From contig NW_027361917.1 of NCBI RefSeq assembly GCF_039654945.1, positions 58,652,001-58,716,000 on the forward strand: a DNA stretch of 64,000 nt, read 5' to 3'. The notes under the pieces are model-generated. The model was not told the DNA's origin. It made no database searches and worked only from the letters and a program-made list of their open reading frames with translations. Position numbers and translations under genes: made by a program. This document shows, in pieces, positions 1-64,000 of the stretch (within the stretch, counting starts at the first letter, position 1; the number at the start of each line of letters is the position of its first letter). The DNA comes from Dendrobates tinctorius (taxonomy: Eukaryota).

Positions 1-1518
1 AAAATGGAACATGAGTGGCTCCTACAGGACTTGTCCATGCATTTGGATGACTAGACTACTATAACAGCCACATCCAGCCAGTCTTCTACTCTATTTGCCA
101 TTTGTTTCATTTGTGTGCCTCCTTTCCAAATAAAAAAAAAACAATAAACTGTGTTGGCTACCTTCTCCTCTGCCTCTTCCACATACACTGCCAAGTCCAG
201 CTTCTCCACCTCCTCCAGTTTGGCCTCTGCGCCCTCATTGTAGTTTGTTTGTTAAATTTGGGTTAACTCTATATTCTCTGAAAAAACAATTTCTATCAGG
301 TCCTGTTGGATAAATGTGGAAACATACTCGGTAGGTGAAATTTGTTATCAGCTTTTGTGGGGTAAATATGAAAACATGCAGGGGAGACACTTTGGACCAC
401 CACATTAGGCGGCCAGAGTGCATCCCCTGCTGACTGGGCTTGGGGCACATGTCCCCCCATAGATACGCCTCTGTGCTAAAGAAGGGATACTCTGTCCCAT
501 GCTCTGTGGGTGAAATTTTTTATAAGATTCTGTAGTGCTACTGTGCCCAATGATCTCTGGGTGAAATTTGTAAGCTGATAATGTAGGAGTACTCTGCCCC
601 ATGCTCTGTCAGTGAGATTAGTTAGCTGCTTCTGTGGAGGTACGCTGTCCAAATGTGACGCGAGTCACTCTAGAAATAATAAGTTCCAACAATGGAGAGA
701 AAGACTACTATAACAGATAGTAATGTAATACTACTTACTGGATAAGTAAAGGGAGGTCAAACAATCTGAGGTCAGGTCCAGGAAGCAATGGGTAGTCAGA
801 GACGAAATCCAATTCACGAGCCGAGGTCAGGAAAACCAGTAAGGCAATATAGTTTTTAGGGAGCAGGCAAAAGAGAAATCAGGTCACAAGCAAATAGTCT
901 AAGTCCAGGAAGGGAATAAAGTCAGGCTGAGTCAGATGCAGAGCACAGAGCGATCAGACTTACACAGGTAACAGCAAGTTTACAATTGACAGAGTGAAGT
1001 AGCTAGCATGCTTAAGTAGAAGACTAATAAAGGAAAGTGAACACAAACCCAGGAAAGCACAAACCCAGCACAACACCTATACAAAGTAACATATCAGAAA
1101 GGAAAAGAGTGGAGATCATGACACCGATGCTCTGTGGTGACATTTTTAACTGGACTCATAGTAGCAAGCCTCAGTCTCTGTGAGGGCACTGTTAAAATTT
1201 TTATGTTATTCATTCACTTCCTATTTTACCATTTTGCTATGGCGACAGATCCCCTTTGAGTGATTTCCCTATCCACATTTCTTTGAAGGGCAATTGTCCT
1301 TCTTTTACCCCCATTTAGCTTTCTTTTGCATCTCCCTAGCCCTGACTATGAGAATTTTACAGCCATTTTAAAGCACCGAAGTTCGGGTCCGCATTCACTT
1401 CTATTGGGTTCAGGTCCTGCGTCAAAATTCGAGGTAAAGTTCAGACTCGAACCAAACTTTAGACTGTATATTCGGTGAACCCGGCGAGCCTAATCATCCA
1501 TGGGTTCACTCATCACTA
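1..1518. mobile_element. Decayed right part of a hAT-type element (same terminal-repeat class as 11046-18715)
   Basis: Ends in ...gggttcactcatcacta (revcomp TAGTGATGAGTGAAC), resembling the TAGAGTTGAGCGA TIR. Subterminal ccgaa/ttcgg motifs and degenerate ~55-bp 'tactctgtcccatgctctgtgg' repeats at ~490-650. The left end is not in the window. Confidence 0.45.
654..1123. mobile_element. Possible solo LTR
   Basis: TGTGAC...ATGACA termini interrupt the host tandem repeat (ctgtcc|ccgatgctctgtgg). The TSD is degenerate (ccaaa/ccgat). Confidence 0.35.
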
Positions 1519-1540
1519 CTTACCAATGTAAGTTCAAAAT

Positions 1541-2518
1541 TGTGACGAGCGTCAGCATACGCTGAGTCGTTCTTCTTAGAAAGAGTGGACCCTCTGGGCC
1601 GTGGCACCCAACCACCTCGGGCGAGCTGACCTAATGAGAACCACCCCCTATACAGGGAGTGTCAGGGGAAAGACCAAGGGGGTGAGCCACCACGGCAGCT
1701 GGACCAGACGGCCAGCTCAGGGAAACAAGACAAGGCAAGACGAGTCATTAATTCAAAGAAACTTCATTAAGGAAGACTTCAGGTACAACAGGTGCAAAAC
1801 GTGGACACACAGAACATAAGGCAAGGTGTGTGCAAGAGCACGCCGAGGTCCAAGACTTGAGGAACTCTTCAGGGTGCAACAGGAGCAAACGTGAACACAC
1901 AGAGTTTGTGGAATAGGGTGCGTGCAATGGCACACCGAGGTCCAAGCATGGAACGTGCAGATGGTACGCGGACATCGGATTCCGGACAACAGTCCACGAT
2001 CAACCAGGGCATCAGGGTCTGTAGCTCAGAGGATAATCGGCAGGATCCGGACATCCAGAAGTCAGACAGGGTTCCATGCAAGGAAACAAGATAGAGTTAG
2101 TGACATGGTGTGTGTCAACGGACACGCCAGGATCAGGTTCACAGGACAGAGACCTGCGCATGCCGAGGGGCATGCCAGGGACGGGTCAGGTTCACAGGAC
2201 GGTAGCCTGCGCATGCCACGGGACATTCCAGGGACGGGTCAGGTTCACAGGACAGTGGCCTGCGCATGCCAAGGGGCATGCCATGGAGAGGCACAGAGGA
2301 CGCTGGCATTGACCGACAGGGTCCAGGTATCTGGCTACGGACATCAGCTCCGGACATCAGGCCGCAGTCATCTAGGTCCGGACCTCTGGCAGCGGTCGGC
2401 AGGTTATGGAATCTGGCAGGCAAACTAGGGAACAGAGAAGAGCAAAAGAGACAAAGGCTTTGTGCAAGAGTAGCACGAAAAGGCACAGTGCGAGAACCAG
2501 CCTGAGTGCAAGGGGCAA
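1541..2518. mobile_element. Truncated LTR-like sequence with internal ~42-bp tandem repeats
   Basis: Starts TGTGACG and is GC-rich. Three copies of 'ccagggacgggtcaggttcacaggac..cctgcgcatgcc' at ~2125-2285. Abruptly joined to a Tc1 fragment. Confidence 0.4.
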
Positions 2519-2968
2519 TGAAGGATTGGCTTCGTAAGAAGCATATGAAGGTCCTGGAGTGGCCTAGCCAGTCTCCAGAACGCAACCCCATAGAAAACCT
2601 TTAGAGGGATTTGAAAGTCCATGTTGCCCAGTGACAGTCCCAAAACATCACTTCTCTATAGAAGATCTGCAAGGAGGAATGAACCTTGTGAAGACTTAAA
2701 AAAAATGTTTGACCTCTGTCAGTGCCAAAAAAGGATATATGACAAAATATTGAGCTGAACCTTTTTTAATGACCAAATACTTAGTTTCCACCATACTTTG
2801 CAAAATAAATCTTGCCAAATCAGACAAGGTGATTTTCTGGATTTGTTTTCCCATTTTGACTCTCATAGTTGTGGTCTATCTATGATGTCAATTACAGGCC
2901 TCTCTCATTTTTTTTAAGTGAGAGAACTTGCACAATCGGAGGCTGACTAAATACTTTTTTCCCCATTG
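2519..2968 (+). mobile_element. 3' fragment of a Tc1 element (older relative of 21163-49099)
   Basis: Decayed [10 protein letters not shown]-coding segment similar to 22291-22440, followed by a right TIR ending ...ctgactaaatacttttttccccattg|TA. Confidence 0.85.
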
Positions 2969-2984
2969 TATATAAGCATTTAGC

Positions 2985-3855
2985 CAGTTAATATACATCA
3001 CACTTTTCCCTGTACCAGAAATCCGCTGCCTCAGAGTAACCCTTGACTCTGCCCTGTCCTTCAAACCGCACTTCCAAGCTCTCGGCATCTCATGTCGCCT
3101 CAGCTCGAAAATATTTCCAGAATTTGTCCTTTCCTAAATCCTCAATCTACTAAAATGCTTCCACATGTCCTAATCATCTCTCGCCTCGAAAACTGCAACA
3201 TCCTCCTCTTTGGCCTATCTTCTAATACTCTCCAGCCCGTCCTTAACTCTGATGCCTGATTAATTAATCACTCTCCTTCTTTCCCCCTATGCAAATCCCT
3301 TCACCGTGTCCCAATTTCCCGGCGTATCCAGTTCAAACTACTAACACTGACCTACTAACCATCCATAGCCTTTCTTTACCATATATCTCTGAACTAATCT
3401 CCTGATATCTTCCTGACAAAATGTCCGGTCCTCCCAAGACATCCTTATCTGCTCCACACTTATTTGTTCCTCACCCAATCATCGCCAAGACCTCTCCAGA
3501 GTATCCCCCATCCAGTGGATTTCTGTGCCCCAACAAGTACAATTATCCACCATATTTGGATCACCCAGACGGAATCTGAAAACCCATCCCTTCAAGATGG
3601 GTTTTCAACTTTTCAACCTCCAATGACCATGCTGCCACCTAAACACCATCAAAGCAACTGAAACTTCCAACCTACTGTCTCCTTCCCCATCATCCTGTAG
3701 CATTTAAACCTGCAAAGGCAGGATCCTCTTCTCTCTGTACCAGTCAACCATTATTTTGTCTACTGTAAATGATATTTGCATTTTAGATGAAACCCCTTTC
3801 TAATGTACAGTATCATGGAATCAATGGTGTTATACAAATAAATAATAATAATAAT
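2985..3855 (+). mobile_element. L2-clade LINE 3' fragment (decayed ORF2 end and 3'UTR)
   Basis: Remnants translate to VTLDSALSFKPH, NISRI.PFL and LIISRL..CNILL.GL, typical of the L2 RT C-terminus. Ends in an aaataaataataataataat tail. Confidence 0.75.
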
Positions 3856-3979
3856 ATTAGTTCTTGCACTTACCTATATCTTCTTCCAGTGATTAACCCT
3901 CATAATTAACTTTTTGTTAACATTCTGATGCTTTCTTGATCCTACACATGTGGTGAAGTGATCCCCAGCTCCTTACTTA

Positions 3980-4380
3980 AGCCCCCGTTACACGATATCA
4001 CTAGCAATATCGCTGTAAAGTCACCGATTTTGTGACGTTATAGCGATATTGCTAGCGATATCGCTGCATGTGATACTTACCTCCGACCAGCTCCCCCGCT
4101 GGTTATCGCTGATCGCGCGAGAAGCTCCTGGATCATTTCTCGTCGGCCACTTCCTGCTGCGCTTCCTGCTGTGACGATGAGCAGCGCGTGGAGCCGGGCG
4201 GGAGGACGCAGGATCGCCGCGTCTGACAGGTAAGTAGCGATCCCCGTCCCCAGCGATGTCGCTGATGAGATCTGCCTGAGTGGCAACTCACTAGCGACCA
4301 CCTAGCGATTCACCAGCGATCCTGACCGCGTCATATCGCTGGTCGGGATCGCTGGTGAGTCGCTAGGTGTAACGGTACCC
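3980..4380. mobile_element. PIF/Harbinger-type MITE
   Basis: Imperfect TIRs (..ccgttacac / gtgtaacgg..), a TTA duplication and many internal agcgat/atcgct palindromes. Confidence 0.65.
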
Positions 4381-4557
4381 TTACTCATAAAGTCCATTCA
4401 AACTACAAAGTAAAGAAATTTCATGTCTGTATTTTGAATGGCTGAGCCAGCAGCTCTGCAGAGAGCTCTGAATGGTGATGGGGGAATGGCCTGTGACCTT
4501 TGTACAGTTTAGACTGACTAGAGATGTGCACAGGGAAGGAGAGCAACTGGAGCATAA

Positions 4558-4974
4558 GGGTACTGTTACACTAAGCGACCCACCACCGATTCTGACAATG
4601 ATGCGTCCTGGTAAGGATCGCTGGTGTGTCGCTAAATTATCGCTAGTAAGATGTCAAACAGTCATATTTACCCAAAGATGCAGCAACGATCTCAGCGGTT
4701 GTTGGGACCTTGTCACACAGCAGCGATTCTGATGACTCCCGCCTGCGTCCATGATTTCTTGAGGTCGCTCGTCGGTGTCAAACACAGCGATACATGCTGG
4801 CCAGCGGGACACCAGCAATCAAAAAATAGCCCAGGACATTCGAGCACGATCAGCGACATCGCACGGGGGCCTGGTCGCTGCTAAGTGTCACACGTAACGA
4901 GATCGCTGGTGAGGTCGCTGTTGCGTCACAAAATCGGTGATGCTTCAGCGATCTCGCTTAGTGTGAAGTACCCC
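4558..4974. mobile_element. PIF/Harbinger-type MITE, related to 3980-4380
   Basis: gggtact..acac / gtgtgaagtacccc termini, TAA duplication (4555-4557, 4975-4977), same agcgat/atcgct motifs. Confidence 0.65.
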
Positions 4975-5891
4975 TAATGCTTCTAACTTTAGCCAGAAGA
5001 GATGGTGCTCGGCATTACAGATTACTAGATTACATTATAATGAATGCCTAGATTGTATGAGTCATTGCTTCACTAGAGAACACTGGGCCAGCCAGTCTTA
5101 GTACCTGTAACCATACTTCCCGCAGTAGAGTTTCAGGATAGCACTTACTAGGTAAATTGGGAGAAATGATAGAAAGGAAAAACTGTGAAGCATTTAATAC
5201 ATCTTGAGACTGTATAAAAGTTTTTAGAGACTCTGTCTCCTGGCAAAGTTAGTCACAAATGGAGCACTTTCAGGAAATTCAAGACGTAAATAATAAAAAA
5301 AGCAAGATGGCTGCCTGGGTCTCAAGGTAAATCAAGGTAGCAGTGGAGTTTAGGGAGTAACAACCAGATGTTTTTTTTTTATTTACTATTGTACATATTA
5401 GCAGCATTTGCTTAAAAGTAAAAATGTATAAAAAAATACCAAGCCACTCACATTTCTGGCCATGCCCAATGCTCCCTGCCCTCTCTACGTTCCTCTGTGC
5501 CTCTGTCACATAAAATCCTTAACCCAGTGTTCATTCTAGGCTGGGGATTTCAGCTTCTAGCAGGTCCTGGAGTTTACTGCACATGCTGCCATCCTTACTC
5601 GTGGGCAGGAAGCCCTGGCCTAGAATGAATGGGCTGAGACATTATTTGACAAAGGTGTAGAGGACCGGATAGTGGGCATAGAGTAGTGGGGAGGTGACTA
5701 TACTTTTTTTTTTTCATTTTTTTGTATCTTTTATTTTTTATGCTCTGGGGTCTGAACATTGATGTTAACAACTGATACACTGACCAAATAATTATGGAAC
5801 CAAAACACTGCTAACATTCACCAATATCCTGCATACGTGAAAAATTACATACATCTGAATAAAACCTAAATCTGATTTTTCTAATTTTTAA

Positions 5892-5924
5892 ATATATATA
5901 TATATATATATATATAAATATATA

Positions 5925-5958
<34 letters not shown>
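5892..5958. repeat. (TA)n microsatellite, interrupted
   Basis: Directly visible. Confidence 0.95.
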
Positions 5959-5961
<3 letters not shown>

Positions 5962-6829
5962 TGGTAGACTTTTATGCAGATGATAAAATGGAAAAAAGGA
6001 CAACAAATATGCATATACCTAATTACATAATAAATAAAACTAACCCATAGATATGTTGCATAATATTAAAATTAATTGCTGCAATAAATTAAACAGTAAA
6101 AAACAGTAGTCTATTAAGTAGACATTCAATCTTCCCATAAAAGTAAAAGCTATCCAGTTAAGAGCAATGGGTAATTGCTTTACATATGCGATCTCTATTT
6201 AGAAATTTTGTTCCTTTTATTTTGCTCATAAATTTGGACAACAGCAATTGATCAGTACTACTAACTGAGAAGTTGTCAGCTATATTTACCATGTTTTCAG
6301 TACCTTAAAATATTAAACAAAAATTATTAATTAAAATGTGTCCTGCATTTAGCTTTTAATAATTAAAGCACAAATAACGGAATCATAATGCAATGTCATT
6401 TATTAGAGAATTATCAGAGAACTCGATTTTTCCTTTTAATTGTAATAAAAAAGCATAAAAAAGATGAAATATTTGTATTTCAAAATTGAAGCCAGCCTTG
6501 AGAAGAGCTTCTGCGACTATCTCAGTGACATTTCCTTTCGTGTTACTCTGTCAGCTTATTGTTATCATTGGATTAATGGGTCTTAATGACACAAACAATT
6601 AATCTTCATCTTTTTAAGAACTCTGAGCAGCCATTGGGCCGTGCTACATATCTTGTCATGAGGCAATAGAAGTCTTTCTCTTTGGATAATTCAGCACAAA
6701 AATAAAATTAAATTAAAAGCGTTTCATCATTTTATTAAGTACATGTCACTGACATGTGATATGTGGCACAGACGTTACAATGGGCGTTAACATTCATATT
6801 TTCCAATAGTTCTCATTTAAAGAGAATGT

Positions 6830-7876
6830 TGACGCGCCCACCAGGGCCGTGGAGTACCTGGAATCGGACAGGACTGTTCTATGGGGGAGGTCACGGGGCC
6901 GTGATCCATTTCCGTGGCCCTGGCCGTGTCATAAAATAGAGGATAGTTATGTGGGATTTAATTGTGACGCCACCAGTGGTGTTTGGCAATGGGTGGTGGA
7001 CGCTGTGGTTTTGGCTGATGGTGACGCAGCAAAGATAGTTCAGTTCCCCACAGGTAGAGCGGGGCCCCAAGGCAAATATATTTGATTGTTGAGATGGTGA
7101 ACGTTGGGGTGCAGAGAATAAGTGAGGGACATAGAGAGGTGCAGTTTTCTTTGCCTTTTACTTGAAAGTAGATGCAATCAGGGGTACCAATTACAGATGA
7201 CAAATTGAGTCCGGCTTGCCTGGAGGCATTCAGGGGATCAACCCTGCTTGGAGGGGTTGGGGACCTTCATTCTGCGCTCTCTTTTTGGCTCCCTGCTGCT
7301 TGTAGCTTAGCTGCGGCCCTCTCCTGTGTGATGATTTCTAACCTGTATGGCAGACAGTGTGAGCCTATATCACGGACACTGTCCTTTTCACTGTCAGCCC
7401 CGGGCTCTTGGTCTGCTGTCCTGCATTCAGGTGTTCGGTGTGGCCAGGGAGTTTGCAGTACCCTGCCCTCCAGATTCGGCTGTCAGGGCGTACAGCACCC
7501 GCTGGCGTCCCTTTTTATCAGCACTCCGCTCTGGGGTCAGCTATATGCAATTTTAGTTCCCCAGAGCCCTTGTCTCTGCTCCTGTCCCTTCCCTCTCCAC
7601 AGACCAACTGCCAACTTTCCTCTCTCACTGTGCGGTCATGAGCTCCAGCTGGCTCCCGTTTCCATAACTCTCCTGTTTACTCTGTCAGCTGACTTCTTTC
7701 TGACTCACTAAGCCCACCTGCTGGCCAGAATTTATAAGGAAGCTCCCCTTTCTGGCCTGGAGCAGGAATTGACATGTACACTGTTACCTGGCATGGAGAC
7801 CCCCTGCCGCCAGGCATGACATCACCCCCTAGAGGGAGGCATTATCACTGTTTCAACTGGACTCTGGGTTGCCACA
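6830..7876 (-). mobile_element. Solo LTR related to the Gypsy LTRs at 52594 and 60246
   Basis: Revcomp begins TGTGGCAACCCAGAGTCCAGTTG..GCCTCCCTCT (compare TGTGACACCCCAGAGTCCAGTTG..GCCTCCCTCT) and ends ..CCACGGCCCTGGTGGGCGCGTCA. No clean TSD. Confidence 0.8.
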
Positions 7877-8310
7877 ACCTGTCAGCATGATTTTGTAATG
7901 TAAAGACATGGCTAGATGGCACTGTAATACTGATTAAATTGGTACCTTTTTTAAAGAAATTCACTTTGTTGTTCCTCTTTATTCACCATTTAAATTTTTC
8001 TGCTAATTAGATTTTGGTGCACAGGGGCCAGACTGTACCATGGGTCTTCTCCTCCCTGTGTGTGATTCCTGGCCACCTCTGCCTGCTTCTGGTAAGTCAT
8101 TCAGACAGCGGAGGTGAGTGGAGGCTCTGCGGTAGCACAGAAACAGAGGAGGGGATGCAATGTACAGTCCGGCCCCTGTGCACCGAAATCTTATAAGCAG
8201 AAAACTTGAATTTGCCATTAAAGAACAACAAAGTGGATTTCTTAAAAAAATGTATCAATTAAATCTGTATTTAGTGCCATTGTAGTCATGTCTTTACATT
8301 ACATTACAAT
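7877..8310. mobile_element. Palindromic MITE (TTAA/Kolobok-T2-like) whose left tip is split by the solo LTR
   Basis: ~7890-7990 is an imperfect inverted repeat of ~8215-8310. The tip reads ttaaagaga|LTR|acctgtcagca. Confidence 0.5.
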
Positions 8311-8694
8311 CAGTTGGGTAGGTGGAGTTATTCAGAGTTCAGCATTCAGATAACTGGTAGTTCTGTAACAGATAAAACTGTGATTTTGTCAAAACTACAG
8401 AAAGCAGCATAATAAGTAATACATCACTGAAATCAACATCTCTGCCTCTATATTATGCTATGCTGTTCTCATATGGGGCAGCAAGAACTCTTTAGAGGGA
8501 TTCTGTTAGTAGATTCAATCTTTACAAGCAGTTTATATGGGCATGGAGGTCATAGAAAATTGATTAAAATGATACCTAAGTGCTATACAAAGGAATATAC
8601 ACTGGCGCTACTAATAGAAAAACCGGGCTGCTGGAACCTAGACAGAAACTGTGCTTCTACTGTCAGGAAAGGGTTAAATGAATAAATGAAGGAA

Positions 8695-9238
8695 AAATAT
8701 TCAGGATTGAGAGTCCTCAGTAGTTGATACCTTTTAATGGCTAACTGAAAAGATGGTAATACATTGCAAGCTTTCGAGACAACTCAGGTCTCTTCATCAG
8801 GCTAGACTAATACAAAATCTGAAGTCACATATTTATGCACAATACAGCCTAGAAAAAATGCAATAGATAAGACAAGTGACGTGAAGCAGAACTATCAATA
8901 TGGGAGAGGGAGAAATATAAATATAAACATTGGACCAGTTCATAGATAAGGAGTCTGGATGTTTTATGGTCCTCTGATTGGGGTCTAGTTCTGTGTTGCC
9001 CCGCAAGGTTTTAAAAGGAAATTCCTTAATTGATGTAAAAAGACATAAATCCATGCGACACATTCATTCCAGCACTGAGAGTGTCAAAGTTCGTCATAAA
9101 TTTGTACTCCCAAACTCGTCTCTCTCTCTGAGATGTGAAGTTACCTTTCAATACCAGTAATAACTGAGGACTCTCAATCCTGAATATTTTTCTATCCACT
9201 GGCTAACACGGTACAAAGATATACATCTTTCCTGTATC
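8695..9238 (-). mobile_element. 5'-truncated Penelope-like element with inverted tail
   Basis: Minus strand ~9160-9026 translates LLVLKGNFTSQRERRVWEYKFMTNFDTLSAGMNVSHGFMSFYIN* (PLE GIY-YIG C-terminus). Contains a hammerhead motif and an inverted copy of its own end at ~9163-9238. 12-bp TSD TAAATGAAGGAA (8683-8694, 9239-9250). Confidence 0.85.
8766..8802 (-). ncRNA. Minimal type I hammerhead ribozyme motif
   Basis: GC-CTGATGA-A-GAGAC-ctgagtt-GTCTC-GAAA-GCTT-GC. Palindromic stem III (AAGCTT), very short stem I. Confidence 0.7.
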
Positions 9239-9677
9239 TAAATGAAGGAAGGTACCGCTCTCCAAGTTGCATAGGACAGTTCAGTAATAGTAGAAATTAA
9301 AGTGAAAGCAAATGATCTGCACCTCACACACAGACCCCAGAGTGTGCAGGAGATAGAACTCTACCAAGCCAGCAATAATTAACTAATAAACAGTGATGGA
9401 AATTATGCAGACTTACCCTAGCTTCAGCTGCAAGGAGGTGCTGTGCCGATCACAGTGAATAATCCACAGTGGCACTGGATAAGTGTGTGACAGGCTGGGA
9501 GGATGAGGTGAATGAGCTCAGATAACTGGGGTGCGAGTAGTAAAAGGAGCCGGGCAGAGTCAGGACCGCTCCGGCCGGTAGAGTTCTGGATGCTTGGCTG
9601 AATAATGGCAGACTCTGTCCTGCACTGACAGCATGTGACGTCACAGGCTAAGGCTACAAAGCCTTCCTGGGGCCAAA

Positions 9678-9720
9678 AACCTATGCGTTTCGAAGGCGAA
9701 CGTGCTTCTTCGTCAGGGTT
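9678..9720 (-). ncRNA. Minimal type I hammerhead ribozyme motif (partly decayed)
   Basis: AACC-CTGACGA-A-GAAG-cacgttcgc-CTTC-GAAA-CGCA-TA-GGTT. The mirror copy at ~19100-19133 has a deletion and reads CGTGTA. The two copies imply an ancestral palindromic ACGCGT. Confidence 0.7.
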
Positions 9721-10261
9721 ACCGCCCACCCAGTCTAGCTGTCATATATAGTGTGTGTATGGTCAAACACCTGTTTAATGCTTGGATTGATCACCCTCCT
9801 CCACCCTCCCAATAAATGGCTAGTTAGTGATTTAGACTATAATGAGTGATTAAAAATGGGGGAAAGAACAGCCATAATGTATGCCTAATATGAATAGGAA
9901 GTAATATTGCAAATAGTTAGAAATATTAAAAAACATAACTTTATTATACTAAAGTTAAAAAAAACTTTAGCATTTTAATATGAATAAAATCAAATACAAA
10001 TATAAAAAAGAGGGACTATACACATAAAATTTAATATGCTCCATCTGCTGCGAATACTCATACAAAAAGCGGATATCCAGAATAAAAATGTGGAGGATAT
10101 GGTAAGGTACACGAAAATGCGTGTACCTTAAAAATTCTTTAGAAAATATTTTTAAAACCACATAGTGTGGATACAGCTAATTAAAATAGTCATAAACAAC
10201 CTCTATGTATGCAATCCTAATATTGGTTATAAACGTTGTCCTATTGCGTACCAAATATTAG

Positions 10262-10911
10262 TGTGGCGCCCCTGACAGCTGTCTGCCGTACAAGTAGAGT
10301 TCATAGGAACATCTGACAGGAGGAACTCCAGTATAGCTCAGTACTGGGAGTACTTCACTAAAGGCGCAATAAGGGAGACGTTCAGAAAAGGCACATGTTG
10401 GCGGAGTGTTGGAAAGGAGAACTTCATCTGGAAGTTGGCTGAGCTCCTGACCTGGAGGACACGGCACTGAAGCGGGCACCTGTATGCACAACAGACTGTG
10501 AGTAAAGCTTTGGAACTACATGCCCTGGTGTCCTCCGCTTATTCCCGCCTCAACCTCCTCAGCACTGCTACATCCCCTGCGCCTGACACTGCACCATCTA
10601 CGTGTCACTTCACCTACACTGCCCTGGGACTACAGCCCTCCCTGTGGAGGGCTATAACATCCTTGCTGCACCACACCATCTGTCCCAGAGGATCTGTCTG
10701 CAGCGTCGGCTTAACATATTCATTGCCAAACACCACAGGTGGCATCACAAATCAATTCATACACTTTAATCCACATAAGCACACTGAACTTTCCCCTCTT
10801 TTACAATGGGCGCCCAGGGCCACGGACTGGGTCCCAGCTGCCGTGACATCTCCCACTGAAGCTCATCAGGCCCGGTACCGAGTACCCCGCCAGCCCTGGG
10901 AGGGCGACCCA
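10262..10911 (+). mobile_element. Solo LTR (Gypsy-type)
   Basis: TG...CA ends with a 4-bp TSD TTAG (10258-10261, 10912-10915). The 3' part shares 'cccagggccacggac..gtaccgagtacccc..gccctg' with the LTRs at 52594 and 60246. Confidence 0.85.
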
Positions 10912-11599
10912 TTAGTATGACTGGTGAGGATGATAATTAAAATTACTTACATGTAAATACCCCTTGTAAATGAATTAAAAAGCTAGTTTAAATAGGAATA
11001 AAAAAATATATATAAAAAAATAAATACGAAGGAACTGGTTAAAAGTAGAGTTGAGCGAAACGGGTCGAAAAAATTCAAAAGTCGCCGACTTTTGGCAAAG
11101 TCGGGTTTCATGAAACGAAACCCGACCCTAGGATGAGGTCGGCGACTTACGCGCCAAAGTCGCGTTTCAAAAGTTTGTTTTGCGCTCTTTTTCAGCCAAT
11201 CAGGATCCACGGACACTGTGGGCAACGTGATGACCTAGGCACGGGTCACCACCATCTTTCAGAAGGGCATGCAAGTGATTGGCTTGCTTTGGTGGGCGTC
11301 ACAGGGGGTATAAAAGGGCGTGCACGCCGACCGCCATCTTACTTCTGCCGATCTTAGTATAGGGAGAGGTTGCTGCTGATTCTGTAGGGAGAGTGTTAGG
11401 CAGGGAAGAAGACAAAAAAACTGCTTCTGTTGCTAGCGATTTGGCCTGCACAACACACAAGTCACTGTGTGTGCAGTGCAAGGGGAGGCTATATTGTGGT
11501 GTATCAGTGGTGTTGGTTGTTGGGCTGCCTTTTAAGGCTTCCTGACACGCTGGCATTGCTGTTTACCCACTGCTCCGCAAACTGCTTTTTTAAAAGCAA

Positions 11600-12805
11600 T
11601 CCAATCTCCCTTATCCTCTAGTCACTTTTGTCACAGCTGTGCCATCGAGCCTGTCACATAGCGCTCAGATATCAGTGGGCCTCACACAATCCACAAGTGT
11701 CCAGTGTCCAAAAGTGTGCGCAGAGATTCAAAATCTCCATTATCCTCTCGTCACTTTGGTCACAGGCAGCTGTGCCATCGAGCGTGTCACATAGCGCTCA
11801 GATATCAGTGGGCCTCACACAATCCACAAGTGTCCAGTGTCCAAAAGTGTGCGCAGAGATTCAAAATCTCCATTATCCTCTCGTCACTTTGGTCACAGGC
11901 AGCTGTGCCATCGAGCGTGTCACATAGCGCTCAGATATCAGTGGGCCTCACACAATCCACAAGTGTCCAGTGTCCAAAAGTGTGCGCAGAGATTCAAAAT
12001 CTCCATTATCCTCTCGTCACTTTGGTCACAGGCAGCTGTGCCATCGAGCGTGTCACATAGCGCTCAGATATCAGTGGGCCTCACACAATCCACAAGTGTC
12101 CAGTGTCCAAAAGTGTGCGCAGAGATTCAAAATCTCCATTATCCTCTCGTCACTTTGGTCACAGGCAGCTGTGCCATTGAGCCTGTCACATAGCGCTCAG
12201 ATATCAGTGGGCCTCACACAATCCACAAGTGTCCAGTGTCCAAAAGTGTGCGCAGAGATTCAAAATCTCCATTATCCTCTCGTCACTTTGGTCACAGGCA
12301 GCTGTGCCATCGAGCCTGTCACATAGCGCTCAGATATCAGTGGGCCTCACACAATCCACAAGTGTCCAGTGTCCAAAAGTGTGCGCAGAGATTCAAAATC
12401 TCCATTATCTTCTCGTCACTTTGGTCACAGGCAGCTGTGCCATCGAGCGTGTCACATAGCGCTCAGATATCAGTGGGCCTCACACAATCCACAAGTGTCC
12501 AGTGTCCAAAAGTGTGCGCAGAGATTCAAAATCTCCATTATCCTCTCGTCACTTTGGTCACAGGCAGCTGTGCCATCGAGCCTGTCACATAGCGCTCAGA
12601 TATCAGTGGGCCTCACACAATCCACAAGTGTCCAGTGTCCAAAAGTGTGCGCAGAGATTCAAAATCTCCATTATCCTCTCGTCACTTTGGTCACAGGCAG
12701 CTGTGCCATCGAGCCTGTCACATAGCGCTCAGATATCAGTGGGCCTCACACAATCCAAAAGTGTCCACTGTCCACAAGTGTGTGCAGAAATTCTAAATCT
12801 CCCCT
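11600..12805. repeat. 133-bp minisatellite, ~9 near-identical copies, upstream of the hAT transposase
   Basis: tccaaaagtgtgcgcag recurs every 133 bp. The last unit is diverged. Confidence 0.95.
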
Positions 12806-12879
12806 GTCCTATAGACACCTTGTACCTTGTTCTACATTACTATATAGTTTGTTGGATTTTGTCTACATTTCTACCAAAA

Positions 12880-15800
12880 ATGAGGAAGGCTGGTGGAAGA
12901 GGCCGTGGAATTGGGCGGGGGTTGGCAGCTGGTAATGATGGTGTTGGTGGTGGATCTGATGGTAGTGGCAAGAGCAAAATAGGACCGAATGCAGGAGGTG
13001 CTGACCCTGCGTCATCGTCTGGCTACATAAGGCCTCGAACGCTTAGTTTTCTAGGAGTTGGCAAACCGCTTTTAAAGGCAGAGCATCAGGAAAAAGTTTT
13101 GTCTTACATTGCTGACTCAGCCTCCAGCTCTATCGCCTCCTCTTCTTCAGTTGTAAAAAGTAAAAGCACTGAGTCGTCATTGGAGGCTCATGTTCATGAA
13201 CCACACCTTTCCTTGTGTCCTTCACCCCAACCAAGATTGAAGGATAACGCAGGCCATACTACTGATTACTCCATGGAGCTGTTTTCACATACCATGCCTG
13301 GATTAACAAGTGAAATGGTGAATTACCCAGGCCAAGATGAATCTGACATGGAGTGCACTGATGCACAGCCGCTGATGGATGATTCTGCTGGTACATTCAC
13401 TCAGAACACTACATTGTCCTCGCAGTGTACAGAGCCAGATTTTGACCCTGATGAGACTCAGGTGCCCCTTCCCGCACACTATACCACCATACACGGTGAC
13501 ACAGAGAAAGGTGCACATGACATAGAAGAGGAGGTGATGGATGACCCAGTTGTTGACCCAGATTGGCATCCATTGGGGGAAGAGGGTGCTGCTTCCAATA
13601 GCTCAGATGAGGAGCATCCACAGCAGACATCGACATCGCAACAGCTGTTATCTGGCAGGCCCGGAGCACTCCAAAGACAGGTTCCAAACATCAAAAGAGT
13701 TGCTGGACAGCTTGTCCAGAGAGTCAAAAGATCACAGCGTGCTAGGCCGCAAAATGTCTGCCAAAGTAGGAAGAGTGCAGTGTGGCACTTTTTTGAACAA
13801 AATCCTCATGATCAGGCCAAGGTTATCTGTAAGAAGTGCGCAAAGACCTTTAGCCGAGGGAAAAATCTGAAAAATTTGAATACCAGTTGCATGCTTAGAC
13901 ATTTAACCAGCATGCACTTGCAAGCGTGGACACAACACCAAACCTCAAGTGCCACATGTGCAACTGATCACAACGAAGGTAGTCAGCAACGCTACATTGT
14001 TTCCCCCACTGTAAGCCCACCGGTTAGCACAGCAGCAAATGTTGAGGTGTCGTTGCAAGACCACAGCAGTCAGGGAATCCCACTGTTATATCAACGAAAG
14101 ACTGATTCTAGGCCATCAGAAAGAACACCAACTCCATCACCATCATCAACCCTCTCACAGTCTGCCCTGTCCACCGCTACTTCCACCATATGCAGCTCTC
14201 AAGTCCAGCTCACCCTCCCAGACACTATGAGTAGGTTTGAACGCCCACATTGCCAAACTAATCTCGTTTGAGATGATGCCCTTTCGGTTGGTGGAAAGCA
14301 CAGCTTTCCGCGAACTCATGTCCTATGCAGTACCACGCTATGACCTACCCAGTCGCCACTTCTTCTCTCGCAAAGCCATCCCAGCCCTCCACCATCATGT
14401 GAAAGACCGCATTGTCCATGCACTCAAGCAGTCAGTGAGCGGAAAGGTGCACCTCACAACTGATGCATGGTCCAGTCGGCATGGCCAGGGCCGTTACGTG
14501 TCCATCACTGCGCACTGGGTTAATGTGGTGGATGCAGGGTCCACAGGGGACAGCGGTGGTGGGACAGTGCTGCCTAGCCCACGGTATAGGAAACAGTTGG
14601 CTGTAGGCGTTCCACCCTCCTCCTCCTCCTCCTCCTCCAGAAGCGAAAGCTCGTCCACAGAGCGCAGTCGTACGAGCACTCCATCTGCAGCTGCCACTGT
14701 TGCACACGATGTGTCCCCCTATCGAGCAGCTAGTGGAAAGCGTCAGCAGGCTGTGTTGCAGATGATGTGTTTGGGCGACAGACACACCGCCGAGGTGCTG
14801 GCCGAGTACTTGAAGCGACAAACTGAGTCATGGCTGGGCAGTGTACATCTTGAGGCAGGCAAGGTAGTTAGTGATAACGGCCGTAATTTTGTGGCAGCCA
14901 TAGCCCTTTCAAAACTCAGCCACATACCTTGCTTGGCTCACACCTTGAACCTGGTGGTGCAGTGCTTCCTCAAAAATTATCCGGAGTTAACAGCCCTGCT
15001 CCAGAAGGTGCGAAGACTGTGCGCGCACATCCGCCGGTCGCCTGTACACTCCGTTCGTATGCAGAAGCTGCAGCGATTGCTCCACCTTCCCAACCACCGC
15101 CTCATTATCGACATTGCAACAAGGTGGAACTCCACCCTGCACATGGTGGAGCGGCTGTGCGAGCAGAGGCAGGCCATAATGCATTTGTGGGAGGATACAC
15201 GGCCAGGCACTTTGAGAGCAGACATGGAGTTGACAGGCGTGCAGTGGTCGAAGCTGAAAGACCTTTGTAAAGTCCTTCAGTGTTTTGAGGAATGCACATG
15301 GCTGGTAAGCGCAGACGACGCCATCCTAAGCATGAGCATCCCACTTATGCGTCTGCTCATGCAAACTTTGACGCACCTTAAGGAGCAGGCGTCTGCAGCC
15401 AATGTTGATGAGGAGGAAGAGGAGGAGGGAATCCTTGATGACATTCAGCCATTGTCTGCTCAGGGACCTCTCCTGGACGAGGTGGAGGAAGAAGAGGAGG
15501 AGGAGGAGGATGATGGGGATGATTACTTAGGGGAGGAGGATGCATCTCGTGGGGCAAGTGAAAATGTTGGCGTGGCAAGGTCTGGTACAGGGTTTGTGCG
15601 TGACTGGAGGGATGTGGATTTGCCAGAAAGTGCTCCTCCACCCAGCACTCGCAGTGCATCATTGACACCGGGAACATTGGCCCACATGTCAGATTATGCC
15701 TTGCGGATCCTAAAAAGGGACCCCCGCATTGCCAAAATGATGAACGATGACGACTACTGGTTGGCCAGCATCCTGGATCCACGCTATAAAGGCAAATTAC

Positions 15801-16375
15801 AAAACATCATGCCACAGGAGAACCTTGACCTAATATTGGCTAATAAACAAGCAACTCTGGTAAATCGGTTGCTTGAGGCATTCCCAGCACACAGCAGCGG
15901 TGATGGTTCTCACACGAGCCGGGGGCAGCTTGGCAGAGGTGTTCGTGGTGCACACAGCAGAAGTGGTGTTGGAGACAGGGGTTTCATGACAATGTTGTGG
16001 ACTGATTTTTCAAATACCGCTCACACAACTGGTAATACTGCATCGATGGAAAGTGACAGGAGACAGCAGTTGTCAACTATGGTTACAAACTACTTTTCCT
16101 CCCATATCGATGTTCTCCCACACAGGTCATTCCCCTTTGACTATTGGGCCGCTAAACTTGACAATTGGCCTGAATTGGCCCAATATGCCTTACAGGAGCT
16201 CGCTTGCCCAGCTGCAAGTGTGCTATCGGAAAGTGTCTTCAGTGCAGCTGGATCAATCCTGACAGAAAAAAGGACCCGTCTGTCAACCCAAAATGTGGAT
16301 GATCTAACCTTCATTAAAATGAACCACGCATGGGTTTCCAAGGATTTTGTCCCACCTTCCCCTGATGACACATAG
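12880..16375 (+). pseudogene. hAT transposase with BED zinc finger, split by one frameshift at ~14235
   Basis: Likely ATG at 12880 (MRKAGGRGRG). BED finger KSAVWHFF..CKKC..LRHLTSMH. The second frame (14237-16375) has TTDAW, VSDNG, CLAHTLNL, TRWNS and a dimerisation domain with CPAASVLSESVFSAAG. Confidence 0.9.
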
Positions 16376-16524
16376 GGTGACAGAAAAATGGCTTGCTTTG
16401 GTCCACCTCTTCCTGGCACTTTCTAAAACTCCCTAACTGTGCTGCCTCCCCCCCCATGGCCGGGGTCACCACCTACCGCACGACACCGTGCGAGTGCCGT
16501 TGCCCTGGACAGGTGGGTAGGCCG

Positions 16525-16658
16525 ACTCTTGGGCGCGGGCACTGGCACAGGGTCCCTCATAGTGCAATCAAGTGTCTCTGACGGCGGTGGTGCACACCCG
16601 ACGTCAGACACACCGCTGTACTATGAGGGGCCCAGTGCCAGTACCGACGCCCACGAGT
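16525..16658 (+). other. Long imperfect hairpin 3' of the hAT transposase stop
   Basis: actcttgggcg..actggcac.gggtccctcatagtgca pairs with tgtactatgaggggccc.gtgccagt..cgcccacgagt, with an inner ctgacg/cgtcag stem. Confidence 0.75.
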
Positions 16659-16736
16659 GGGCCCCCTTGCTTGGGCAGGGCCCCATCATTTTCAATCTTT
16701 ACCTCTCCCTGCTCCTCCACTGTGTAATCTGGGCCG

Positions 16737-17863
16737 TCAAATCCATACTGTGCCTGACACCGTCTGAGCCTGCCTCCTGAGACATATATTTTGAATGTGT
16801 ACGCTATCCATACATGTTATCCAGGGATACGGTACTCTTTCTAACCTTTGTGCAATCACGTGCAATCCATACTGGGCCTGACACCGTCTGAGCCTGCCTC
16901 CTGAGACATATATTTTGAATGTGTACGCTATCCATACATGTTATCCGGGGATACGGTACCCTTTCTAACCTTTGTGCAATCACGTGCAATCCATACTGGG
17001 CCTAACACCGTCTGAGCCTGCCTCCTGAGACATATATTTTGAATGTGTACGCTATCCATACATGTTATCCGGGGATACGGTACCCTTTCTAACCTTTGTG
17101 CAATCACGTGCAATCCATACTGGGCCTGACACCGTCTGAGCCTGCCTCCTGAGACATATATTTTGAATGTGTACGCTATCCATACATGTTATCCAGGGAT
17201 ACGCTACCCTTTCTAACCTTTGTGCAATCACGTGCAATCCATACTGGGCCTAACACCGTCTGAGCCTGCCTCCTGAGACATATATTTTGAATGTGTACGC
17301 TATCCATACATGTTATCCGGGGATACGGTACCCTTTCTAACCTTTGTGCAATCACGTGCAATCCATACTGGGCCTAACACCGTCTGAGCCTGCCTCCTGA
17401 GACATATATTTTGAATGTGTACGTTATCCATACATGTTATCCGGGGATACGGTACCCTTTCTAACCTTTGTGCAATCACGTGCAATCCATACTGTGCCTG
17501 ACACCGTCTGAGCCTGCCTCCTGAGACATATATTTTGAATGTGTACGCTATCCATACATGTTATCCAGGGATACGGTACCCTTTCTAACCTTTGTGCAAT
17601 CACGTGCAATCCATACTGGGCCTGACACCGTCTGAGCCTGCCTCCTGAGACATATATTTTGAATGTGTACGCTATCCATACATGTTATCCAGGGATACGG
17701 TACCCTTTCTAACCTTTGTGCAATCACATGCAATCCATACTGGGCCTAACACCGTCTGAGCCTGCCTCCTGAGACATATATTTTGAATGTGTACGCTATC
17801 CATACATGTTATCCAGGGATACGGTACCCTTTCTAACCTTTGTGCAATCACGTGCAATCCATA
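16737..17863. repeat. 124-bp minisatellite, ~9 copies, downstream of the hAT transposase
   Basis: caatccatactg.gcct.acaccgtctgagcc recurs every 124 bp. Confidence 0.95.
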
Positions 17864-19896
17864 CTTGGCGTGAGAACGGCTGGCGAGCTGTTAAGCAAGC
17901 TACAGCACCTGTCCAGACAAGTACAGGGATTCCCTAGCGAGGAGACTTATTTGATTGTTTTCAATGTTGGGACAGCAATTTTTGGGGAGCACTATACTCT
18001 GGAGAATGATAGATGGGGCCCACCATACACTGGAACATTCCAAAGGTGGACATCAGACACTGGAGCAGCATTTACAGGGCCCATTATACACTAGAGCATT
18101 AGAAATGGGGCCCATTATGTTTGGAGCATTATTTGGGCCCATAAGACAGTGGAGCTTCATCCATGGGGACCAACATATACTGTAGCATTATGTGGAGCTC
18201 ATCATATACTGTTTCAAACATTATATGGGACCAATGATTCTGTATGGAGAAACAGATGGGCCTCGTCATGAGATGTAAAAAGTGAGGTATTTTTCATTGT
18301 ACTATACCGCTATTTATCTGCCGTATCGGAGCATGATGAGTTGTGGTATGTGTTAAAGGGGGCGCTCTTTCGCCCAGGGCACATGAAAACCTGCAGCCAG
18401 CCCTCCCCCCCACAACTTTAGCCAAATAACCCCCATTTTTCAGTGCGTAACTTGTATTATGAAGTTAATTAAGGTTGACAAGCTTAAGTAAGAAGAATTG
18501 ATGCTTTTGGCATTCAAATGGGCACTGTAGGTGTGTTTCCTGTCCTCCTCTCACTGCCGACTTTTATTCCCCATTGACTTACATTGGGTTTCGTGTTTCG
18601 GGACGACCCCGACTTTTCCCTATAATCGGACGATCTTGCTCGACCCGACTTTTGGAAAAGTCGGGTTTCACGAAACGAAACGCGACCCTAAAAAACCAAA
18701 AGTCGCTCAACTCTAGTTAAAAGTAGTTAATAAATACATGGATGGAGCATATTAAATCATATGCAGATGGAGCATGTTAAATTTTATGCGTATAGTCCCT
18801 CTTTTTTTTATATGTATTTGATTTTATTCATATTAAAATGCTAAAATGTTTTTTAACATTAGTATAATAAAGTTATGGTTTTTAATATTTCTAACTATTT
18901 GCAATATTACTTCCTATTCATATTAGGTATACATTAAGGCTGTTCTTTCCCCCATTTTTAATTGCTCATTACAGTCAAATCACTATCTAGCCATTTATTG
19001 GGAGGGTGGAGGAAGGTGATCAATCCAAGAGTTAGACAGGTGTTTGACCATACACACACTATATATGACAGCTAGACTAGGTGGGCGGTAACCCTGGCGG
19101 TAACCCTGACGTTTGCCTTCGAAACGTGTAGGTCTGTAGCCTTAGCCTGTGACGTCACATACTGTCAGTGCATGACAGTGTCTGCCATTATTCAGCCAAG
19201 CATCCAGAACGCTACCGGCCGGAGCGGTCCTGGCTCTGCCCGGCTCCTTTTACTACTCGCACCCCAGTTATCTGAGCTCATTCACCTCATCCTCCCAGCC
19301 TGTCACACACTTATCCAGTGCCACTGTGGATTATTCACTGTGATCGGCACAGCACCTCCTTGCAGCTGAAGCTAGGGTAAGTCGGCATAAGTTCCGTCAC
19401 TGTTCATTAGTTAATTATTGCTGGCTTGGTAGATTTCTATCTCCTGCACACTCTGGGGTCTATGTGTGAGGTGCAGATCATTTGCTTTCACTTTCATTTC
19501 TACTATTACTGAACTGTCCTATGCAACTTGGAGCGCAGTACCTTCCTTAATTTATTCATTGATACCTAAATGTAGTGGGTTGAAACATACTGATAATATA
19601 CAGCTCTGGCAAAAATTAAGAGACCACTGCACAGTTTTATAAAGATCAGCTTCTCTACATGTCTGGCAGCCATTCCATTCCAGTGTCAGTTGTATTCCAA
19701 CCAGAGTACACCTCATTCTATCTAATGTGCTTCTGATTAGGTGATCATCATCTGAACCAAATCTTATATAATGAAGGAAATTATAAATAAAGCCCTGCTG
19801 TGGTGTTCACAATCCTTTTGCAATAGGACAAGCTGGATGGCAAAACAAGTGCTAGTAATATCCCAAAAGTAATAAGAATGAAAAAATAACTTAATC

Positions 19897-20926
19897 ATGC
19901 CAAAGGAGTTGAAAAGAAAAGTCTTGAGTGAGGAAAAGAAGGGCTTAATTCTGACTTTACTAGCAGAGGGATACAGTGAGCATCATGTTGCCTCCATCCT
20001 TTAAATTTATAAGACAGCAGTCCATTACAACAAGGTCAAGCAGCAGACATTGGGGACAAAAAAGCTACAGACTAGCAGAGGGCAAAAACGACTCTCCACT
20101 GACCGGGATGACCATCATCTTATTTGAATGTCACTCAGCAACCGCAGGATGACATCAAGTGACCTTCAAAAGGAATGGCAAATGGAAGCTGGGGTGAAGT
20201 GAACGGCAAGAACAGTTTGAAACAGGCTCTTAGAGGCAGAGCTCAAGTCATGTAAAGGTAGAAAAAAGCCTTTTATCAATGAGAAGCAAAGGATAGCCAG
20301 GCTGAGGTTTGCCAAAGACCATAAGGATTGGACCATAGAGGACTGGCGTAAGGTAATCTACTCTGATGAGTTCTAATTTTCAGCTTTGCCCAACACCTGG
20401 TCATCAAATGGTTAGACAGAGACCTGGAAAGGCATACAAGCCACAGTGTCTTGCACCCACTGTGAAATGTGGAGGATCGGTGATAATCTGGGGATGCTTC
20501 AGCAAGGCTGGAATTGGGCAGGTTGATCTTTGCGAAGGACGTATGAATCAACCCGCATACAAGGTTATCCTGGAAAAACAGTTGATTCCTTCTGCTCAGG
20601 CAATGTTCCCCAACCCTGAGGACAGGTTTTTCCAGCAGGACAATGCGCCATGCCACACAGCTAGGTCAATCAATGTGTGGATGAAGGACCACCACATCAA
20701 ATCCCTGTCCTGGCCAGCCCAATCTCCAGACCTGAACACCATTGAAAATCTCTGGAATGTAATTAAGAGGAAGATGGATAGTCACAAGCCATCAAACAAA
20801 GAAGAACTGCTTACATTTTTGTGCCAGGAGTGGCATAAGGTCACCCAAAAGCAGTGTGAAAGACTAGTGGAAAGTATGCCAAGACACATGAAAGCTGTGA
20901 TTAAAAATCATGGTTGTTCAACATAA
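19897..20926 (+). pseudogene. Tc1 DD34E transposase with in-frame stops in the 5' half
   Basis: ATG at 19897. YSDE, QQDNAPCH and SPDLNTIE motifs with 34-residue D-E spacing. Only the C-terminal 186 codons remain open. Confidence 0.9.
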
Positions 20927-21529
20927 TATTGATTTCTGAACACTTCCTGAGTTAAAACATTAGTATTGGTGTTTCTAAATGACTATGAACTTGTTTTCTT
21001 AGCATTATTTGAAGTCAGCAAGCATTGCATTTTTTTGTTATTTTGACCATTTCTCATTTTCTGAAAATAAATACAAAATTTAGTGCTTGGAAATTCGAAG
21101 ACATGTTGTCAGTAGTTTATGGAATAGAAGTGCAATTTACATTTTACTCAAAAATATACCTACAGTGGGGAAAAAAAGTATTTAGTCAGTCAGCAATAGT
21201 GCAAGTTCCACCACTTAAAAAGATGAGAGGCGTCTGTAATTTACATCATAGGTAGACCTCAACTATGGGAGACAAACTGAGAAAAAAAAATCCAGAAAAT
21301 CACATTGTCTGTTTTTTTTTCATTTTATTTGCATATTATGGTGGAAAATAAGTATTTGGTCAGAAACAAGCAATCAAGATTTCTGGCTCTCACAGACCTG
21401 TAACTTCTTCTTTAAGAGTCTCCTCTTTCCTCCACTCATTACCTGTAGTAGTGGCACCTGTTTAAACTTGTTATCAGTATAAAAAGACACCTGTGCACAC
21501 CCTCAAACAGTCTGACTCCAAACTCCACT

Positions 21530-22475
21530 ATGGTGAAGACCAAAGAGCTGTCAAAGGACACCAGAAACAAAATTGTAGCCCTGCACCAGGCTGGGAAGAC
21601 TGAATCTGCAATAGCCAACCAGCTTGGAGTGAAGAAATCAACTGTGGGAGCAATAATTAGAAAATGGAAGACATACAAGACCACTGATAATCTCCCTCGA
21701 TCTGGTGCTCCACGCAAAATCCCACCCCGTGGGGTCAGAATGATCACAAGAACGGTGAGCAAAAATCCCAGAACCACGCGGGGGGACCTAGTGAATGAAC
21801 TGCAGAGAGCTGGGACCAATGTAACAAGGCCTACCATAAGTAACACACTACGCCACCATGGACTCAGATCCTGCAGTGCCAGACGTGTCCCACTGCTTAA
21901 GCCTGTACATGTCCGGGCCCGTCTGAAGTTTGCTAGAGAGCATTTGGATGATCCAGAGGAGTTTTGGGAGAATGTCCTATGGTCTGATGAAACCAAACTG
22001 GAACTGTTTGGTAGAAACACAACTTGTCGTGTTTGGAGGAAAAAGAATACTGAGTTGCATCCATCAAACACCATACCTACTGTAAAGCATGGTGGTGGAA
22101 ACATCATGCTTTGGGGCTGTTTCTCTGCAAAGGGGCCAGGACGACTGATCCGGGTACATGAAAGAATGAATGGGGCCATGTATCGTGAGATTTTGAGTGC
22201 AAACCTCCTTCCATCAGCAAGGGCATTGAAGATGAAACGTGGCTGGGTCTTTCAACATGACAATGATCCAAAGCACACCGCCAGGGCAACGAAGGAGTGG
22301 CTTCGTAAGAAGCATTTCAAGGTCCTGGAGTGGCCTAGCCAGTCTCCAGATCTCAACCCTATAGAAAACCTTTGGTGGGAGTTGAAAGTCCGTGTTGCCA
22401 AGCGAAAAGCCAAAAACATCACTACTCTAGAGGAGATCTGCATGGAGGAATGGGCCAACATACCAACAACAGTGT
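21530..22475 (+). pseudogene. Tc1 DD34E transposase, codons 1-315, interrupted by the PLE array
   Basis: Open from the ATG, with a paired-like HTH and WSDETK / QHDNDPKH / SPDLNPIE. Continues at 48805. Confidence 0.95.
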
Positions 22476-22826
22476 AATAAATCACAGAGAAAAACAAGCG
22501 ATCAAAGAAATCCGACCAACAAAAGATGTATAAGAAACATATAAAAATTTATTCAAGGAAACACAGAAAAACAGGACAGGAATTAGAATCATGAGTTGAC
22601 CATGGTAGCGTGCAAGCGACCAATGGGGTACACATGGAGTAAAAGGACCTATTCGGAACATCAATAGAAGGCATATAGCTAGATGTATAATTGAAGAAAT
22701 AAATGCCAGTTCCTAACAAGGTATAATAATACGATCAAACAGGACAAGTACATAAATAAGTATTATAAGCAAATAAACAATAGCAGACTTAATACCTGTT
22801 ATGGTTGTATGTAACGGTCCACTCCA

Positions 22827-22877
22827 GTATACCCCCCCCAACGCACGTTTCGGCAGATGGCCTTTCTCAAGGGGTAC
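22827..22877 (-). ncRNA. Variant minimal type I hammerhead ribozyme (U3-A8 core), spacer 1
   Basis: GTACCCC-TTGAGAA-A-GGC-catct-GCC-GAAA-CGTGCG-TT^GGGG. Predicted cut between 22840 and 22839. Confidence 0.8.
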
Positions 22878-22879
22878 AG

Positions 22880-23780
22880 GGAAAAGAGGAAGTAAGGGGT
22901 ATTTAAGACAGAATCAACCAATCAATCCAAGGATCATACCCATGTGATCAATCACCAATGGTGCACGTGTGTCAAGGTTCCACCCAACCATAGCATCCGT
23001 TGTCATGGCTACATCCCATAGAACAAATTTATTCATATGGGTAATAGTAGACAGACTATCTGAAATAGAGAGCTAACACATAAATAAACACCTCCAAGAT
23101 GGATCTCTTTATTAGGAATCACTGCTAGCATAAGTAGTAGCCACCATTATTATATTGATCAGCGCATTAAAACCTGTGTATCGTCCAACAAAGATGACAT
23201 CATCGTTGGTGGAATCACATGAGTCGTCTTCACTTACTAACAACACCCAATATGGTACAAGTATTGGTGACCGCAGCACTAATCATGTGACTATCGTCAC
23301 GCTGCCGGGGCTCCTCCCCTATTGACGTCACCGCGCCGACGCGTCCACCTTTCATGACGCAAGTTGCCCCGACAACCAGTGCAATACAAGTATTGGTGAC
23401 CGCAGCGCTAGTTAAGTAACCATCATCACGCTGCCGGGGCTCCTCCCCCATTGACGTCACCACGCCGACGCGTCCACCAATCATGACGCAAGTTGCCCCG
23501 ACAACCAAAACAATGGGCGGCGGCGGCAACTCCAGCGTCATAGTTGTAACCACCCACAATAGGGAGGAATCAAAGAAATCAATGACTCCTCCCTAGCTGT
23601 ATCAGCCATGGCAACGCGTCCACTCATAATGACGCAGGCGTCACCCCGGCAACCAAAACAGCGGGCGGCAACGGCATCAATGTGACGTCAACTAAGTGAC
23701 TGGCCACAATGGAGATGCCGAGAGGCGTCCGATGTGAAGGAGACAGCAGTGCGCATGCGTACAGAGCGAACGTCATCCAA
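22880..23780 (-). promoter_or_regulatory. Putative PLE internal promoter upstream of the hammerhead (repeated in every spacer)
   Basis: TATA-like CTTAAATA (22900-22907), CCAAT boxes, E-box CACGTG, three full CRE TGACGTCA (23323, 23452, 23683), RFX-like GTTGCCCCGACAAC twice and GCCATGGCAAC, NRF1-like TGCGCATGCG (23750). Includes a 129-bp-period duplication at 23256-23507. Confidence 0.55.
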
Positions 23781-24295
23781 TGGCATAGGGTATAACAGCC
23801 ATAAACCTAAACAGAAACAATATAGGAGACACGCAGATTAATAGCCCGGCGCCGCCAGACAATAGTCCTAAAAATAGCGACAATAGCGATGGACAGCACA
23901 TGGTAACAAAATAAACTAGCAAAGGCGGTAATAAAGCATAGACCCAAGGCATAAAAGATATATATATGTATACAATGAAGATAACTCCTCAAAACAAACA
24001 AAAACACATAAAGAAGCAGAACATATATATATAGATTTCATAACAAAAATAGTCCTGCTATCGTTATCTTCATATGATAATATGCCGACAGGGAGATCCA
24101 GACACCCAGAGGGATAAAACAGTGGAGATGTTCAGCCGAGGGAACACAGATACACGAATATGGCAAAGGAAGACTCTGAAAAATAAAACCAAAATTAGAA
24201 CAAAAACAATAAAAACAATAAGATACGCAGCAAACAACCCATGATCAAAAAATGTAAATATAGCCAAACCATCATATATTCAAAAATAGAAACAC

Positions 24296-27200
24296 TTAAA
24301 TGAAGGGAGCAAAGCTAATAGCCTCGTTCAATCCCTTCGGATGTACTGTATCCAACAGCCATATCCATCTTGTTTCACGTTGCAACAGTCTCTGAGTTAG
24401 ATTGCCACCACGAACCCCCGGATTGATAATATCAATCCCGCGAATCCGTAGTAGAGACCCATCGCAACCATGTTTGAGTTTAAAATGTCGAGGTATTGTC
24501 CTGAGTGTGGAGGGATCCTCCTGGCCGGCTGCCGCCTGTATGCCCAACACGTGCTCACGAACACGTGTCTTCAATTGCCGCGTAGTCATACCAATATAGA
24601 TCAGGTTACATGGACATAGCGCAAAATAGATAACGTAACGTGAGGTACATAGAATACGGTTGCGAATATTAAATGTCCGAGTCCCTGAGGAATTGAAGAA
24701 CGTGTCCGTTCGCTCAATGTTGGAACAGGCGACACAGCGGCCACAAGGAGCACACCCACACACAGGACGAACCGAACTGAGAAAATTCTGTTTAGGTTCA
24801 GGTTGATAATGACTATGGACGAGATAATCCTTGAGATTCCTTGATCGACGGATAGTGACACTTGGTTTAGATGGAATAAATTTGTTAAGAATAGGGTCCG
24901 TCTGCAGAATGGGCCAAGCCTTTTGAAGACAGCCTCTCATTCTAGCAAATTGCGCATGGTAATTTGTAATAAATCTGATCTTATTATCAGTTTTAGTTTC
25001 CCTCTTCTTATATAGCAATGACTGACGTGTAGACCATCTTGCACGGTTAAAGGCTTTCTTAACAGATCTCCTACTATAGCCTCTCTCAAAGAACCTTTCC
25101 GAAAGGTCCTGGGCTTGGACTAAAAAATCCTGATCATTAGAGCAGATCCTGCGTAACCGCAGAAACTGCCCTATAGGAATAGAGTTGATCAGAGGTTTAG
25201 GGTGAGCAGAGGAGGCATGAAGTAACACATTGGAGGAAGTTTCCTTCCTAAATATTCCTGTCTGCAATGTATTATCAAAGTCTCTCCAAACATTGACATC
25301 TAAAAAACTAACCCTGGTCAAATCATAATGATATGTTATATGAATATTCATATTGTTCGAGTTAATTCCTTCCATAAAGGTTGATAACTGAAGCTCATTC
25401 CCCTGCCAGACCAGAAAAATGTCGTCGATGTACCGCACCCAAAAAGGGATGCGGTCCATCGACTGACACTGGTCAGACAGGGGGAGGTCCCTCTCCCACA
25501 GCCCCAGGAACAGGTTGGCATACGATGGGGCAAAGGAGGCCCCCATAGCTGTCCCCTGGAGCTGTAGGTAGAAGGACCCCATGAACGTAAAAAAATTATG
25601 GGTCAGGGAAAACTCGAGCAATTCAATGACCAGGGAGATGATTTCCGTAGGTAAGTTTGACATGTTTAAAAAATAACGAGTAGCAGCCAACCCATCGGCA
25701 TGTCTTATGCTGGTGTAAAGGGACTCAATGTCACCTGTCACCAGCATATTACCACTCCCGATATGAAGGCCATCAACTCTCCTAAGGAATTCACCGGTAT
25801 CGAGTAAAAAGGAGGGCAGACTTTCAACGAGGGGCTGTAATTTGGAGTCAATCCAACGATTGACTTTTTCCAAATAATTCCCAGAGCCAGAAATAATAGG
25901 ACGACCGGGGGGGGCCTCGAGACACTTGTGTATTTTAGGTAATAAATAAAATGTTGCAATGGTAGGTTCCTGTACCTGCATCGTAAGAGCCAATTCCTTG
26001 GTGATAACACCATTTTGAACGGCTGTATTAATGATTTTATTCAGCTGTAACACAAATGAGGCAAGGGGGTTAAACGTCAAACGCTTGTAGCATACCTTGT
26101 TAGTTAATTGTCTGAATGCCTCCTTCTCATAGAGGAACTTAGGCCATATTACCACATTGCCCCCTTTATCAGCTGGCTTTAACACAATGTCAGGAAGCCC
26201 CCTCAGGACGTCCAATCTCATGCGTTCCTCACGACTAAGATTGTCCCTGCCCACACCCCCAGGGATTTTCATAAAGTCCTTAGTAACGACCTGAACAAAA
26301 AGATCAATAGCTGCACATGTCGCCAGTGGAGGAAATTTTTTAGATTTCATTCTGATGGATTGAGGAATCTTACCTCCCTCTCCAGTTGTATGTTCAATGG
26401 AAAGATCCTCAAGATCCTGCAGGGCTACTTGCTCCTCTTCTGTGGGAAAAAGATTTTGCAAATCTGAGTTGAAAAAATGTCTCTTGAAAATCAGAGATCT
26501 AGCAAAAAGATGTAGATCTTTGATGGCCATAAAAGCATTGAAATGAGACTTTGGAGAAAACGTGAGTCCCCTACTCAACAGTGAAAGATCAGAATCAGTT
26601 AAAATATGAGAGCTCAGGTTAATTACCTTATTGTTATTATTAGTACGTTCAGGTGATCTGAACTTCATCCGCTTGTAGGGGTGGAAATTCACGTCTCTTA
26701 CTCTCTTAGATCTTGCTCCAGATCGTGTAGTTATCGATGAAGTAGACCATTCTGAAGAATCACTCATGGAGGAAAGGGAACTCACTGAAAATACTCCATG
26801 CATTTTAGGGGCTTTGATATTAAATTTTCTCCAAGCATAGACACTCTTATTTGCAAAATCTTTAGTATCACGATGCAATTTAGAGGTCTGCATTTCATTT
26901 ATTTTTTTGACACAAATGTCCAGATTCTTTTCAATACGAGATTCATATTCGACAACCTTCTCAGATGGACACAATGCTTTAAAATTACGTTCAGCCTCAT
27001 CAATCGATTTATCCAAGTCTACAATAAGCTTAGAATTCCGTTCAATCAATAGCTTCAAGAAAACATTAGAACAAACACCACATGCTTCCTCCCATCGACT
27101 GATAAAATCATCATCGTCGATAGGGAATGAGGGAATAACCCTTATTCTCAGACCTCTGGGAATAATGTTAAAAGAGACATATTTCTCCAGGAAGGCCCTA

Positions 27201-27433
27201 TTCCACCATATCCTCGTCCGTTTTAGTAACAGTTTCTCAATTTCAAGAACTTGGCTATCAAGTGTTTGATCCATATGTGGCTGTAACTCGACTCCACCTG
27301 TCCCGAATACCTGGTCTATTTGTCCGAGCCAGGCCTTCTCTTTAGCTCGAAAATCCATATCCAAAACACCAAAAGAACCTGTGCATAACACAGTAAAATT
27401 AATACATAACCATATTAAGGATACTAATCCCAT
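24296..27433 (-). CDS. PLE reverse transcriptase + GIY-YIG endonuclease, copy 1 (1045 aa; probable true start MDFRAK at 27358, 1020 aa)
   Basis: KVINLS, KPADKGG, LPKIHK..PGRPIIS, GDIESLYTSI, GTAMGASFAPSYANLF, RYIDD, FLDV. Cys-rich linker CAPCGRCVAC. VIY..CPC..YIGMTTRQLKTRVREH..RE..WI..L.T..P.GLN. Confidence 0.97.
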   Translation of the reverse strand: MGLVSLIWLCINFTVLCTGSFGVLDMDFRAKEKAWLGQIDQVFGTGGVELQPHMDQTLDSQVLEIEKLLLKRTRIWWNRAFLEKYVSFNIIPRGLRIRVIPSFPIDDDDFISRWEEACGVCSNVFLKLLIERNSKLIVDLDKSIDEAERNFKALCPSEKVVEYESRIEKNLDICVKKINEMQTSKLHRDTKDFANKSVYAWRKFNIKAPKMHGVFSVSSLSSMSDSSEWSTSSITTRSGARSKRVRDVNFHPYKRMKFRSPERTNNNNKVINLSSHILTDSDLSLLSRGLTFSPKSHFNAFMAIKDLHLFARSLIFKRHFFNSDLQNLFPTEEEQVALQDLEDLSIEHTTGEGGKIPQSIRMKSKKFPPLATCAAIDLFVQVVTKDFMKIPGGVGRDNLSREERMRLDVLRGLPDIVLKPADKGGNVVIWPKFLYEKEAFRQLTNKVCYKRLTFNPLASFVLQLNKIINTAVQNGVITKELALTMQVQEPTIATFYLLPKIHKCLEAPPGRPIISGSGNYLEKVNRWIDSKLQPLVESLPSFLLDTGEFLRRVDGLHIGSGNMLVTGDIESLYTSIRHADGLAATRYFLNMSNLPTEIISLVIELLEFSLTHNFFTFMGSFYLQLQGTAMGASFAPSYANLFLGLWERDLPLSDQCQSMDRIPFWVRYIDDIFLVWQGNELQLSTFMEGINSNNMNIHITYHYDLTRVSFLDVNVWRDFDNTLQTGIFRKETSSNVLLHASSAHPKPLINSIPIGQFLRLRRICSNDQDFLVQAQDLSERFFERGYSRRSVKKAFNRARWSTRQSLLYKKRETKTDNKIRFITNYHAQFARMRGCLQKAWPILQTDPILNKFIPSKPSVTIRRSRNLKDYLVHSHYQPEPKQNFLSSVRPVCGCAPCGRCVACSNIERTDTFFNSSGTRTFNIRNRILCTSRYVIYFALCPCNLIYIGMTTRQLKTRVREHVLGIQAAAGQEDPSTLRTIPRHFKLKHGCDGSLLRIRGIDIINPGVRGGNLTQRLLQRETRWIWLLDTVHPKGLNEAISFAPFI

Positions 27434-27846
27434 TCAATCAGATATAAATATACCAATCCTAGACTAAAAGTATGAAAAATTGGGATTATAATGAGGGATA
27501 TCTATAACAGGATAATCGCAAAATATAATAAATCACAGAGAAAAACAAGCGATCAAAGAAATCCGACCAACAAAAGATGTATAAGAAACATATAAAAATT
27601 TATTCAAGGAAACACAGAAAAACAGGACAGGAATTAGAATCATGAGTTGACCATGGTAGCGTGCAAGCGACCAATGGGGTACACATGGAGTAAAAGGACC
27701 TATTCGGAACATCAATAGAAGGCATATAGCTAGATGTATAATTGAAGAAATAAATGCCAGTTCCTAACAAGGTATAATAATACGATCAAACAGGACAAGT
27801 ACATAAATAAGTATTATAAGCAAATAAACAATAGCAGACTTAATAC
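27379..27846 (-). other. Putative 468-nt leader intron of the PLE
   Basis: Donor CAG|GTATTA ~45 nt after the hammerhead cut. Acceptor ttttactgtgttatgcacAG|G lies 20 nt before the MDFRAK ATG. U-rich interior. PLEs are known to retain leader introns. Confidence 0.55.
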
Positions 27847-27877
27847 CTGTTATGGTTGTATGTAACGGTCCACTCCA

Positions 27878-27928
27878 GTATACCCCCCCCAACGCACGTT
27901 TCGGCAGATGGCCTTTCTCAAGGGGTAC
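27878..27928 (-). ncRNA. Variant hammerhead ribozyme, spacer 2
   Basis: Identical to spacer 1. Predicted cut 27891/27890. Confidence 0.8.
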
Positions 27929-29346
27929 AGGGAAAAGAGGAAGTAAGGGGTATTTAAGACAGAATCAACCAATCAATCCAAGGATCATACCCATGTGATC
28001 AATCACCAATGGTGCACGTGTGTCAAGGTTCCACCCAACCATAGCATCCGTTGTCATGGCTACATCCCATAGAACAAATTTATTCATATGGGTAATAGTA
28101 GACAGACTATCTGAAATAGAGAGCTAACACATAAATAAACACCTCCAAGATGGATCTCTTTATTAGGAATCACTGCTAGCATAAGTAGTAGCCACCATTA
28201 TTATATTGATCAGCGCATTAAAACCTGTGTATCGTCCAACAAAGATGACATCATCGTTGGTGGAATCACATGAGTCGTCTTCACTTACTAACAACACCCA
28301 ATACGGTACAAGTATTGGTGACCGCAGCACTAATCATGTGACTATCGTCACGCTGCCGGGGCTCCTCCCCTATTGACGTCACCGCGCCGACGCGTCCACC
28401 TTTCATGACGCAAGTTGCCCCGACAACCAGTGCAATACAAGTATTGGTGACCGCAGCGCTAGTTAAGTAACCATCATCACGCTGCCGGGGCTCCTCCCCC
28501 ATTGACGTCACCACGCCGACGCGTCCACCAATCATGACGCAAGTTGCCCCGACAACCAAAACAATGGGCGGCGGCGGCAACTCCAGCGTCATAGTTGTAA
28601 CCACCCACAATAGGGAGGAATCAAAGAAATCAATGACTCCTCCCTAGCTGTATCAGCCATGGCAACGCGTCCACTCATAATGACGCAGGCGTCACCCCGG
28701 CAACCAAAACAGCGGGCGGCAACGGCATCAATGTGACGTCAACTAAGTGACTGGCCACAATGGAGATGCCGAGAGGCGTCCGATGTGAAGGAGACAGCAG
28801 TGCGCATGCGTACAGAGCGAACGTCATCCAATGGCATAGGGTATAACAGCCATAAACCTAAACAGAAACAATATAGGAGACACGCAGATTAATAGCCCGG
28901 CGCCGCCAGACAATAGTCCTAAAAATAGCGACAATAGCGATGGACAGCACATGGTAACAAAATAAACTAGCAAAGGCGGTAATAAAGCATAGACCCAAGG
29001 CATAAAAGATATATATATGTATACAATGAAGATAACTCCTCAAAACAAACAAAAACACATAAAGAAGCAGAACATATATATATAGATTTCATAACAAAAA
29101 TAGTCCTGCTATCGTTATCTTCATATGATAATATGCCGACAGGGAGATCCAGACACCCAGAGGGATAAAACAGTGGAGATGTTCAGCCGAGGGAACACAG
29201 ATACACGAATATGGCAAAGGAAGACTCTGAAAAATAAAACCAAAATTAGAACAAAAACAATAAAAACAATAAGATACGCAGCAAACAACCCATGATCAAA
29301 AAATGTAAATATAGCCAAACCATCATATATTCAAAAATAGAAACAC

Positions 29347-32300
29347 TTAAATGAAGGGAGCAAAGCTAATAGCCTCGTTCAATCCCTTCGGATGTACTGT
29401 ATCCAACAGCCATATCCATCTTGTTTCACGTTGCAACAGTCTCTGAGTTAGATTGCCACCACGAACCCCCGGATTGATAATATCAATCCCGCGAATCCGT
29501 AGTAGAGACCCATCGCAACCATGTTTGAGTTTAAAATGTCGAGGTATTGTCCTGAGTGTGGAGGGATCCTCCTGGCCGGCTGCCGCCTGTATGCCCAACA
29601 CGTGCTCACGAACACGTGTCTTCAATTGCCGCGTAGTCATACCAATATAGATCAGGTTACATGGACATAGCGCAAAATAGATAACGTAACGTGAGGTACA
29701 TAGAATACGGTTGCGAATATTAAATGTCCGAGTCCCTGAGGAATTGAAGAACGTGTCCGTTCGCTCAATGTTGGAACAGGCGACACAGCGGCCACAAGGA
29801 GCACACCCACACACAGGACGAACCGAACTGAGAAAATTCTGTTTAGGTTCAGGTTGATAATGACTATGGACGAGATAATCCTTGAGATTCCTTGATCGAC
29901 GGATAGTGACACTTGGTTTAGATGGAATAAATTTGTTAAGAATAGGGTCCGTCTGCAGAATGGGCCAAGCCTTTTGAAGACAGCCTCTCATTCTAGCAAA
30001 TTGCGCATGGTAATTTGTAATAAATCTGATCTTATTATCAGTTTTAGTTTCCCTCTTCTTATATAGCAATGACTGACGTGTAGACCATCTTGCACGGTTA
30101 AAGGCTTTCTTAACAGATCTCCTACTATAGCCTCTCTCAAAGAACCTTTCCGAAAGGTCCTGGGCTTGGACTAAAAAATCCTGATCATTAGAGCAGATCC
30201 TGCGTAACCGCAGAAACTGCCCTATAGGAATAGAGTTGATCAGAGGTTTAGGGTGAGCAGAGGAGGCATGAAGTAACACATTGGAGGAAGTTTCCTTCCT
30301 AAATATTCCTGTCTGCAATGTATTATCAAAGTCTCTCCAAACATTGACATCTAAAAAACTAACCCTGGTCAAATCATAATGATATGTTATATGAATATTC
30401 ATATTGTTCGAGTTAATTCCTTCCATAAAGGTTGATAACTGAAGCTCATTCCCCTGCCAGACCAGAAAAATGTCGTCGATGTACCGCACCCAAAAAGGGA
30501 TGCGGTCCATCGACTGACACTGGTCAGACAGGGGGAGGTCCCTCTCCCACAGCCCCAGGAACAGGTTGGCATACGATGGGGCAAAGGAGGCCCCCATAGC
30601 TGTCCCCTGGAGCTGTAGGTAGAAGGACCCCATGAACGTAAAAAAATTATGGGTCAGGGAAAACTCGAGCAATTCAATGACCAGGGAGATGATTTCCGTA
30701 GGTAAGTTTGACATGTTTAAAAAATAACGAGTAGCAGCCAACCCATCGGCATGTCTTATGCTGGTGTAAAGGGACTCAATGTCACCTGTCACCAGCATAT
30801 TACCACTCCCGATATGAAGGCCATCAACTCTCCTAAGGAATTCACCGGTATCGAGTAAAAAGGAGGGCAGACTTTCAACGAGGGGCTGTAATTTGGAGTC
30901 AATCCAACGATTGACTTTTTCCAAATAATTCCCAGAGCCAGAAATAATAGGACGACCAGGGGGGGCCTCGAGACACTTGTGTATTTTAGGTAATAAATAA
31001 AATGTTGCAATGGTAGGTTCCTGTACCTGCATCGTAAGAGCCAATTCCTTGGTGATAACACCATTTTGAACGGCTGTATTAATGATTTTATTCAGCTGTA
31101 ACACAAATGAGGCAAGGGGGTTAAACGTCAAACGCTTGTAGCATACCTTGTTAGTTAATTGTCTGAATGCCTCCTTCTCATAGAGGAACTTAGGCCATAT
31201 TACCACATCGCCCCCTTTATCAGCTGGCTTTAACACAATGTCAGGAAGCCCCCTCAGGACGTCCAATCTCATGCGTTCCTCACGACTAAGATTGTCCCTG
31301 CCCACACCCCCAGGGATTTTCATAAAGTCCTTAGTAACGACCTGAACAAAAAGATCAATAGCTGCACATGTCGCCAGTGGAGGAAATTTTTTAGATTTCA
31401 TTCTGATGGATTGAGGAATCTTACCTCCCTCTCCAGTTGTATGTTCAATGGAAAGATCCTCAAGATCCTGCAGGGCTACTTGCTCCTCTTCTGTGGGAAA
31501 AAGATTTTGCAAATCTGAGTTGAAAAAATGTCTCTTGAAAATCAGAGATCTAGCAAAAAGATGTAGATCTTTGATGGCCATAAAAGCATTGAAATGAGAC
31601 TTTGGAGAAAACGTGAGTCCCCTACTCAACAGTGAAAGATCAGAATCAGTTAAAATATGAGAGCTCAGGTTAATTACCTTATTGTTATTATTAGTACGTT
31701 CAGGTGATCTGAACTTCATCCGCTTGTAGGGGTGGAAATTCACGTCTCTTACTCTCTTAGATCTTGCTCCAGATCGTGTAGTTATCGATGAAGTAGACCA
31801 TTCTGAAGAATCACTCATGGAGGAAAGGGAACTCACTGAAAATACTCCATGCATTTTAGGGGCTTTGATATTAAATTTTCTCCAAGCATAGACACTCTTA
31901 TTTGCAAAATCTTTAGTATCACGATGCAATTTAGAGGTCTGCATTTCATTTATTTTTTTGACACAAATGTCCAGATTCTTTTCAATACGAGATTCATATT
32001 CGACAACCTTCTCAGATGGACACAATGCTTTAAAATTACGTTCAGCCTCATCAATCGATTTATCCAAGTCTACAATAAGCTTAGAATTCCGTTCAATCAA
32101 TAGCTTCAAGAAAACATTAGAACAAACACCACATGCTTCCTCCCATCGACTGATAAAATCATCATCGTCGATAGGGAATGAGGGAATAACCCTTATTCTC
32201 AGACCTCTGGGAATAATGTTAAAAGAGACATATTTCTCCAGGAAGGCCCTATTCCACCATATCCTCGTCCGTTTTAGTAACAGTTTCTCAATTTCAAGAA

Positions 32301-32484
32301 CTTGGCTATCAAGTGTTTGATCCATATGTGGCTGTAACTCGACTCCACCTGTCCCGAATACCTGGTCTATTTGTCCGAGCCAGGCCTTCTCTTTAGCTCG
32401 AAAATCCATATCCAAAACACCAAAAGAACCTGTGCATAACACAGTAAAATTAATACATAACCATATTAAGGATACTAATCCCAT
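29347..32484 (-). CDS. PLE RT + GIY-YIG, copy 2 (N->D in KGGNVV)
   Basis: Intact ORF with the same motifs. Confidence 0.97.
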   Translation of the reverse strand: MGLVSLIWLCINFTVLCTGSFGVLDMDFRAKEKAWLGQIDQVFGTGGVELQPHMDQTLDSQVLEIEKLLLKRTRIWWNRAFLEKYVSFNIIPRGLRIRVIPSFPIDDDDFISRWEEACGVCSNVFLKLLIERNSKLIVDLDKSIDEAERNFKALCPSEKVVEYESRIEKNLDICVKKINEMQTSKLHRDTKDFANKSVYAWRKFNIKAPKMHGVFSVSSLSSMSDSSEWSTSSITTRSGARSKRVRDVNFHPYKRMKFRSPERTNNNNKVINLSSHILTDSDLSLLSRGLTFSPKSHFNAFMAIKDLHLFARSLIFKRHFFNSDLQNLFPTEEEQVALQDLEDLSIEHTTGEGGKIPQSIRMKSKKFPPLATCAAIDLFVQVVTKDFMKIPGGVGRDNLSREERMRLDVLRGLPDIVLKPADKGGDVVIWPKFLYEKEAFRQLTNKVCYKRLTFNPLASFVLQLNKIINTAVQNGVITKELALTMQVQEPTIATFYLLPKIHKCLEAPPGRPIISGSGNYLEKVNRWIDSKLQPLVESLPSFLLDTGEFLRRVDGLHIGSGNMLVTGDIESLYTSIRHADGLAATRYFLNMSNLPTEIISLVIELLEFSLTHNFFTFMGSFYLQLQGTAMGASFAPSYANLFLGLWERDLPLSDQCQSMDRIPFWVRYIDDIFLVWQGNELQLSTFMEGINSNNMNIHITYHYDLTRVSFLDVNVWRDFDNTLQTGIFRKETSSNVLLHASSAHPKPLINSIPIGQFLRLRRICSNDQDFLVQAQDLSERFFERGYSRRSVKKAFNRARWSTRQSLLYKKRETKTDNKIRFITNYHAQFARMRGCLQKAWPILQTDPILNKFIPSKPSVTIRRSRNLKDYLVHSHYQPEPKQNFLSSVRPVCGCAPCGRCVACSNIERTDTFFNSSGTRTFNIRNRILCTSRYVIYFALCPCNLIYIGMTTRQLKTRVREHVLGIQAAAGQEDPSTLRTIPRHFKLKHGCDGSLLRIRGIDIINPGVRGGNLTQRLLQRETRWIWLLDTVHPKGLNEAISFAPFI

Positions 32485-32678
32485 TCAATCAGATATAAAT
32501 ATACCAATCCTAGACTAAAAGTATGAAAAATTGGGATTATAATGAGGGATATCTATAACAGGATAATCGCAAAATATAATAAATCACAGAGAAAAACAAG
32601 CGATCAAAGAAATCCGACCAACAAAAGATGTATAAGAAACATATAAAAATGTATTCAAGGAAACACAGAAAAAAAACA

Positions 32679-32940
32679 CAGGGCTACTTGCTCCTCTTCT
32701 GTGGGAAAAAGATTTTGCAAATCTGAGTTGAAAAAATGTCTCTTGAAAATCAGAGATCTAGCAAAAAGATGTAGATCTTTGATGGCCATAAAAGCATTGA
32801 AATGAGACTTTGGAGAAAACGTGAGTCCCCTACTCAACAGTGAAAGATCAGAATCAGTTAAAATATGAGAGCTCAGGTTAATTACCTTATTGTTATTATT
32901 AGTACGCACGTTTCGGCAGATGGCCTTTCTCAAGGGGTAC
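32679..32940 (-). other. Type-B spacer: hammerhead truncated at its cleavage site and fused to a 228-bp copy of ORF sequence
   Basis: 32679-32906 matches 26420-26647. Sense junction GAAACGTGCGT|ACTAAT with 3-nt CGT microhomology. Confidence 0.92.
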
Positions 32941-34358
32941 AGGGAAAAGAGGAAGTAAGGGGTATTTAAGACAGAATCAACCAATCAATCCAAGGATCAT
33001 ACCCATGTGATCAATCACCAATGGTGCACGTGTGTCAAGGTTCCACCCAACCATAGCATCCGTTGTCATGGCTACATCCCATAGAACAAATTTATTCATA
33101 TGGGTAATAGTAGACAGACTATCTGAAATAGAGAGCTAACACATAAATAAACACCTCGAAGATGGATCTCTTTATTAGGAATCACTGCTAGCATAAGTAG
33201 TAGCCACCATTATTATATTGATCAGCGCATTAAAACCTGTGTATCGTCCAACAAAGATGACATCATCGTTGGTGGAATCACATGAGTCGTCTTCACTTAC
33301 TAACAACACCCAATATGGTACAAGTATTGGTGACCGCAGCACTAATCATGTGACTATCGTCACGCTGCCGGGGCTCCTCCCCTATTGACGTCACCGCGCC
33401 GACGCGTCCACCTTTCATGACGCAAGTTGCCCCGACAACCAGTGCAATACAAGTATTGGTGACCGCAGCGCTAGTTAAGTAACCATCATCACGCTGCCGG
33501 GGCTCCTCCCCCATTGACGTCACCACGCCGACGCGTCCACCAATCATGACGCAAGTTGCCCCGACAACCAAAACAATGGGCGGCGGCGGCAACTCCAGCG
33601 TCATAGTTGTAACCACCCACAATAGGGAGGAATCAAAGAAATCAATGACTCCTCCCTAGCTGTATCAGCCATGGCAACGCGTCCACTCATAATGACGCAG
33701 GCGTCACCCCGGCAACCAAAACAGCGGGCGGCAACGGCATCAATGTGACGTCAACTAAGTGACTGGCCACAATGGAGATGCCGAGAGGCGTCCGATGTGA
33801 AGGAGACAGCAGTGCGCATGCGTACAGAGCGAACGTCATCCAATGGCATAGGGTATAACAGCCATAAACCTAAACAGAAACAATATAGGAGACACGCAGA
33901 TTAATAGCCCGGCGCCGCCAGACAATAGTCCTAAAAATAGCGACAATAGCGATGGACAGCACATGGTAACAAAATAAACTAGCAAAGGCGGTAATAAAGC
34001 ATAGACCCAAGGCATAAAAGATATATATATGTATACAATGAAGATAACTCCTCAAAACAAACAAAAACACATAAAGAAGCAGAACATATATATATAGATT
34101 TCATAACAAAAATAGTCCTGCTATCGTTATCTTCATATGATAATATGCCGACAGGGAGATCCAGACACCCAGAGGGATAAAACAGTGGAGATGTTCAGCC
34201 GAGGGAACACAGATACACGAATATGGCAAAGGAAGACTCTGAAAAATAAAACCAAAATTAGAACAAAAACAATAAAAACAATAAGATACGCAGCAAACAA
34301 CCCATGATCAAAAAATGTAAATATAGCCAAACCATCATATATTCAAAAATAGAAACAC

Positions 34359-37300
34359 TTAAATGAAGGGAGCAAAGCTAATAGCCTCGTTCAATCCCTT
34401 CGGATGTACTGTATCCAACAGCCATATCCATCTTGTTTCACGTTGCAACAGTCTCTGAGTTAGATTGCCACCACGAACCCCCGGATTGATAATATCAATC
34501 CCGCGAATCCGTAGTAGAGACCCATCGCAACCATGTTTGAGTTTAAAATGTCGAGGTATTGTCCTGAGTGTGGAGGGATCCTCCTGGCCGGCTGCCGCCT
34601 GTATGCCCAACACGTGCTCACGAACACGTGTCTTCAATTGCCGCGTAGTCATACCAATATAGATCAGGTTACATGGACATAGCGCAAAATAGATAACGTA
34701 ACGTGAGGTACATAGAATACGGTTGCGAATATTAAATGTCCGAGTCCCTGAGGAATTGAAGAACGTGTCCGTTCGCTCAATGTTGGAACAGGCGACACAG
34801 CGGCCACAAGGAGCACACCCACACACAGGACGAACCGAACTGAGAAAATTCTGTTTAGGTTCAGGTTGATAATGACTATGGACGAGATAATCCTTGAGAT
34901 TCCTTGATCGACGGATAGTGACACTTGGTTTAGATGGAATAAATTTGTTAAGAATAGGGTCCGTCTGCAGAATGGGCCAAGCCTTTTGAAGACAGCCTCT
35001 CATTCTAGCAAATTGCGCATGGTAATTTGTAATAAATCTGATCTTATTATCAGTTTTAGTTTCCCTCTTCTTATATAGCAATGACTGACGTGTAGACCAT
35101 CTTGCACGGTTAAAGGCTTTCTTAACAGATCTCCTACTATAGCCTCTCTCAAAGAACCTTTCCGAAAGGTCCTGGGCTTGGACTAAAAAATCCTGATCAT
35201 TAGAGCAGATCCTGCGTAACCGCAGAAACTGCCCTATAGGAATAGAGTTGATCAGAGGTTTAGGGTGAGCAGAGGAGGCATGAAGTAACACATTGGAGGA
35301 AGTTTCCTTCCTAAATATTCCTGTCTGCAATGTATTATCAAAGTCTCTCCAAACATTGACATCTAAAAAACTAACCCTGGTCAAATCATAATGATATGTT
35401 ATATGAATATTCATATTGTTCAAGTTAATTCCTTCCATAAAGGTTGATAACTGAAGCTCATTCCCCTGCCAGACCAGAAAAATGTCGTCGATGTACCGCA
35501 CCCAAAAAGGGATGCGGTCCATCGACTGACACTGGTCAGACAGGGGGAGGTCCCTCTCCCACAGCCCCAGGAACAGGTTGGCATACGATGGGGCAAAGGA
35601 GGCCCCCATAGCTGTCCCCTGGAGCTGTAGGTAGAAGGACCCCATGAACGTAAAAAAATTATGGGTCAGGGAAAACTCGAGCAATTCAATGACCAGGGAG
35701 ATGATTTCCGTAGGTAAGTTTGACATGTTTAAAAAATAACGAGTAGCAGCCAACCCATCGGCATGTCTTATGCTGGTGTAAAGGGACTCAATGTCACCTG
35801 TCACCAGCATATTACCACTCCCGATATGAAGGCCATCAACTCTCCTAAGGAATTCACCGGTATCGAGTAAAAAGGAGGGCAGACTTTCAACGAGGGGCTG
35901 TAATTTGGAGTCAATCCAACGATTGACTTTTTCCAAATAATTCCCAGAGCCAGAAATAATAGGACGACCAGGGGGGGCCTCGAGACACTTGTGTATTTTA
36001 GGTAATAAATAAAATGTTGCAATGGTAGGTTCCTGTACCTGCATCGTAAGAGCCAATTCCTTGGTGATAACACCATTTTGAACGGCTGTATTAATGATTT
36101 TATTCAGCTGTAACACAAATGAGGCAAGGGGGTTAAACGTCAAACGCTTGTAGCATACCTTGTTAGTTAATTGTCTGAATGCCTCCTTCTCATAGAGGAA
36201 CTTAGGCCATATTACCACATTGCCCCCTTTATCAGCTGGCTTTAACACAATGTCAGGAAGCCCCCTCAGGACGTCCAATCTCATGCGTTCCTCACGACTA
36301 AGATTGTCCCTGCCCACACCCCCAGGGATTTTCATAAAGTCCTTAGTAACGACCTGAACAAAAAGATCAATAGCTGCACATGTCGCCAGTGGAGGAAATT
36401 TTTTAGATTTCATTCTGATGGATTGAGGAATCTTACCTCCCTCTCCAGTTGTATGTTCAATGGAAAGATCCTCAAGATCCTGCAGGGCTACTTGCTCCTC
36501 TTCTGTGGGAAAAAGATTTTGCAAATCTGAGTTGAAAAAATGTCTCTTGAAAATCAGAGATCTAGCAAAAAGATGTAGATCTTTGATGGCCATAAAAGCA
36601 TTGAAATGAGACTTTGGAGAAAACGTGAGTCCCCTACTCAACAGTGAAAGATCAGAATCAGTTAAAATATGAGAGCTCAGGTTAATTACCTTATTGTTAT
36701 TATTAGTACGTTCAGGTGATCTGAACTTCATCCGCTTGTAGGGGTGGAAATTCACGTCTCTTACTCTCTTAGATCTTGCTCCAGATCGTGTAGTTATCGA
36801 TGAAGTAGACCATTCTGAAGAATCACTCATGGAGGAAAGGGAACTCACTGAAAATACTCCATGCATTTTAGGGGCTTTGATATTAAATTTTCTCCAAGCA
36901 TAGACACTCTTATTTGCAAAATCTTTAGTATCACGATGCAATTTAGAGGTCTGCATTTCATTTATTTTTTTGACACAAATGTCCAGATTCTTTTCAATAC
37001 GAGATTCATATTCGACAACCTTCTCAGATGGACACAATGCTTTAAAATTACGTTCAGCCTCATCAATCGATTTATCCAAGTCTACAATAAGCTTAGAATT
37101 CCGTTCAATCAATAGCTTCAAGAAAACATTAGAACAAACACCACATGCTTCCTCCCATCGACTGATAAAATCATCATCGTCGATAGGGAATGAGGGAATA
37201 ACCCTTATTCTCAGACCTCTGGGAATAATGTTAAAAGAGACATATTTCTCCAGGAAGGCCCTATTCCACCATATCCTCGTCCGTTTTAGTAACAGTTTCT

Positions 37301-37496
37301 CAATTTCAAGAACTTGGCTATCAAGTGTTTGATCCATATGTGGCTGTAACTCGACTCCACCTGTCCCGAATACCTGGTCTATTTGTCCGAGCCAGGCCTT
37401 CTCTTTAGCTCGAAAATCCATATCCAAAACACCAAAAGAACCTGTGCATAACACAGTAAAATTAATACATAACCATATTAAGGATACTAATCCCAT
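34359..37496 (-). CDS. PLE RT + GIY-YIG, copy 3 (S->L in INSNNM)
   Basis: Intact ORF with the same motifs. Confidence 0.97.
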   Translation of the reverse strand: MGLVSLIWLCINFTVLCTGSFGVLDMDFRAKEKAWLGQIDQVFGTGGVELQPHMDQTLDSQVLEIEKLLLKRTRIWWNRAFLEKYVSFNIIPRGLRIRVIPSFPIDDDDFISRWEEACGVCSNVFLKLLIERNSKLIVDLDKSIDEAERNFKALCPSEKVVEYESRIEKNLDICVKKINEMQTSKLHRDTKDFANKSVYAWRKFNIKAPKMHGVFSVSSLSSMSDSSEWSTSSITTRSGARSKRVRDVNFHPYKRMKFRSPERTNNNNKVINLSSHILTDSDLSLLSRGLTFSPKSHFNAFMAIKDLHLFARSLIFKRHFFNSDLQNLFPTEEEQVALQDLEDLSIEHTTGEGGKIPQSIRMKSKKFPPLATCAAIDLFVQVVTKDFMKIPGGVGRDNLSREERMRLDVLRGLPDIVLKPADKGGNVVIWPKFLYEKEAFRQLTNKVCYKRLTFNPLASFVLQLNKIINTAVQNGVITKELALTMQVQEPTIATFYLLPKIHKCLEAPPGRPIISGSGNYLEKVNRWIDSKLQPLVESLPSFLLDTGEFLRRVDGLHIGSGNMLVTGDIESLYTSIRHADGLAATRYFLNMSNLPTEIISLVIELLEFSLTHNFFTFMGSFYLQLQGTAMGASFAPSYANLFLGLWERDLPLSDQCQSMDRIPFWVRYIDDIFLVWQGNELQLSTFMEGINLNNMNIHITYHYDLTRVSFLDVNVWRDFDNTLQTGIFRKETSSNVLLHASSAHPKPLINSIPIGQFLRLRRICSNDQDFLVQAQDLSERFFERGYSRRSVKKAFNRARWSTRQSLLYKKRETKTDNKIRFITNYHAQFARMRGCLQKAWPILQTDPILNKFIPSKPSVTIRRSRNLKDYLVHSHYQPEPKQNFLSSVRPVCGCAPCGRCVACSNIERTDTFFNSSGTRTFNIRNRILCTSRYVIYFALCPCNLIYIGMTTRQLKTRVREHVLGIQAAAGQEDPSTLRTIPRHFKLKHGCDGSLLRIRGIDIINPGVRGGNLTQRLLQRETRWIWLLDTVHPKGLNEAISFAPFI

Positions 37497-37690
37497 TCAA
37501 TCAGATATAAATATACCAATCCTAGACTAAAAGTATGAAAAATTGGGATTATAATGAGGGATATCTATAACAGGATAATCGCAAAATATAATAAATCACA
37601 GAGAAAAACAAGCGATCAAAGAAATCCGACCAACAAAAGATGTATAAGAAACATATAAAAATGTATTCAAGGAAACACAGAAAAAAAACA

Positions 37691-37952
37691 CAGGGCTACT
37701 TGCTCCTCTTCTGTGGGAAAAAGATTTTGCAAATCTGAGTTGAAAAAATGTCTCTTGAAAATCAGAGATCTAGCAAAAAGATGTAGATCTTTGATGGCCA
37801 TAAAAGCATTGAAATGAGACTTTGGAGAAAACGTGAGTCCCCTACTCAACAGTGAAAGATCAGAATCAGTTAAAATATGAGAGCTCAGGTTAATTACCTT
37901 ATTGTTATTATTAGTACGCACGTTTCGGCAGATGGCCTTTCTCAAGGGGTAC
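37691..37952 (-). other. Type-B spacer, second copy
   Basis: Identical junctions to 32679-32940. Confidence 0.92.
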
Positions 37953-39370
37953 AGGGAAAAGAGGAAGTAAGGGGTATTTAAGACAGAATCAACCAATCAA
38001 TCCAAGGATCATACCCATGTGATCAATCACCAATGGTGCACGTGTGTCAAGGTTCCACCCAACCATAGCATCCGTTGTCATGGCTACATCCCATAGAACA
38101 AATTTATTCATATGGGTAATAGTAGACAGACTATCTGAAATAGAGAGCTAACACATAAATAAACACCTCCAAGATGGATCTCTTTATTAGGAATCACTGC
38201 TAGCATAAGTAGTAGCCACCATTATTATATTGATCAGCGCATTAAAACCTGTGTATCGTCCAACAAAGATGACATCATCGTTGGTGGAATCACATGAGTC
38301 GTCTTCACTTACTAACAACACCCAATATGGTACAAGTATTGGTGACCGCAGCACTAATCATGTGACTATCGTCACGCTGCCGGGGCTCCTCCCCTATTGA
38401 CGTCACCGCGCCGACGCGTCCACCTTTCATGACGCAAGTTGCCCCGACAACCAGTGCAATACAAGTATTGGTGACCGCAGCGCTAGTTAAGTAACCATCA
38501 TCACGCTGCCGGGGCTCCTCCCCCATTGACGTCACCACGCCGACGCGTCCACCAATCATGACGCAAGTTGCCCCGACAACCAAAACAATGGGCGGCGGCG
38601 GCAACTCCAGCGTCATAGTTGTAACCACCCACAATAGGGAGGAATCAAAGAAATCAATGACTCCTCCCTAGCTGTATCAGCCATGGCAACGCGTCCACTC
38701 ATAATGACGCAGGCGTCACCCCGGCAACCAAAACAGCGGGCGGCAACGGCATCAATGTGACGTCAACTAAGTGACTGGCCACAATGGAGATGCCGAGAGG
38801 CGTCCGATGTGAAGGAGACAGCAGTGCGCATGCGTACAGAGCGAACGTCATCCAATGGCATAGGGTATAACAGCCATAAACCTAAACAGAAACAATATAG
38901 GAGACACGCAGATTAATAGCCCGGCGCCGCCAGACAATAGTCCTAAAAATAGCGACAATAGCGATGGACAGCACATGGTAACAAAATAAACTAGCAAAGG
39001 CGGTAATAAAGCATAGACCCAAGGCATAAAAGATATATATATGTATACAATGAAGATAACTCCTCAAAACAAACAAAAACACATAAAGAAGCAGAACATA
39101 TATATATAGATTTCATAACAAAAATAGTCCTGCTATCGTTATCTTCATATGATAATATGCCGACAGGGAGATCCAGACACCCAGAGGGATAAAACAGTGG
39201 AGATGTTCAGCCGAGGGAACACAGATACACGAATATGGCAAAGGAAGACTCTGAAAAATAAAACCAAAATTAGAACAAAAACAATAAAAACAATAAGATA
39301 CGCAGCAAACAACCCATGATCAAAAAATGTAAATATAGCCAAACCATCATATATTCAAAAATAGAAACAC

Positions 39371-42300
39371 TTAAATGAAGGGAGCAAAGCTAATAGCCTC
39401 GTTCAATCCCTTCGGATGTACTGTATCCAACAGCCATATCCATCTTGTTTCACGTTGCAACAGTCTCTGAGTTAGATTGCCACCACGAACCCCCGGATTG
39501 ATAATATCAATCCCGCGAATCCGTAGTAGAGACCCATCGCAACCATGTTTGAGTTTAAAATGTCGAGGTATTGTCCTGAGTGTGGAGGGATCCTCCTGGC
39601 CGGCTGCCGCCTGTATGCCCAACACGTGCTCACGAACACGTGTCTTCAATTGCCGCGTAGTCATACCAATATAGATCAGGTTACATGGACATAGCGCAAA
39701 ATAGATAACGTAACGTGAGGTACATAGAATACGGTTGCGAATATTAAATGTCCGAGTCCCTGAGGAATTGAAGAACGTGTCCGTTCGCTCAATGTTGGAA
39801 CAGGCGACACAGCGGCCACAAGGAGCACACCCACACACAGGACGAACCGAACTGAGAAAATTCTGTTTAGGTTCAGGTTGATAATGACTATGGACGAGAT
39901 AATCCTTGAGATTCCTTGATCGACGGATAGTGACACTTGGTTTAGATGGAATAAATTTGTTAAGAATAGGGTCCGTCTGCAGAATGGGCCAAGCCTTTTG
40001 AAGACAGCCTCTCATTCTAGCAAATTGCGCATGGTAATTTGTAATAAATCTGATCTTATTATCAGTTTTAGTTTCCCTCTTCTTATATAGCAATGACTGA
40101 CGTGTAGACCATCTTGCACGGTTAAAGGCTTTCTTAACAGATCTCCTACTATAGCCTCTCTCAAAGAACCTTTCCGAAAGGTCCTGGGCTTGGACTAAAA
40201 AATCCTGATCATTAGAGCAGATCCTGCGTAACCGCAGAAACTGCCCTATAGGAATAGAGTTGATCAGAGGTTTAGGGTGAGCAGAGGAGGCATGAAGTAA
40301 CACATTGGAGGAAGTTTCCTTCCTAAATATTCCTGTCTGCAATGTATTATCAAAGTCTCTCCAAACATTGACATCTAAAAAACTAACCCTGGTCAAATCA
40401 TAATGATATGTTATATGAATATTCATATTGTTCGAGTTAATTCCTTCCATAAAGGTTGATAACTGAAGCTCATTCCCCTGCCAGACCAGAAAAATGTCGT
40501 CGATGTACCGCACCCAAAAAGGGATGCGGTCCATCGACTGACACTGGTCAGACAGGGGGAGGTCCCTCTCCCACAGCCCCAGGAACAGGTTGGCATACGA
40601 TGGGGCAAAGGAGGCCCCCATAGCTGTCCCCTGGAGCTGTAGGTAGAAGGACCCCATGAACGTAAAAAAATTATGGGTCAGGGAAAACTCGAGCAATTCA
40701 ATGACCAGGGAGATGATTTCCGTAGGTAAGTTTGACATGTTTAAAAAATAACGAGTAGCAGCCAACCCATCGGCATGTCTTATGCTGGTGTAAAGGGACT
40801 CAATGTCACCTGTCACCAGCATATTACCACTCCCGATATGAAGGCCATCAACTCTCCTAAGGAATTCACCGGTATCGAGTAAAAAGGAGGGCAGACTTTC
40901 AACGAGGGGCTGTAATTTGGAGTCAATCCAACGATTGACTTTTTCCAAATAATTCCCAGAGCCAGAAATAATAGGACGACCGGGGGGGGCCTCGAGACAC
41001 TTGTGTATTTTAGGTAATAAATAAAATGTTGCAATGGTAGGTTCCTGTACCTGCATCGTAAGAGCCAATTCCTTGGTGATAACACCATTTTGAACGGCTG
41101 TATTAATGATTTTATTCAGCTGTAACACAAATGAGGCAAGGGGGTTAAACGTCAAACGCTTGTAGCATACCTTGTTAGTTAATTGTCTGAATGCCTCCTT
41201 CTCATAGAGGAACTTAGGCCATATTACCACATTGCCCCCTTTATCAGCTGGCTTTAACACAATGTCAGGAAGCCCCCTCAGGACGTCCAATCTCATGCGT
41301 TCCTCACGACTAAGATTGTCCCTGCCCACACCCCCAGGGATTTTCATAAAGTCCTTAGTAACGACCTGAACAAAAAGATCAATAGCTGCACATGTCGCCA
41401 GTGGAGGAAATTTTTTAGATTTCATTCTGATGGATTGAGGAATCTTACCTCCCTCTCCAGTTGTATGTTCAATGGAAAGATCCTCAAGATCCTGCAGGGC
41501 TACTTGCTCCTCTTCTGTGGGAAAAAGATTTTGCAAATCTGAGTTGAAAAAATGTCTCTTGAAAATCAGAGATCTAGCAAAAAGATGTAGATCTTTGATG
41601 GCCATAAAAGCATTGAAATGAGACTTTGGAGAAAACGTGAGTCCCCTACTCAACAGTGAAAGATCAGAATCAGTTAAAATATGAGAGCTCAGGTTAATTA
41701 CCTTATTGTTATTATTAGTACGTTCAGGTGATCTGAACTTCATCCGCTTGTAGGGGTGGAAATTCACGTCTCTTACTCTCTTAGATCTTGCTCCAGATCG
41801 TGTAGTTATCGATGAAGTAGACCATTCTGAAGAATCACTCATGGAGGAAAGGGAACTCACTGAAAATACTCCATGCATTTTAGGGGCTTTGATATTAAAT
41901 TTTCTCCAAGCATAGACACTCTTATTTGCAAAATCTTTAGTATCACGATGCAATTTAGAGGTCTGCATTTCATTTATTTTTTTGACACAAATGTCCAGAT
42001 TCTTTTCAATACGAGATTCATATTCGACAACCTTCTCAGATGGACACAATGCTTTAAAATTACGTTCAGCCTCATCAATCGATTTATCCAAGTCTACAAT
42101 AAGCTTAGAATTCCGTTCAATCAATAGCTTCAAGAAAACATTAGAACAAACACCACATGCTTCCTCCCATCGACTGATAAAATCATCATCGTCGATAGGG
42201 AATGAGGGAATAACCCTTATTCTCAGACCTCTGGGAATAATGTTAAAAGAGACATATTTCTCCAGGAAGGCCCTATTCCACCATATCCTCGTCCGTTTTA

Positions 42301-42508
42301 GTAACAGTTTCTCAATTTCAAGAACTTGGCTATCAAGTGTTTGATCCATATGTGGCTGTAACTCGACTCCACCTGTCCCGAATACCTGGTCTATTTGTCC
42401 GAGCCAGGCCTTCTCTTTAGCTCGAAAATCCATATCCAAAACACCAAAAGAACCTGTGCATAACACAGTAAAATTAATACATAACCATATTAAGGATACT
42501 AATCCCAT
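39371..42508 (-). CDS. PLE RT + GIY-YIG, copy 4
   Basis: Intact ORF with the same motifs. Confidence 0.97.
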   Translation of the reverse strand: MGLVSLIWLCINFTVLCTGSFGVLDMDFRAKEKAWLGQIDQVFGTGGVELQPHMDQTLDSQVLEIEKLLLKRTRIWWNRAFLEKYVSFNIIPRGLRIRVIPSFPIDDDDFISRWEEACGVCSNVFLKLLIERNSKLIVDLDKSIDEAERNFKALCPSEKVVEYESRIEKNLDICVKKINEMQTSKLHRDTKDFANKSVYAWRKFNIKAPKMHGVFSVSSLSSMSDSSEWSTSSITTRSGARSKRVRDVNFHPYKRMKFRSPERTNNNNKVINLSSHILTDSDLSLLSRGLTFSPKSHFNAFMAIKDLHLFARSLIFKRHFFNSDLQNLFPTEEEQVALQDLEDLSIEHTTGEGGKIPQSIRMKSKKFPPLATCAAIDLFVQVVTKDFMKIPGGVGRDNLSREERMRLDVLRGLPDIVLKPADKGGNVVIWPKFLYEKEAFRQLTNKVCYKRLTFNPLASFVLQLNKIINTAVQNGVITKELALTMQVQEPTIATFYLLPKIHKCLEAPPGRPIISGSGNYLEKVNRWIDSKLQPLVESLPSFLLDTGEFLRRVDGLHIGSGNMLVTGDIESLYTSIRHADGLAATRYFLNMSNLPTEIISLVIELLEFSLTHNFFTFMGSFYLQLQGTAMGASFAPSYANLFLGLWERDLPLSDQCQSMDRIPFWVRYIDDIFLVWQGNELQLSTFMEGINSNNMNIHITYHYDLTRVSFLDVNVWRDFDNTLQTGIFRKETSSNVLLHASSAHPKPLINSIPIGQFLRLRRICSNDQDFLVQAQDLSERFFERGYSRRSVKKAFNRARWSTRQSLLYKKRETKTDNKIRFITNYHAQFARMRGCLQKAWPILQTDPILNKFIPSKPSVTIRRSRNLKDYLVHSHYQPEPKQNFLSSVRPVCGCAPCGRCVACSNIERTDTFFNSSGTRTFNIRNRILCTSRYVIYFALCPCNLIYIGMTTRQLKTRVREHVLGIQAAAGQEDPSTLRTIPRHFKLKHGCDGSLLRIRGIDIINPGVRGGNLTQRLLQRETRWIWLLDTVHPKGLNEAISFAPFI

Positions 42509-42952
42509 TCAATCAGATATAAATATACCAATCCTAGACTAAAAGTATGAAAAATTGGGATTATAATGAGGGATATCTATAACAGGATAATCGCAAAATA
42601 TAATAAATCACAGAGAAAAACAAGCGATCAAAGAAATCCGACCAACAAAAGATGTATAAGAAACATATAAAAATGTATTCAAGGAAACACAGAAAAACAG
42701 GACAGGAATTAGAATCATGAGTTGACCATGGTAGCGTGCAAGCGACCAATGGGGTACACATGGAGTAAAAGGACCTATTCGGAACATCAATAGAAGGCAT
42801 ATAGCTAGATGTATAATTGAAGAAATAAATGCCAGTTCCTAACAAGGTATAATAATACGATCAAACAGGACAAGTACATAAATAAGTATTATAAGCAAAT
42901 AAACAATAGCAGACTTAATACCTGTTATGGTTGTATGTAACGGTCCACTCCA

Positions 42953-43003
42953 GTATACCCCCCCCAACGCACGTTTCGGCAGATGGCCTTTCTCAAGGGG
43001 TAC
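42953..43003 (-). ncRNA. Variant hammerhead ribozyme, spacer 5
   Basis: Identical to spacer 1. Predicted cut 42966/42965. Confidence 0.8.
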
Positions 43004-44421
43004 AGGGAAAAGAGGAAGTAAGGGGTATTTAAGACAGAATCAACCAATCAATCCAAGGATCATACCCATGTGATCAATCACCAATGGTGCACGTGTGTCA
43101 AGGTTCCACCCAACCATAGCATCCGTTGTCATGGCTACATCCCATAGAACAAATTTATTCATATGGGTAATAGTAGACAGACTATCTGAAATAGAGAGCT
43201 AACACATAAATAAACACCTCCAAGATGGATCTCTTTATTAGGAATCACTGCTAGCATAAGTAGTAGCCACCATTATTATATTGATCAGCGCATTAAAACC
43301 TGTGTATCGTCCAACAAAGATGACATCATCGTTGGTGGAATCACATGAGTCGTCTTCACTTACTAACAACACCCAATACGGTACAAGTATTGGTGACCGC
43401 AGCACTAATCATGTGACTATCGTCACGCTGCCGGGGCTCCTCCCCTATTGACGTCACCGCGCCGACGCGTCCACCTTTCATGACGCAAGTTGCCCCGACA
43501 ACCAGTGCAATACAAGTATTGGTGACCGCAGCGCTAGTTAAGTAACCATCATCACGCTGCCGGGGCTCCTCCCCCATTGACGTCACCACGCCGACGCGTC
43601 CACCAATCATGACGCAAGTTGCCCCGACAACCAAAACAATGGGCGGCGGCGGCAACTCCAGCGTCATAGTTGTAACCACCCACAATAGGGAGGAATCAAA
43701 GAAATCAATGACTCCTCCCTAGCTGTATCAGCCATGGCAACGCGTCCACTCATAATGACGCAGGCGTCACCCCGGCAACCAAAACAGCGGGCGGCAACGG
43801 CATCAATGTGACGTCAACTAAGTGACTGGCCACAATGGAGATGCCGAGAGGCGTCCGATGTGAAGGAGACAGCAGTGCGCATGCGTACAGAGCGAACGTC
43901 ATCCAATGGCATAGGGTATAACAGCCATAAACCTAAACAGAAACAATATAGGAGACACGCAGATTAATAGCCCGGCGCCGCCAGACAATAGTCCTAAAAA
44001 TAGCGACAATAGCGATGGACAGCACATGGTAACAAAATAAACTAGCAAAGGCGGTAATAAAGCATAGACCCAAGGCATAAAAGATATATATATGTATACA
44101 ATGAAGATAACTCCTCAAAACAAACAAAAACACATAAAGAAGCAGAACATATATATATAGATTTCATAACAAAAATAGTCCTGCTATCGTTATCTTCATA
44201 TGATAATATGCCGACAGGGAGATCCAGACACCCAGAGGGATAAAACAGTGGAGATGTTCAGCCGAGGGAACACAGATACACGAATATGGCAAAGGAAGAC
44301 TCTGAAAAATAAAACCAAAATTAGAACAAAAACAATAAAAACAATAAGATACGCAGCAAACAACCCATGATCAAAAAATGTAAATATAGCCAAACCATCA
44401 TATATTCAAAAATAGAAACAC

Positions 44422-47400
44422 TTAAATGAAGGGAGCAAAGCTAATAGCCTCGTTCAATCCCTTCGGATGTACTGTATCCAACAGCCATATCCATCTTGTT
44501 TCACGTTGCAACAGTCTCTGAGTTAGATTGCCACCACGAACCCCCGGATTGATAATATCAATCCCGCGAATCCGTAGTAGAGACCCATCGCAACCATGTT
44601 TGAGTTTAAAATGTCGAGGTATTGTCCTGAGTGTGGAGGGATCCTCCTGGCCGGCTGCCGCCTGTATGCCCAACACGTGCTCACGAACACGTGTCTTCAA
44701 TTGCCGCGTAGTCATACCAATATAGATCAGGTTACATGGACATAGCGCAAAATAGATAACGTAACGTGAGGTACATAGAATACGGTTGCGAATATTAAAT
44801 GTCCGAGTCCCTGAGGAATTGAAGAACGTGTCCGTTCGCTCAATGTTGGAACAGGCGACACAGCGGCCACAAGGAGCACACCCACACACAGGACGAACCG
44901 AACTGAGAAAATTCTGTTTAGGTTCAGGTTGATAATGACTATGGACGAGATAATCCTTGAGATTCCTTGATCGACGGATAGTGACACTTGGTTTAGATGG
45001 AATAAATTTGTTAAGAATAGGGTCCGTCTGCAGAATGGGCCAAGCCTTTTGAAGACAGCCTCTCATTCTAGCAAATTGCGCATGGTAATTTGTAATAAAT
45101 CTGATCTTATTATCAGTTTTAGTTTCCCTCTTCTTATATAGCAATGACTGACGTGTAGACCATCTTGCACGGTTAAAGGCTTTCTTAACAGATCTCCTAC
45201 TATAGCCTCTCTCAAAGAACCTTTCCGAAAGGTCCTGGGCTTGGACTAAAAAATCCTGATCATTAGAGCAGATCCTGCGTAACCGCAGAAACTGCCCTAT
45301 AGGAATAGAGTTGATCAGAGGTTTAGGGTGAGCAGAGGAGGCATGAAGTAACACATTGGAGGAAGTTTCCTTCCTAAATATTCCTGTCTGCAATGTATTA
45401 TCAAAGTCTCTCCAAACATTGACATCTAAAAAACTAACCCTGGTCAAATCATAATGATATGTTATATGAATATTCATATTGTTCGAGTTAATTCCTTCCA
45501 TAAAGGTTGATAACTGAAGCTCATTCCCCTGCCAGACCAGAAAAATGTCGTCGATGTACCGCACCCAAAAAGGGATGCGGTCCATCGACTGACACTGGTC
45601 AGACAGGGGGAGGTCCCTCTCCCACAGCCCCAGGAACAGGTTGGCATACGATGGGGCAAAGGAGGCCCCCATAGCTGTCCCCTGGAGCTGTAGGTAGAAG
45701 GACCCCATGAACGTAAAAAAATTATGGGTCAGGGAAAACTCGAGCAATTCAATGACCAGGGAGATGATTTCCGTAGGTAAGTTTGACATGTTTAAAAAAT
45801 AACGAGTAGCAGCCAACCCATCGGCATGTCTTATGCTGGTGTAAAGGGACTCAATGTCACCTGTCACCAGCATATTACCACTCCCGATATGAAGGCCATC
45901 AACTCTCCTAAGGAATTCACCGGTATCGAGTAAAAAGGAGGGCAGACTTTCAACGAGGGGCTGTAATTTGGAGTCAATCCAACGATTGACTTTTTCCAAA
46001 TAATTCCCAGAGCCAGAAATAATAGGACGACCAGGGGGGGCCTCGAGACACTTGTGTATTTTAGGTAATAAATAAAATGTTGCAATGGTAGGTTCCTGTA
46101 CCTGCATCGTAAGAGCCAATTCCTTGGTGATAACACCATTTTGAACGGCTGTATTAATGATTTTATTCAGCTGTAACACAAATGAGGCAAGGGGGTTAAA
46201 CGTCAAACGCTTGTAGCATACCTTGTTAGTTAATTGTCTGAATGCCTCCTTCTCATAGAGGAACTTAGGCCATATTACCACATTGCCCCCTTTATCAGCT
46301 GGCTTTAACACAATGTCAGGAAGCCCCCTCAGGACGTCCAATCTCATGCGTTCCTCACGACTAAGATTGTCCCTGCCCACACCCCCAGGGATTTTCATAA
46401 AGTCCTTAGTAACGACCTGAACAAAAAGATCAATAGCTGCACATGTCGCCAGTGGAGGAAATTTTTTAGATTTCATTCTGATGGATTGAGGAATCTTACC
46501 TCCCTCTCCAGTTGTATGTTCAATGGAAAGATCCTCAAGATCCTGCAGGGCTACTTGCTCCTCTTCTGTGGGAAAAAGATTTTGCAAATCTGAGTTGAAA
46601 AAATGTCTCTTGAAAATCAGAGATCTAGCAAAAAGATGTAGATCTTTGATGGCCATAAAAGCATTGAAATGAGACTTTGGAGAAAACGTGAGTCCCCTAC
46701 TCAACAGTGAAAGATCAGAATCAGTTAAAATATGAGAGCTCAGGTTAATTACCTTATTGTTATTATTAGTACGTTCAGGTGATCTGAACTTCATCCGCTT
46801 GTAGGGGTGGAAATTCACGTCTCTTACTCTCTTAGATCTTGCTCCAGATCGTGTAGTTATCGATGAAGTAGACCATTCTGAAGAATCACTCATGGAGGAA
46901 AGGGAACTCACTGAAAATACTCCATGCATTTTAGGGGCTTTGATATTAAATTTTCTCCAAGCATAGACACTCTTATTTGCAAAATCTTTAGTATCACGAT
47001 GCAATTTAGAGGTCTGCATTTCATTTATTTTTTTGACACAAATGTCCAGATTCTTTTCAATACGAGATTCATATTCGACAACCTTCTCAGATGGACACAA
47101 TGCTTTAAAATTACGTTCAGCCTCATCAATCGATTTATCCAAGTCTACAATAAGCTTAGAATTCCGTTCAATCAATAGCTTCAAGAAAACATTAGAACAA
47201 ACACCACATGCTTCCTCCCATCGACTGATAAAATCATCATCGTCGATAGGGAATGAGGGAATAACCCTTATTCTCAGACCTCTGGGAATAATGTTAAAAG
47301 AGACATATTTCTCCAGGAAGGCCCTATTCCACCATATCCTCGTCCGTTTTAGTAACAGTTTCTCAATTTCAAGAACTTGGCTATCAAGTGTTTGATCCAT

Positions 47401-47559
47401 ATGTGGCTGTAACTCGACTCCACCTGTCCCGAATACCTGGTCTATTTGTCCGAGCCAGGCCTTCTCTTTAGCTCGAAAATCCATATCCAAAACACCAAAA
47501 GAACCTGTGCATAACACAGTAAAATTAATACATAACCATATTAAGGATACTAATCCCAT
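44422..47559 (-). CDS. PLE RT + GIY-YIG, copy 5
   Basis: Intact ORF with the same motifs. Confidence 0.97.
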   Translation of the reverse strand: MGLVSLIWLCINFTVLCTGSFGVLDMDFRAKEKAWLGQIDQVFGTGGVELQPHMDQTLDSQVLEIEKLLLKRTRIWWNRAFLEKYVSFNIIPRGLRIRVIPSFPIDDDDFISRWEEACGVCSNVFLKLLIERNSKLIVDLDKSIDEAERNFKALCPSEKVVEYESRIEKNLDICVKKINEMQTSKLHRDTKDFANKSVYAWRKFNIKAPKMHGVFSVSSLSSMSDSSEWSTSSITTRSGARSKRVRDVNFHPYKRMKFRSPERTNNNNKVINLSSHILTDSDLSLLSRGLTFSPKSHFNAFMAIKDLHLFARSLIFKRHFFNSDLQNLFPTEEEQVALQDLEDLSIEHTTGEGGKIPQSIRMKSKKFPPLATCAAIDLFVQVVTKDFMKIPGGVGRDNLSREERMRLDVLRGLPDIVLKPADKGGNVVIWPKFLYEKEAFRQLTNKVCYKRLTFNPLASFVLQLNKIINTAVQNGVITKELALTMQVQEPTIATFYLLPKIHKCLEAPPGRPIISGSGNYLEKVNRWIDSKLQPLVESLPSFLLDTGEFLRRVDGLHIGSGNMLVTGDIESLYTSIRHADGLAATRYFLNMSNLPTEIISLVIELLEFSLTHNFFTFMGSFYLQLQGTAMGASFAPSYANLFLGLWERDLPLSDQCQSMDRIPFWVRYIDDIFLVWQGNELQLSTFMEGINSNNMNIHITYHYDLTRVSFLDVNVWRDFDNTLQTGIFRKETSSNVLLHASSAHPKPLINSIPIGQFLRLRRICSNDQDFLVQAQDLSERFFERGYSRRSVKKAFNRARWSTRQSLLYKKRETKTDNKIRFITNYHAQFARMRGCLQKAWPILQTDPILNKFIPSKPSVTIRRSRNLKDYLVHSHYQPEPKQNFLSSVRPVCGCAPCGRCVACSNIERTDTFFNSSGTRTFNIRNRILCTSRYVIYFALCPCNLIYIGMTTRQLKTRVREHVLGIQAAAGQEDPSTLRTIPRHFKLKHGCDGSLLRIRGIDIINPGVRGGNLTQRLLQRETRWIWLLDTVHPKGLNEAISFAPFI

Positions 47560-47753
47560 TCAATCAGATATAAATATACCAATCCTAGACTAAAAGTATG
47601 AAAAATTGGGATTATAATGAGGGATATCTATAACAGGATAATCGCAAAATATAATAAATCACAGAGAAAAACAAGCGATCAAAGAAATCCGACCAACAAA
47701 AGATGTATAAGAAACATATAAAAATGTATTCAAGGAAACACAGAAAAAAAACA

Positions 47754-48015
47754 CAGGGCTACTTGCTCCTCTTCTGTGGGAAAAAGATTTTGCAAATCTG
47801 AGTTGAAAAAATGTCTCTTGAAAATCAGAGATCTAGCAAAAAGATGTAGATCTTTGATGGCCATAAAAGCATTGAAATGAGACTTTGGAGAAAACGTGAG
47901 TCCCCTACTCAACAGTGAAAGATCAGAATCAGTTAAAATATGAGAGCTCAGGTTAATTACCTTATTGTTATTATTAGTACGCACGTTTCGGCAGATGGCC
48001 TTTCTCAAGGGGTAC
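47754..48015 (-). other. Type-B spacer, third copy
   Basis: Identical junctions to 32679-32940. Confidence 0.92.
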
Positions 48016-48296
48016 AGGGAAAAGAGGAAGTAAGGGGTATTTAAGACAGAATCAACCAATCAATCCAAGGATCATACCCATGTGATCAATCACCAATGGT
48101 GCACGTGTGTCAAGGTTCCACCCAACCATAGCATCCGTTGTCATGGCTACATCCCATAGAACAAATTTATTCATATGGGTAATAGTAGACAGACTATCTG
48201 AAATAGAGAGCTAACACATAAATAAACACCTCCAAGATGGATCTCTTTATTAGGAATCACTGCTAGCATAAGTAGTAGCCACCATTATTATATTGA

Positions 48297-48789
48297 CGTG
48301 CGTTGGGGGGGGTATACTGGAGTGGACCGTTACATACAACCATAACAGGTATTAAGTCTGCTATTGTTTATTTGCTTATAATACTTATTTATGTACTTGT
48401 CCTGTTTGATCATATTATTATACCTTGTTAGGAACTGGCATTTATTTCTTCAATTATACATCTAGCTATATGCCTTCTATTGATGTTCCGAATAGGTCCT
48501 TTTACTCCATGTGTACCCCATTGGTCGCTTGCACGCTACCATGGTCAACTCATGATTCTAATTCCTGTCCTGTTTTTCTGTGTTTCCTTGAATAAATTTT
48601 TATATGTTTCTTATACATCTTTTGTTGGTCGGATTTCTTTGATCGCTTGTTTTTCTCTGTGATTTATTATATTTTGCGATTATCCTGTTATAGATATCCC
48701 TCATTATAATCCCAATTTTTCATACTTTTAGTCTAGGATTGGTATATTTATATCTGATTGAATGGGATTAGTATCCTTAATATGGTTAT
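48297..48789 (+). repeat. Inverted type-A pLTR/leader segment at the 5' end of the array
   Basis: Reverse complement of ~27406-27898. Begins CGTGCGTTGGGGGGGG, i.e. within hammerhead stem III. Confidence 0.95.
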
Positions 48790-48804
48790 ATACCAACAAC
48801 AGTG

Positions 48805-48882
48805 TGTGGCAACCTTGTGAAGACTTACAGAAAACGTTTGACCTCTGTCATTGCCAACAAAGGATATATCACAAAGTATTGA
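48805..48882 (+). pseudogene. C-terminal 25 codons of the interrupted Tc1 transposase
   Basis: [25 protein letters not shown]. Joining across the TSD restores a 340-aa ORF. Confidence 0.93.
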
Positions 48883-51800
48883 GATTAAATTTTGTTTCTG
48901 ACCAAATACTTATTTTCCACCATAATATGCAAATAAAATGAAAAAAAAAACAGACAATGTGATTTTCTGGATTTTTTTTTCTCAGTTTGTCTCCCATAGT
49001 TGAGGTCTACCTATGATGTAAATTACAGACGCCTCTCATCTTTTTAAGTGGTGGAACTTGCACTATTGCTGACTGACTAAATACTTTTTTTCCCCACTGT
49101 ATAAAGAGAAAAATCAGACAAACTGAAAATTTTGCAGTGGTCTCTTCAGTTTTGCCAGAGCTGTATTTGACACAATCAATTATTGTTTGATATGTTATCA
49201 CTCAGTTTGGACACTGTCTACTATCTTCATAAATGTATCATCACCGAGTGGGTTCCTTGTTTTTGACTTGGTGTCCTTCTGAAGCAGGAGTGCTGCAGGC
49301 TGCATTCTCTACTGATGTAATGCTTGGCAGTCTGTTCTCCTGATCTGCTCGTCTCATACACTGGTAACCCCAACCTTTCATATAATATAAACTCTGGAGA
49401 TAGATTCACAGGGACATCTATATTCGTCCTTAGCTCTTAACAGATAATTTACATATTCGGAAAAACATGGATTTCTCATCAACAAGACGTAAGATCGCAG
49501 ATATCAAGGTATCATTTTTTCAATTTTCTATGGCTACATTACCATATAAATGACTCAGGATTGTTGAGCCTACTGACAGATTCTCTTTATTATTTAACTG
49601 CCTTCAGCTTGGTTTCGAGCCATGATGACTTGGCTGTGTAGGAAGATCGATTCCCTTTAAGACCTAAGAAATTTTAGACATGGAATATATGGTGTATGAT
49701 CCCAATTAAGGCCCAGCTAATGAATTCTTGTCAAGTACAGTGAACTAGGCTGCACTTCATAGATCACATAAAAACACTGATTTAAAAATGGTATGCGGGT
49801 GGTCTTCCTTACACTTTCTTTTACTATGAGAACAGAATCAGCTTATTGGTATAATAGTACATCAAAATTCCGTGACAAAGTCAGAGTGACTTATCAACTT
49901 TCTCCCCTCAATTATCCTTTCACCAATATTTTACTGGAGGATGACTATGAATAAAACTTGTGGATTCTGTGGACCTGTAGTAAGCATAAACCCTAATAAA
50001 AATAAATCTCTTGGCTCAAGATTTTAGAGTGTATATTATGTCTTTCTTTATAGGTATGAAAATATTTTACATTACAGGCTTTAGGCTTTATTTAAGAACG
50101 TAATGTTGTATGTGATTGCTATTGGTATGCAATAAAAATAATATTTGTTAACATGTTGGTATTAGACAAAATGTTGTAAAAAATATGATATTTTGCAACA
50201 GTATGGACTATAGAAATCCCCCTTGTGTTGCAAAAAGTTTAAAATAAACATTGAGTTTATGGATAACGCAACCATTTTTTATATTGATGTATGATATTGA
50301 AATGGTATGGTGTATGGTTTCAGAAATTCTTGTGACCTGCAAAGCCAGGCATATGTAATGTGCAAGAGATCCCTGACAAGAAAGATATGTGTTTGTGAAT
50401 TTAAATGTCATGACAATACAAAAAGAATTGCCATCCACCAGTGGTTTTCTCATGAATCATCAAGCTAATCTCCATGCTAAATCTACTTGAACAGACCATT
50501 AATTCCTCCCTTGCTGGAATTGCTAAATCTCGTGGACCACTGCTTTTATTCTATCTTCCTGTTTGTTCCTGATAGCAAAGTATTATGGAAACAATGGACC
50601 ATGCTTTTAGTTTCATAAAAAAAAGAAGCGAATGTGTAATGTTTGGAGCCTTCGAAATATAAAAGATGGATATTTTTAGAGGCATTGAATCCAAGGTACT
50701 TACAAGAATATAAAGTGTATACTCCATTGATGGATTTTTGTTTTAAACCTATAATAAACAGAAAATGCAGCTGATGGCTTCTGGGACATTCTAAAAGATC
50801 ATATACTAAGTAATGCTTTTAATCTAGAAAATATGGATGAAAGGTATTCTTCCGATACCTTTAGAAGAATTGATTAAATTGTTTGAGATAGGTGTAGATT
50901 TTTTCATAACAGAACAAGTTCAGGAGGAAATTAGTTAGGTAAACAGTAGAGAAGAGATATTAAAGTTCCTTAAAGTTGCTTGAACACTCTGCAATATTAT
51001 TTATGAGGATCATAAAAAAAAATTCCTGACGCATTTTCCACATCACTTAAGACTCATTGAGTGGGCTTATGGCGTCAGGTGCAGAAGTGCCAGCTACCCC
51101 AAAATGCCCTGCAACTATCACATCACATGGTCTCGTGCAGCAAGTCAAGGGGGGTTTTCACAGCCAGTATGATAGAAGCCAGGAAAGGAGCATGATTTCA
51201 TGCCGGTACTTTTAGGAGTAGGAACTAAGAACAGACAGCATAGTAATAAAATCCTAATCCAATTGTGGTGTACTTCTTCAGTGCTGATGAAGCAGATTTA
51301 ATGGGATTAGTAGTCTAATGCCTTGCTCACATGAGGGTATAACATGGCCAAGTGCTCCACCAATGTTTTATCAGATAGCACTCTGCTCAATGTAATACTA
51401 TTGGGCAGCTCAGGTCAGTGATTACTTTCTCATGCCAATTCGGCATGAGAAAACAATTTCAGCATGCTGAGATTTGCGGCTCGGCTCACCTACACCCATA
51501 CAAGTCTATGGGTGCGTGTGAAACATTGGACTACACTCAGATGTCATCACAGTGCAGTCCAATATACAGGATAGGCAATGGAGGAAATGGAGAAATTACT
51601 TTCTCATGCGAGACGATTGGAGCATGGAGCACTGACACTCGGCTCACGCTAGCATAACAGGAGCCTATTGTCATTAGCATTGGATGTTATACACTCGTCT
51701 GACTCCTGCCTAAGTCTGTGAATACTAATCTAAAGGTTTAAATGATACTTATGGAACTGCTGCAACTGTATAGTAGTTCACATTTTAGTTTTTGAATGCT

Positions 51801-52593
51801 TGTTTAATTGTCATACTAAGATACCGTACAACCCACGAGCATAATACATTCCTCTGACTCAGCATCTATCTCCATAGTAAGTATAAATAATAGGGTGTAC
51901 CACTATATAGGCCAATAAATCAATGTAAACACATGCCACAAAAAAGGGTGTTGCAACATGCATGGAGATACTGTATCTTTCTCCGCACATGACAGCTAAT
52001 CTAATGTAACTTTAACAGCTGCGGGATGAGCGGTGCTCCACCCCCAGATGTTAACCTGTTAAATCCCAAGGTCTATCAGTGACTGCGGTATTTAACACGA
52101 CGGTGTTCCCATCGGTATGCCCATGGCGTGATCACGGGGTGCAGGTTAGTTGACATGACAGCAAAACCTGAGGCACTAAGTATATCATATCAATAGATGA
52201 CTAAAGTGAAGGTACAATGTCCATATAGGTGATCATAAGAAATTTAACATAACATCTTGACATTGGGGTCATTAGTTCTGCTAAATTCTTAGTAAGAGAT
52301 ATACAATAAAAAGCCTAATGAGACGTTTCTTTATAACATCCACAACATATAAAATGTAAGTCAAGAAAAAAAAATGTAGAGAGAGAAAAGAAGAAAGCAG
52401 TAGAGAAAGAACAAGGCAAGAAAGACAGGGAAGGGGGGTTATCAGACTAAGGGTCTGGTGTTTGGTGATCCTCAATGTTTTCTGGATACTCAGCAGAAAA
52501 TCTGAATTTGAGCCAATAAAACAAAGTTTTATAAAAACGGTTGTAGGAGTTGCTAGCTTTAGTGGTCAATCCCTCGATCAACATCATCTCTAA

Positions 52594-53743
52594 TGTGACA
52601 CCCCAGAGTCCAGTTGTCACAGTGACATTGCCTCCCTCTATGAGGTGAAGTCATGCTTGGAGGCAGAAAGGGGACCCCCATGCCAGGTAACAGATTAAAT
52701 CACAATTCCTGCTGCAGCTCAGAAAAGGGAGCTGCCTTATAAATCCTGGCCAGCAGAGGGGGTGGTGAGTCAGCTAGAAATGTGAGCTGTGAGGAAAGTG
52801 ACAAGACAGTTAAACATGAGGTAAAAAAATCTTTCTGGAAGATCCAGTCAGTTCAAGAGAGGGAGCTGATACAAGAGGCTCTGGGGAAGCTGCAAACAGC
52901 ATATAGCAGCCCCCAGAGCGAAGCGCTATTGGAGAGAAAGGGACGCCAGAGTCCTTGGTGGTCAGGAGCTGTATGCCCTGATCTCCAAATCTGAAAGTGC
53001 AGGGGATTGTAAATTTCTGTGTGACATTGAGCACCTGAGGGCATGGCAGGAGATAAAGAGCCCGGGGCTGACGGTGAAAAGGATGGTACCCATGGAATAG
53101 GTTCATGCTGACAACCGTACAGGTTAGTGAAATCATCATGCAATTGAGGGTTGCAGCATAGTTATAATCAGTGGAGACCCACACACAAAGCGCAAAAGGA
53201 AGGTCCTAAACCCCCACCTGACAAGGTGGATCCCCTGAATGCCTCAAGGCAAGCCGGACACATTCCATCACCTGTATGTGGTACTCCGGATTGCAACCAA
53301 TTACCAGTAAAAGGAAAAGAAACTGCACCTCTCTGTGTCCTCCTCTCATTTCTCTGCACCCCACCGTTCACAGCCATTTTGACTATCAATCTAACATCTT
53401 TGCTCTGGGACTATTGCTCTACCTGTGGAGAGCTATCTTCACCTCAGCTGCACCACATCAACAGTCTCAGGGGAACAGCACAGCAGCGCTGGTCACCTCT
53501 GACCAGAATACCACAGGTGGCGTCAAGTATTTAACCATCTATAAACTTTCTTAATTTTTACCACATCACCAACAACTTTTCCCCTTCCCCTTTCATCATT
53601 TAATTTAATAGACGCCCGAGGGCCACGGACCGGATCGCCGCAACACCATCCCCCGTTGAAGTCGACGGGTCCAGTACCGAGTACCCCACGGCCCTGCACC
53701 ACCGCGCGCACCCTCATGCTGCCGTGTGTGCCCGGGCGCTCCA
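52594..53743 (+). repeat. 5' LTR
   Basis: TGTGACACCCC...GGGCGCTCCA, a direct repeat of 60246-61416. Confidence 0.93.
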
Positions 53744-53745
53744 AC

Positions 53746-53760
53746 TGGCGTCACGAACAG
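53746..53760 (+). promoter_or_regulatory. Primer binding site, tRNA-Ser(CGA)-type
   Basis: TGGCGTCACGAACAG, 2 nt after the LTR, complementary to a vertebrate tRNA-Ser 3' end ..CTGTTCGTGACGCCA (tRNA assignment from memory). Confidence 0.8.
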
Positions 53761-54016
53761 ACCCTAGCGAGCCTAGCAAAGCTAGGTAAAGGAGCCTGGC
53801 AAAGCAGGGTACTGTGCGCCATAGACTTTATAAATTGTGTGCTAAAGACTTTACTGAGCTTTCGAGTAACCGCCAAAACTGCGTCACACAGTGCGAGCAG
53901 AGAGGGGCGTGCCAGTGAAGCTGGAGCTGCGCTCTATTGTGAGCTAGTGAAAGACAGGAAGAAAACTGCCCAACTCGGGTGAAGATTCAGCGGCAGTCGC
54001 AGCCGCAGCCTCCATA

Positions 54017-57000
54017 ATGCCGCTATCAATGTCATATATACCAGGAGCAGCCTGGTTACCTCAATACTCAGGGGAGTCGCACACCCTGAGCGATTTTAAA
54101 GAAAGACTATGTAGTTTGTTCAAAGTGTACCCCCTGTCAGAAAGCCAAAAATTCAGTATCCTCATTTCCAGTTAACTGGTGCGGCCCAGAGGGAAGTAAA
54201 GTCCTGGCCGGACACCGATAAAGGGACTGTCCAACAAATCTTGGCCAGACTGAAGAACACTTTTGATACCCGCACTACAACAGAGATAAAAATGAGATTC
54301 TTTGGGTGCAAACAGAGAGTGCAGGACAGTATATGGGACTATGCCCTTAATCTTCAGGAGGCGCTACGGGCCGTAATGCAGGTTGACCCTGAGAGCGTGC
54401 AAGATGAAGATAGACTACTAACAGAGCAGTTCATAGAGGGACTCCAGTCTAACAATCAAAGGACACAGCTGCGCATAATGGCCCTACAAAATCCTGATTT
54501 GGACTTTGCACACTTTAAGGATAGAGCCATCCGAGTGCTGCGTGAACCGAATCCTGGCAGCACAGAGCCCTCTAAGCATCCTGCAATTACATACCTGCAG
54601 GAGACAGCATCCTTTCCAAAGACCTCTATTGAGACTGACAAGCCATCCCAAGATGATGATTCTGCTGCAGGCTTACATCTCCAAGTCAAGGAACTAACCG
54701 AAAGTGTGACTGCACTAACAAAAACTGTGAAATCCCTGCAAGTGACTCCAAAGAATAAGATCCAGCTGGCCTCCAGTCCAGAAGACATCCTGTGGTGATA
54801 GCAGAAGAGGATCCCACCGACCAGAGGGAGAGACAGTGATCGTTACAACGAGGACGGACAGCCCATCTGTCGCCGCTGCAACAAGACGGGACACATAGCC
54901 GGATCCTGTCATTTAAACAAGCAACCCCTGGGGCAAAGGGCCAACCCTCAGGAGTAAGATGACTAGGCCCACCAAATTGGTGAGACAAGTACGTAGGAGG
55001 ACGACCAGTCCTGCCTGTTGTGATTGACGGTTTTCCGATGAACGCTTTACTGGACACCGGCTCCCAGGTGACAACGATACCATATGTTCTTTTTAAGCAG
55101 TGCTGGGCAGATTCAGACATTACTCATAGCCTAGATAAAGACCTCACCATTTTTGCCAGCAATGGTCAGCCCTTGCCTCAGATGGGATATAAAGAGGTGA
55201 CCATCAAGATTGGCCGAGTAGAATTGCAATCGCAAGGTTTGATAATAGTTGATATTGACAAACGAGAATGCCATCCTATGATCACTTTAGGCACTAATGT
55301 AATTGATAATTGTCATTGAGAAATTATTGTTTTGTTACAACAGGTAGCCGAGACCGCCAGCTCCAGTCAGCAATGGGTTCTGCAAAAGGAGATCAGAGCC
55401 CTAATGCAGAGACAACAGGTAGAGCTGTCAGGTGGAGAAGTCGGCAGTGTCAGAGTAAGTGATCCTTTCCCCATTGCAGTACCTCCCAGAAGTGAAATGT
55501 TAATTTGGTGTCTGGCAGCAATAGGCCTCAGGGGTCAAGATTACCAAGTCCTGGTAGAACCCATGTACTCTGATAGTAGGCCCACTATCCTGACAGCCAG
55601 AGGGTTAGGTGATGTCCACAAGGGGAGAGTACCAATACGCATCTTAAATTGTGGGGAGAGAGAGGTTCAATTACCCCGGTATGCCACCCTTGCTAAATTG
55701 TTCACTGTTAGAAATAATGCAATCAAGACACTAGAACCCTTGCTTCCATCTGACAGGGTGGAAGAGAATTGCTCTGAAGGGCTGCAGGAGGTTTGGTGTC
55801 AGCAGCTACACGTAGGCGCTGACTCCACCCCTTCGCACCAAAAGCATGGGGCTTACCGGGTGGCTCGAGAATTAGAATGGGTCTTCAGCAAGCATCCTCT
55901 AGACTTTGGGCAGGCAAAAGGGGTTCAGCATCATATCCCCAACGGAGATCATCCACCCATTAAAGAGAAGCACCTGCCTGTACCCCCAGCACACTATCAA
56001 TGTGCCAAGAGTATGTTACGGGAGATGAAGGAGGCTGGGGTAATCAGAGATAGTTGTAGCCCCTGGGCAGATCCATTAGTCCTCATTAAGAAGAAAGATG
56101 GTACTATGAGAATGTGTGTAGACTACAGGCGGATTAACATCATTACACATAAGGATGCTTACCCATTGCCTAGAATTGAGGAATCACCAGCCGCACTGAG
56201 AACTGCTATTTATTTCTCTACCTTAGATCTCACCAGTGGGTATTGGCAGGTTCCTGTGGCAGAGGCAGACAAAGAGAAGATGGCATTTACAACACCAATG
56301 GGCCTGTTATAAGTTTATACTAGAATTCTATGGAGCCCAATGATGTGGGTCAGAAATTAAGACAGACACAGTATATCACAGTTCAAGATGTATATATATC
56401 TTATTGCAGAAATATGCACTTCAGCTGACAGATGCAAAGCAGACAATAAGACAGTCTCAGTAGTATGCACAAGTAATAGTACAGACCGAGGGTGCGAATA
56501 CTAGTCCAGCAATGCGGAATCCAGGACCCAGAGCCCGGGCCTAATGGAGAGCAGACCGTAGCAGAGGTGGGTGCAGAGCAGGTATAGCAGCAGAGTCCTT
56601 CCATAGTACATAGATACGGGAACAAGCGGGGTATCCCGAAGAGTAGAAGGGGCAAACAGGCTGCTAGTCCTTCCAGCTTGGCAGCAAGTAAAGAACAAGA
56701 TACACAAGCAATGGATAGTGTGCAGAGTTCCCTTATGTATACAGCAAACAGGAAACAAGGAGTCTCAGACAGGAAACAAGATGGCCCCCGTGAAGCCAGC
56801 AACTCCATCTTGGTAAGGGCAGTATCCATCAGAAGTAAGGGCAAGGGTTCATCAGAAGTAAGGGCAAGAGCAAGGGCAGAATCCATCAGAAGTAAGGGCA
56901 AGAGTCCATCAGAAGTAAGGGCAAGAGCAGACAAAACAGATATACAATCCCAGTCCTTACAGGGCCTCTGCGAGTTTAACTACATGCCGTTCAGGCTCAG

Positions 57001-59311
57001 CCATGCGCCAGGAACATTTCAGCGGTTAATGGAATGCTGCCTTGGACATAAAAACTTTGAAACCGTTCTGCTTTACCTGGACGACATCATCGTCTTCTCC
57101 AAAGCCTACGAAGACCATTTGAAGCACCTGGCCGATGTACTCGAAGCCCTGTCAAACTTTGGCCTGAAAATAAAACCATCCAAATGTCACCTTTTGAAAC
57201 CCAATGTGCAGTACCTAGGCCATGTGGTGAGCGCGGAAGGTGTGGCACCCGATCCTGACAAAGTCACCGTTATCGGGGACAGGCAAAGACCCAGCACTAT
57301 CCATGAAGTGAGGCAATTTCTTGGGTTAGAAGGCTACTACCGAAGATTTATCAAGGATTTCATCAAGATAGCAGCACCGCTGCAAGATCTTCTAGTGGGC
57401 CAATCCAAGAAGGCCAACAACAAAAATCTTCCGTTCGAGTGGAGTAAAAGGATAGAAGAGTCCTTCACCAAGTTGAAACTGGCCCTCACAGGAGATGAGG
57501 TCCTGGTCTACCCTGACTATGACCAACCGTTTGTACTTTACACTGACACCAACAATGTGGGATGGGGGGCAGTGCTGTCACAAGTGCAGAAAGGCAGAGA
57601 GAGAGTGAATGACTATGCCAGCAGGAAGCTTCGTCCCACTGAGAGGAACCCCAACAACTACAGTTCCTTTAAGCTGGAGTTCCTCGCCATAGTCTGGGCA
57701 GTAACAGAGCGCTTCAAGCACTACTTGGCTTCCGCAAAGTTCACCATCTACATGGACAATAATCTGCTAACCCACCTTGAAACAGCAAAGCTTGGGGCAC
57801 TTGAGCAGTGATGGATGGCCCGGCTGTCCAACTACGATTTCACCATCAAGTACCAAGCAGGACATAAGAACGCTAATGCGGATGCGTTGTCCCGGATGCC
57901 CAATTCACCAGACGGGGGAGAAGATCCAAAAGGACTCGAAGAAATCGAGTTACCAGCCTTCCACCATCCAATTGCAGCCCAGCGCTCCCAAGGAGTAAGG
58001 AATAAGCGCTTTGTCGTACAATAGGTAACGTTGAACCCATTATCCCATCATGAGTGGGCAGAGACACAAGATTGTGACTCAGCTGTTCTCCAAGTAAAGG
58101 AGTGGCTGGCACAAGCTGATGCACACCCTTGTCCAGATGATCCACAAGAAGCACAGCAGCTATGGAAGGAGAGAGGCAAGCTGTTCCTCTACGAGGGTAA
58201 ACTGTGTCGGAGGAACATCAACTCGCGCACACACGAACTGGTCTGGCAGGTGGTAGTCCCGAAGAGGGATGCGCCAATGTTCTTAGAGGCACACCACAAT
58301 GGAGCAGGACACTTCGATTGAAAGAAGTTGGAGGTCCAACTTCGTGAAAGATTCAACTGGGTTGGCATGAGGACAGCCATTGAGAAGTGGTGCCGAGAAT
58401 GTGGACCATGCAACCTGCGCAGAAAAGACCGAAACAGCCATCGAGCCCCATTACAGCCGATCATCACAAAACAGCCGCTTGAACTGGTAGCCTTGGATTA
58501 CGTGAAGTTAACTCCGAGTAGGAATGGCTACACTTATGCTTTGACCATCGTGGACCATTACTCAAGGTTCTTGGTAGTCGAACCTGTTAAAGACCAAACA
58601 GCGAAGACAGCAGCCAAGGCATTTCAGCAACACTTTTGTCGACCGCACGGATACCCTGAACAAGTGCTCACCGATCAAGGTCCAGCCTTTGAGGCAGAAG
58701 TGTTCCAGGAGTTCTGTAAAATGTACAGCTGCAAGAAATTCAGAATGATGCCTTACCATCCACAGACAAATGGCATGTGTGAAAAGATGAACCAAGTGGT
58801 CATTGACTTATTGAAGACCTTACCTCTTGAAGAACTAAACCAGTAGCCAGAGAAGTTGCCAGATCTGATAGATCTATATAATCATATACCGGTAAACTCT
58901 ACAAATTGCACTCCGGCCTACTTGATGAGAGCAAGACCTGGCCAATTACCCATTGATTTGGACATGGGAGTCTTAACACCAGAGACAACATCACTAGATG
59001 CAGACTGGGATACAGAACGGCAGCAACAATACCGCAAAGTACAAGAATGTGTGGAGAAAAGTTGGTCCCAAGCACGACAGAGGCAGGAAAGAAATTACAA
59101 TCAACACGCCCCTGCAGTTCCCTTGGCACCAGGAGAACAAGTACTCAAAAGAAAGAGATGTGTTCACAAGCTAGATGACCAGTGGGAGGCAGAGCCGTAC
59201 ACCGAGATACCTTCAGACTTTAATAACACCAAAGTATGTATCATCAGCAAAGATGGAGGAGAAACTTTAGAAGCAGTCTCAAGAGATCATCTAAAGATGT
59301 GCCCTGATTAG
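54017..59311 (+). pseudogene. Gypsy gag-pol with multiple stops/frameshifts
   Basis: CCHC knuckle CRRCNKTGHIAGSC, protease LLDTGSQVT, RT KKKDGTMRMCVDYR / YLDD, RNase H LYTD, integrase HHCC and LDY / TDQG / GMCE. Confidence 0.93.
56305..56961. mobile_element. Unrelated solo LTR inserted in the Gypsy RT
   Basis: TGTTA...TTACA with a 5-bp TSD GGGCC. Removal restores TPMG-LCEFNYMPF. Contains four 'catcagaagtaagggcaag' repeats. Confidence 0.9.
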
Positions 59312-60245
59312 TTGAAGGACAAGAAGGAAGTCCAAAACACTCCACAGCCTACAGTAGAGGTGGAAGAAAAGATTCAAACTATACTTGGAGAATTTCCTCG
59401 GACGTGGACACAAGTAAATCAGGCAATACTAGTACCATTACTAACTTTTCATCAGCCTACTGCACCAGATGAAGTAGAGACTCTAAATGAAATGGCTCCA
59501 GTAACAGATACCACATCTGCAGTGGAATGCGGAAATCTGTCCCCTGCTAACAGCGAATCTGACAATCTCATGGTGAGTTTAGGAGTAATGAGAAGGCAAT
59601 CTAGAATACCTATCTTACAAAAGTCTACTTATAGCGTAGTGACTAGTGCACCAACAATAGACATCAGAGAACAGGTCAGGTCATCAGAAATACTTATACT
59701 GCGTAGATCCACTAGTAGTACTAGAGGTCAGATCCCTGCCCGTTACAGAGATTACATAATGTAAATAAAGTAATAAGAATGTATAGTTGTAACCGTTAAG
59801 TATGAGAGCCTACAGAGACTAACTGTATGAACCTTTTTAAGTATTCGTAATAACCAGTTAAAGGACAATTGGGCCAAAGGACTATGTGTGGTCAGAACTT
59901 TTATTTGTAAATAGTTACTCCAAAAAGGCCTTGAAAATAAGCCGCCGGCGTGGCCAAAAAACAGGTCCATCTACAGAGTGCCCTGTAGCCACGCCCAGGG
60001 ATGACACACAAAGTGGGTTAAGGTGGTTCTCACCAACCAAACTCCAGGTACAAGCACAAAGACAATTCCTGGACAGCAGCGTAAGGACTGGTCGCTGCAG
60101 TAACTGTGCTATTGTTTCTTTTTCTTGTCTGGTTTTTGATAATTTTTACATTTTTAAGGCTTTGTAGATTTTCACTAATTGCTGTTGTTAACAGTTCTTG
60201 TTATGCTTTCCTCAGTCCAGGAGTACTGAACTTAACTGGGGGGAA

Positions 60246-61416
60246 TGTGACACCCCAGAGTCCGGTTGTCACAGTGACATTGCCTCCCTCTATGAGATGA
60301 AGTCATGCTTGGAGGCAGAAAGGAAACCCCCGTGCCAGGTAACATAGATTAAATCACAATTCCAGCTGCAGGTCAGAAAAGGGAGCTGCCTTATAAATTC
60401 TGGCCAGCAGAGGGGGTTGGTGAGTCAGCTAGAAATGAGCTGAGGGGGTTGTCATGGAAACGAGAGGAGCTGTGAGGAAAATGACAAGACAGTTAAACGT
60501 GAGGTAAAAAGATCTTTATGAAAGATCCAGTCAGTTCAAGAGAGGGAGCTGATACAAGAGGCTCTGGGGAAGCTACAAACTGCATATAGCAGCCCCCAGA
60601 GCGAAGCGCTATTGGAGAGAAAGGGACGCCAGAGTCCTTGGTGGTCAGGAGCTGTATGTCCTGATCACCGAATCTGAAAATACAGGGGATTGTAAATTCC
60701 TGTGCGACATTGAGCACCTGAGGGCACGGCAGCAGATAAGGAGCCCGGGGCTGACGGTGAAAAGGACGGTACCCGTGGAATAGGCTCATGCTGACAGCCG
60801 TACAGGTTAGTGAAATCATCATGCAATTGAGGGTTGCAGCATAGTTATAGACAGCGGAGACGCATACACAAAGCACAGAAGGAAGGTCATAAACCCCCAC
60901 CTGGCAAGGTGGATCCCCTGAATCCCTCCAGGCGAGCTGGACTCATTCCATCACCTGTATGTGGTACTCTGGATTGCAAACAATTACCAGTAAAAGGTAA
61001 AGAAACTGCACCTTTCTGTGTCCTCCTCTCATTTCTCTGCACCCCAATATTCACAGCCATTTTGACTATCAATCTAACATCTTTGCTCTGGGACTATTGC
61101 TATACCTGTGGAGAGCTATTTTCATATCAGCTGCGCCACATCAACAGTCTCAGGGGAACAACATCGCAGCGCTGGTCACCTCTGACCAGTATACCACAGG
61201 TGGCGTCAAGTATTTAATCATCTATAAACTTTATCTTCATTTTTACCACATCACCAACAATTTTTCCCCTTCCCCTTTCATCATTTTATTTAATGGATGC
61301 CCCAGGGCCACGGACCAGGTCGCCGCCACCGTGACATCGTCCCCCATTGAAGTCGACGGGCCCGATACCGAGTACCACACGGCCCTGCACCACCTCGCGC
61401 GCGCCCGGGCGCTCCA
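60246..61416 (+). repeat. 3' LTR
   Basis: Direct repeat of the 5' LTR with many substitutions and indels. Confidence 0.93.
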
Positions 61417-62183
61417 CTTTCATTTTAGAAAACGAAACGGTGATTGTCAGAGCGGTATCTTTTCTAAAGCAGGGTGATGCATGCCCAAGTAGTCACAATT
61501 AGGTGCTTCAGTATAGAATGCTTGCATGTTTTTAGCTGGATGTCACAGTGATGGAAAAAGACAAGAGTCAGGTCAGTCGCGAGATCAGTGAACCTTCGTA
61601 TCTCTGGTTTCACTTTGCCCCAAAAAGGAGTGATTATCTTACATGACCAAAATGTGTAGAAGATCCCCTTCCTCACTGCCACATCTCCAACCCTCAGCGA
61701 AAATTAAGTATAGTCGAGATGGGACTTTATACCATAGAAACAGCAATTTATAACTGGCCTCATGGAAACAAGAACAAATTGACGCTTTATGCGTTAAAGT
61801 AAAAATTCAACTTCATTGACCTTTTGATAGAGAGAGGCCTAAATCCCTTTCCCACTGTGTCTGCAACATGGCAACTGGGAGGTCCTTTGGGTTAATCGGT
61901 AGAGAGTATGAAAGTGTACCTCAGCGATCTTACACTTTAGCAAGCTGTCTTGAAAGTCAATATATCACTATTATAGAAGGCTCTAGGAGAGAGTGACTGA
62001 AAAAAATACAACAGTTAACCTACTCTTCATGCATCTAGGGGGGCTGGTGAAGAATTACCAAGTAGATGATCCGTTAACAGCTAAAGGTGTCCTGATCCAA
62101 AATGACAAACTCTGAAATGGCCTCCTTGTCTTCCTCCTCCACCTCCTCTGCTGAGCTGCGCAGCTGTGTGCCTTTGTGTTCAC

Positions 62184-62650
62184 TAGGGTGACCGGATCTC
62201 ATATGGGGGGGAAAAAATGTCAGAATCTTGTTCGTCTGGACCCCACAAAACGATTCCCCTTTCCAGATATTGAGAGAGCCAAAATTTGAGCTCGATCAAA
62301 CAACGTTAACCCGTGCCGCTCGTCGCTCAAAGTTTGAAAAAATCCAAATTGAGGTATTTTAAGATTTAGGTATTTTGCATAGTCTGTTAGACTATAAAGA
62401 ATGTGACAACAACATTGCAGACATAGCCCTGACCAAATTTTCGAACCATTTGTGGTATTTGAAAGCAGAGTTGGTGGGATTATCGTTTTTTGATCCCACC
62501 ATTACAGACAATGAAAAGTTGTTAATGGCTAATAAATTGCTCAGTAGCACAGATGAACCATCAGAGCACGCTAACCTACATGAGTTGATAATTTTACATA
62601 GTTATCTAATCTATTCTAGAGCTTTTGTTAAAGTAGTTTTTGAAACGTCA
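62184..62650 (+). mobile_element. Internally deleted DNA transposon, probably hATm-like, with a transposase fragment
   Basis: TAGGGTG terminus. 62375-62570 encodes ..IALTKFSNHLWYLKAELVGLSFFD..ITDNEKLLMA.. (HLWYL..ELV.L.FFD motif). Family assignment from memory. Confidence 0.5.
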
Positions 62651-62808
62651 GAATTAGTGTTGAGCATTCCGATACCGCAAGTATCGGGTATCGGCCGATA
62701 CTTGCTGTATCGGAATTCCGATACCGACTTCCGATATTTTTTCAATATCGGAAGTCGGCATCGGAATCGGAAGTTCAAAGTTGATTGACAGCCTGACGTC
62801 ATCATGAT

Positions 62809-62922
62809 GCCACTTAAAAAAAAAAAAGTCCCTAGTCTCACTTTATGCCATTGCTGCGTGGGAATTTCCCACACAGCAATGGCATAAAGTGAGACTAGGG
62901 ACTTTTTTTTTTTTTAAGTGGC
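62809..62922. repeat. Near-perfect 114-bp palindrome
   Basis: gccactt(a)12gtccctagtctcactttatgccattgctgcgtgggaa-t-ttcccacacagcaatggc...(t)13aagtggc. Confidence 0.95.
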
Positions 62923-63156
62923 GGAGGAATACAGTGCGGAAGGATACCTACCTTCCGTCATTGGATTCCTGCAGCCCGTAGAGAACGGCAGCAACAGATG
63001 ATGCTGCAGTTCTCTACCCAAGATCGTCGTGGGACACACTCGTGGACTGCTTCGGATCGTGGGTGAGTATTTTTGTGGTTTGTTATGTTAATATTTATTC
63101 CGTAAAAGACAATGGCTTTGGGGAACAATGTGACAAGTATTGGTAAGTATGTTACT

Positions 63157-64000
63157 CTATGTTATATGTACTGTATGTCTATGTATGTATTGTATGAATG
63201 TATTGTATGTAGTATGTATGTAGTATATATGTGGTATGTATGTAACATGTAGTATGTATGTAGTATGTATGTAGCATGCATGTAGTATATATGTAGTATG
63301 TATGTAGCATGTAGTATGTATGTAGCATGCATGTAGTATATATGTAGTATGTATGTAGCATGTAGTATGTATGTAGCATGCATGTAGTATATATGCAGTA
63401 TGTATGTAGCATGTAGTATGTATGTAGTATGTATGTGGTATGTATGTAGCATGTAGCATGCATGTAGTATGTATGTAGTATATATGTGGTATGTATGTAG
63501 CATGTAGTATGTATGTAGCATGCAGTATGTATGTAGCATGCATGTAGTATATATGTAGTATGTATGTAGCATGTAGTATGTATGTAGTATGTATGTAGTA
63601 TGTATGTGGTATGTATGTAGCATGTAGCATGCATGTAGTATGTATGTAGTATATATGTGGTATGTATGTAGCATGTAGTATGTATGTAGCATGCAGTATG
63701 TATGTAGCATGCATGTAGTATATATGTAGTATGTATGTAGCATATATGTAGTATGTATGTAGCATGTAGTATGTATGTAGCATGCATGTAGTATATATGT
63801 AGTATGTATGTAGTATATATGTAGCAAGTAGTATGTATGTAGCATGCATGTAGTATATATGTAGTATGTATGTAGCATGTAGTATGTATGTAGCATGCAT
63901 GTAGTATGTATGTAGTATGTATGTAGTATATATGTAGTATGTATGTAGCATGTAGTATGTATGTAGCATGCATGTAGTATATATGTAGTATGTATGTAGC
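63157..64000. repeat. Compound simple-sequence satellite (gtagtatgtat / gtagcat / gcat modules)
   Basis: Directly visible and runs off the window end. Confidence 0.95.

Follow-up and report, generated by a model that had tools for sequence, protein, structure and literature searches.

A tandem array of five intact Penelope-like units in a frog Tc1 transposon, possibly enlarged by unequal exchange

Known Penelope systems

Canonical EN+ Penelope-like elements (PLEs) of the Penelope/Poseidon and Neptune types have a hammerhead within the repeat that precedes the ORF, and are built as partial tandems (pLTRs) of head-to-tail units with an inverted, truncated arm on the 5' side and a target-site duplication (TSD) (Evgen'ev and Arkhipova 2005; PMC8557442). 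PAc, the Poseidon element of Anolis carolinensis, has been studied in vitro: it cuts and extends both target strands; its reverse transcription initiates internally, near the pLTR-ORF junction; and no requirement for hammerhead-cut ends was seen (PMC11167929). Its locus is arranged in tandem and yields multi-copy transcripts (PMC11167929).

Cervera and de la Pena (2014; PMC4209133) described the U3-A8 variant of the minimal hammerhead. In the Cercyon PLEs of Schistosoma, U3-A8 stands for C3-G8 as a compensatory core change, and helix III has one or two pairs with a 4-nt loop (PMC4209133). Animal non-LTR retrozymes likewise form tandem units with Penelope-type minimal hammerheads; these units are non-coding, measure 0.3-1 kb and have circular RNAs (PMC7229834; Li, Clavereau and Pollet preprint 2026). 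Unequal crossover has also been invoked for retrozyme tandem expansion (Li, Clavereau and Pollet preprint 2026).

The Dendrobates array analysed here shares the build of the canonical elements, including the upstream hammerhead, the inverted arm and a TSD of 15 bp, but differs in that it contains five complete, intact units, where sampled relatives have one or two, and in that its units meet at two types of junction, of which one is a scar present in three copies.

The locus and its relatives

The window, the whole stretch of DNA analysed, comprises 64,000 nucleotides from Dendrobates tinctorius. Within it, a Tc1 transposon holds five open RT/GIY-YIG ORFs of 1045 codons, head to tail on the minus strand, which differ pairwise by 0-2 nt and 0-2 amino acids (Table 1). 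Unit periods are 5051, 5012, 5012 and 5051 bp. The insert block (22476-48790) entered at one site and finishes on either side in a canonical Penelope terminus: the element 3' end, in the partial unit at left, lies at -94 relative to the unit ATG, whereas the inverted arm ends at +28 of the ORF, adjoining the right TSD. This arm is a 99.6-99.8% inverted match, and shares 1 nt with the 318-bp piece in which the direct arm stops.

Table 1. Features of the host transposon and the array, from left to right in window coordinates
Feature	Position	Strand	Remarks
Left inverted repeat, host Tc1/Sleeping-Beauty-like transposon	21161-21369		99.5% inverted match to 48892-49101, 210 bp
Tc1 transposase ORF, segment before insertion	21530-22475	+	HTH_SB, HTH_Tnp_Tc3_2, DDE_3
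Left TSD copy	22461-22475		identical to right copy
3' terminal partial unit	22476-22840	-	96 nt (22476-22571) + segment A (22572-22840); identical to 27527-27891
Unit 1 body	22841-27622	-	ORF 24296-27433; T412/G3066; ancestral T at offset 4759
Junction A, units 1/2	27623-27891	-	269 bp; normal 5'UTR segment after hammerhead cleavage site; identical to 22572-22840 and 42698-42966
Complete minimal hammerhead, U3-A8 variant	27883-27926	-	equivalents at 22832-22875 and 42958-43001
Unit 2 body	27892-32673	-	ORF 29347-32484; C412/A3066; singleton at offset 3317 (N426D)
Junction B (scar)	32674-32903	-	230 bp; 228-bp sense copy of ORF piece 26420-26647 in place of segment A; identical copies at 37686-37915 and 47749-47978
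Unit 3 body	32904-37685	-	ORF 34359-37496; recombinant T412/A3066; singletons at offsets 254 and 2518 (S692L)
Unit 4 body	37916-42697	-	ORF 39371-42508; as unit 1 save offset 4759
Junction A, units 4/5	42698-42966	-	identical copy
Unit 5 body	42967-47748	-	ORF 44422-47559; as unit 2 save offset 3317
5' terminal 318-bp piece of further unit	47979-48296	-	3'UTR end + truncated hammerhead core; 100% identical to 22841-23158
Inverted arm, 495 bp	48296-48790	+	sense copy of 27899 down to 27405 (5'UTR + ORF start)
Right TSD copy	48791-48805		flanks inverted arm end
Right inverted repeat, host Tc1 element	48892-49101		pairs with 21161-21369

Reverse transcriptase, GIY-YIG nuclease, hammerhead and the combination of pLTR, inverted copy and TSD all mark the array as an EN+ PLE. 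The translation contains the RT motifs DKG (aa 422) and YIDD (aa 668), although the Pfam RVT_1 match is sub-threshold (E 2.6e-4; 21.2 bits against a cut-off of 29.6). The nuclease motif VIYFALCPCNLIYIG (aa 934-948) has two cysteines between GIY and YIG (CCHH motif), and the R, H, E and N residues downstream are present; the Pfam GIY-YIG match of the C-terminal piece is under the cut-off (E 0.0019). At E<=1e-10, 163 homologues were found; their precomputed domains are PF28514, PF26215 and PF00078, joined in some by PF01541. A cysteine cluster, CGCAPCGRCVAC (aa 892-903), fits, by pattern match alone, the zinc-finger-like CX2-5CxxC motif in the RT-EN linker that distinguishes Neptune/Nematis-type PLEs from Penelope/Poseidon (PMC8557442).

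The host transposase is recognized with E values of 2e-23 (HTH_SB), 5e-23 (HTH_Tnp_Tc3_2) and 3e-15 (DDE_3). Its frame resumes at 48791 and reaches its stop at 48882, and deleting the insert with one copy of the TSD in silico yields an open frame of 340 aa. The TSD, TACCAACAACAGTGT, is a perfect 15 bp, or 16 bp with the preceding A counted. Contigs of other Tc1 copies, from four sequencing runs, run uninterrupted through the insertion site. The insert is very young: its units are at most 0.08% apart, the TSD is perfect and the host frame is intact. An earlier note on this DNA had described five intact head-to-tail units of a very young family, flanked by one 15-16 bp TSD whose removal restores the Tc1 ORF. 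That description largely stands, but the right end also carries the inverted arm, the units meet at two kinds of junction, and the hammerhead is complete at one kind only.

All five units are, by their reading frames, coding-competent. With five intact copies, four of them preceded by the full upstream repeat, the array is plausible as an active source locus. Unit number and order are read from the assembly; the read data examined consist of short contigs. Perfectly matching unitigs have depths of ~32-46 against ~4-8 for rare-variant contigs, which hints at several copies; as the stretch has no single-copy control, we give this no weight.

Six related frog loci (L001-L006) have the same build: direct units, an inverted arm and a TSD. 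One full ORF per arm is typical and two the maximum, which agrees with the earlier note's remark that typical copies are one unit plus a fragment; five is thus not the usual primary product. Arms longer than one unit are the rule in these relatives. The longest, at L003, is a 10.6-kb array of 2.2 units at 100% identity within a single TSD, and shows that products of more than two units, or very fast expansion, do occur.

The termini recur as well. A Ranitomeya locus (L002) ends at -101 and +27 within a 14-bp TSD, and a second D. tinctorius locus (L001) has a terminus at +27. Two RT start sites, at about -94 to -101 and at +27/+28, are conserved across three frog element families. Priming from two strands in the array matches the cleavage and extension of both strands by PAc, and its internal initiation near the ORF start (PMC11167929). 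PAc, however, starts 111-118 nt into the ORF without primer homology, whereas the array starts at -94 and +28, and both of its primers can pair with the RNA if G-U is allowed (5 and 8 nt, by eye). The termini of the array are ~121 nt apart, compared with 30-40 bp for the published "tail".

The hammerhead motif

Each complete motif comprises helix I (ACCCC/GGGG); the core UUGAGAA with one unpaired A; helix II (GGC/GCC); and then GAAAC-GUGC-GU, followed by U17. It lies in the pLTR, 458-493 nt upstream of the ATG, and the cut is predicted between 27891 and 27890. As in Cercyon, U3-A8 stands for C3-G8 and helix III is minimal; here the helix III loop is GUGC, palindromic only with G-U pairs. The array family resides in a vertebrate, a frog, and its ribozyme activity is a prediction from sequence.

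In the Rfam search (whole window at gathering thresholds; one unit at E<=10), neither a hammerhead nor any other credible family was found. The canonical core CUGANGA...GAAA has no sense-strand match in the array; its matches in the window are one antisense chance match per ORF and two motifs outside the array. The minimum-free-energy fold of the region gives no structural signal (z = -0.01). Despite the Rfam miss, homology and covariation support the motif: it is 100% conserved in D. tinctorius, loop II excepted, and in related frog elements the corresponding position is occupied by the C3-G8 form. The motif itself is real, and its cleavage activity is predicted.

The earlier note counted one hammerhead per ~5-kb unit. 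The complete motif, with the 3' strand of helix I, is present at three of the six junctions, all of type A; at the three B junctions it breaks off at the cleavage site. The predicted self-cut pieces of the array are 5,051 and 15,075 nt.

Junctions and unit types

From left to right the junctions read A,A,B,B,A,B. Scar B shows 3 nt of microhomology (ACG on the plus strand) where it meets the hammerhead and ~5 filler letters where it meets the 5'UTR, and its right boundary falls 1-4 nt from the predicted cleavage site. Because breakpoints and filler letters are the same all three times, the copies of the scar are, we conclude, identical by descent, and not the outcome of three independent template jumps. 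The outermost B stands beside the direct arm's 5' end, the place at which scars of this kind form.

A higher-order repeat is superimposed on the units: the sequence at 22841-33221 recurs at 37916-48296, 15,075 bp further on, and the two copies of 10,381 bp show 3 mismatches. Units 1 and 4 share T412/G3066, and units 2 and 5 share C412/A3066. Unit 3 (T412/A3066) is evidently a recombinant of these two types, as expected of a crossover product. Offsets 412 and 3066 are the only two phylogenetically informative SNPs. A D. tinctorius relative gave the polarity of offsets 2518, 3317 and 4759 only, not of 254, 412 and 3066; at 4759, the ancestral base is in unit 1 and a derived base in unit 4.

Nested self-insertion (homing) would be another route to a tandem, but it was rejected: neither TSDs nor inverted arms occur inside the array. 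An old array kept uniform by concerted evolution was also set aside; the inverted arm is 1 base in 495 off the units, not significantly above the inter-unit difference.

A history of the array

The best explanation, to which we assign a probability of about one half, is a canonical two-armed Penelope insertion of one or two units that later grew through two or more unequal exchanges. The PLE would have integrated once in the Tc1 transposase gene, with both nicked strands serving as primers for target-primed reverse transcription. From the top-strand 3' end at 22475, cDNA would have started at unit position -94; the bottom-strand 3' end at 48790/48791 would have primed a second cDNA from +28 of the ORF, which halted after 495 nt. 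The primary product was probably built in the usual Penelope way, with one or two full units, a 5' end left untidy by the 318-bp piece and scar B, and the inverted, 5'-truncated arm. The scar would have arisen a single time, when the enzyme departed from the 5'UTR, copied 228 nt of the ORF and came down within 1-4 nt of the hammerhead cleavage site.

The array would then have grown as DNA, through unequal homologous exchange among its own repeats. In a first step the 96-nt terminal piece would recombine with the end of a unit; in a second, two units would be gained via the 318-bp piece; in a third, a crossover within unit bodies would add one unit and create the hybrid unit 3. This path yields the observed junction order and accounts for five of the six variable sites. 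The exception is offset 4759, for which the simplest form of the path needs the addition of one gene conversion or recurrent change. The sequences themselves show a single TSD with two arms facing outward, termini conserved in related frog families, three copies of scar B identical by descent, and the higher-order repeat with its recombinant unit. That the duplications took place at the present locus, after insertion and in this order, is what we infer; copy-choice on a heterogeneous multi-unit RNA would give the same pattern, as would inheritance of the whole pattern from a source array.

The earlier note had read the 26 kb as one retrotransposition product written as a concatemer. Such a product should have seamless or independent junctions and no nested duplication; the threefold scar, the repeat at 15,075-bp offset and the recombinant unit 3 all speak against it. 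A one-step origin would be rescued if the enzyme, starting from -94, had copied a multi-unit read-through RNA of ~25.8 kb, or switched among long RNAs, of a source array that already had both junction types and both haplotypes, so that the internal history belongs to the source locus. PLE loci are indeed transcribed as multi-copy RNAs (PMC11167929), and the arms of relatives usually exceed one unit. The AATAAA hexamer of the 5'UTR is altered in units 2-5, which could favour read-through; the singletons may be reverse-transcription errors, and four in 26 kb is within the range of such enzymes. But cDNA and RNA 2.4x the longest arm seen would be required, together with a source array, itself unseen, of 5.1 units or more, for which duplication of scar B at the DNA level would again have to be invoked; and the stop of the direct arm 318 nt past a B scar would be coincidence. 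We regard this as a tentative second choice. Likewise doubtful in our estimate is a 25.8-kb direct arm made in one integration event on long or serially joined RNAs, with scar B as the mark of a reverse transcriptase that landed on the 3' end of hammerhead-cut RNA.

Among the three routes that the earlier note listed, later unequal crossover fits best; rolling-circle copying is disfavoured. Rolling-circle or serial-jump copying of hammerhead-cut, unit-length and possibly circular RNA was proposed for Penelope tandems by Cervera and de la Pena (2014; PMC4209133), and would draw on a conserved hammerhead at the unit boundary and on the position of scar B, as if the cut RNA end were the acceptor. 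Yet copying of a monomer circle should give A junctions throughout and units that are all alike, and copying of a dimer strict alternation of A and B, neither of which is seen; unit 3 is recombinant; the B junctions, which have no helix I, could not be cut; the inverted arm extends 8-9 nt beyond the cleavage site, so its template was uncut; and an RNA contig of a 97-98% relative passes the site uncut. We think this route highly improbable. The array also differs from retrozymes: its units are 5 kb and coding, and half of its junctions lack the complete ribozyme that every retrozyme unit should have. The two probably share the same mobilising machinery.

An assembly artefact in unit number or order, be it a two-unit block falsely duplicated in tandem or two haplotypes placed in series, is a further alternative. 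Near-identical 5-kb repeats are hard to assemble, the 10.4-kb blocks differ by 3 bases only, and no read or contig among those examined spans the array. The window, however, has no gaps; every one of the five units has its own haplotype; and each run of three neighbouring junctions is unique, so reads of at least ~11 kb should resolve the order. Contigs of the source sample break at the variable sites 46033 and 46284, as expected with both alleles in the reads. An artefact therefore seems improbable, if less so than the copying of circles.

What the array means

How PLE tandems originate is an open mechanistic question, with multi-copy RNA templates, ribozyme-cut circles and later recombination as the candidates. 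To our knowledge, the only in-vitro PLE system is a recent one. The present locus is a clear natural example: its host gene can still be read and bears a single TSD, the canonical termini are there on both sides, and all five units are intact. Two junction markers and a few SNPs make its history readable. That history suggests a standard small insertion on which ordinary unequal exchange has acted, which argues against long Penelope arrays as direct products of reverse transcription.

Specialists may find interest in the scar breakpoint at the predicted hammerhead cleavage site, and in RT start sites shared across three frog families. If the direct arm were after all written in a single event, with scar B marking a landing on hammerhead-cut RNA, the locus would provide the first genomic evidence for in-vivo cutting by Penelope hammerheads and for the use of the cut RNAs as jump acceptors, and would reveal a TERT-related transposon reverse transcriptase capable of products of >25 kb.

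Borders and anatomy

The long array has most plausibly grown to its present size. It lies, in a window free of gaps, inside a Tc1/Sleeping-Beauty-like transposon. An earlier note had proposed a target-site duplication (TSD) and a restorable host reading frame, and both were borne out: a direct repeat of 15 bp (16 with a preceding A) marks both ends of the insert, and removal of the insert with one repeat copy leaves an open transposase frame of 340 amino acids. In other Tc1 copies, contigs from four sequencing runs cross the insertion site uninterrupted. (All sequencing runs compared were Logan contigs.)

Coordinates of the array and its host transposon, in window positions
Feature	Position	Strand	Remark
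Insert	22476-48790		
15-bp direct repeat TACCAACAACAGTGT	22461-22475; 48791-48805		16 bp counting the preceding A
Host Tc1 inverted repeats, 210 bp	21161-21369; 48892-49101		
1045-codon ORFs (five)	24296-27433; 29347-32484; 34359-37496; 39371-42508; 44422-47559	minus	
Inverted arm, 495 bp	48296-48790		

The anatomy of the array was read by self-comparison and by column-by-column comparison. On the plus strand the order is 96 nt, A, body 1, A, body 2, B, body 3, B, body 4, A, body 5, B, 318 bp, and the inverted arm. Each unit body is 4782 bp long, and the 318-bp piece is the start of a sixth. Segment A, 269 bp long, is the stretch normally found in the 5'UTR; B, 230 bp long, stands in its place and holds a 228-bp sense copy of the ORF piece at 26420-26647. 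Because A and B differ in length, there are two unit periods, 5051 and 5012 bp. The three A copies are all identical, as are the three B copies. Thus the five head-to-tail units of the earlier note are present as bodies, but that description omitted the two junction types, the 96-nt end, the 318-bp piece, and the inverted arm.

Scar B has 3 nt common to both parents (microhomology) at its hammerhead-side boundary and about five filler letters at the other. The same filler recurs in all three scars, which therefore descend from a single event by copying and did not arise separately.

The encoded protein and its family

The five long ORFs are open and near-identical, as had been claimed: any two of them are 0-2 nucleotides apart, and their proteins no more than two amino acids, the changes being N426D (unit 2) and S692L (unit 3). 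The protein carries DKG at residue 422, YIDD at 668, a Cys-rich linker at 892-903, and a carboxyl-terminal nuclease core, VIY...CPC...YIG, at 934-948; Pfam hits to RVT_1 and GIY-YIG were both sub-threshold. Homologues at E≤1e-10 number 163, all Penelope-type, from frogs and other animals. The top ones are dendrobatid, Dendrobates tinctorius (83%, a partial protein) and Ranitomeya imitator (56%), which points to a genome of poison-frog type. The array can be assigned to a young Penelope family of dendrobatids whose linker motif resembles the Neptune type.

Tandem or partial-tandem layout, inverted truncated copies, variable TSDs, and hammerheads in the partial-tandem repeat (pLTR) are textbook Penelope features (PMC8557442). 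The unusual point of this array is the number of complete intact units: five, versus one or two in six related loci. One such locus in D. tinctorius (JAYMGB010000027.1, 1-13773) is a head-to-head insertion with two arms 100% identical; the plus arm spans 1.29 units and the minus arm at least 1.5 units, running off the fetched locus, with the turning point at 7469, inside the minus-arm ORF (residue 238). The longest related array seen besides the window's is in Anomaloglossus baeobatrachus (4131-14693): it comprises 2.2 units, includes two full ORFs, and is 100% identical over 5,795 bp, with a TSD of 13-16 bp and without an inverted arm.

The hammerhead ribozyme

An Rfam search gave no match for the array hammerhead, and no canonical CUGANGA box occurs on the sense strand of the array. 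The motif, at 27926-27883 read on the sense strand, is built as follows: helix I ACCCC pairs with a G run; the core is UUGAGAA plus one unpaired A; helix II is GGC-loop-GCC; and GAAAC, a GUGC loop, GU, and U17 follow. The block is identical, bar two loop II letters, in a D. tinctorius family of 78% ORF identity. One relative each from Ranitomeya and Anomaloglossus has the same build at the corresponding position upstream of its ORF, with canonical cores CUGAGGA and CUGACGA; the array core is therefore the compensatory U3-A8 form of C3-G8. The U3-A8 variant, and an unpaired base before stem II, have already been described for Penelope min-hammerheads (PMC4209133). Conservation in relatives and this published precedent support the motif as a predicted hammerhead ribozyme of U3-A8 form.

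One hammerhead per unit, as earlier supposed, holds only in part. The 3' strand of helix I sits in segment A, and the motif is complete at the three A junctions only; at the three B junctions it ends at the predicted cleavage site. At the B/body boundaries (32901-32906, 37913-37918, and 47976-47981) the breakpoint lies 1-4 nt from that site (GAAACGUG-CGU, then ORF sequence).

Two further cores of canonical appearance, at 8772-8800 and 9688-9716 on the minus strand, lie outside the array; they consist of CUGAUGA or CUGACGA, a stem II of 5-6 bp, and a GAAA after it. Neither drew an Rfam call at the gathering score, and both are presumably parts of other Penelope or retrozyme fragments.

Integration termini

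At each end of the insert a sense copy points outward with its 3' end. Relative to the unit ATG, this end lies at -94 in the left arm and at +28 in the inverted right arm (window 22476 and 48789/48790). In a Ranitomeya locus with a 14-bp TSD the arms end at -101 and +27 (positions 5243 and 14725), and in the D. tinctorius head-to-head locus the arm ending within the fetched DNA does so at +27 (position 13773). Termini of about -94 to -101 and +27/+28 are thus kept across three frog Penelope families of 55-100% protein identity, which marks them as defined start sites, not accidents. They agree with the in vitro behavior of the Anolis Poseidon element, in which both target strands are cut and extended and reverse transcription initiates internally on the RNA, close to where the ORF begins (PMC11167929). 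Judged by eye and with G-U pairs allowed, pairing is possible between the target 3' ends and the RNA just downstream of the starts (left, 5/5 nt; right, 8/8 nt with the 16-bp TSD).

The inverted arm stops 8-9 nt past the hammerhead cleavage site, with 1 nt common to its join with the direct arm. Since it reads past the site, its template was uncut. The breakpoints of scar B and of this arm, independent of each other, fall within about 8 nt in a unit of 5 kb; such clustering points to an RNA end, or a strong reverse transcriptase stop, at this site.

How the array grew

Six positions vary among the five bodies: four singletons and two shared. By offset within the body, units 1 and 4 (numbered left to right) read T412/G3066; units 2 and 5, C412/A3066; and unit 3, T412/A3066. 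The shared variants and the junction types together reveal a higher-order repeat, 22841-33221 matching 37916-48296 with 3 mismatches in 10,381 bp, and a recombinant unit lies between its two copies. The earlier headline of a 26-kb single retrotransposition product is not supported, given the thrice-identical scar B, the higher-order repeat, and the recombinant unit 3.

The order A,A,B,B,A,B can be obtained through a few successive unequal exchanges. In this series, pairing of the 96-nt end with a unit end would create an internal A; pairing of the 318-bp piece with the first unit would then add two units; and a crossover inside the bodies, between offsets 412 and 3066, would add one more and leave unit 3 a hybrid. 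The outermost B adjoins both the 318-bp end piece and the inverted arm, the place where template-switch scars form as reverse transcription ends. A single origin of B at the 5' end of a small primary insertion, with later transport inward, is accordingly the natural reading.

One site fits this path poorly. At offset 4759 (27600; equivalents 32651, 37663, 42675, and 47726) the 5'UTR has a sense AATAAA hexamer in D. tinctorius, in unit 1, in the 96-nt end, and in the inverted arm, whereas units 2-5 have the derived AATACA. Unit 4 thus carries the derived base and unit 1 the ancestral one, requiring one extra conversion or mutation. The change could weaken a polyadenylation signal and favor read-through.

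Circle, multimer, and ribozyme routes to Penelope tandems were proposed in 2014 (PMC4209133). A monomeric RNA circle predicts uniform junctions and a dimeric circle strict alternation, neither of which is seen; serial jumps on ribozyme-cut units cannot account for three identical scars with the same filler. Copying in one step, from a long RNA of a source array with this pattern already in place, draws on the transcription of Penelope loci as multi-copy RNA, on arms of 1.3-2.2 units in relatives, and on the Anomaloglossus locus, where 2.2 units (10.6 kb) at 100% identity share one TSD. We nevertheless consider it rather unlikely: the product would be 2.4 times longer than any arm observed, an unseen source array is required, and DNA-level spread of B would still be needed at that source. 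An assembly error is possible but unlikely: the reads compared were contigs, none spanning the array, but no two units have the same haplotype, and contigs of the source sample are interrupted at the variable sites 46033 and 46284.

Transcription and setting

In the source-like sample, 641 of 1007 matched contigs are 95-99% relatives, so the family is not confined to the array locus. A further run, X5, is RNA, with a SMART template-switch adaptor preceding plus-strand position 43641. Coverage by its contigs is limited to the pLTR region of a relative at 97-98%; they cross the hammerhead site uncut, and one (placed at 48421-48676) leaves the element at the equivalent of 27519, near the 3' end used by the array. 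This run shows transcription of relatives, not of the array itself. Past that point the contig's letters match the 124-bp satellite unit of 16740-17873, indicating another family copy in or beside that satellite. The adaptor places the 5' end of an RNA at 43641, running along the plus strand in antisense to the element. At 43382-43641 a pair of 129-bp tandem repeats bears TGACGTCA and CCAAT-like motifs; every unit has its counterpart (e.g., 23256-23507), and the hammerhead follows about 420-670 nt downstream. The pLTR of the 97-98% relative, this suggests, holds a bidirectional promoter.

The surroundings are generally transposon-rich. Within 11603-17873 a hAT-type transposase occupies two overlapping frames, 12502-14271 (zf-BED) and 14237-16375 (hAT dimerization domain), and is flanked by two tandem arrays with nine copies each, one of a 133-bp unit (11603-12802) and one of a 124-bp unit (16740-17873); LTR-retrotransposon pol fragments (RVT_1 and RT_RNaseH_2, two frames) lie at 55332-57811.

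The array locus makes a useful test case, and scar B, lying where the ribozyme would cut, merits attention.

Follow-up and report, generated by a model that had tools for sequence, protein, structure and literature searches.

A rearrangement scar beside the predicted cut site of a hammerhead ribozyme in a Penelope-like element array of the frog Dendrobates tinctorius

We analysed a 64,000-nt stretch of the Dendrobates tinctorius genome (NCBI RefSeq assembly GCF_039654945.1, contig NW_027361917.1, positions 58,652,001 to 58,716,000, hereafter the window), in which a tandem array of a Penelope-like element (PLE) interrupts a Tc1-like transposase gene (table 1). Self-BLAST gives the array two periods, 5051 bp where consecutive units are joined by a normal junction and 5012 bp where they are joined by what we call the scar, and the present order of junctions along the array is normal, scar, scar, normal, scar. 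The normal junctions lie at 27623-27891 and 42698-42966, with a terminal copy of the same segment at 22572-22840. The target-site duplication that flanks the array is 15-16 bp long, and the transposase reading frame is restored when the flanks are joined with one copy of the duplication removed; thus, 22476-48789 in its entirety amounts to one insertion, complete with its duplicated target site. The Tc1-like transposon that hosts this 26-kb array has inverted ends at 21161-21369 and 48892-49101.

Table 1. Coordinates of the array, its open reading frames, hammerhead motifs and scar copies in the window.
Feature	Position	Strand	Remark	Source
Whole PLE insertion	22476..48789	-	5 direct units and 318-nt partial unit, then inverted 5'-truncated copy	self-BLAST
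Left target-site duplication copy	22460..22475	.	ATACCAACAACAGTG(T), within Tc1-like transposase ORF	
Right target-site duplication copy	48790..48805	.	exact match of left copy	
5'-most partial unit of direct array	47979..48296	-	truncated at equivalent of 28209	
Inverted 5'-truncated copy	48297..48789	+	begins at A15.1 of hammerhead, tail equivalent to 27406	self-BLAST, 27406-27899 vs 48789-48296
PLE ORF, 1045 aa	24296..27433	-	reverse transcriptase and C-terminal GIY-YIG endonuclease	ORF list, Pfam
Same-length ORF copies	29347-32484, 34359-37496, 39371-42508, 44422-47559	-		
Predicted intact minimal hammerhead	27883..27925	-	predicted cut between U17 (27891) and G1.1 (27890)	
Identical hammerhead copies	22832-22874, 42958-43000	-		
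Normal leader segment replaced by scar	27623..27891	-	269 nt, from U17 and the G-run downstream	
Identical normal leader copies	22572-22840, 42698-42966	-		
ORF segment copied into scar	26420..26647	-	residues ~263-338	
Scar copy 1	32674..32903	-	5-nt filler (part of re-copied AAACACAG) and ORF-derived block; ACG overlap to 32906	
Scar copy 2	37686..37915	-	same sequence as copy 1	
Scar copy 3	47749..47978	-	identical; higher-order-repeat partner of copy 1	
Truncated hammerhead in scar copies	32904..32937, 37916-37949, 47979-48012	-	ends at U16.1	

The array element is a canonical endonuclease-bearing PLE whose sense strand is the minus strand. Its 1045-aa ORF has an RVT_1 match in Pfam at residues 530-680, and a GIY-YIG match (E=0.0023) that falls short of the Pfam cut-off; the VIY...YIG motifs are nevertheless visible, with a Cys-rich linker upstream of them. 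The best protein matches come from D. tinctorius itself (83%) and from Ranitomeya and Anomaloglossus (53-56%), the array ORF's own protein not being found on record among these matches. Homologues are frog PLE-type proteins, some of the more distant of which bear PF01541 (the Pfam GIY-YIG family). The PLE is very young and belongs, like its ribozyme, to known kinds. Each unit of the element also contains a 129-bp doublet in its 3' untranslated part (28307-28558 in one copy).

A partial tandem (pLTR), an adjacent inverted and 5'-truncated copy, a tail and a target-site duplication are all present, so that the layout (partial tandem, inverted copy, tails) is that of a standard PLE insertion (PMC8557442). 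On the sense strand the direct array ends 3' in a 'tail' at the equivalent of 27526; relative to the first ATG, at 27433, this tail lies 93 nt upstream and that of the inverted copy 27 nt within the ORF. The partial unit, which ends at 48296, and the inverted copy overlap by at most 1 nt. The first base of the inverted copy at this joint (48290-48320) corresponds to A15.1, with which the hammerhead palindrome ACGTGCGT opens; from there the copy continues past the predicted cut site and on into the leader.

The element carries a predicted minimal hammerhead which reads, on the sense strand from 27925 to 27883, CCCC-UUGAGAA-A-GGC-CAUCU-GCC-GAAA-CGUGCGU-U-GGGGGGGG. Helix I is formed by CCCC/GGGG and helix II by GGC/GCC; the core consists of UUGAGAA (U3-A8) and GAAA, there is a bulged A, and position 17 is a U. 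The stem-III palindrome ACGUGCGU is self-complementary with two G-U pairs. In the minimal hammerheads of PLEs, the core may covary to U3-A8, a G10.1-C11.1 pair is typical, and positions 15.2-16.2 are palindromic, so that two copies jointly form helix III (PMC4209133). All four hallmarks of that description, namely the U3-A8 core, the extra A, the G10.1-C11.1 pair and the palindrome, are found in the array motif. The general core CUGANGA ... GAAA, with C3-G8 or a covarying U3-A8, appears here as UUGAGAA ... GAAA, position 17 is not G, and helix I is complete. The extra A recurs in two canonical-core hammerheads of other PLEs within the window. A cofold of two copies takes the topology of a double-hammerhead dimer at -43.8 kcal/mol. 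The Rfam hammerhead models gave no match at the gathering threshold nor at E<=10, a blank that is expected and uninformative because the motif is minimal and has no closed helix III. Judged on its sequence, the array motif is a credible PLE-type minimal hammerhead, real as a motif. A TATA-like TTAAATA is found on the minus strand at 27951-27957, some 25-30 nt before the conserved hammerhead block begins at its 5' side, so that transcription might be initiated directly at the ribozyme.

Additional clues come from read data, comprising 24 runs that are all Logan assembled contigs, which carry neither direction nor raw ends. In contigs from four runs of the same species, a 42-nt block (27884-27926) is common to diverged subfamilies whose flanks do not match. 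Depth over the hammerhead block ranges from 727 (bin mean) to 3223, whereas the adjoining non-coding sequence has about 50-200. The only comparable spike corresponds to the catalytic motifs of the reverse transcriptase (30404-30791), leaving the hammerhead as the sole non-coding stretch conserved across subfamilies in the reads. A variant of loop II that differs by 1 nt in length is seen among the contigs. These patterns indicate that the hammerhead motif is under constraint. Of the loose ends listed for the assembled contigs, those at the hammerhead block sit on its outer borders (27883/4 and 27924-7); none is listed at 27890-2, and these contigs showed no pile-up of ends at the cut site. A metagenome scan with the 32-nt ribozyme core returned no further copies. 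As to the second spike, contig depth there reaches 8832 over the coding sequence of the RT motifs (QGTAMG..., YIDD), a region with at least 90% DNA identity over stretches of about 40 nt that is common to many PLE families of the genome.

In three of the junctions the leader is rearranged. At the first of them, 230 nt (32674-32903) stand in place of the 269 nt of normal leader (27623-27891). Within the scar, the 228 bp at 32679-32906 are 100% identical, and in the same orientation, to ORF sequence at 26420-26647, as they are to the matching stretch of the ORF in each of the remaining four units and to the two further scar blocks, at 37691 and 47754. An earlier note on this DNA had reported just such a copy in three spacers, and it is found at all three sites. 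On the hammerhead side and in the sense direction, the normal sequence reads GAAACGTGCGT followed by TGGGG, the scar reads GAAACGTGCGT followed by ACTAAT, and the ORF source reads GAACGT followed by ACTAAT. The two partners overlap by 3 nt (32904-32906, ACG on the plus strand), which bears out the microhomology noticed earlier. The last ribozyme base that the scar can retain is U16.1; U17, the base immediately 5' of the predicted cut, is absent. The junction had been placed exactly on the cleavage site: it does lie within 1 nt of it, at U16.1, but with U17 missing the coincidence is not exact. Since U17 is gone from the scar copies together with the 3' strand of helix I, cofolding predicts no such helix for them.

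The other junction reads, on the plus strand, ...GGAAACACAGAAAAA, then AAACA, then the shared CAG, and then GGCTAC. The five extra bases together with CAG repeat the octamer AAACACAG, which is situated 13 nt upstream, and CAG, the last three bases of this octamer, is also homologous to the ORF entry point TGCAGGGC. What had been taken for slippage on an A-run (A5 to A8 plus CA) is thus better read as a second copying of the octamer. Because the re-copied octamer adds a slip-back to the CAG and ACG homologies, the scar records three short-homology switches, not two. Splicing was rejected as its origin, the replaced segment having no bounding splice signals, as was RNA-level ligation of a cleavage product to an ORF fragment, in which U17 would be retained. 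A reading based on a pause at a hairpin was also dropped: local RNA folds are inconsistent at the other exit and entry points, and they gave no convincing structure to account for the other exit points.

The composition of the units provides further information on how the array was assembled. Only seven positions vary among the five units, which are 99.9% identical, and a higher-order repeat of 15,075 bp (22841-33221 vs 37916-48296) is 99.97% identical between its two copies. The three scar copies show 0 differences over 326 nt. Because they are identical and lie within the higher-order repeat, the three scars represent one event, as the earlier note had allowed. Two informative positions define the haplotypes U1(T,G), U2(C,A), U3(T,A), U4(T,G), U5(C,A), and this distribution fits a two-unit original followed by two unequal crossovers. 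The ancestral form would have been tail, U1, normal junction, U2, scar, 318 nt and inverted copy, with two units only. A first crossover between the partial unit and U1, and a second between positions 412 and 3066 of misaligned units, the latter giving the hybrid U3, would then have taken the array from two units to five and placed the scar in three positions; this history yields the junction order seen today. If so, the five-unit array was built largely by unequal crossover at the DNA level, contrary to the previous suggestion that it grew by jumps between ribozyme products. From the same reconstruction we infer that the scar is the 5'-most junction of the original, the last one made, 318 nt before the truncated end. 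A T/G polymorphism at the equivalent of 27600 does not track the type of junction: two of the normal junctions carry T, while the third and all three scars carry G (27600, 42675, 22549, 32651, 37663 and 47726). It lies 23 nt from the junction-specific segment and misfits the simple history of two crossovers; accounting for it takes either a short tract of conversion or a crossover inside those 23 bp.

Does the scar mark a site at which the RNA was cut? The predicted cut site is crossed seamlessly three times in the same insertion: in the tail copy (22840/22841), at the normal junction (27890/27891) and in the inverted copy (48305/48306), which ends 8 nt beyond it. The template was therefore usually RNA that had not been cut, or else a nick that was bridged perfectly. 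The A15.1 terminus of the inverted copy and the landing of the scar at U16.1 correspond to the two edges of the 8-nt palindrome, and since they flank it in this way, the ribozyme region seems to be a preferred place for the start or stop of cDNA on the RNA. Two of the six breakpoints that are not tails fall inside the 9-nt window ACGUGCGUU, for which a uniform null gives ~5e-5, a post hoc figure; the apparent hot spot rests on these two breakpoints, noticed after the fact. The A15.1 end is not explained by cleavage. We regard the association with the ribozyme as real, but as lying with stem III, as an exposed, dimer-forming or protein-bound segment beside helix II, as much as with cleavage. 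The position of the scar beside the cut site is suggestive, while in vivo cleavage is neither required nor demonstrated by these data. Breakpoints at hammerheads do not follow a general rule, given that two other PLE insertions in the window have none: in a second PLE family the inverted arm begins ~330 nt upstream of its own hammerhead, and the inverted arm of a small hammerhead element at 8693-9240 stops 46 nt past that element's cut site.

On balance, we consider it somewhat probable that the scar was formed by serial short-homology template switches of the reverse transcriptase, late in one PLE insertion, and was later amplified by recombination. In this scenario cDNA synthesis would have begun in the leader, giving the PLE 'tail', and copied two units. 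Near the end of its course the enzyme would have slipped back 13 nt in the leader, entered the ORF on CAG, copied 228 nt and switched on ACG to the stem-III palindrome of the hammerhead. The cDNA would then have run 318 nt further, stopped, and become linked to a short inverted cDNA for which the other target strand had served as primer. A likely reason for the hot spot would be that a minimal hammerhead offers an exposed, protein-bound or dimer-forming segment next to the stable helix II. The scar is attributed to reverse transcription because it occupies the 5'-most position and shows serial short-homology switches; this authorship is drawn from context and signature, and replicative DNA repair gives the same signature. 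The scar could also have pre-existed in the source copy that was transcribed. As regards the initial proposal, the part that invoked template switching agrees with the signature of serial short-homology switches and with the location of the scar at a messy 5' end. The part that had the enzyme jump onto a cleaved 3' end fares worse, since the terminal U17 is missing and the internal 3-nt homology explains the landing equally well.

That latter idea nevertheless deserves to be set against the two other explanations that may be envisaged. It holds that the hammerhead cut the RNA in vivo and that the cDNA left the ORF piece and jumped to the cleaved upstream 3' end (...GUGCGUU, with its cyclic phosphate), a course of events that we regard as unlikely; that the scar would in addition record cleavage, with product ends serving as regular acceptor templates, is in our opinion equally doubtful. 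In its favour, the PLE minimal hammerhead is well formed and conserved and the landing misses the predicted scissile bond by 1 nt, and hammerhead cleavage has been treated as a possible pre-processing of PLE templates (PMC6431247; PMC8557442). With breakpoints uniform over the 5051-nt unit, such proximity has a chance of ~1/1000, but the figure becomes 1/54 to 2/54 (about 2-4%) if an acceptor need only offer the CGT homology, for which a unit has 54 sites, stem III contributing two. A scar without U17 fits, as it stands, neither a blunt jump nor ligation of the RNA product; moreover, this is a single event, the inverted copy and two normal junctions cross the cut site uncut, and the second breakpoint at A15.1 is left unexplained by cleavage. 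The Anolis PLE, for its part, inserts in vitro without cleavage, and RNA-seq revealed no ends at the site (PMC11167929).

The same 54 CGT sites make the coincidence only moderately unlikely under an event at the DNA level, after insertion or in the source locus. Here a leader break would have been filled, through microhomology-mediated replicative repair or end joining, with 228 bp copied from ORF sequence nearby, and the proximity to the ribozyme would be due to chance. Homologies of 3 nt, a short templated filler and a donor in the same orientation 1.2 kb or 3.8 kb away are also typical of such repair, and the array has demonstrably undergone DNA recombination. Yet the scar sits at the 5'-most junction of the original, beside a truncation and an inversion typical of reverse transcription, and a second independent breakpoint lies only 7 nt off, at the other edge of the palindrome; we thus find both the repair event and the copying of the ORF piece by this route quite unlikely. 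Finally, the scar junction or its threefold repetition might be an artefact of a mis-assembled, near-identical tandem array. Units that are 99.9% identical invite such errors, PLE tandem and inverted structures being known to trouble assemblies (PMC8557442), and the runs, as assembled contigs, show no read across the scar. An artefact is very improbable, however, in view of the three identical copies, their place within a higher-order repeat that is coherent and whose SNP haplotypes agree, the biologically sensible homologies at the junctions, and the non-zero read depth over the scar bins in a DNA run. Serial template switching by the reverse transcriptase thus remains the explanation that we prefer.

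Target-primed insertions of LINE-1 are known for twin priming, 5' inversions and microhomology at 5' junctions. The array resembles LINE-1-type 5' ends in its inverted, 5'-truncated piece, its short homologies and its small templated filler near the 5' end, and differs from them in having a PLE enzyme, a 15-16 bp duplication, both ends 'tail-out', and breakpoints clustered on a ribozyme stem. Closer parallels are found among PLEs. The minimal type-I hammerheads described by Cervera & De la Pena (2014, PMC4209133) are located, like that of the array, in the PLE pseudo-LTR; the present motif, a predicted ribozyme, belongs to one particular sequence family from a dendrobatid-like frog and has two central G-U wobbles in its palindrome. 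The only biochemical study of a PLE hammerhead deals with PAc, the endonuclease-bearing and tandem Poseidon element of Anolis carolinensis; there, 'tails' result because reverse transcription is initiated internally, close to where pLTR and ORF meet, and unprocessed RNA is the main substrate (PMC11167929). Hammerhead cleavage in PAc is protein-assisted and dispensable for insertion in vitro, and no in vivo ends were observed (PMC11167929). As another vertebrate endonuclease-bearing tandem PLE, the array has tails, one ending 93 nt before the ATG and the other 27 nt past it, that fit internal initiation as set out there, and its seamless crossings of the cut site agree with the use of unprocessed RNA by PAc (PMC11167929). 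In contrast, the PAc hammerhead overlaps the start codon, and the text available describes no ribozyme rearrangement scar (PMC11167929).

Hammerhead processing has been proposed for telomere-attached PLEs, or Terminons (PMC6431247), and for metazoan retrozymes (PMC7229834), the common idea being that cleavage readies RNA ends for reverse transcription or for the formation of circles and tandems. Those cases involve 3'-terminal ribozymes by telomeric repeats, or small non-coding repeats that form circles (PMC6431247; PMC7229834), whereas the array consists of a 5-kb coding element that would have expanded mainly by DNA recombination. The role of PLE hammerheads has been an open question since 2014 (PMC4209133) and is termed 'still unclear' in PMC8557442. 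We put forward, as a tentative and rather unlikely prospect, that the PLE hammerhead is active in vivo in this frog and that its products, or a dimeric stem III, direct where the reverse transcriptase starts or stops on the RNA. If so, junctions, inverted-arm starts and tandem joints should be enriched genome-wide within a few nt of the cut, and would provide a genomic footprint for the long-sought function of these ribozymes. Counts of breakpoints in very young PLE insertions across the genome could settle whether ribozyme processing or structure shapes cDNA synthesis. The array locus alone, with a scar 1 nt from the cut and a breakpoint 7-8 nt away, justifies such a census but not a claim of cleavage.

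Other elements of related kinds occur in the window. A third, degenerate PLE-like element has direct flanking repeats at 52592-53709 and 60244-61400, 90% identical to each other, and broken ORFs on the plus strand; a simple pattern search found no hammerhead in it. The small non-coding element at 8693-9240 (minus strand) carries a hammerhead with the canonical CUGAUGA core at 8800 and inverted termini of ~29 bp, and is inserted in an arm of another PLE with a 12-bp duplication (TTCCTTCATTTA). The inverted arms of the second PLE family, at 9239-10048 and 18763-19554, are 92-96% identical. Its minus-strand arm has an intact hammerhead with the core at 9716, and its plus-strand arm shows a 12-nt duplication before the core, a deletion in helix II and a further deletion from 3 nt after the predicted cut. 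The ORFs of this second family are flanked by two tandem repeats of 9 copies each, with a period of 133 bp at 11603-12802 and of 124 bp at 16740-17873.
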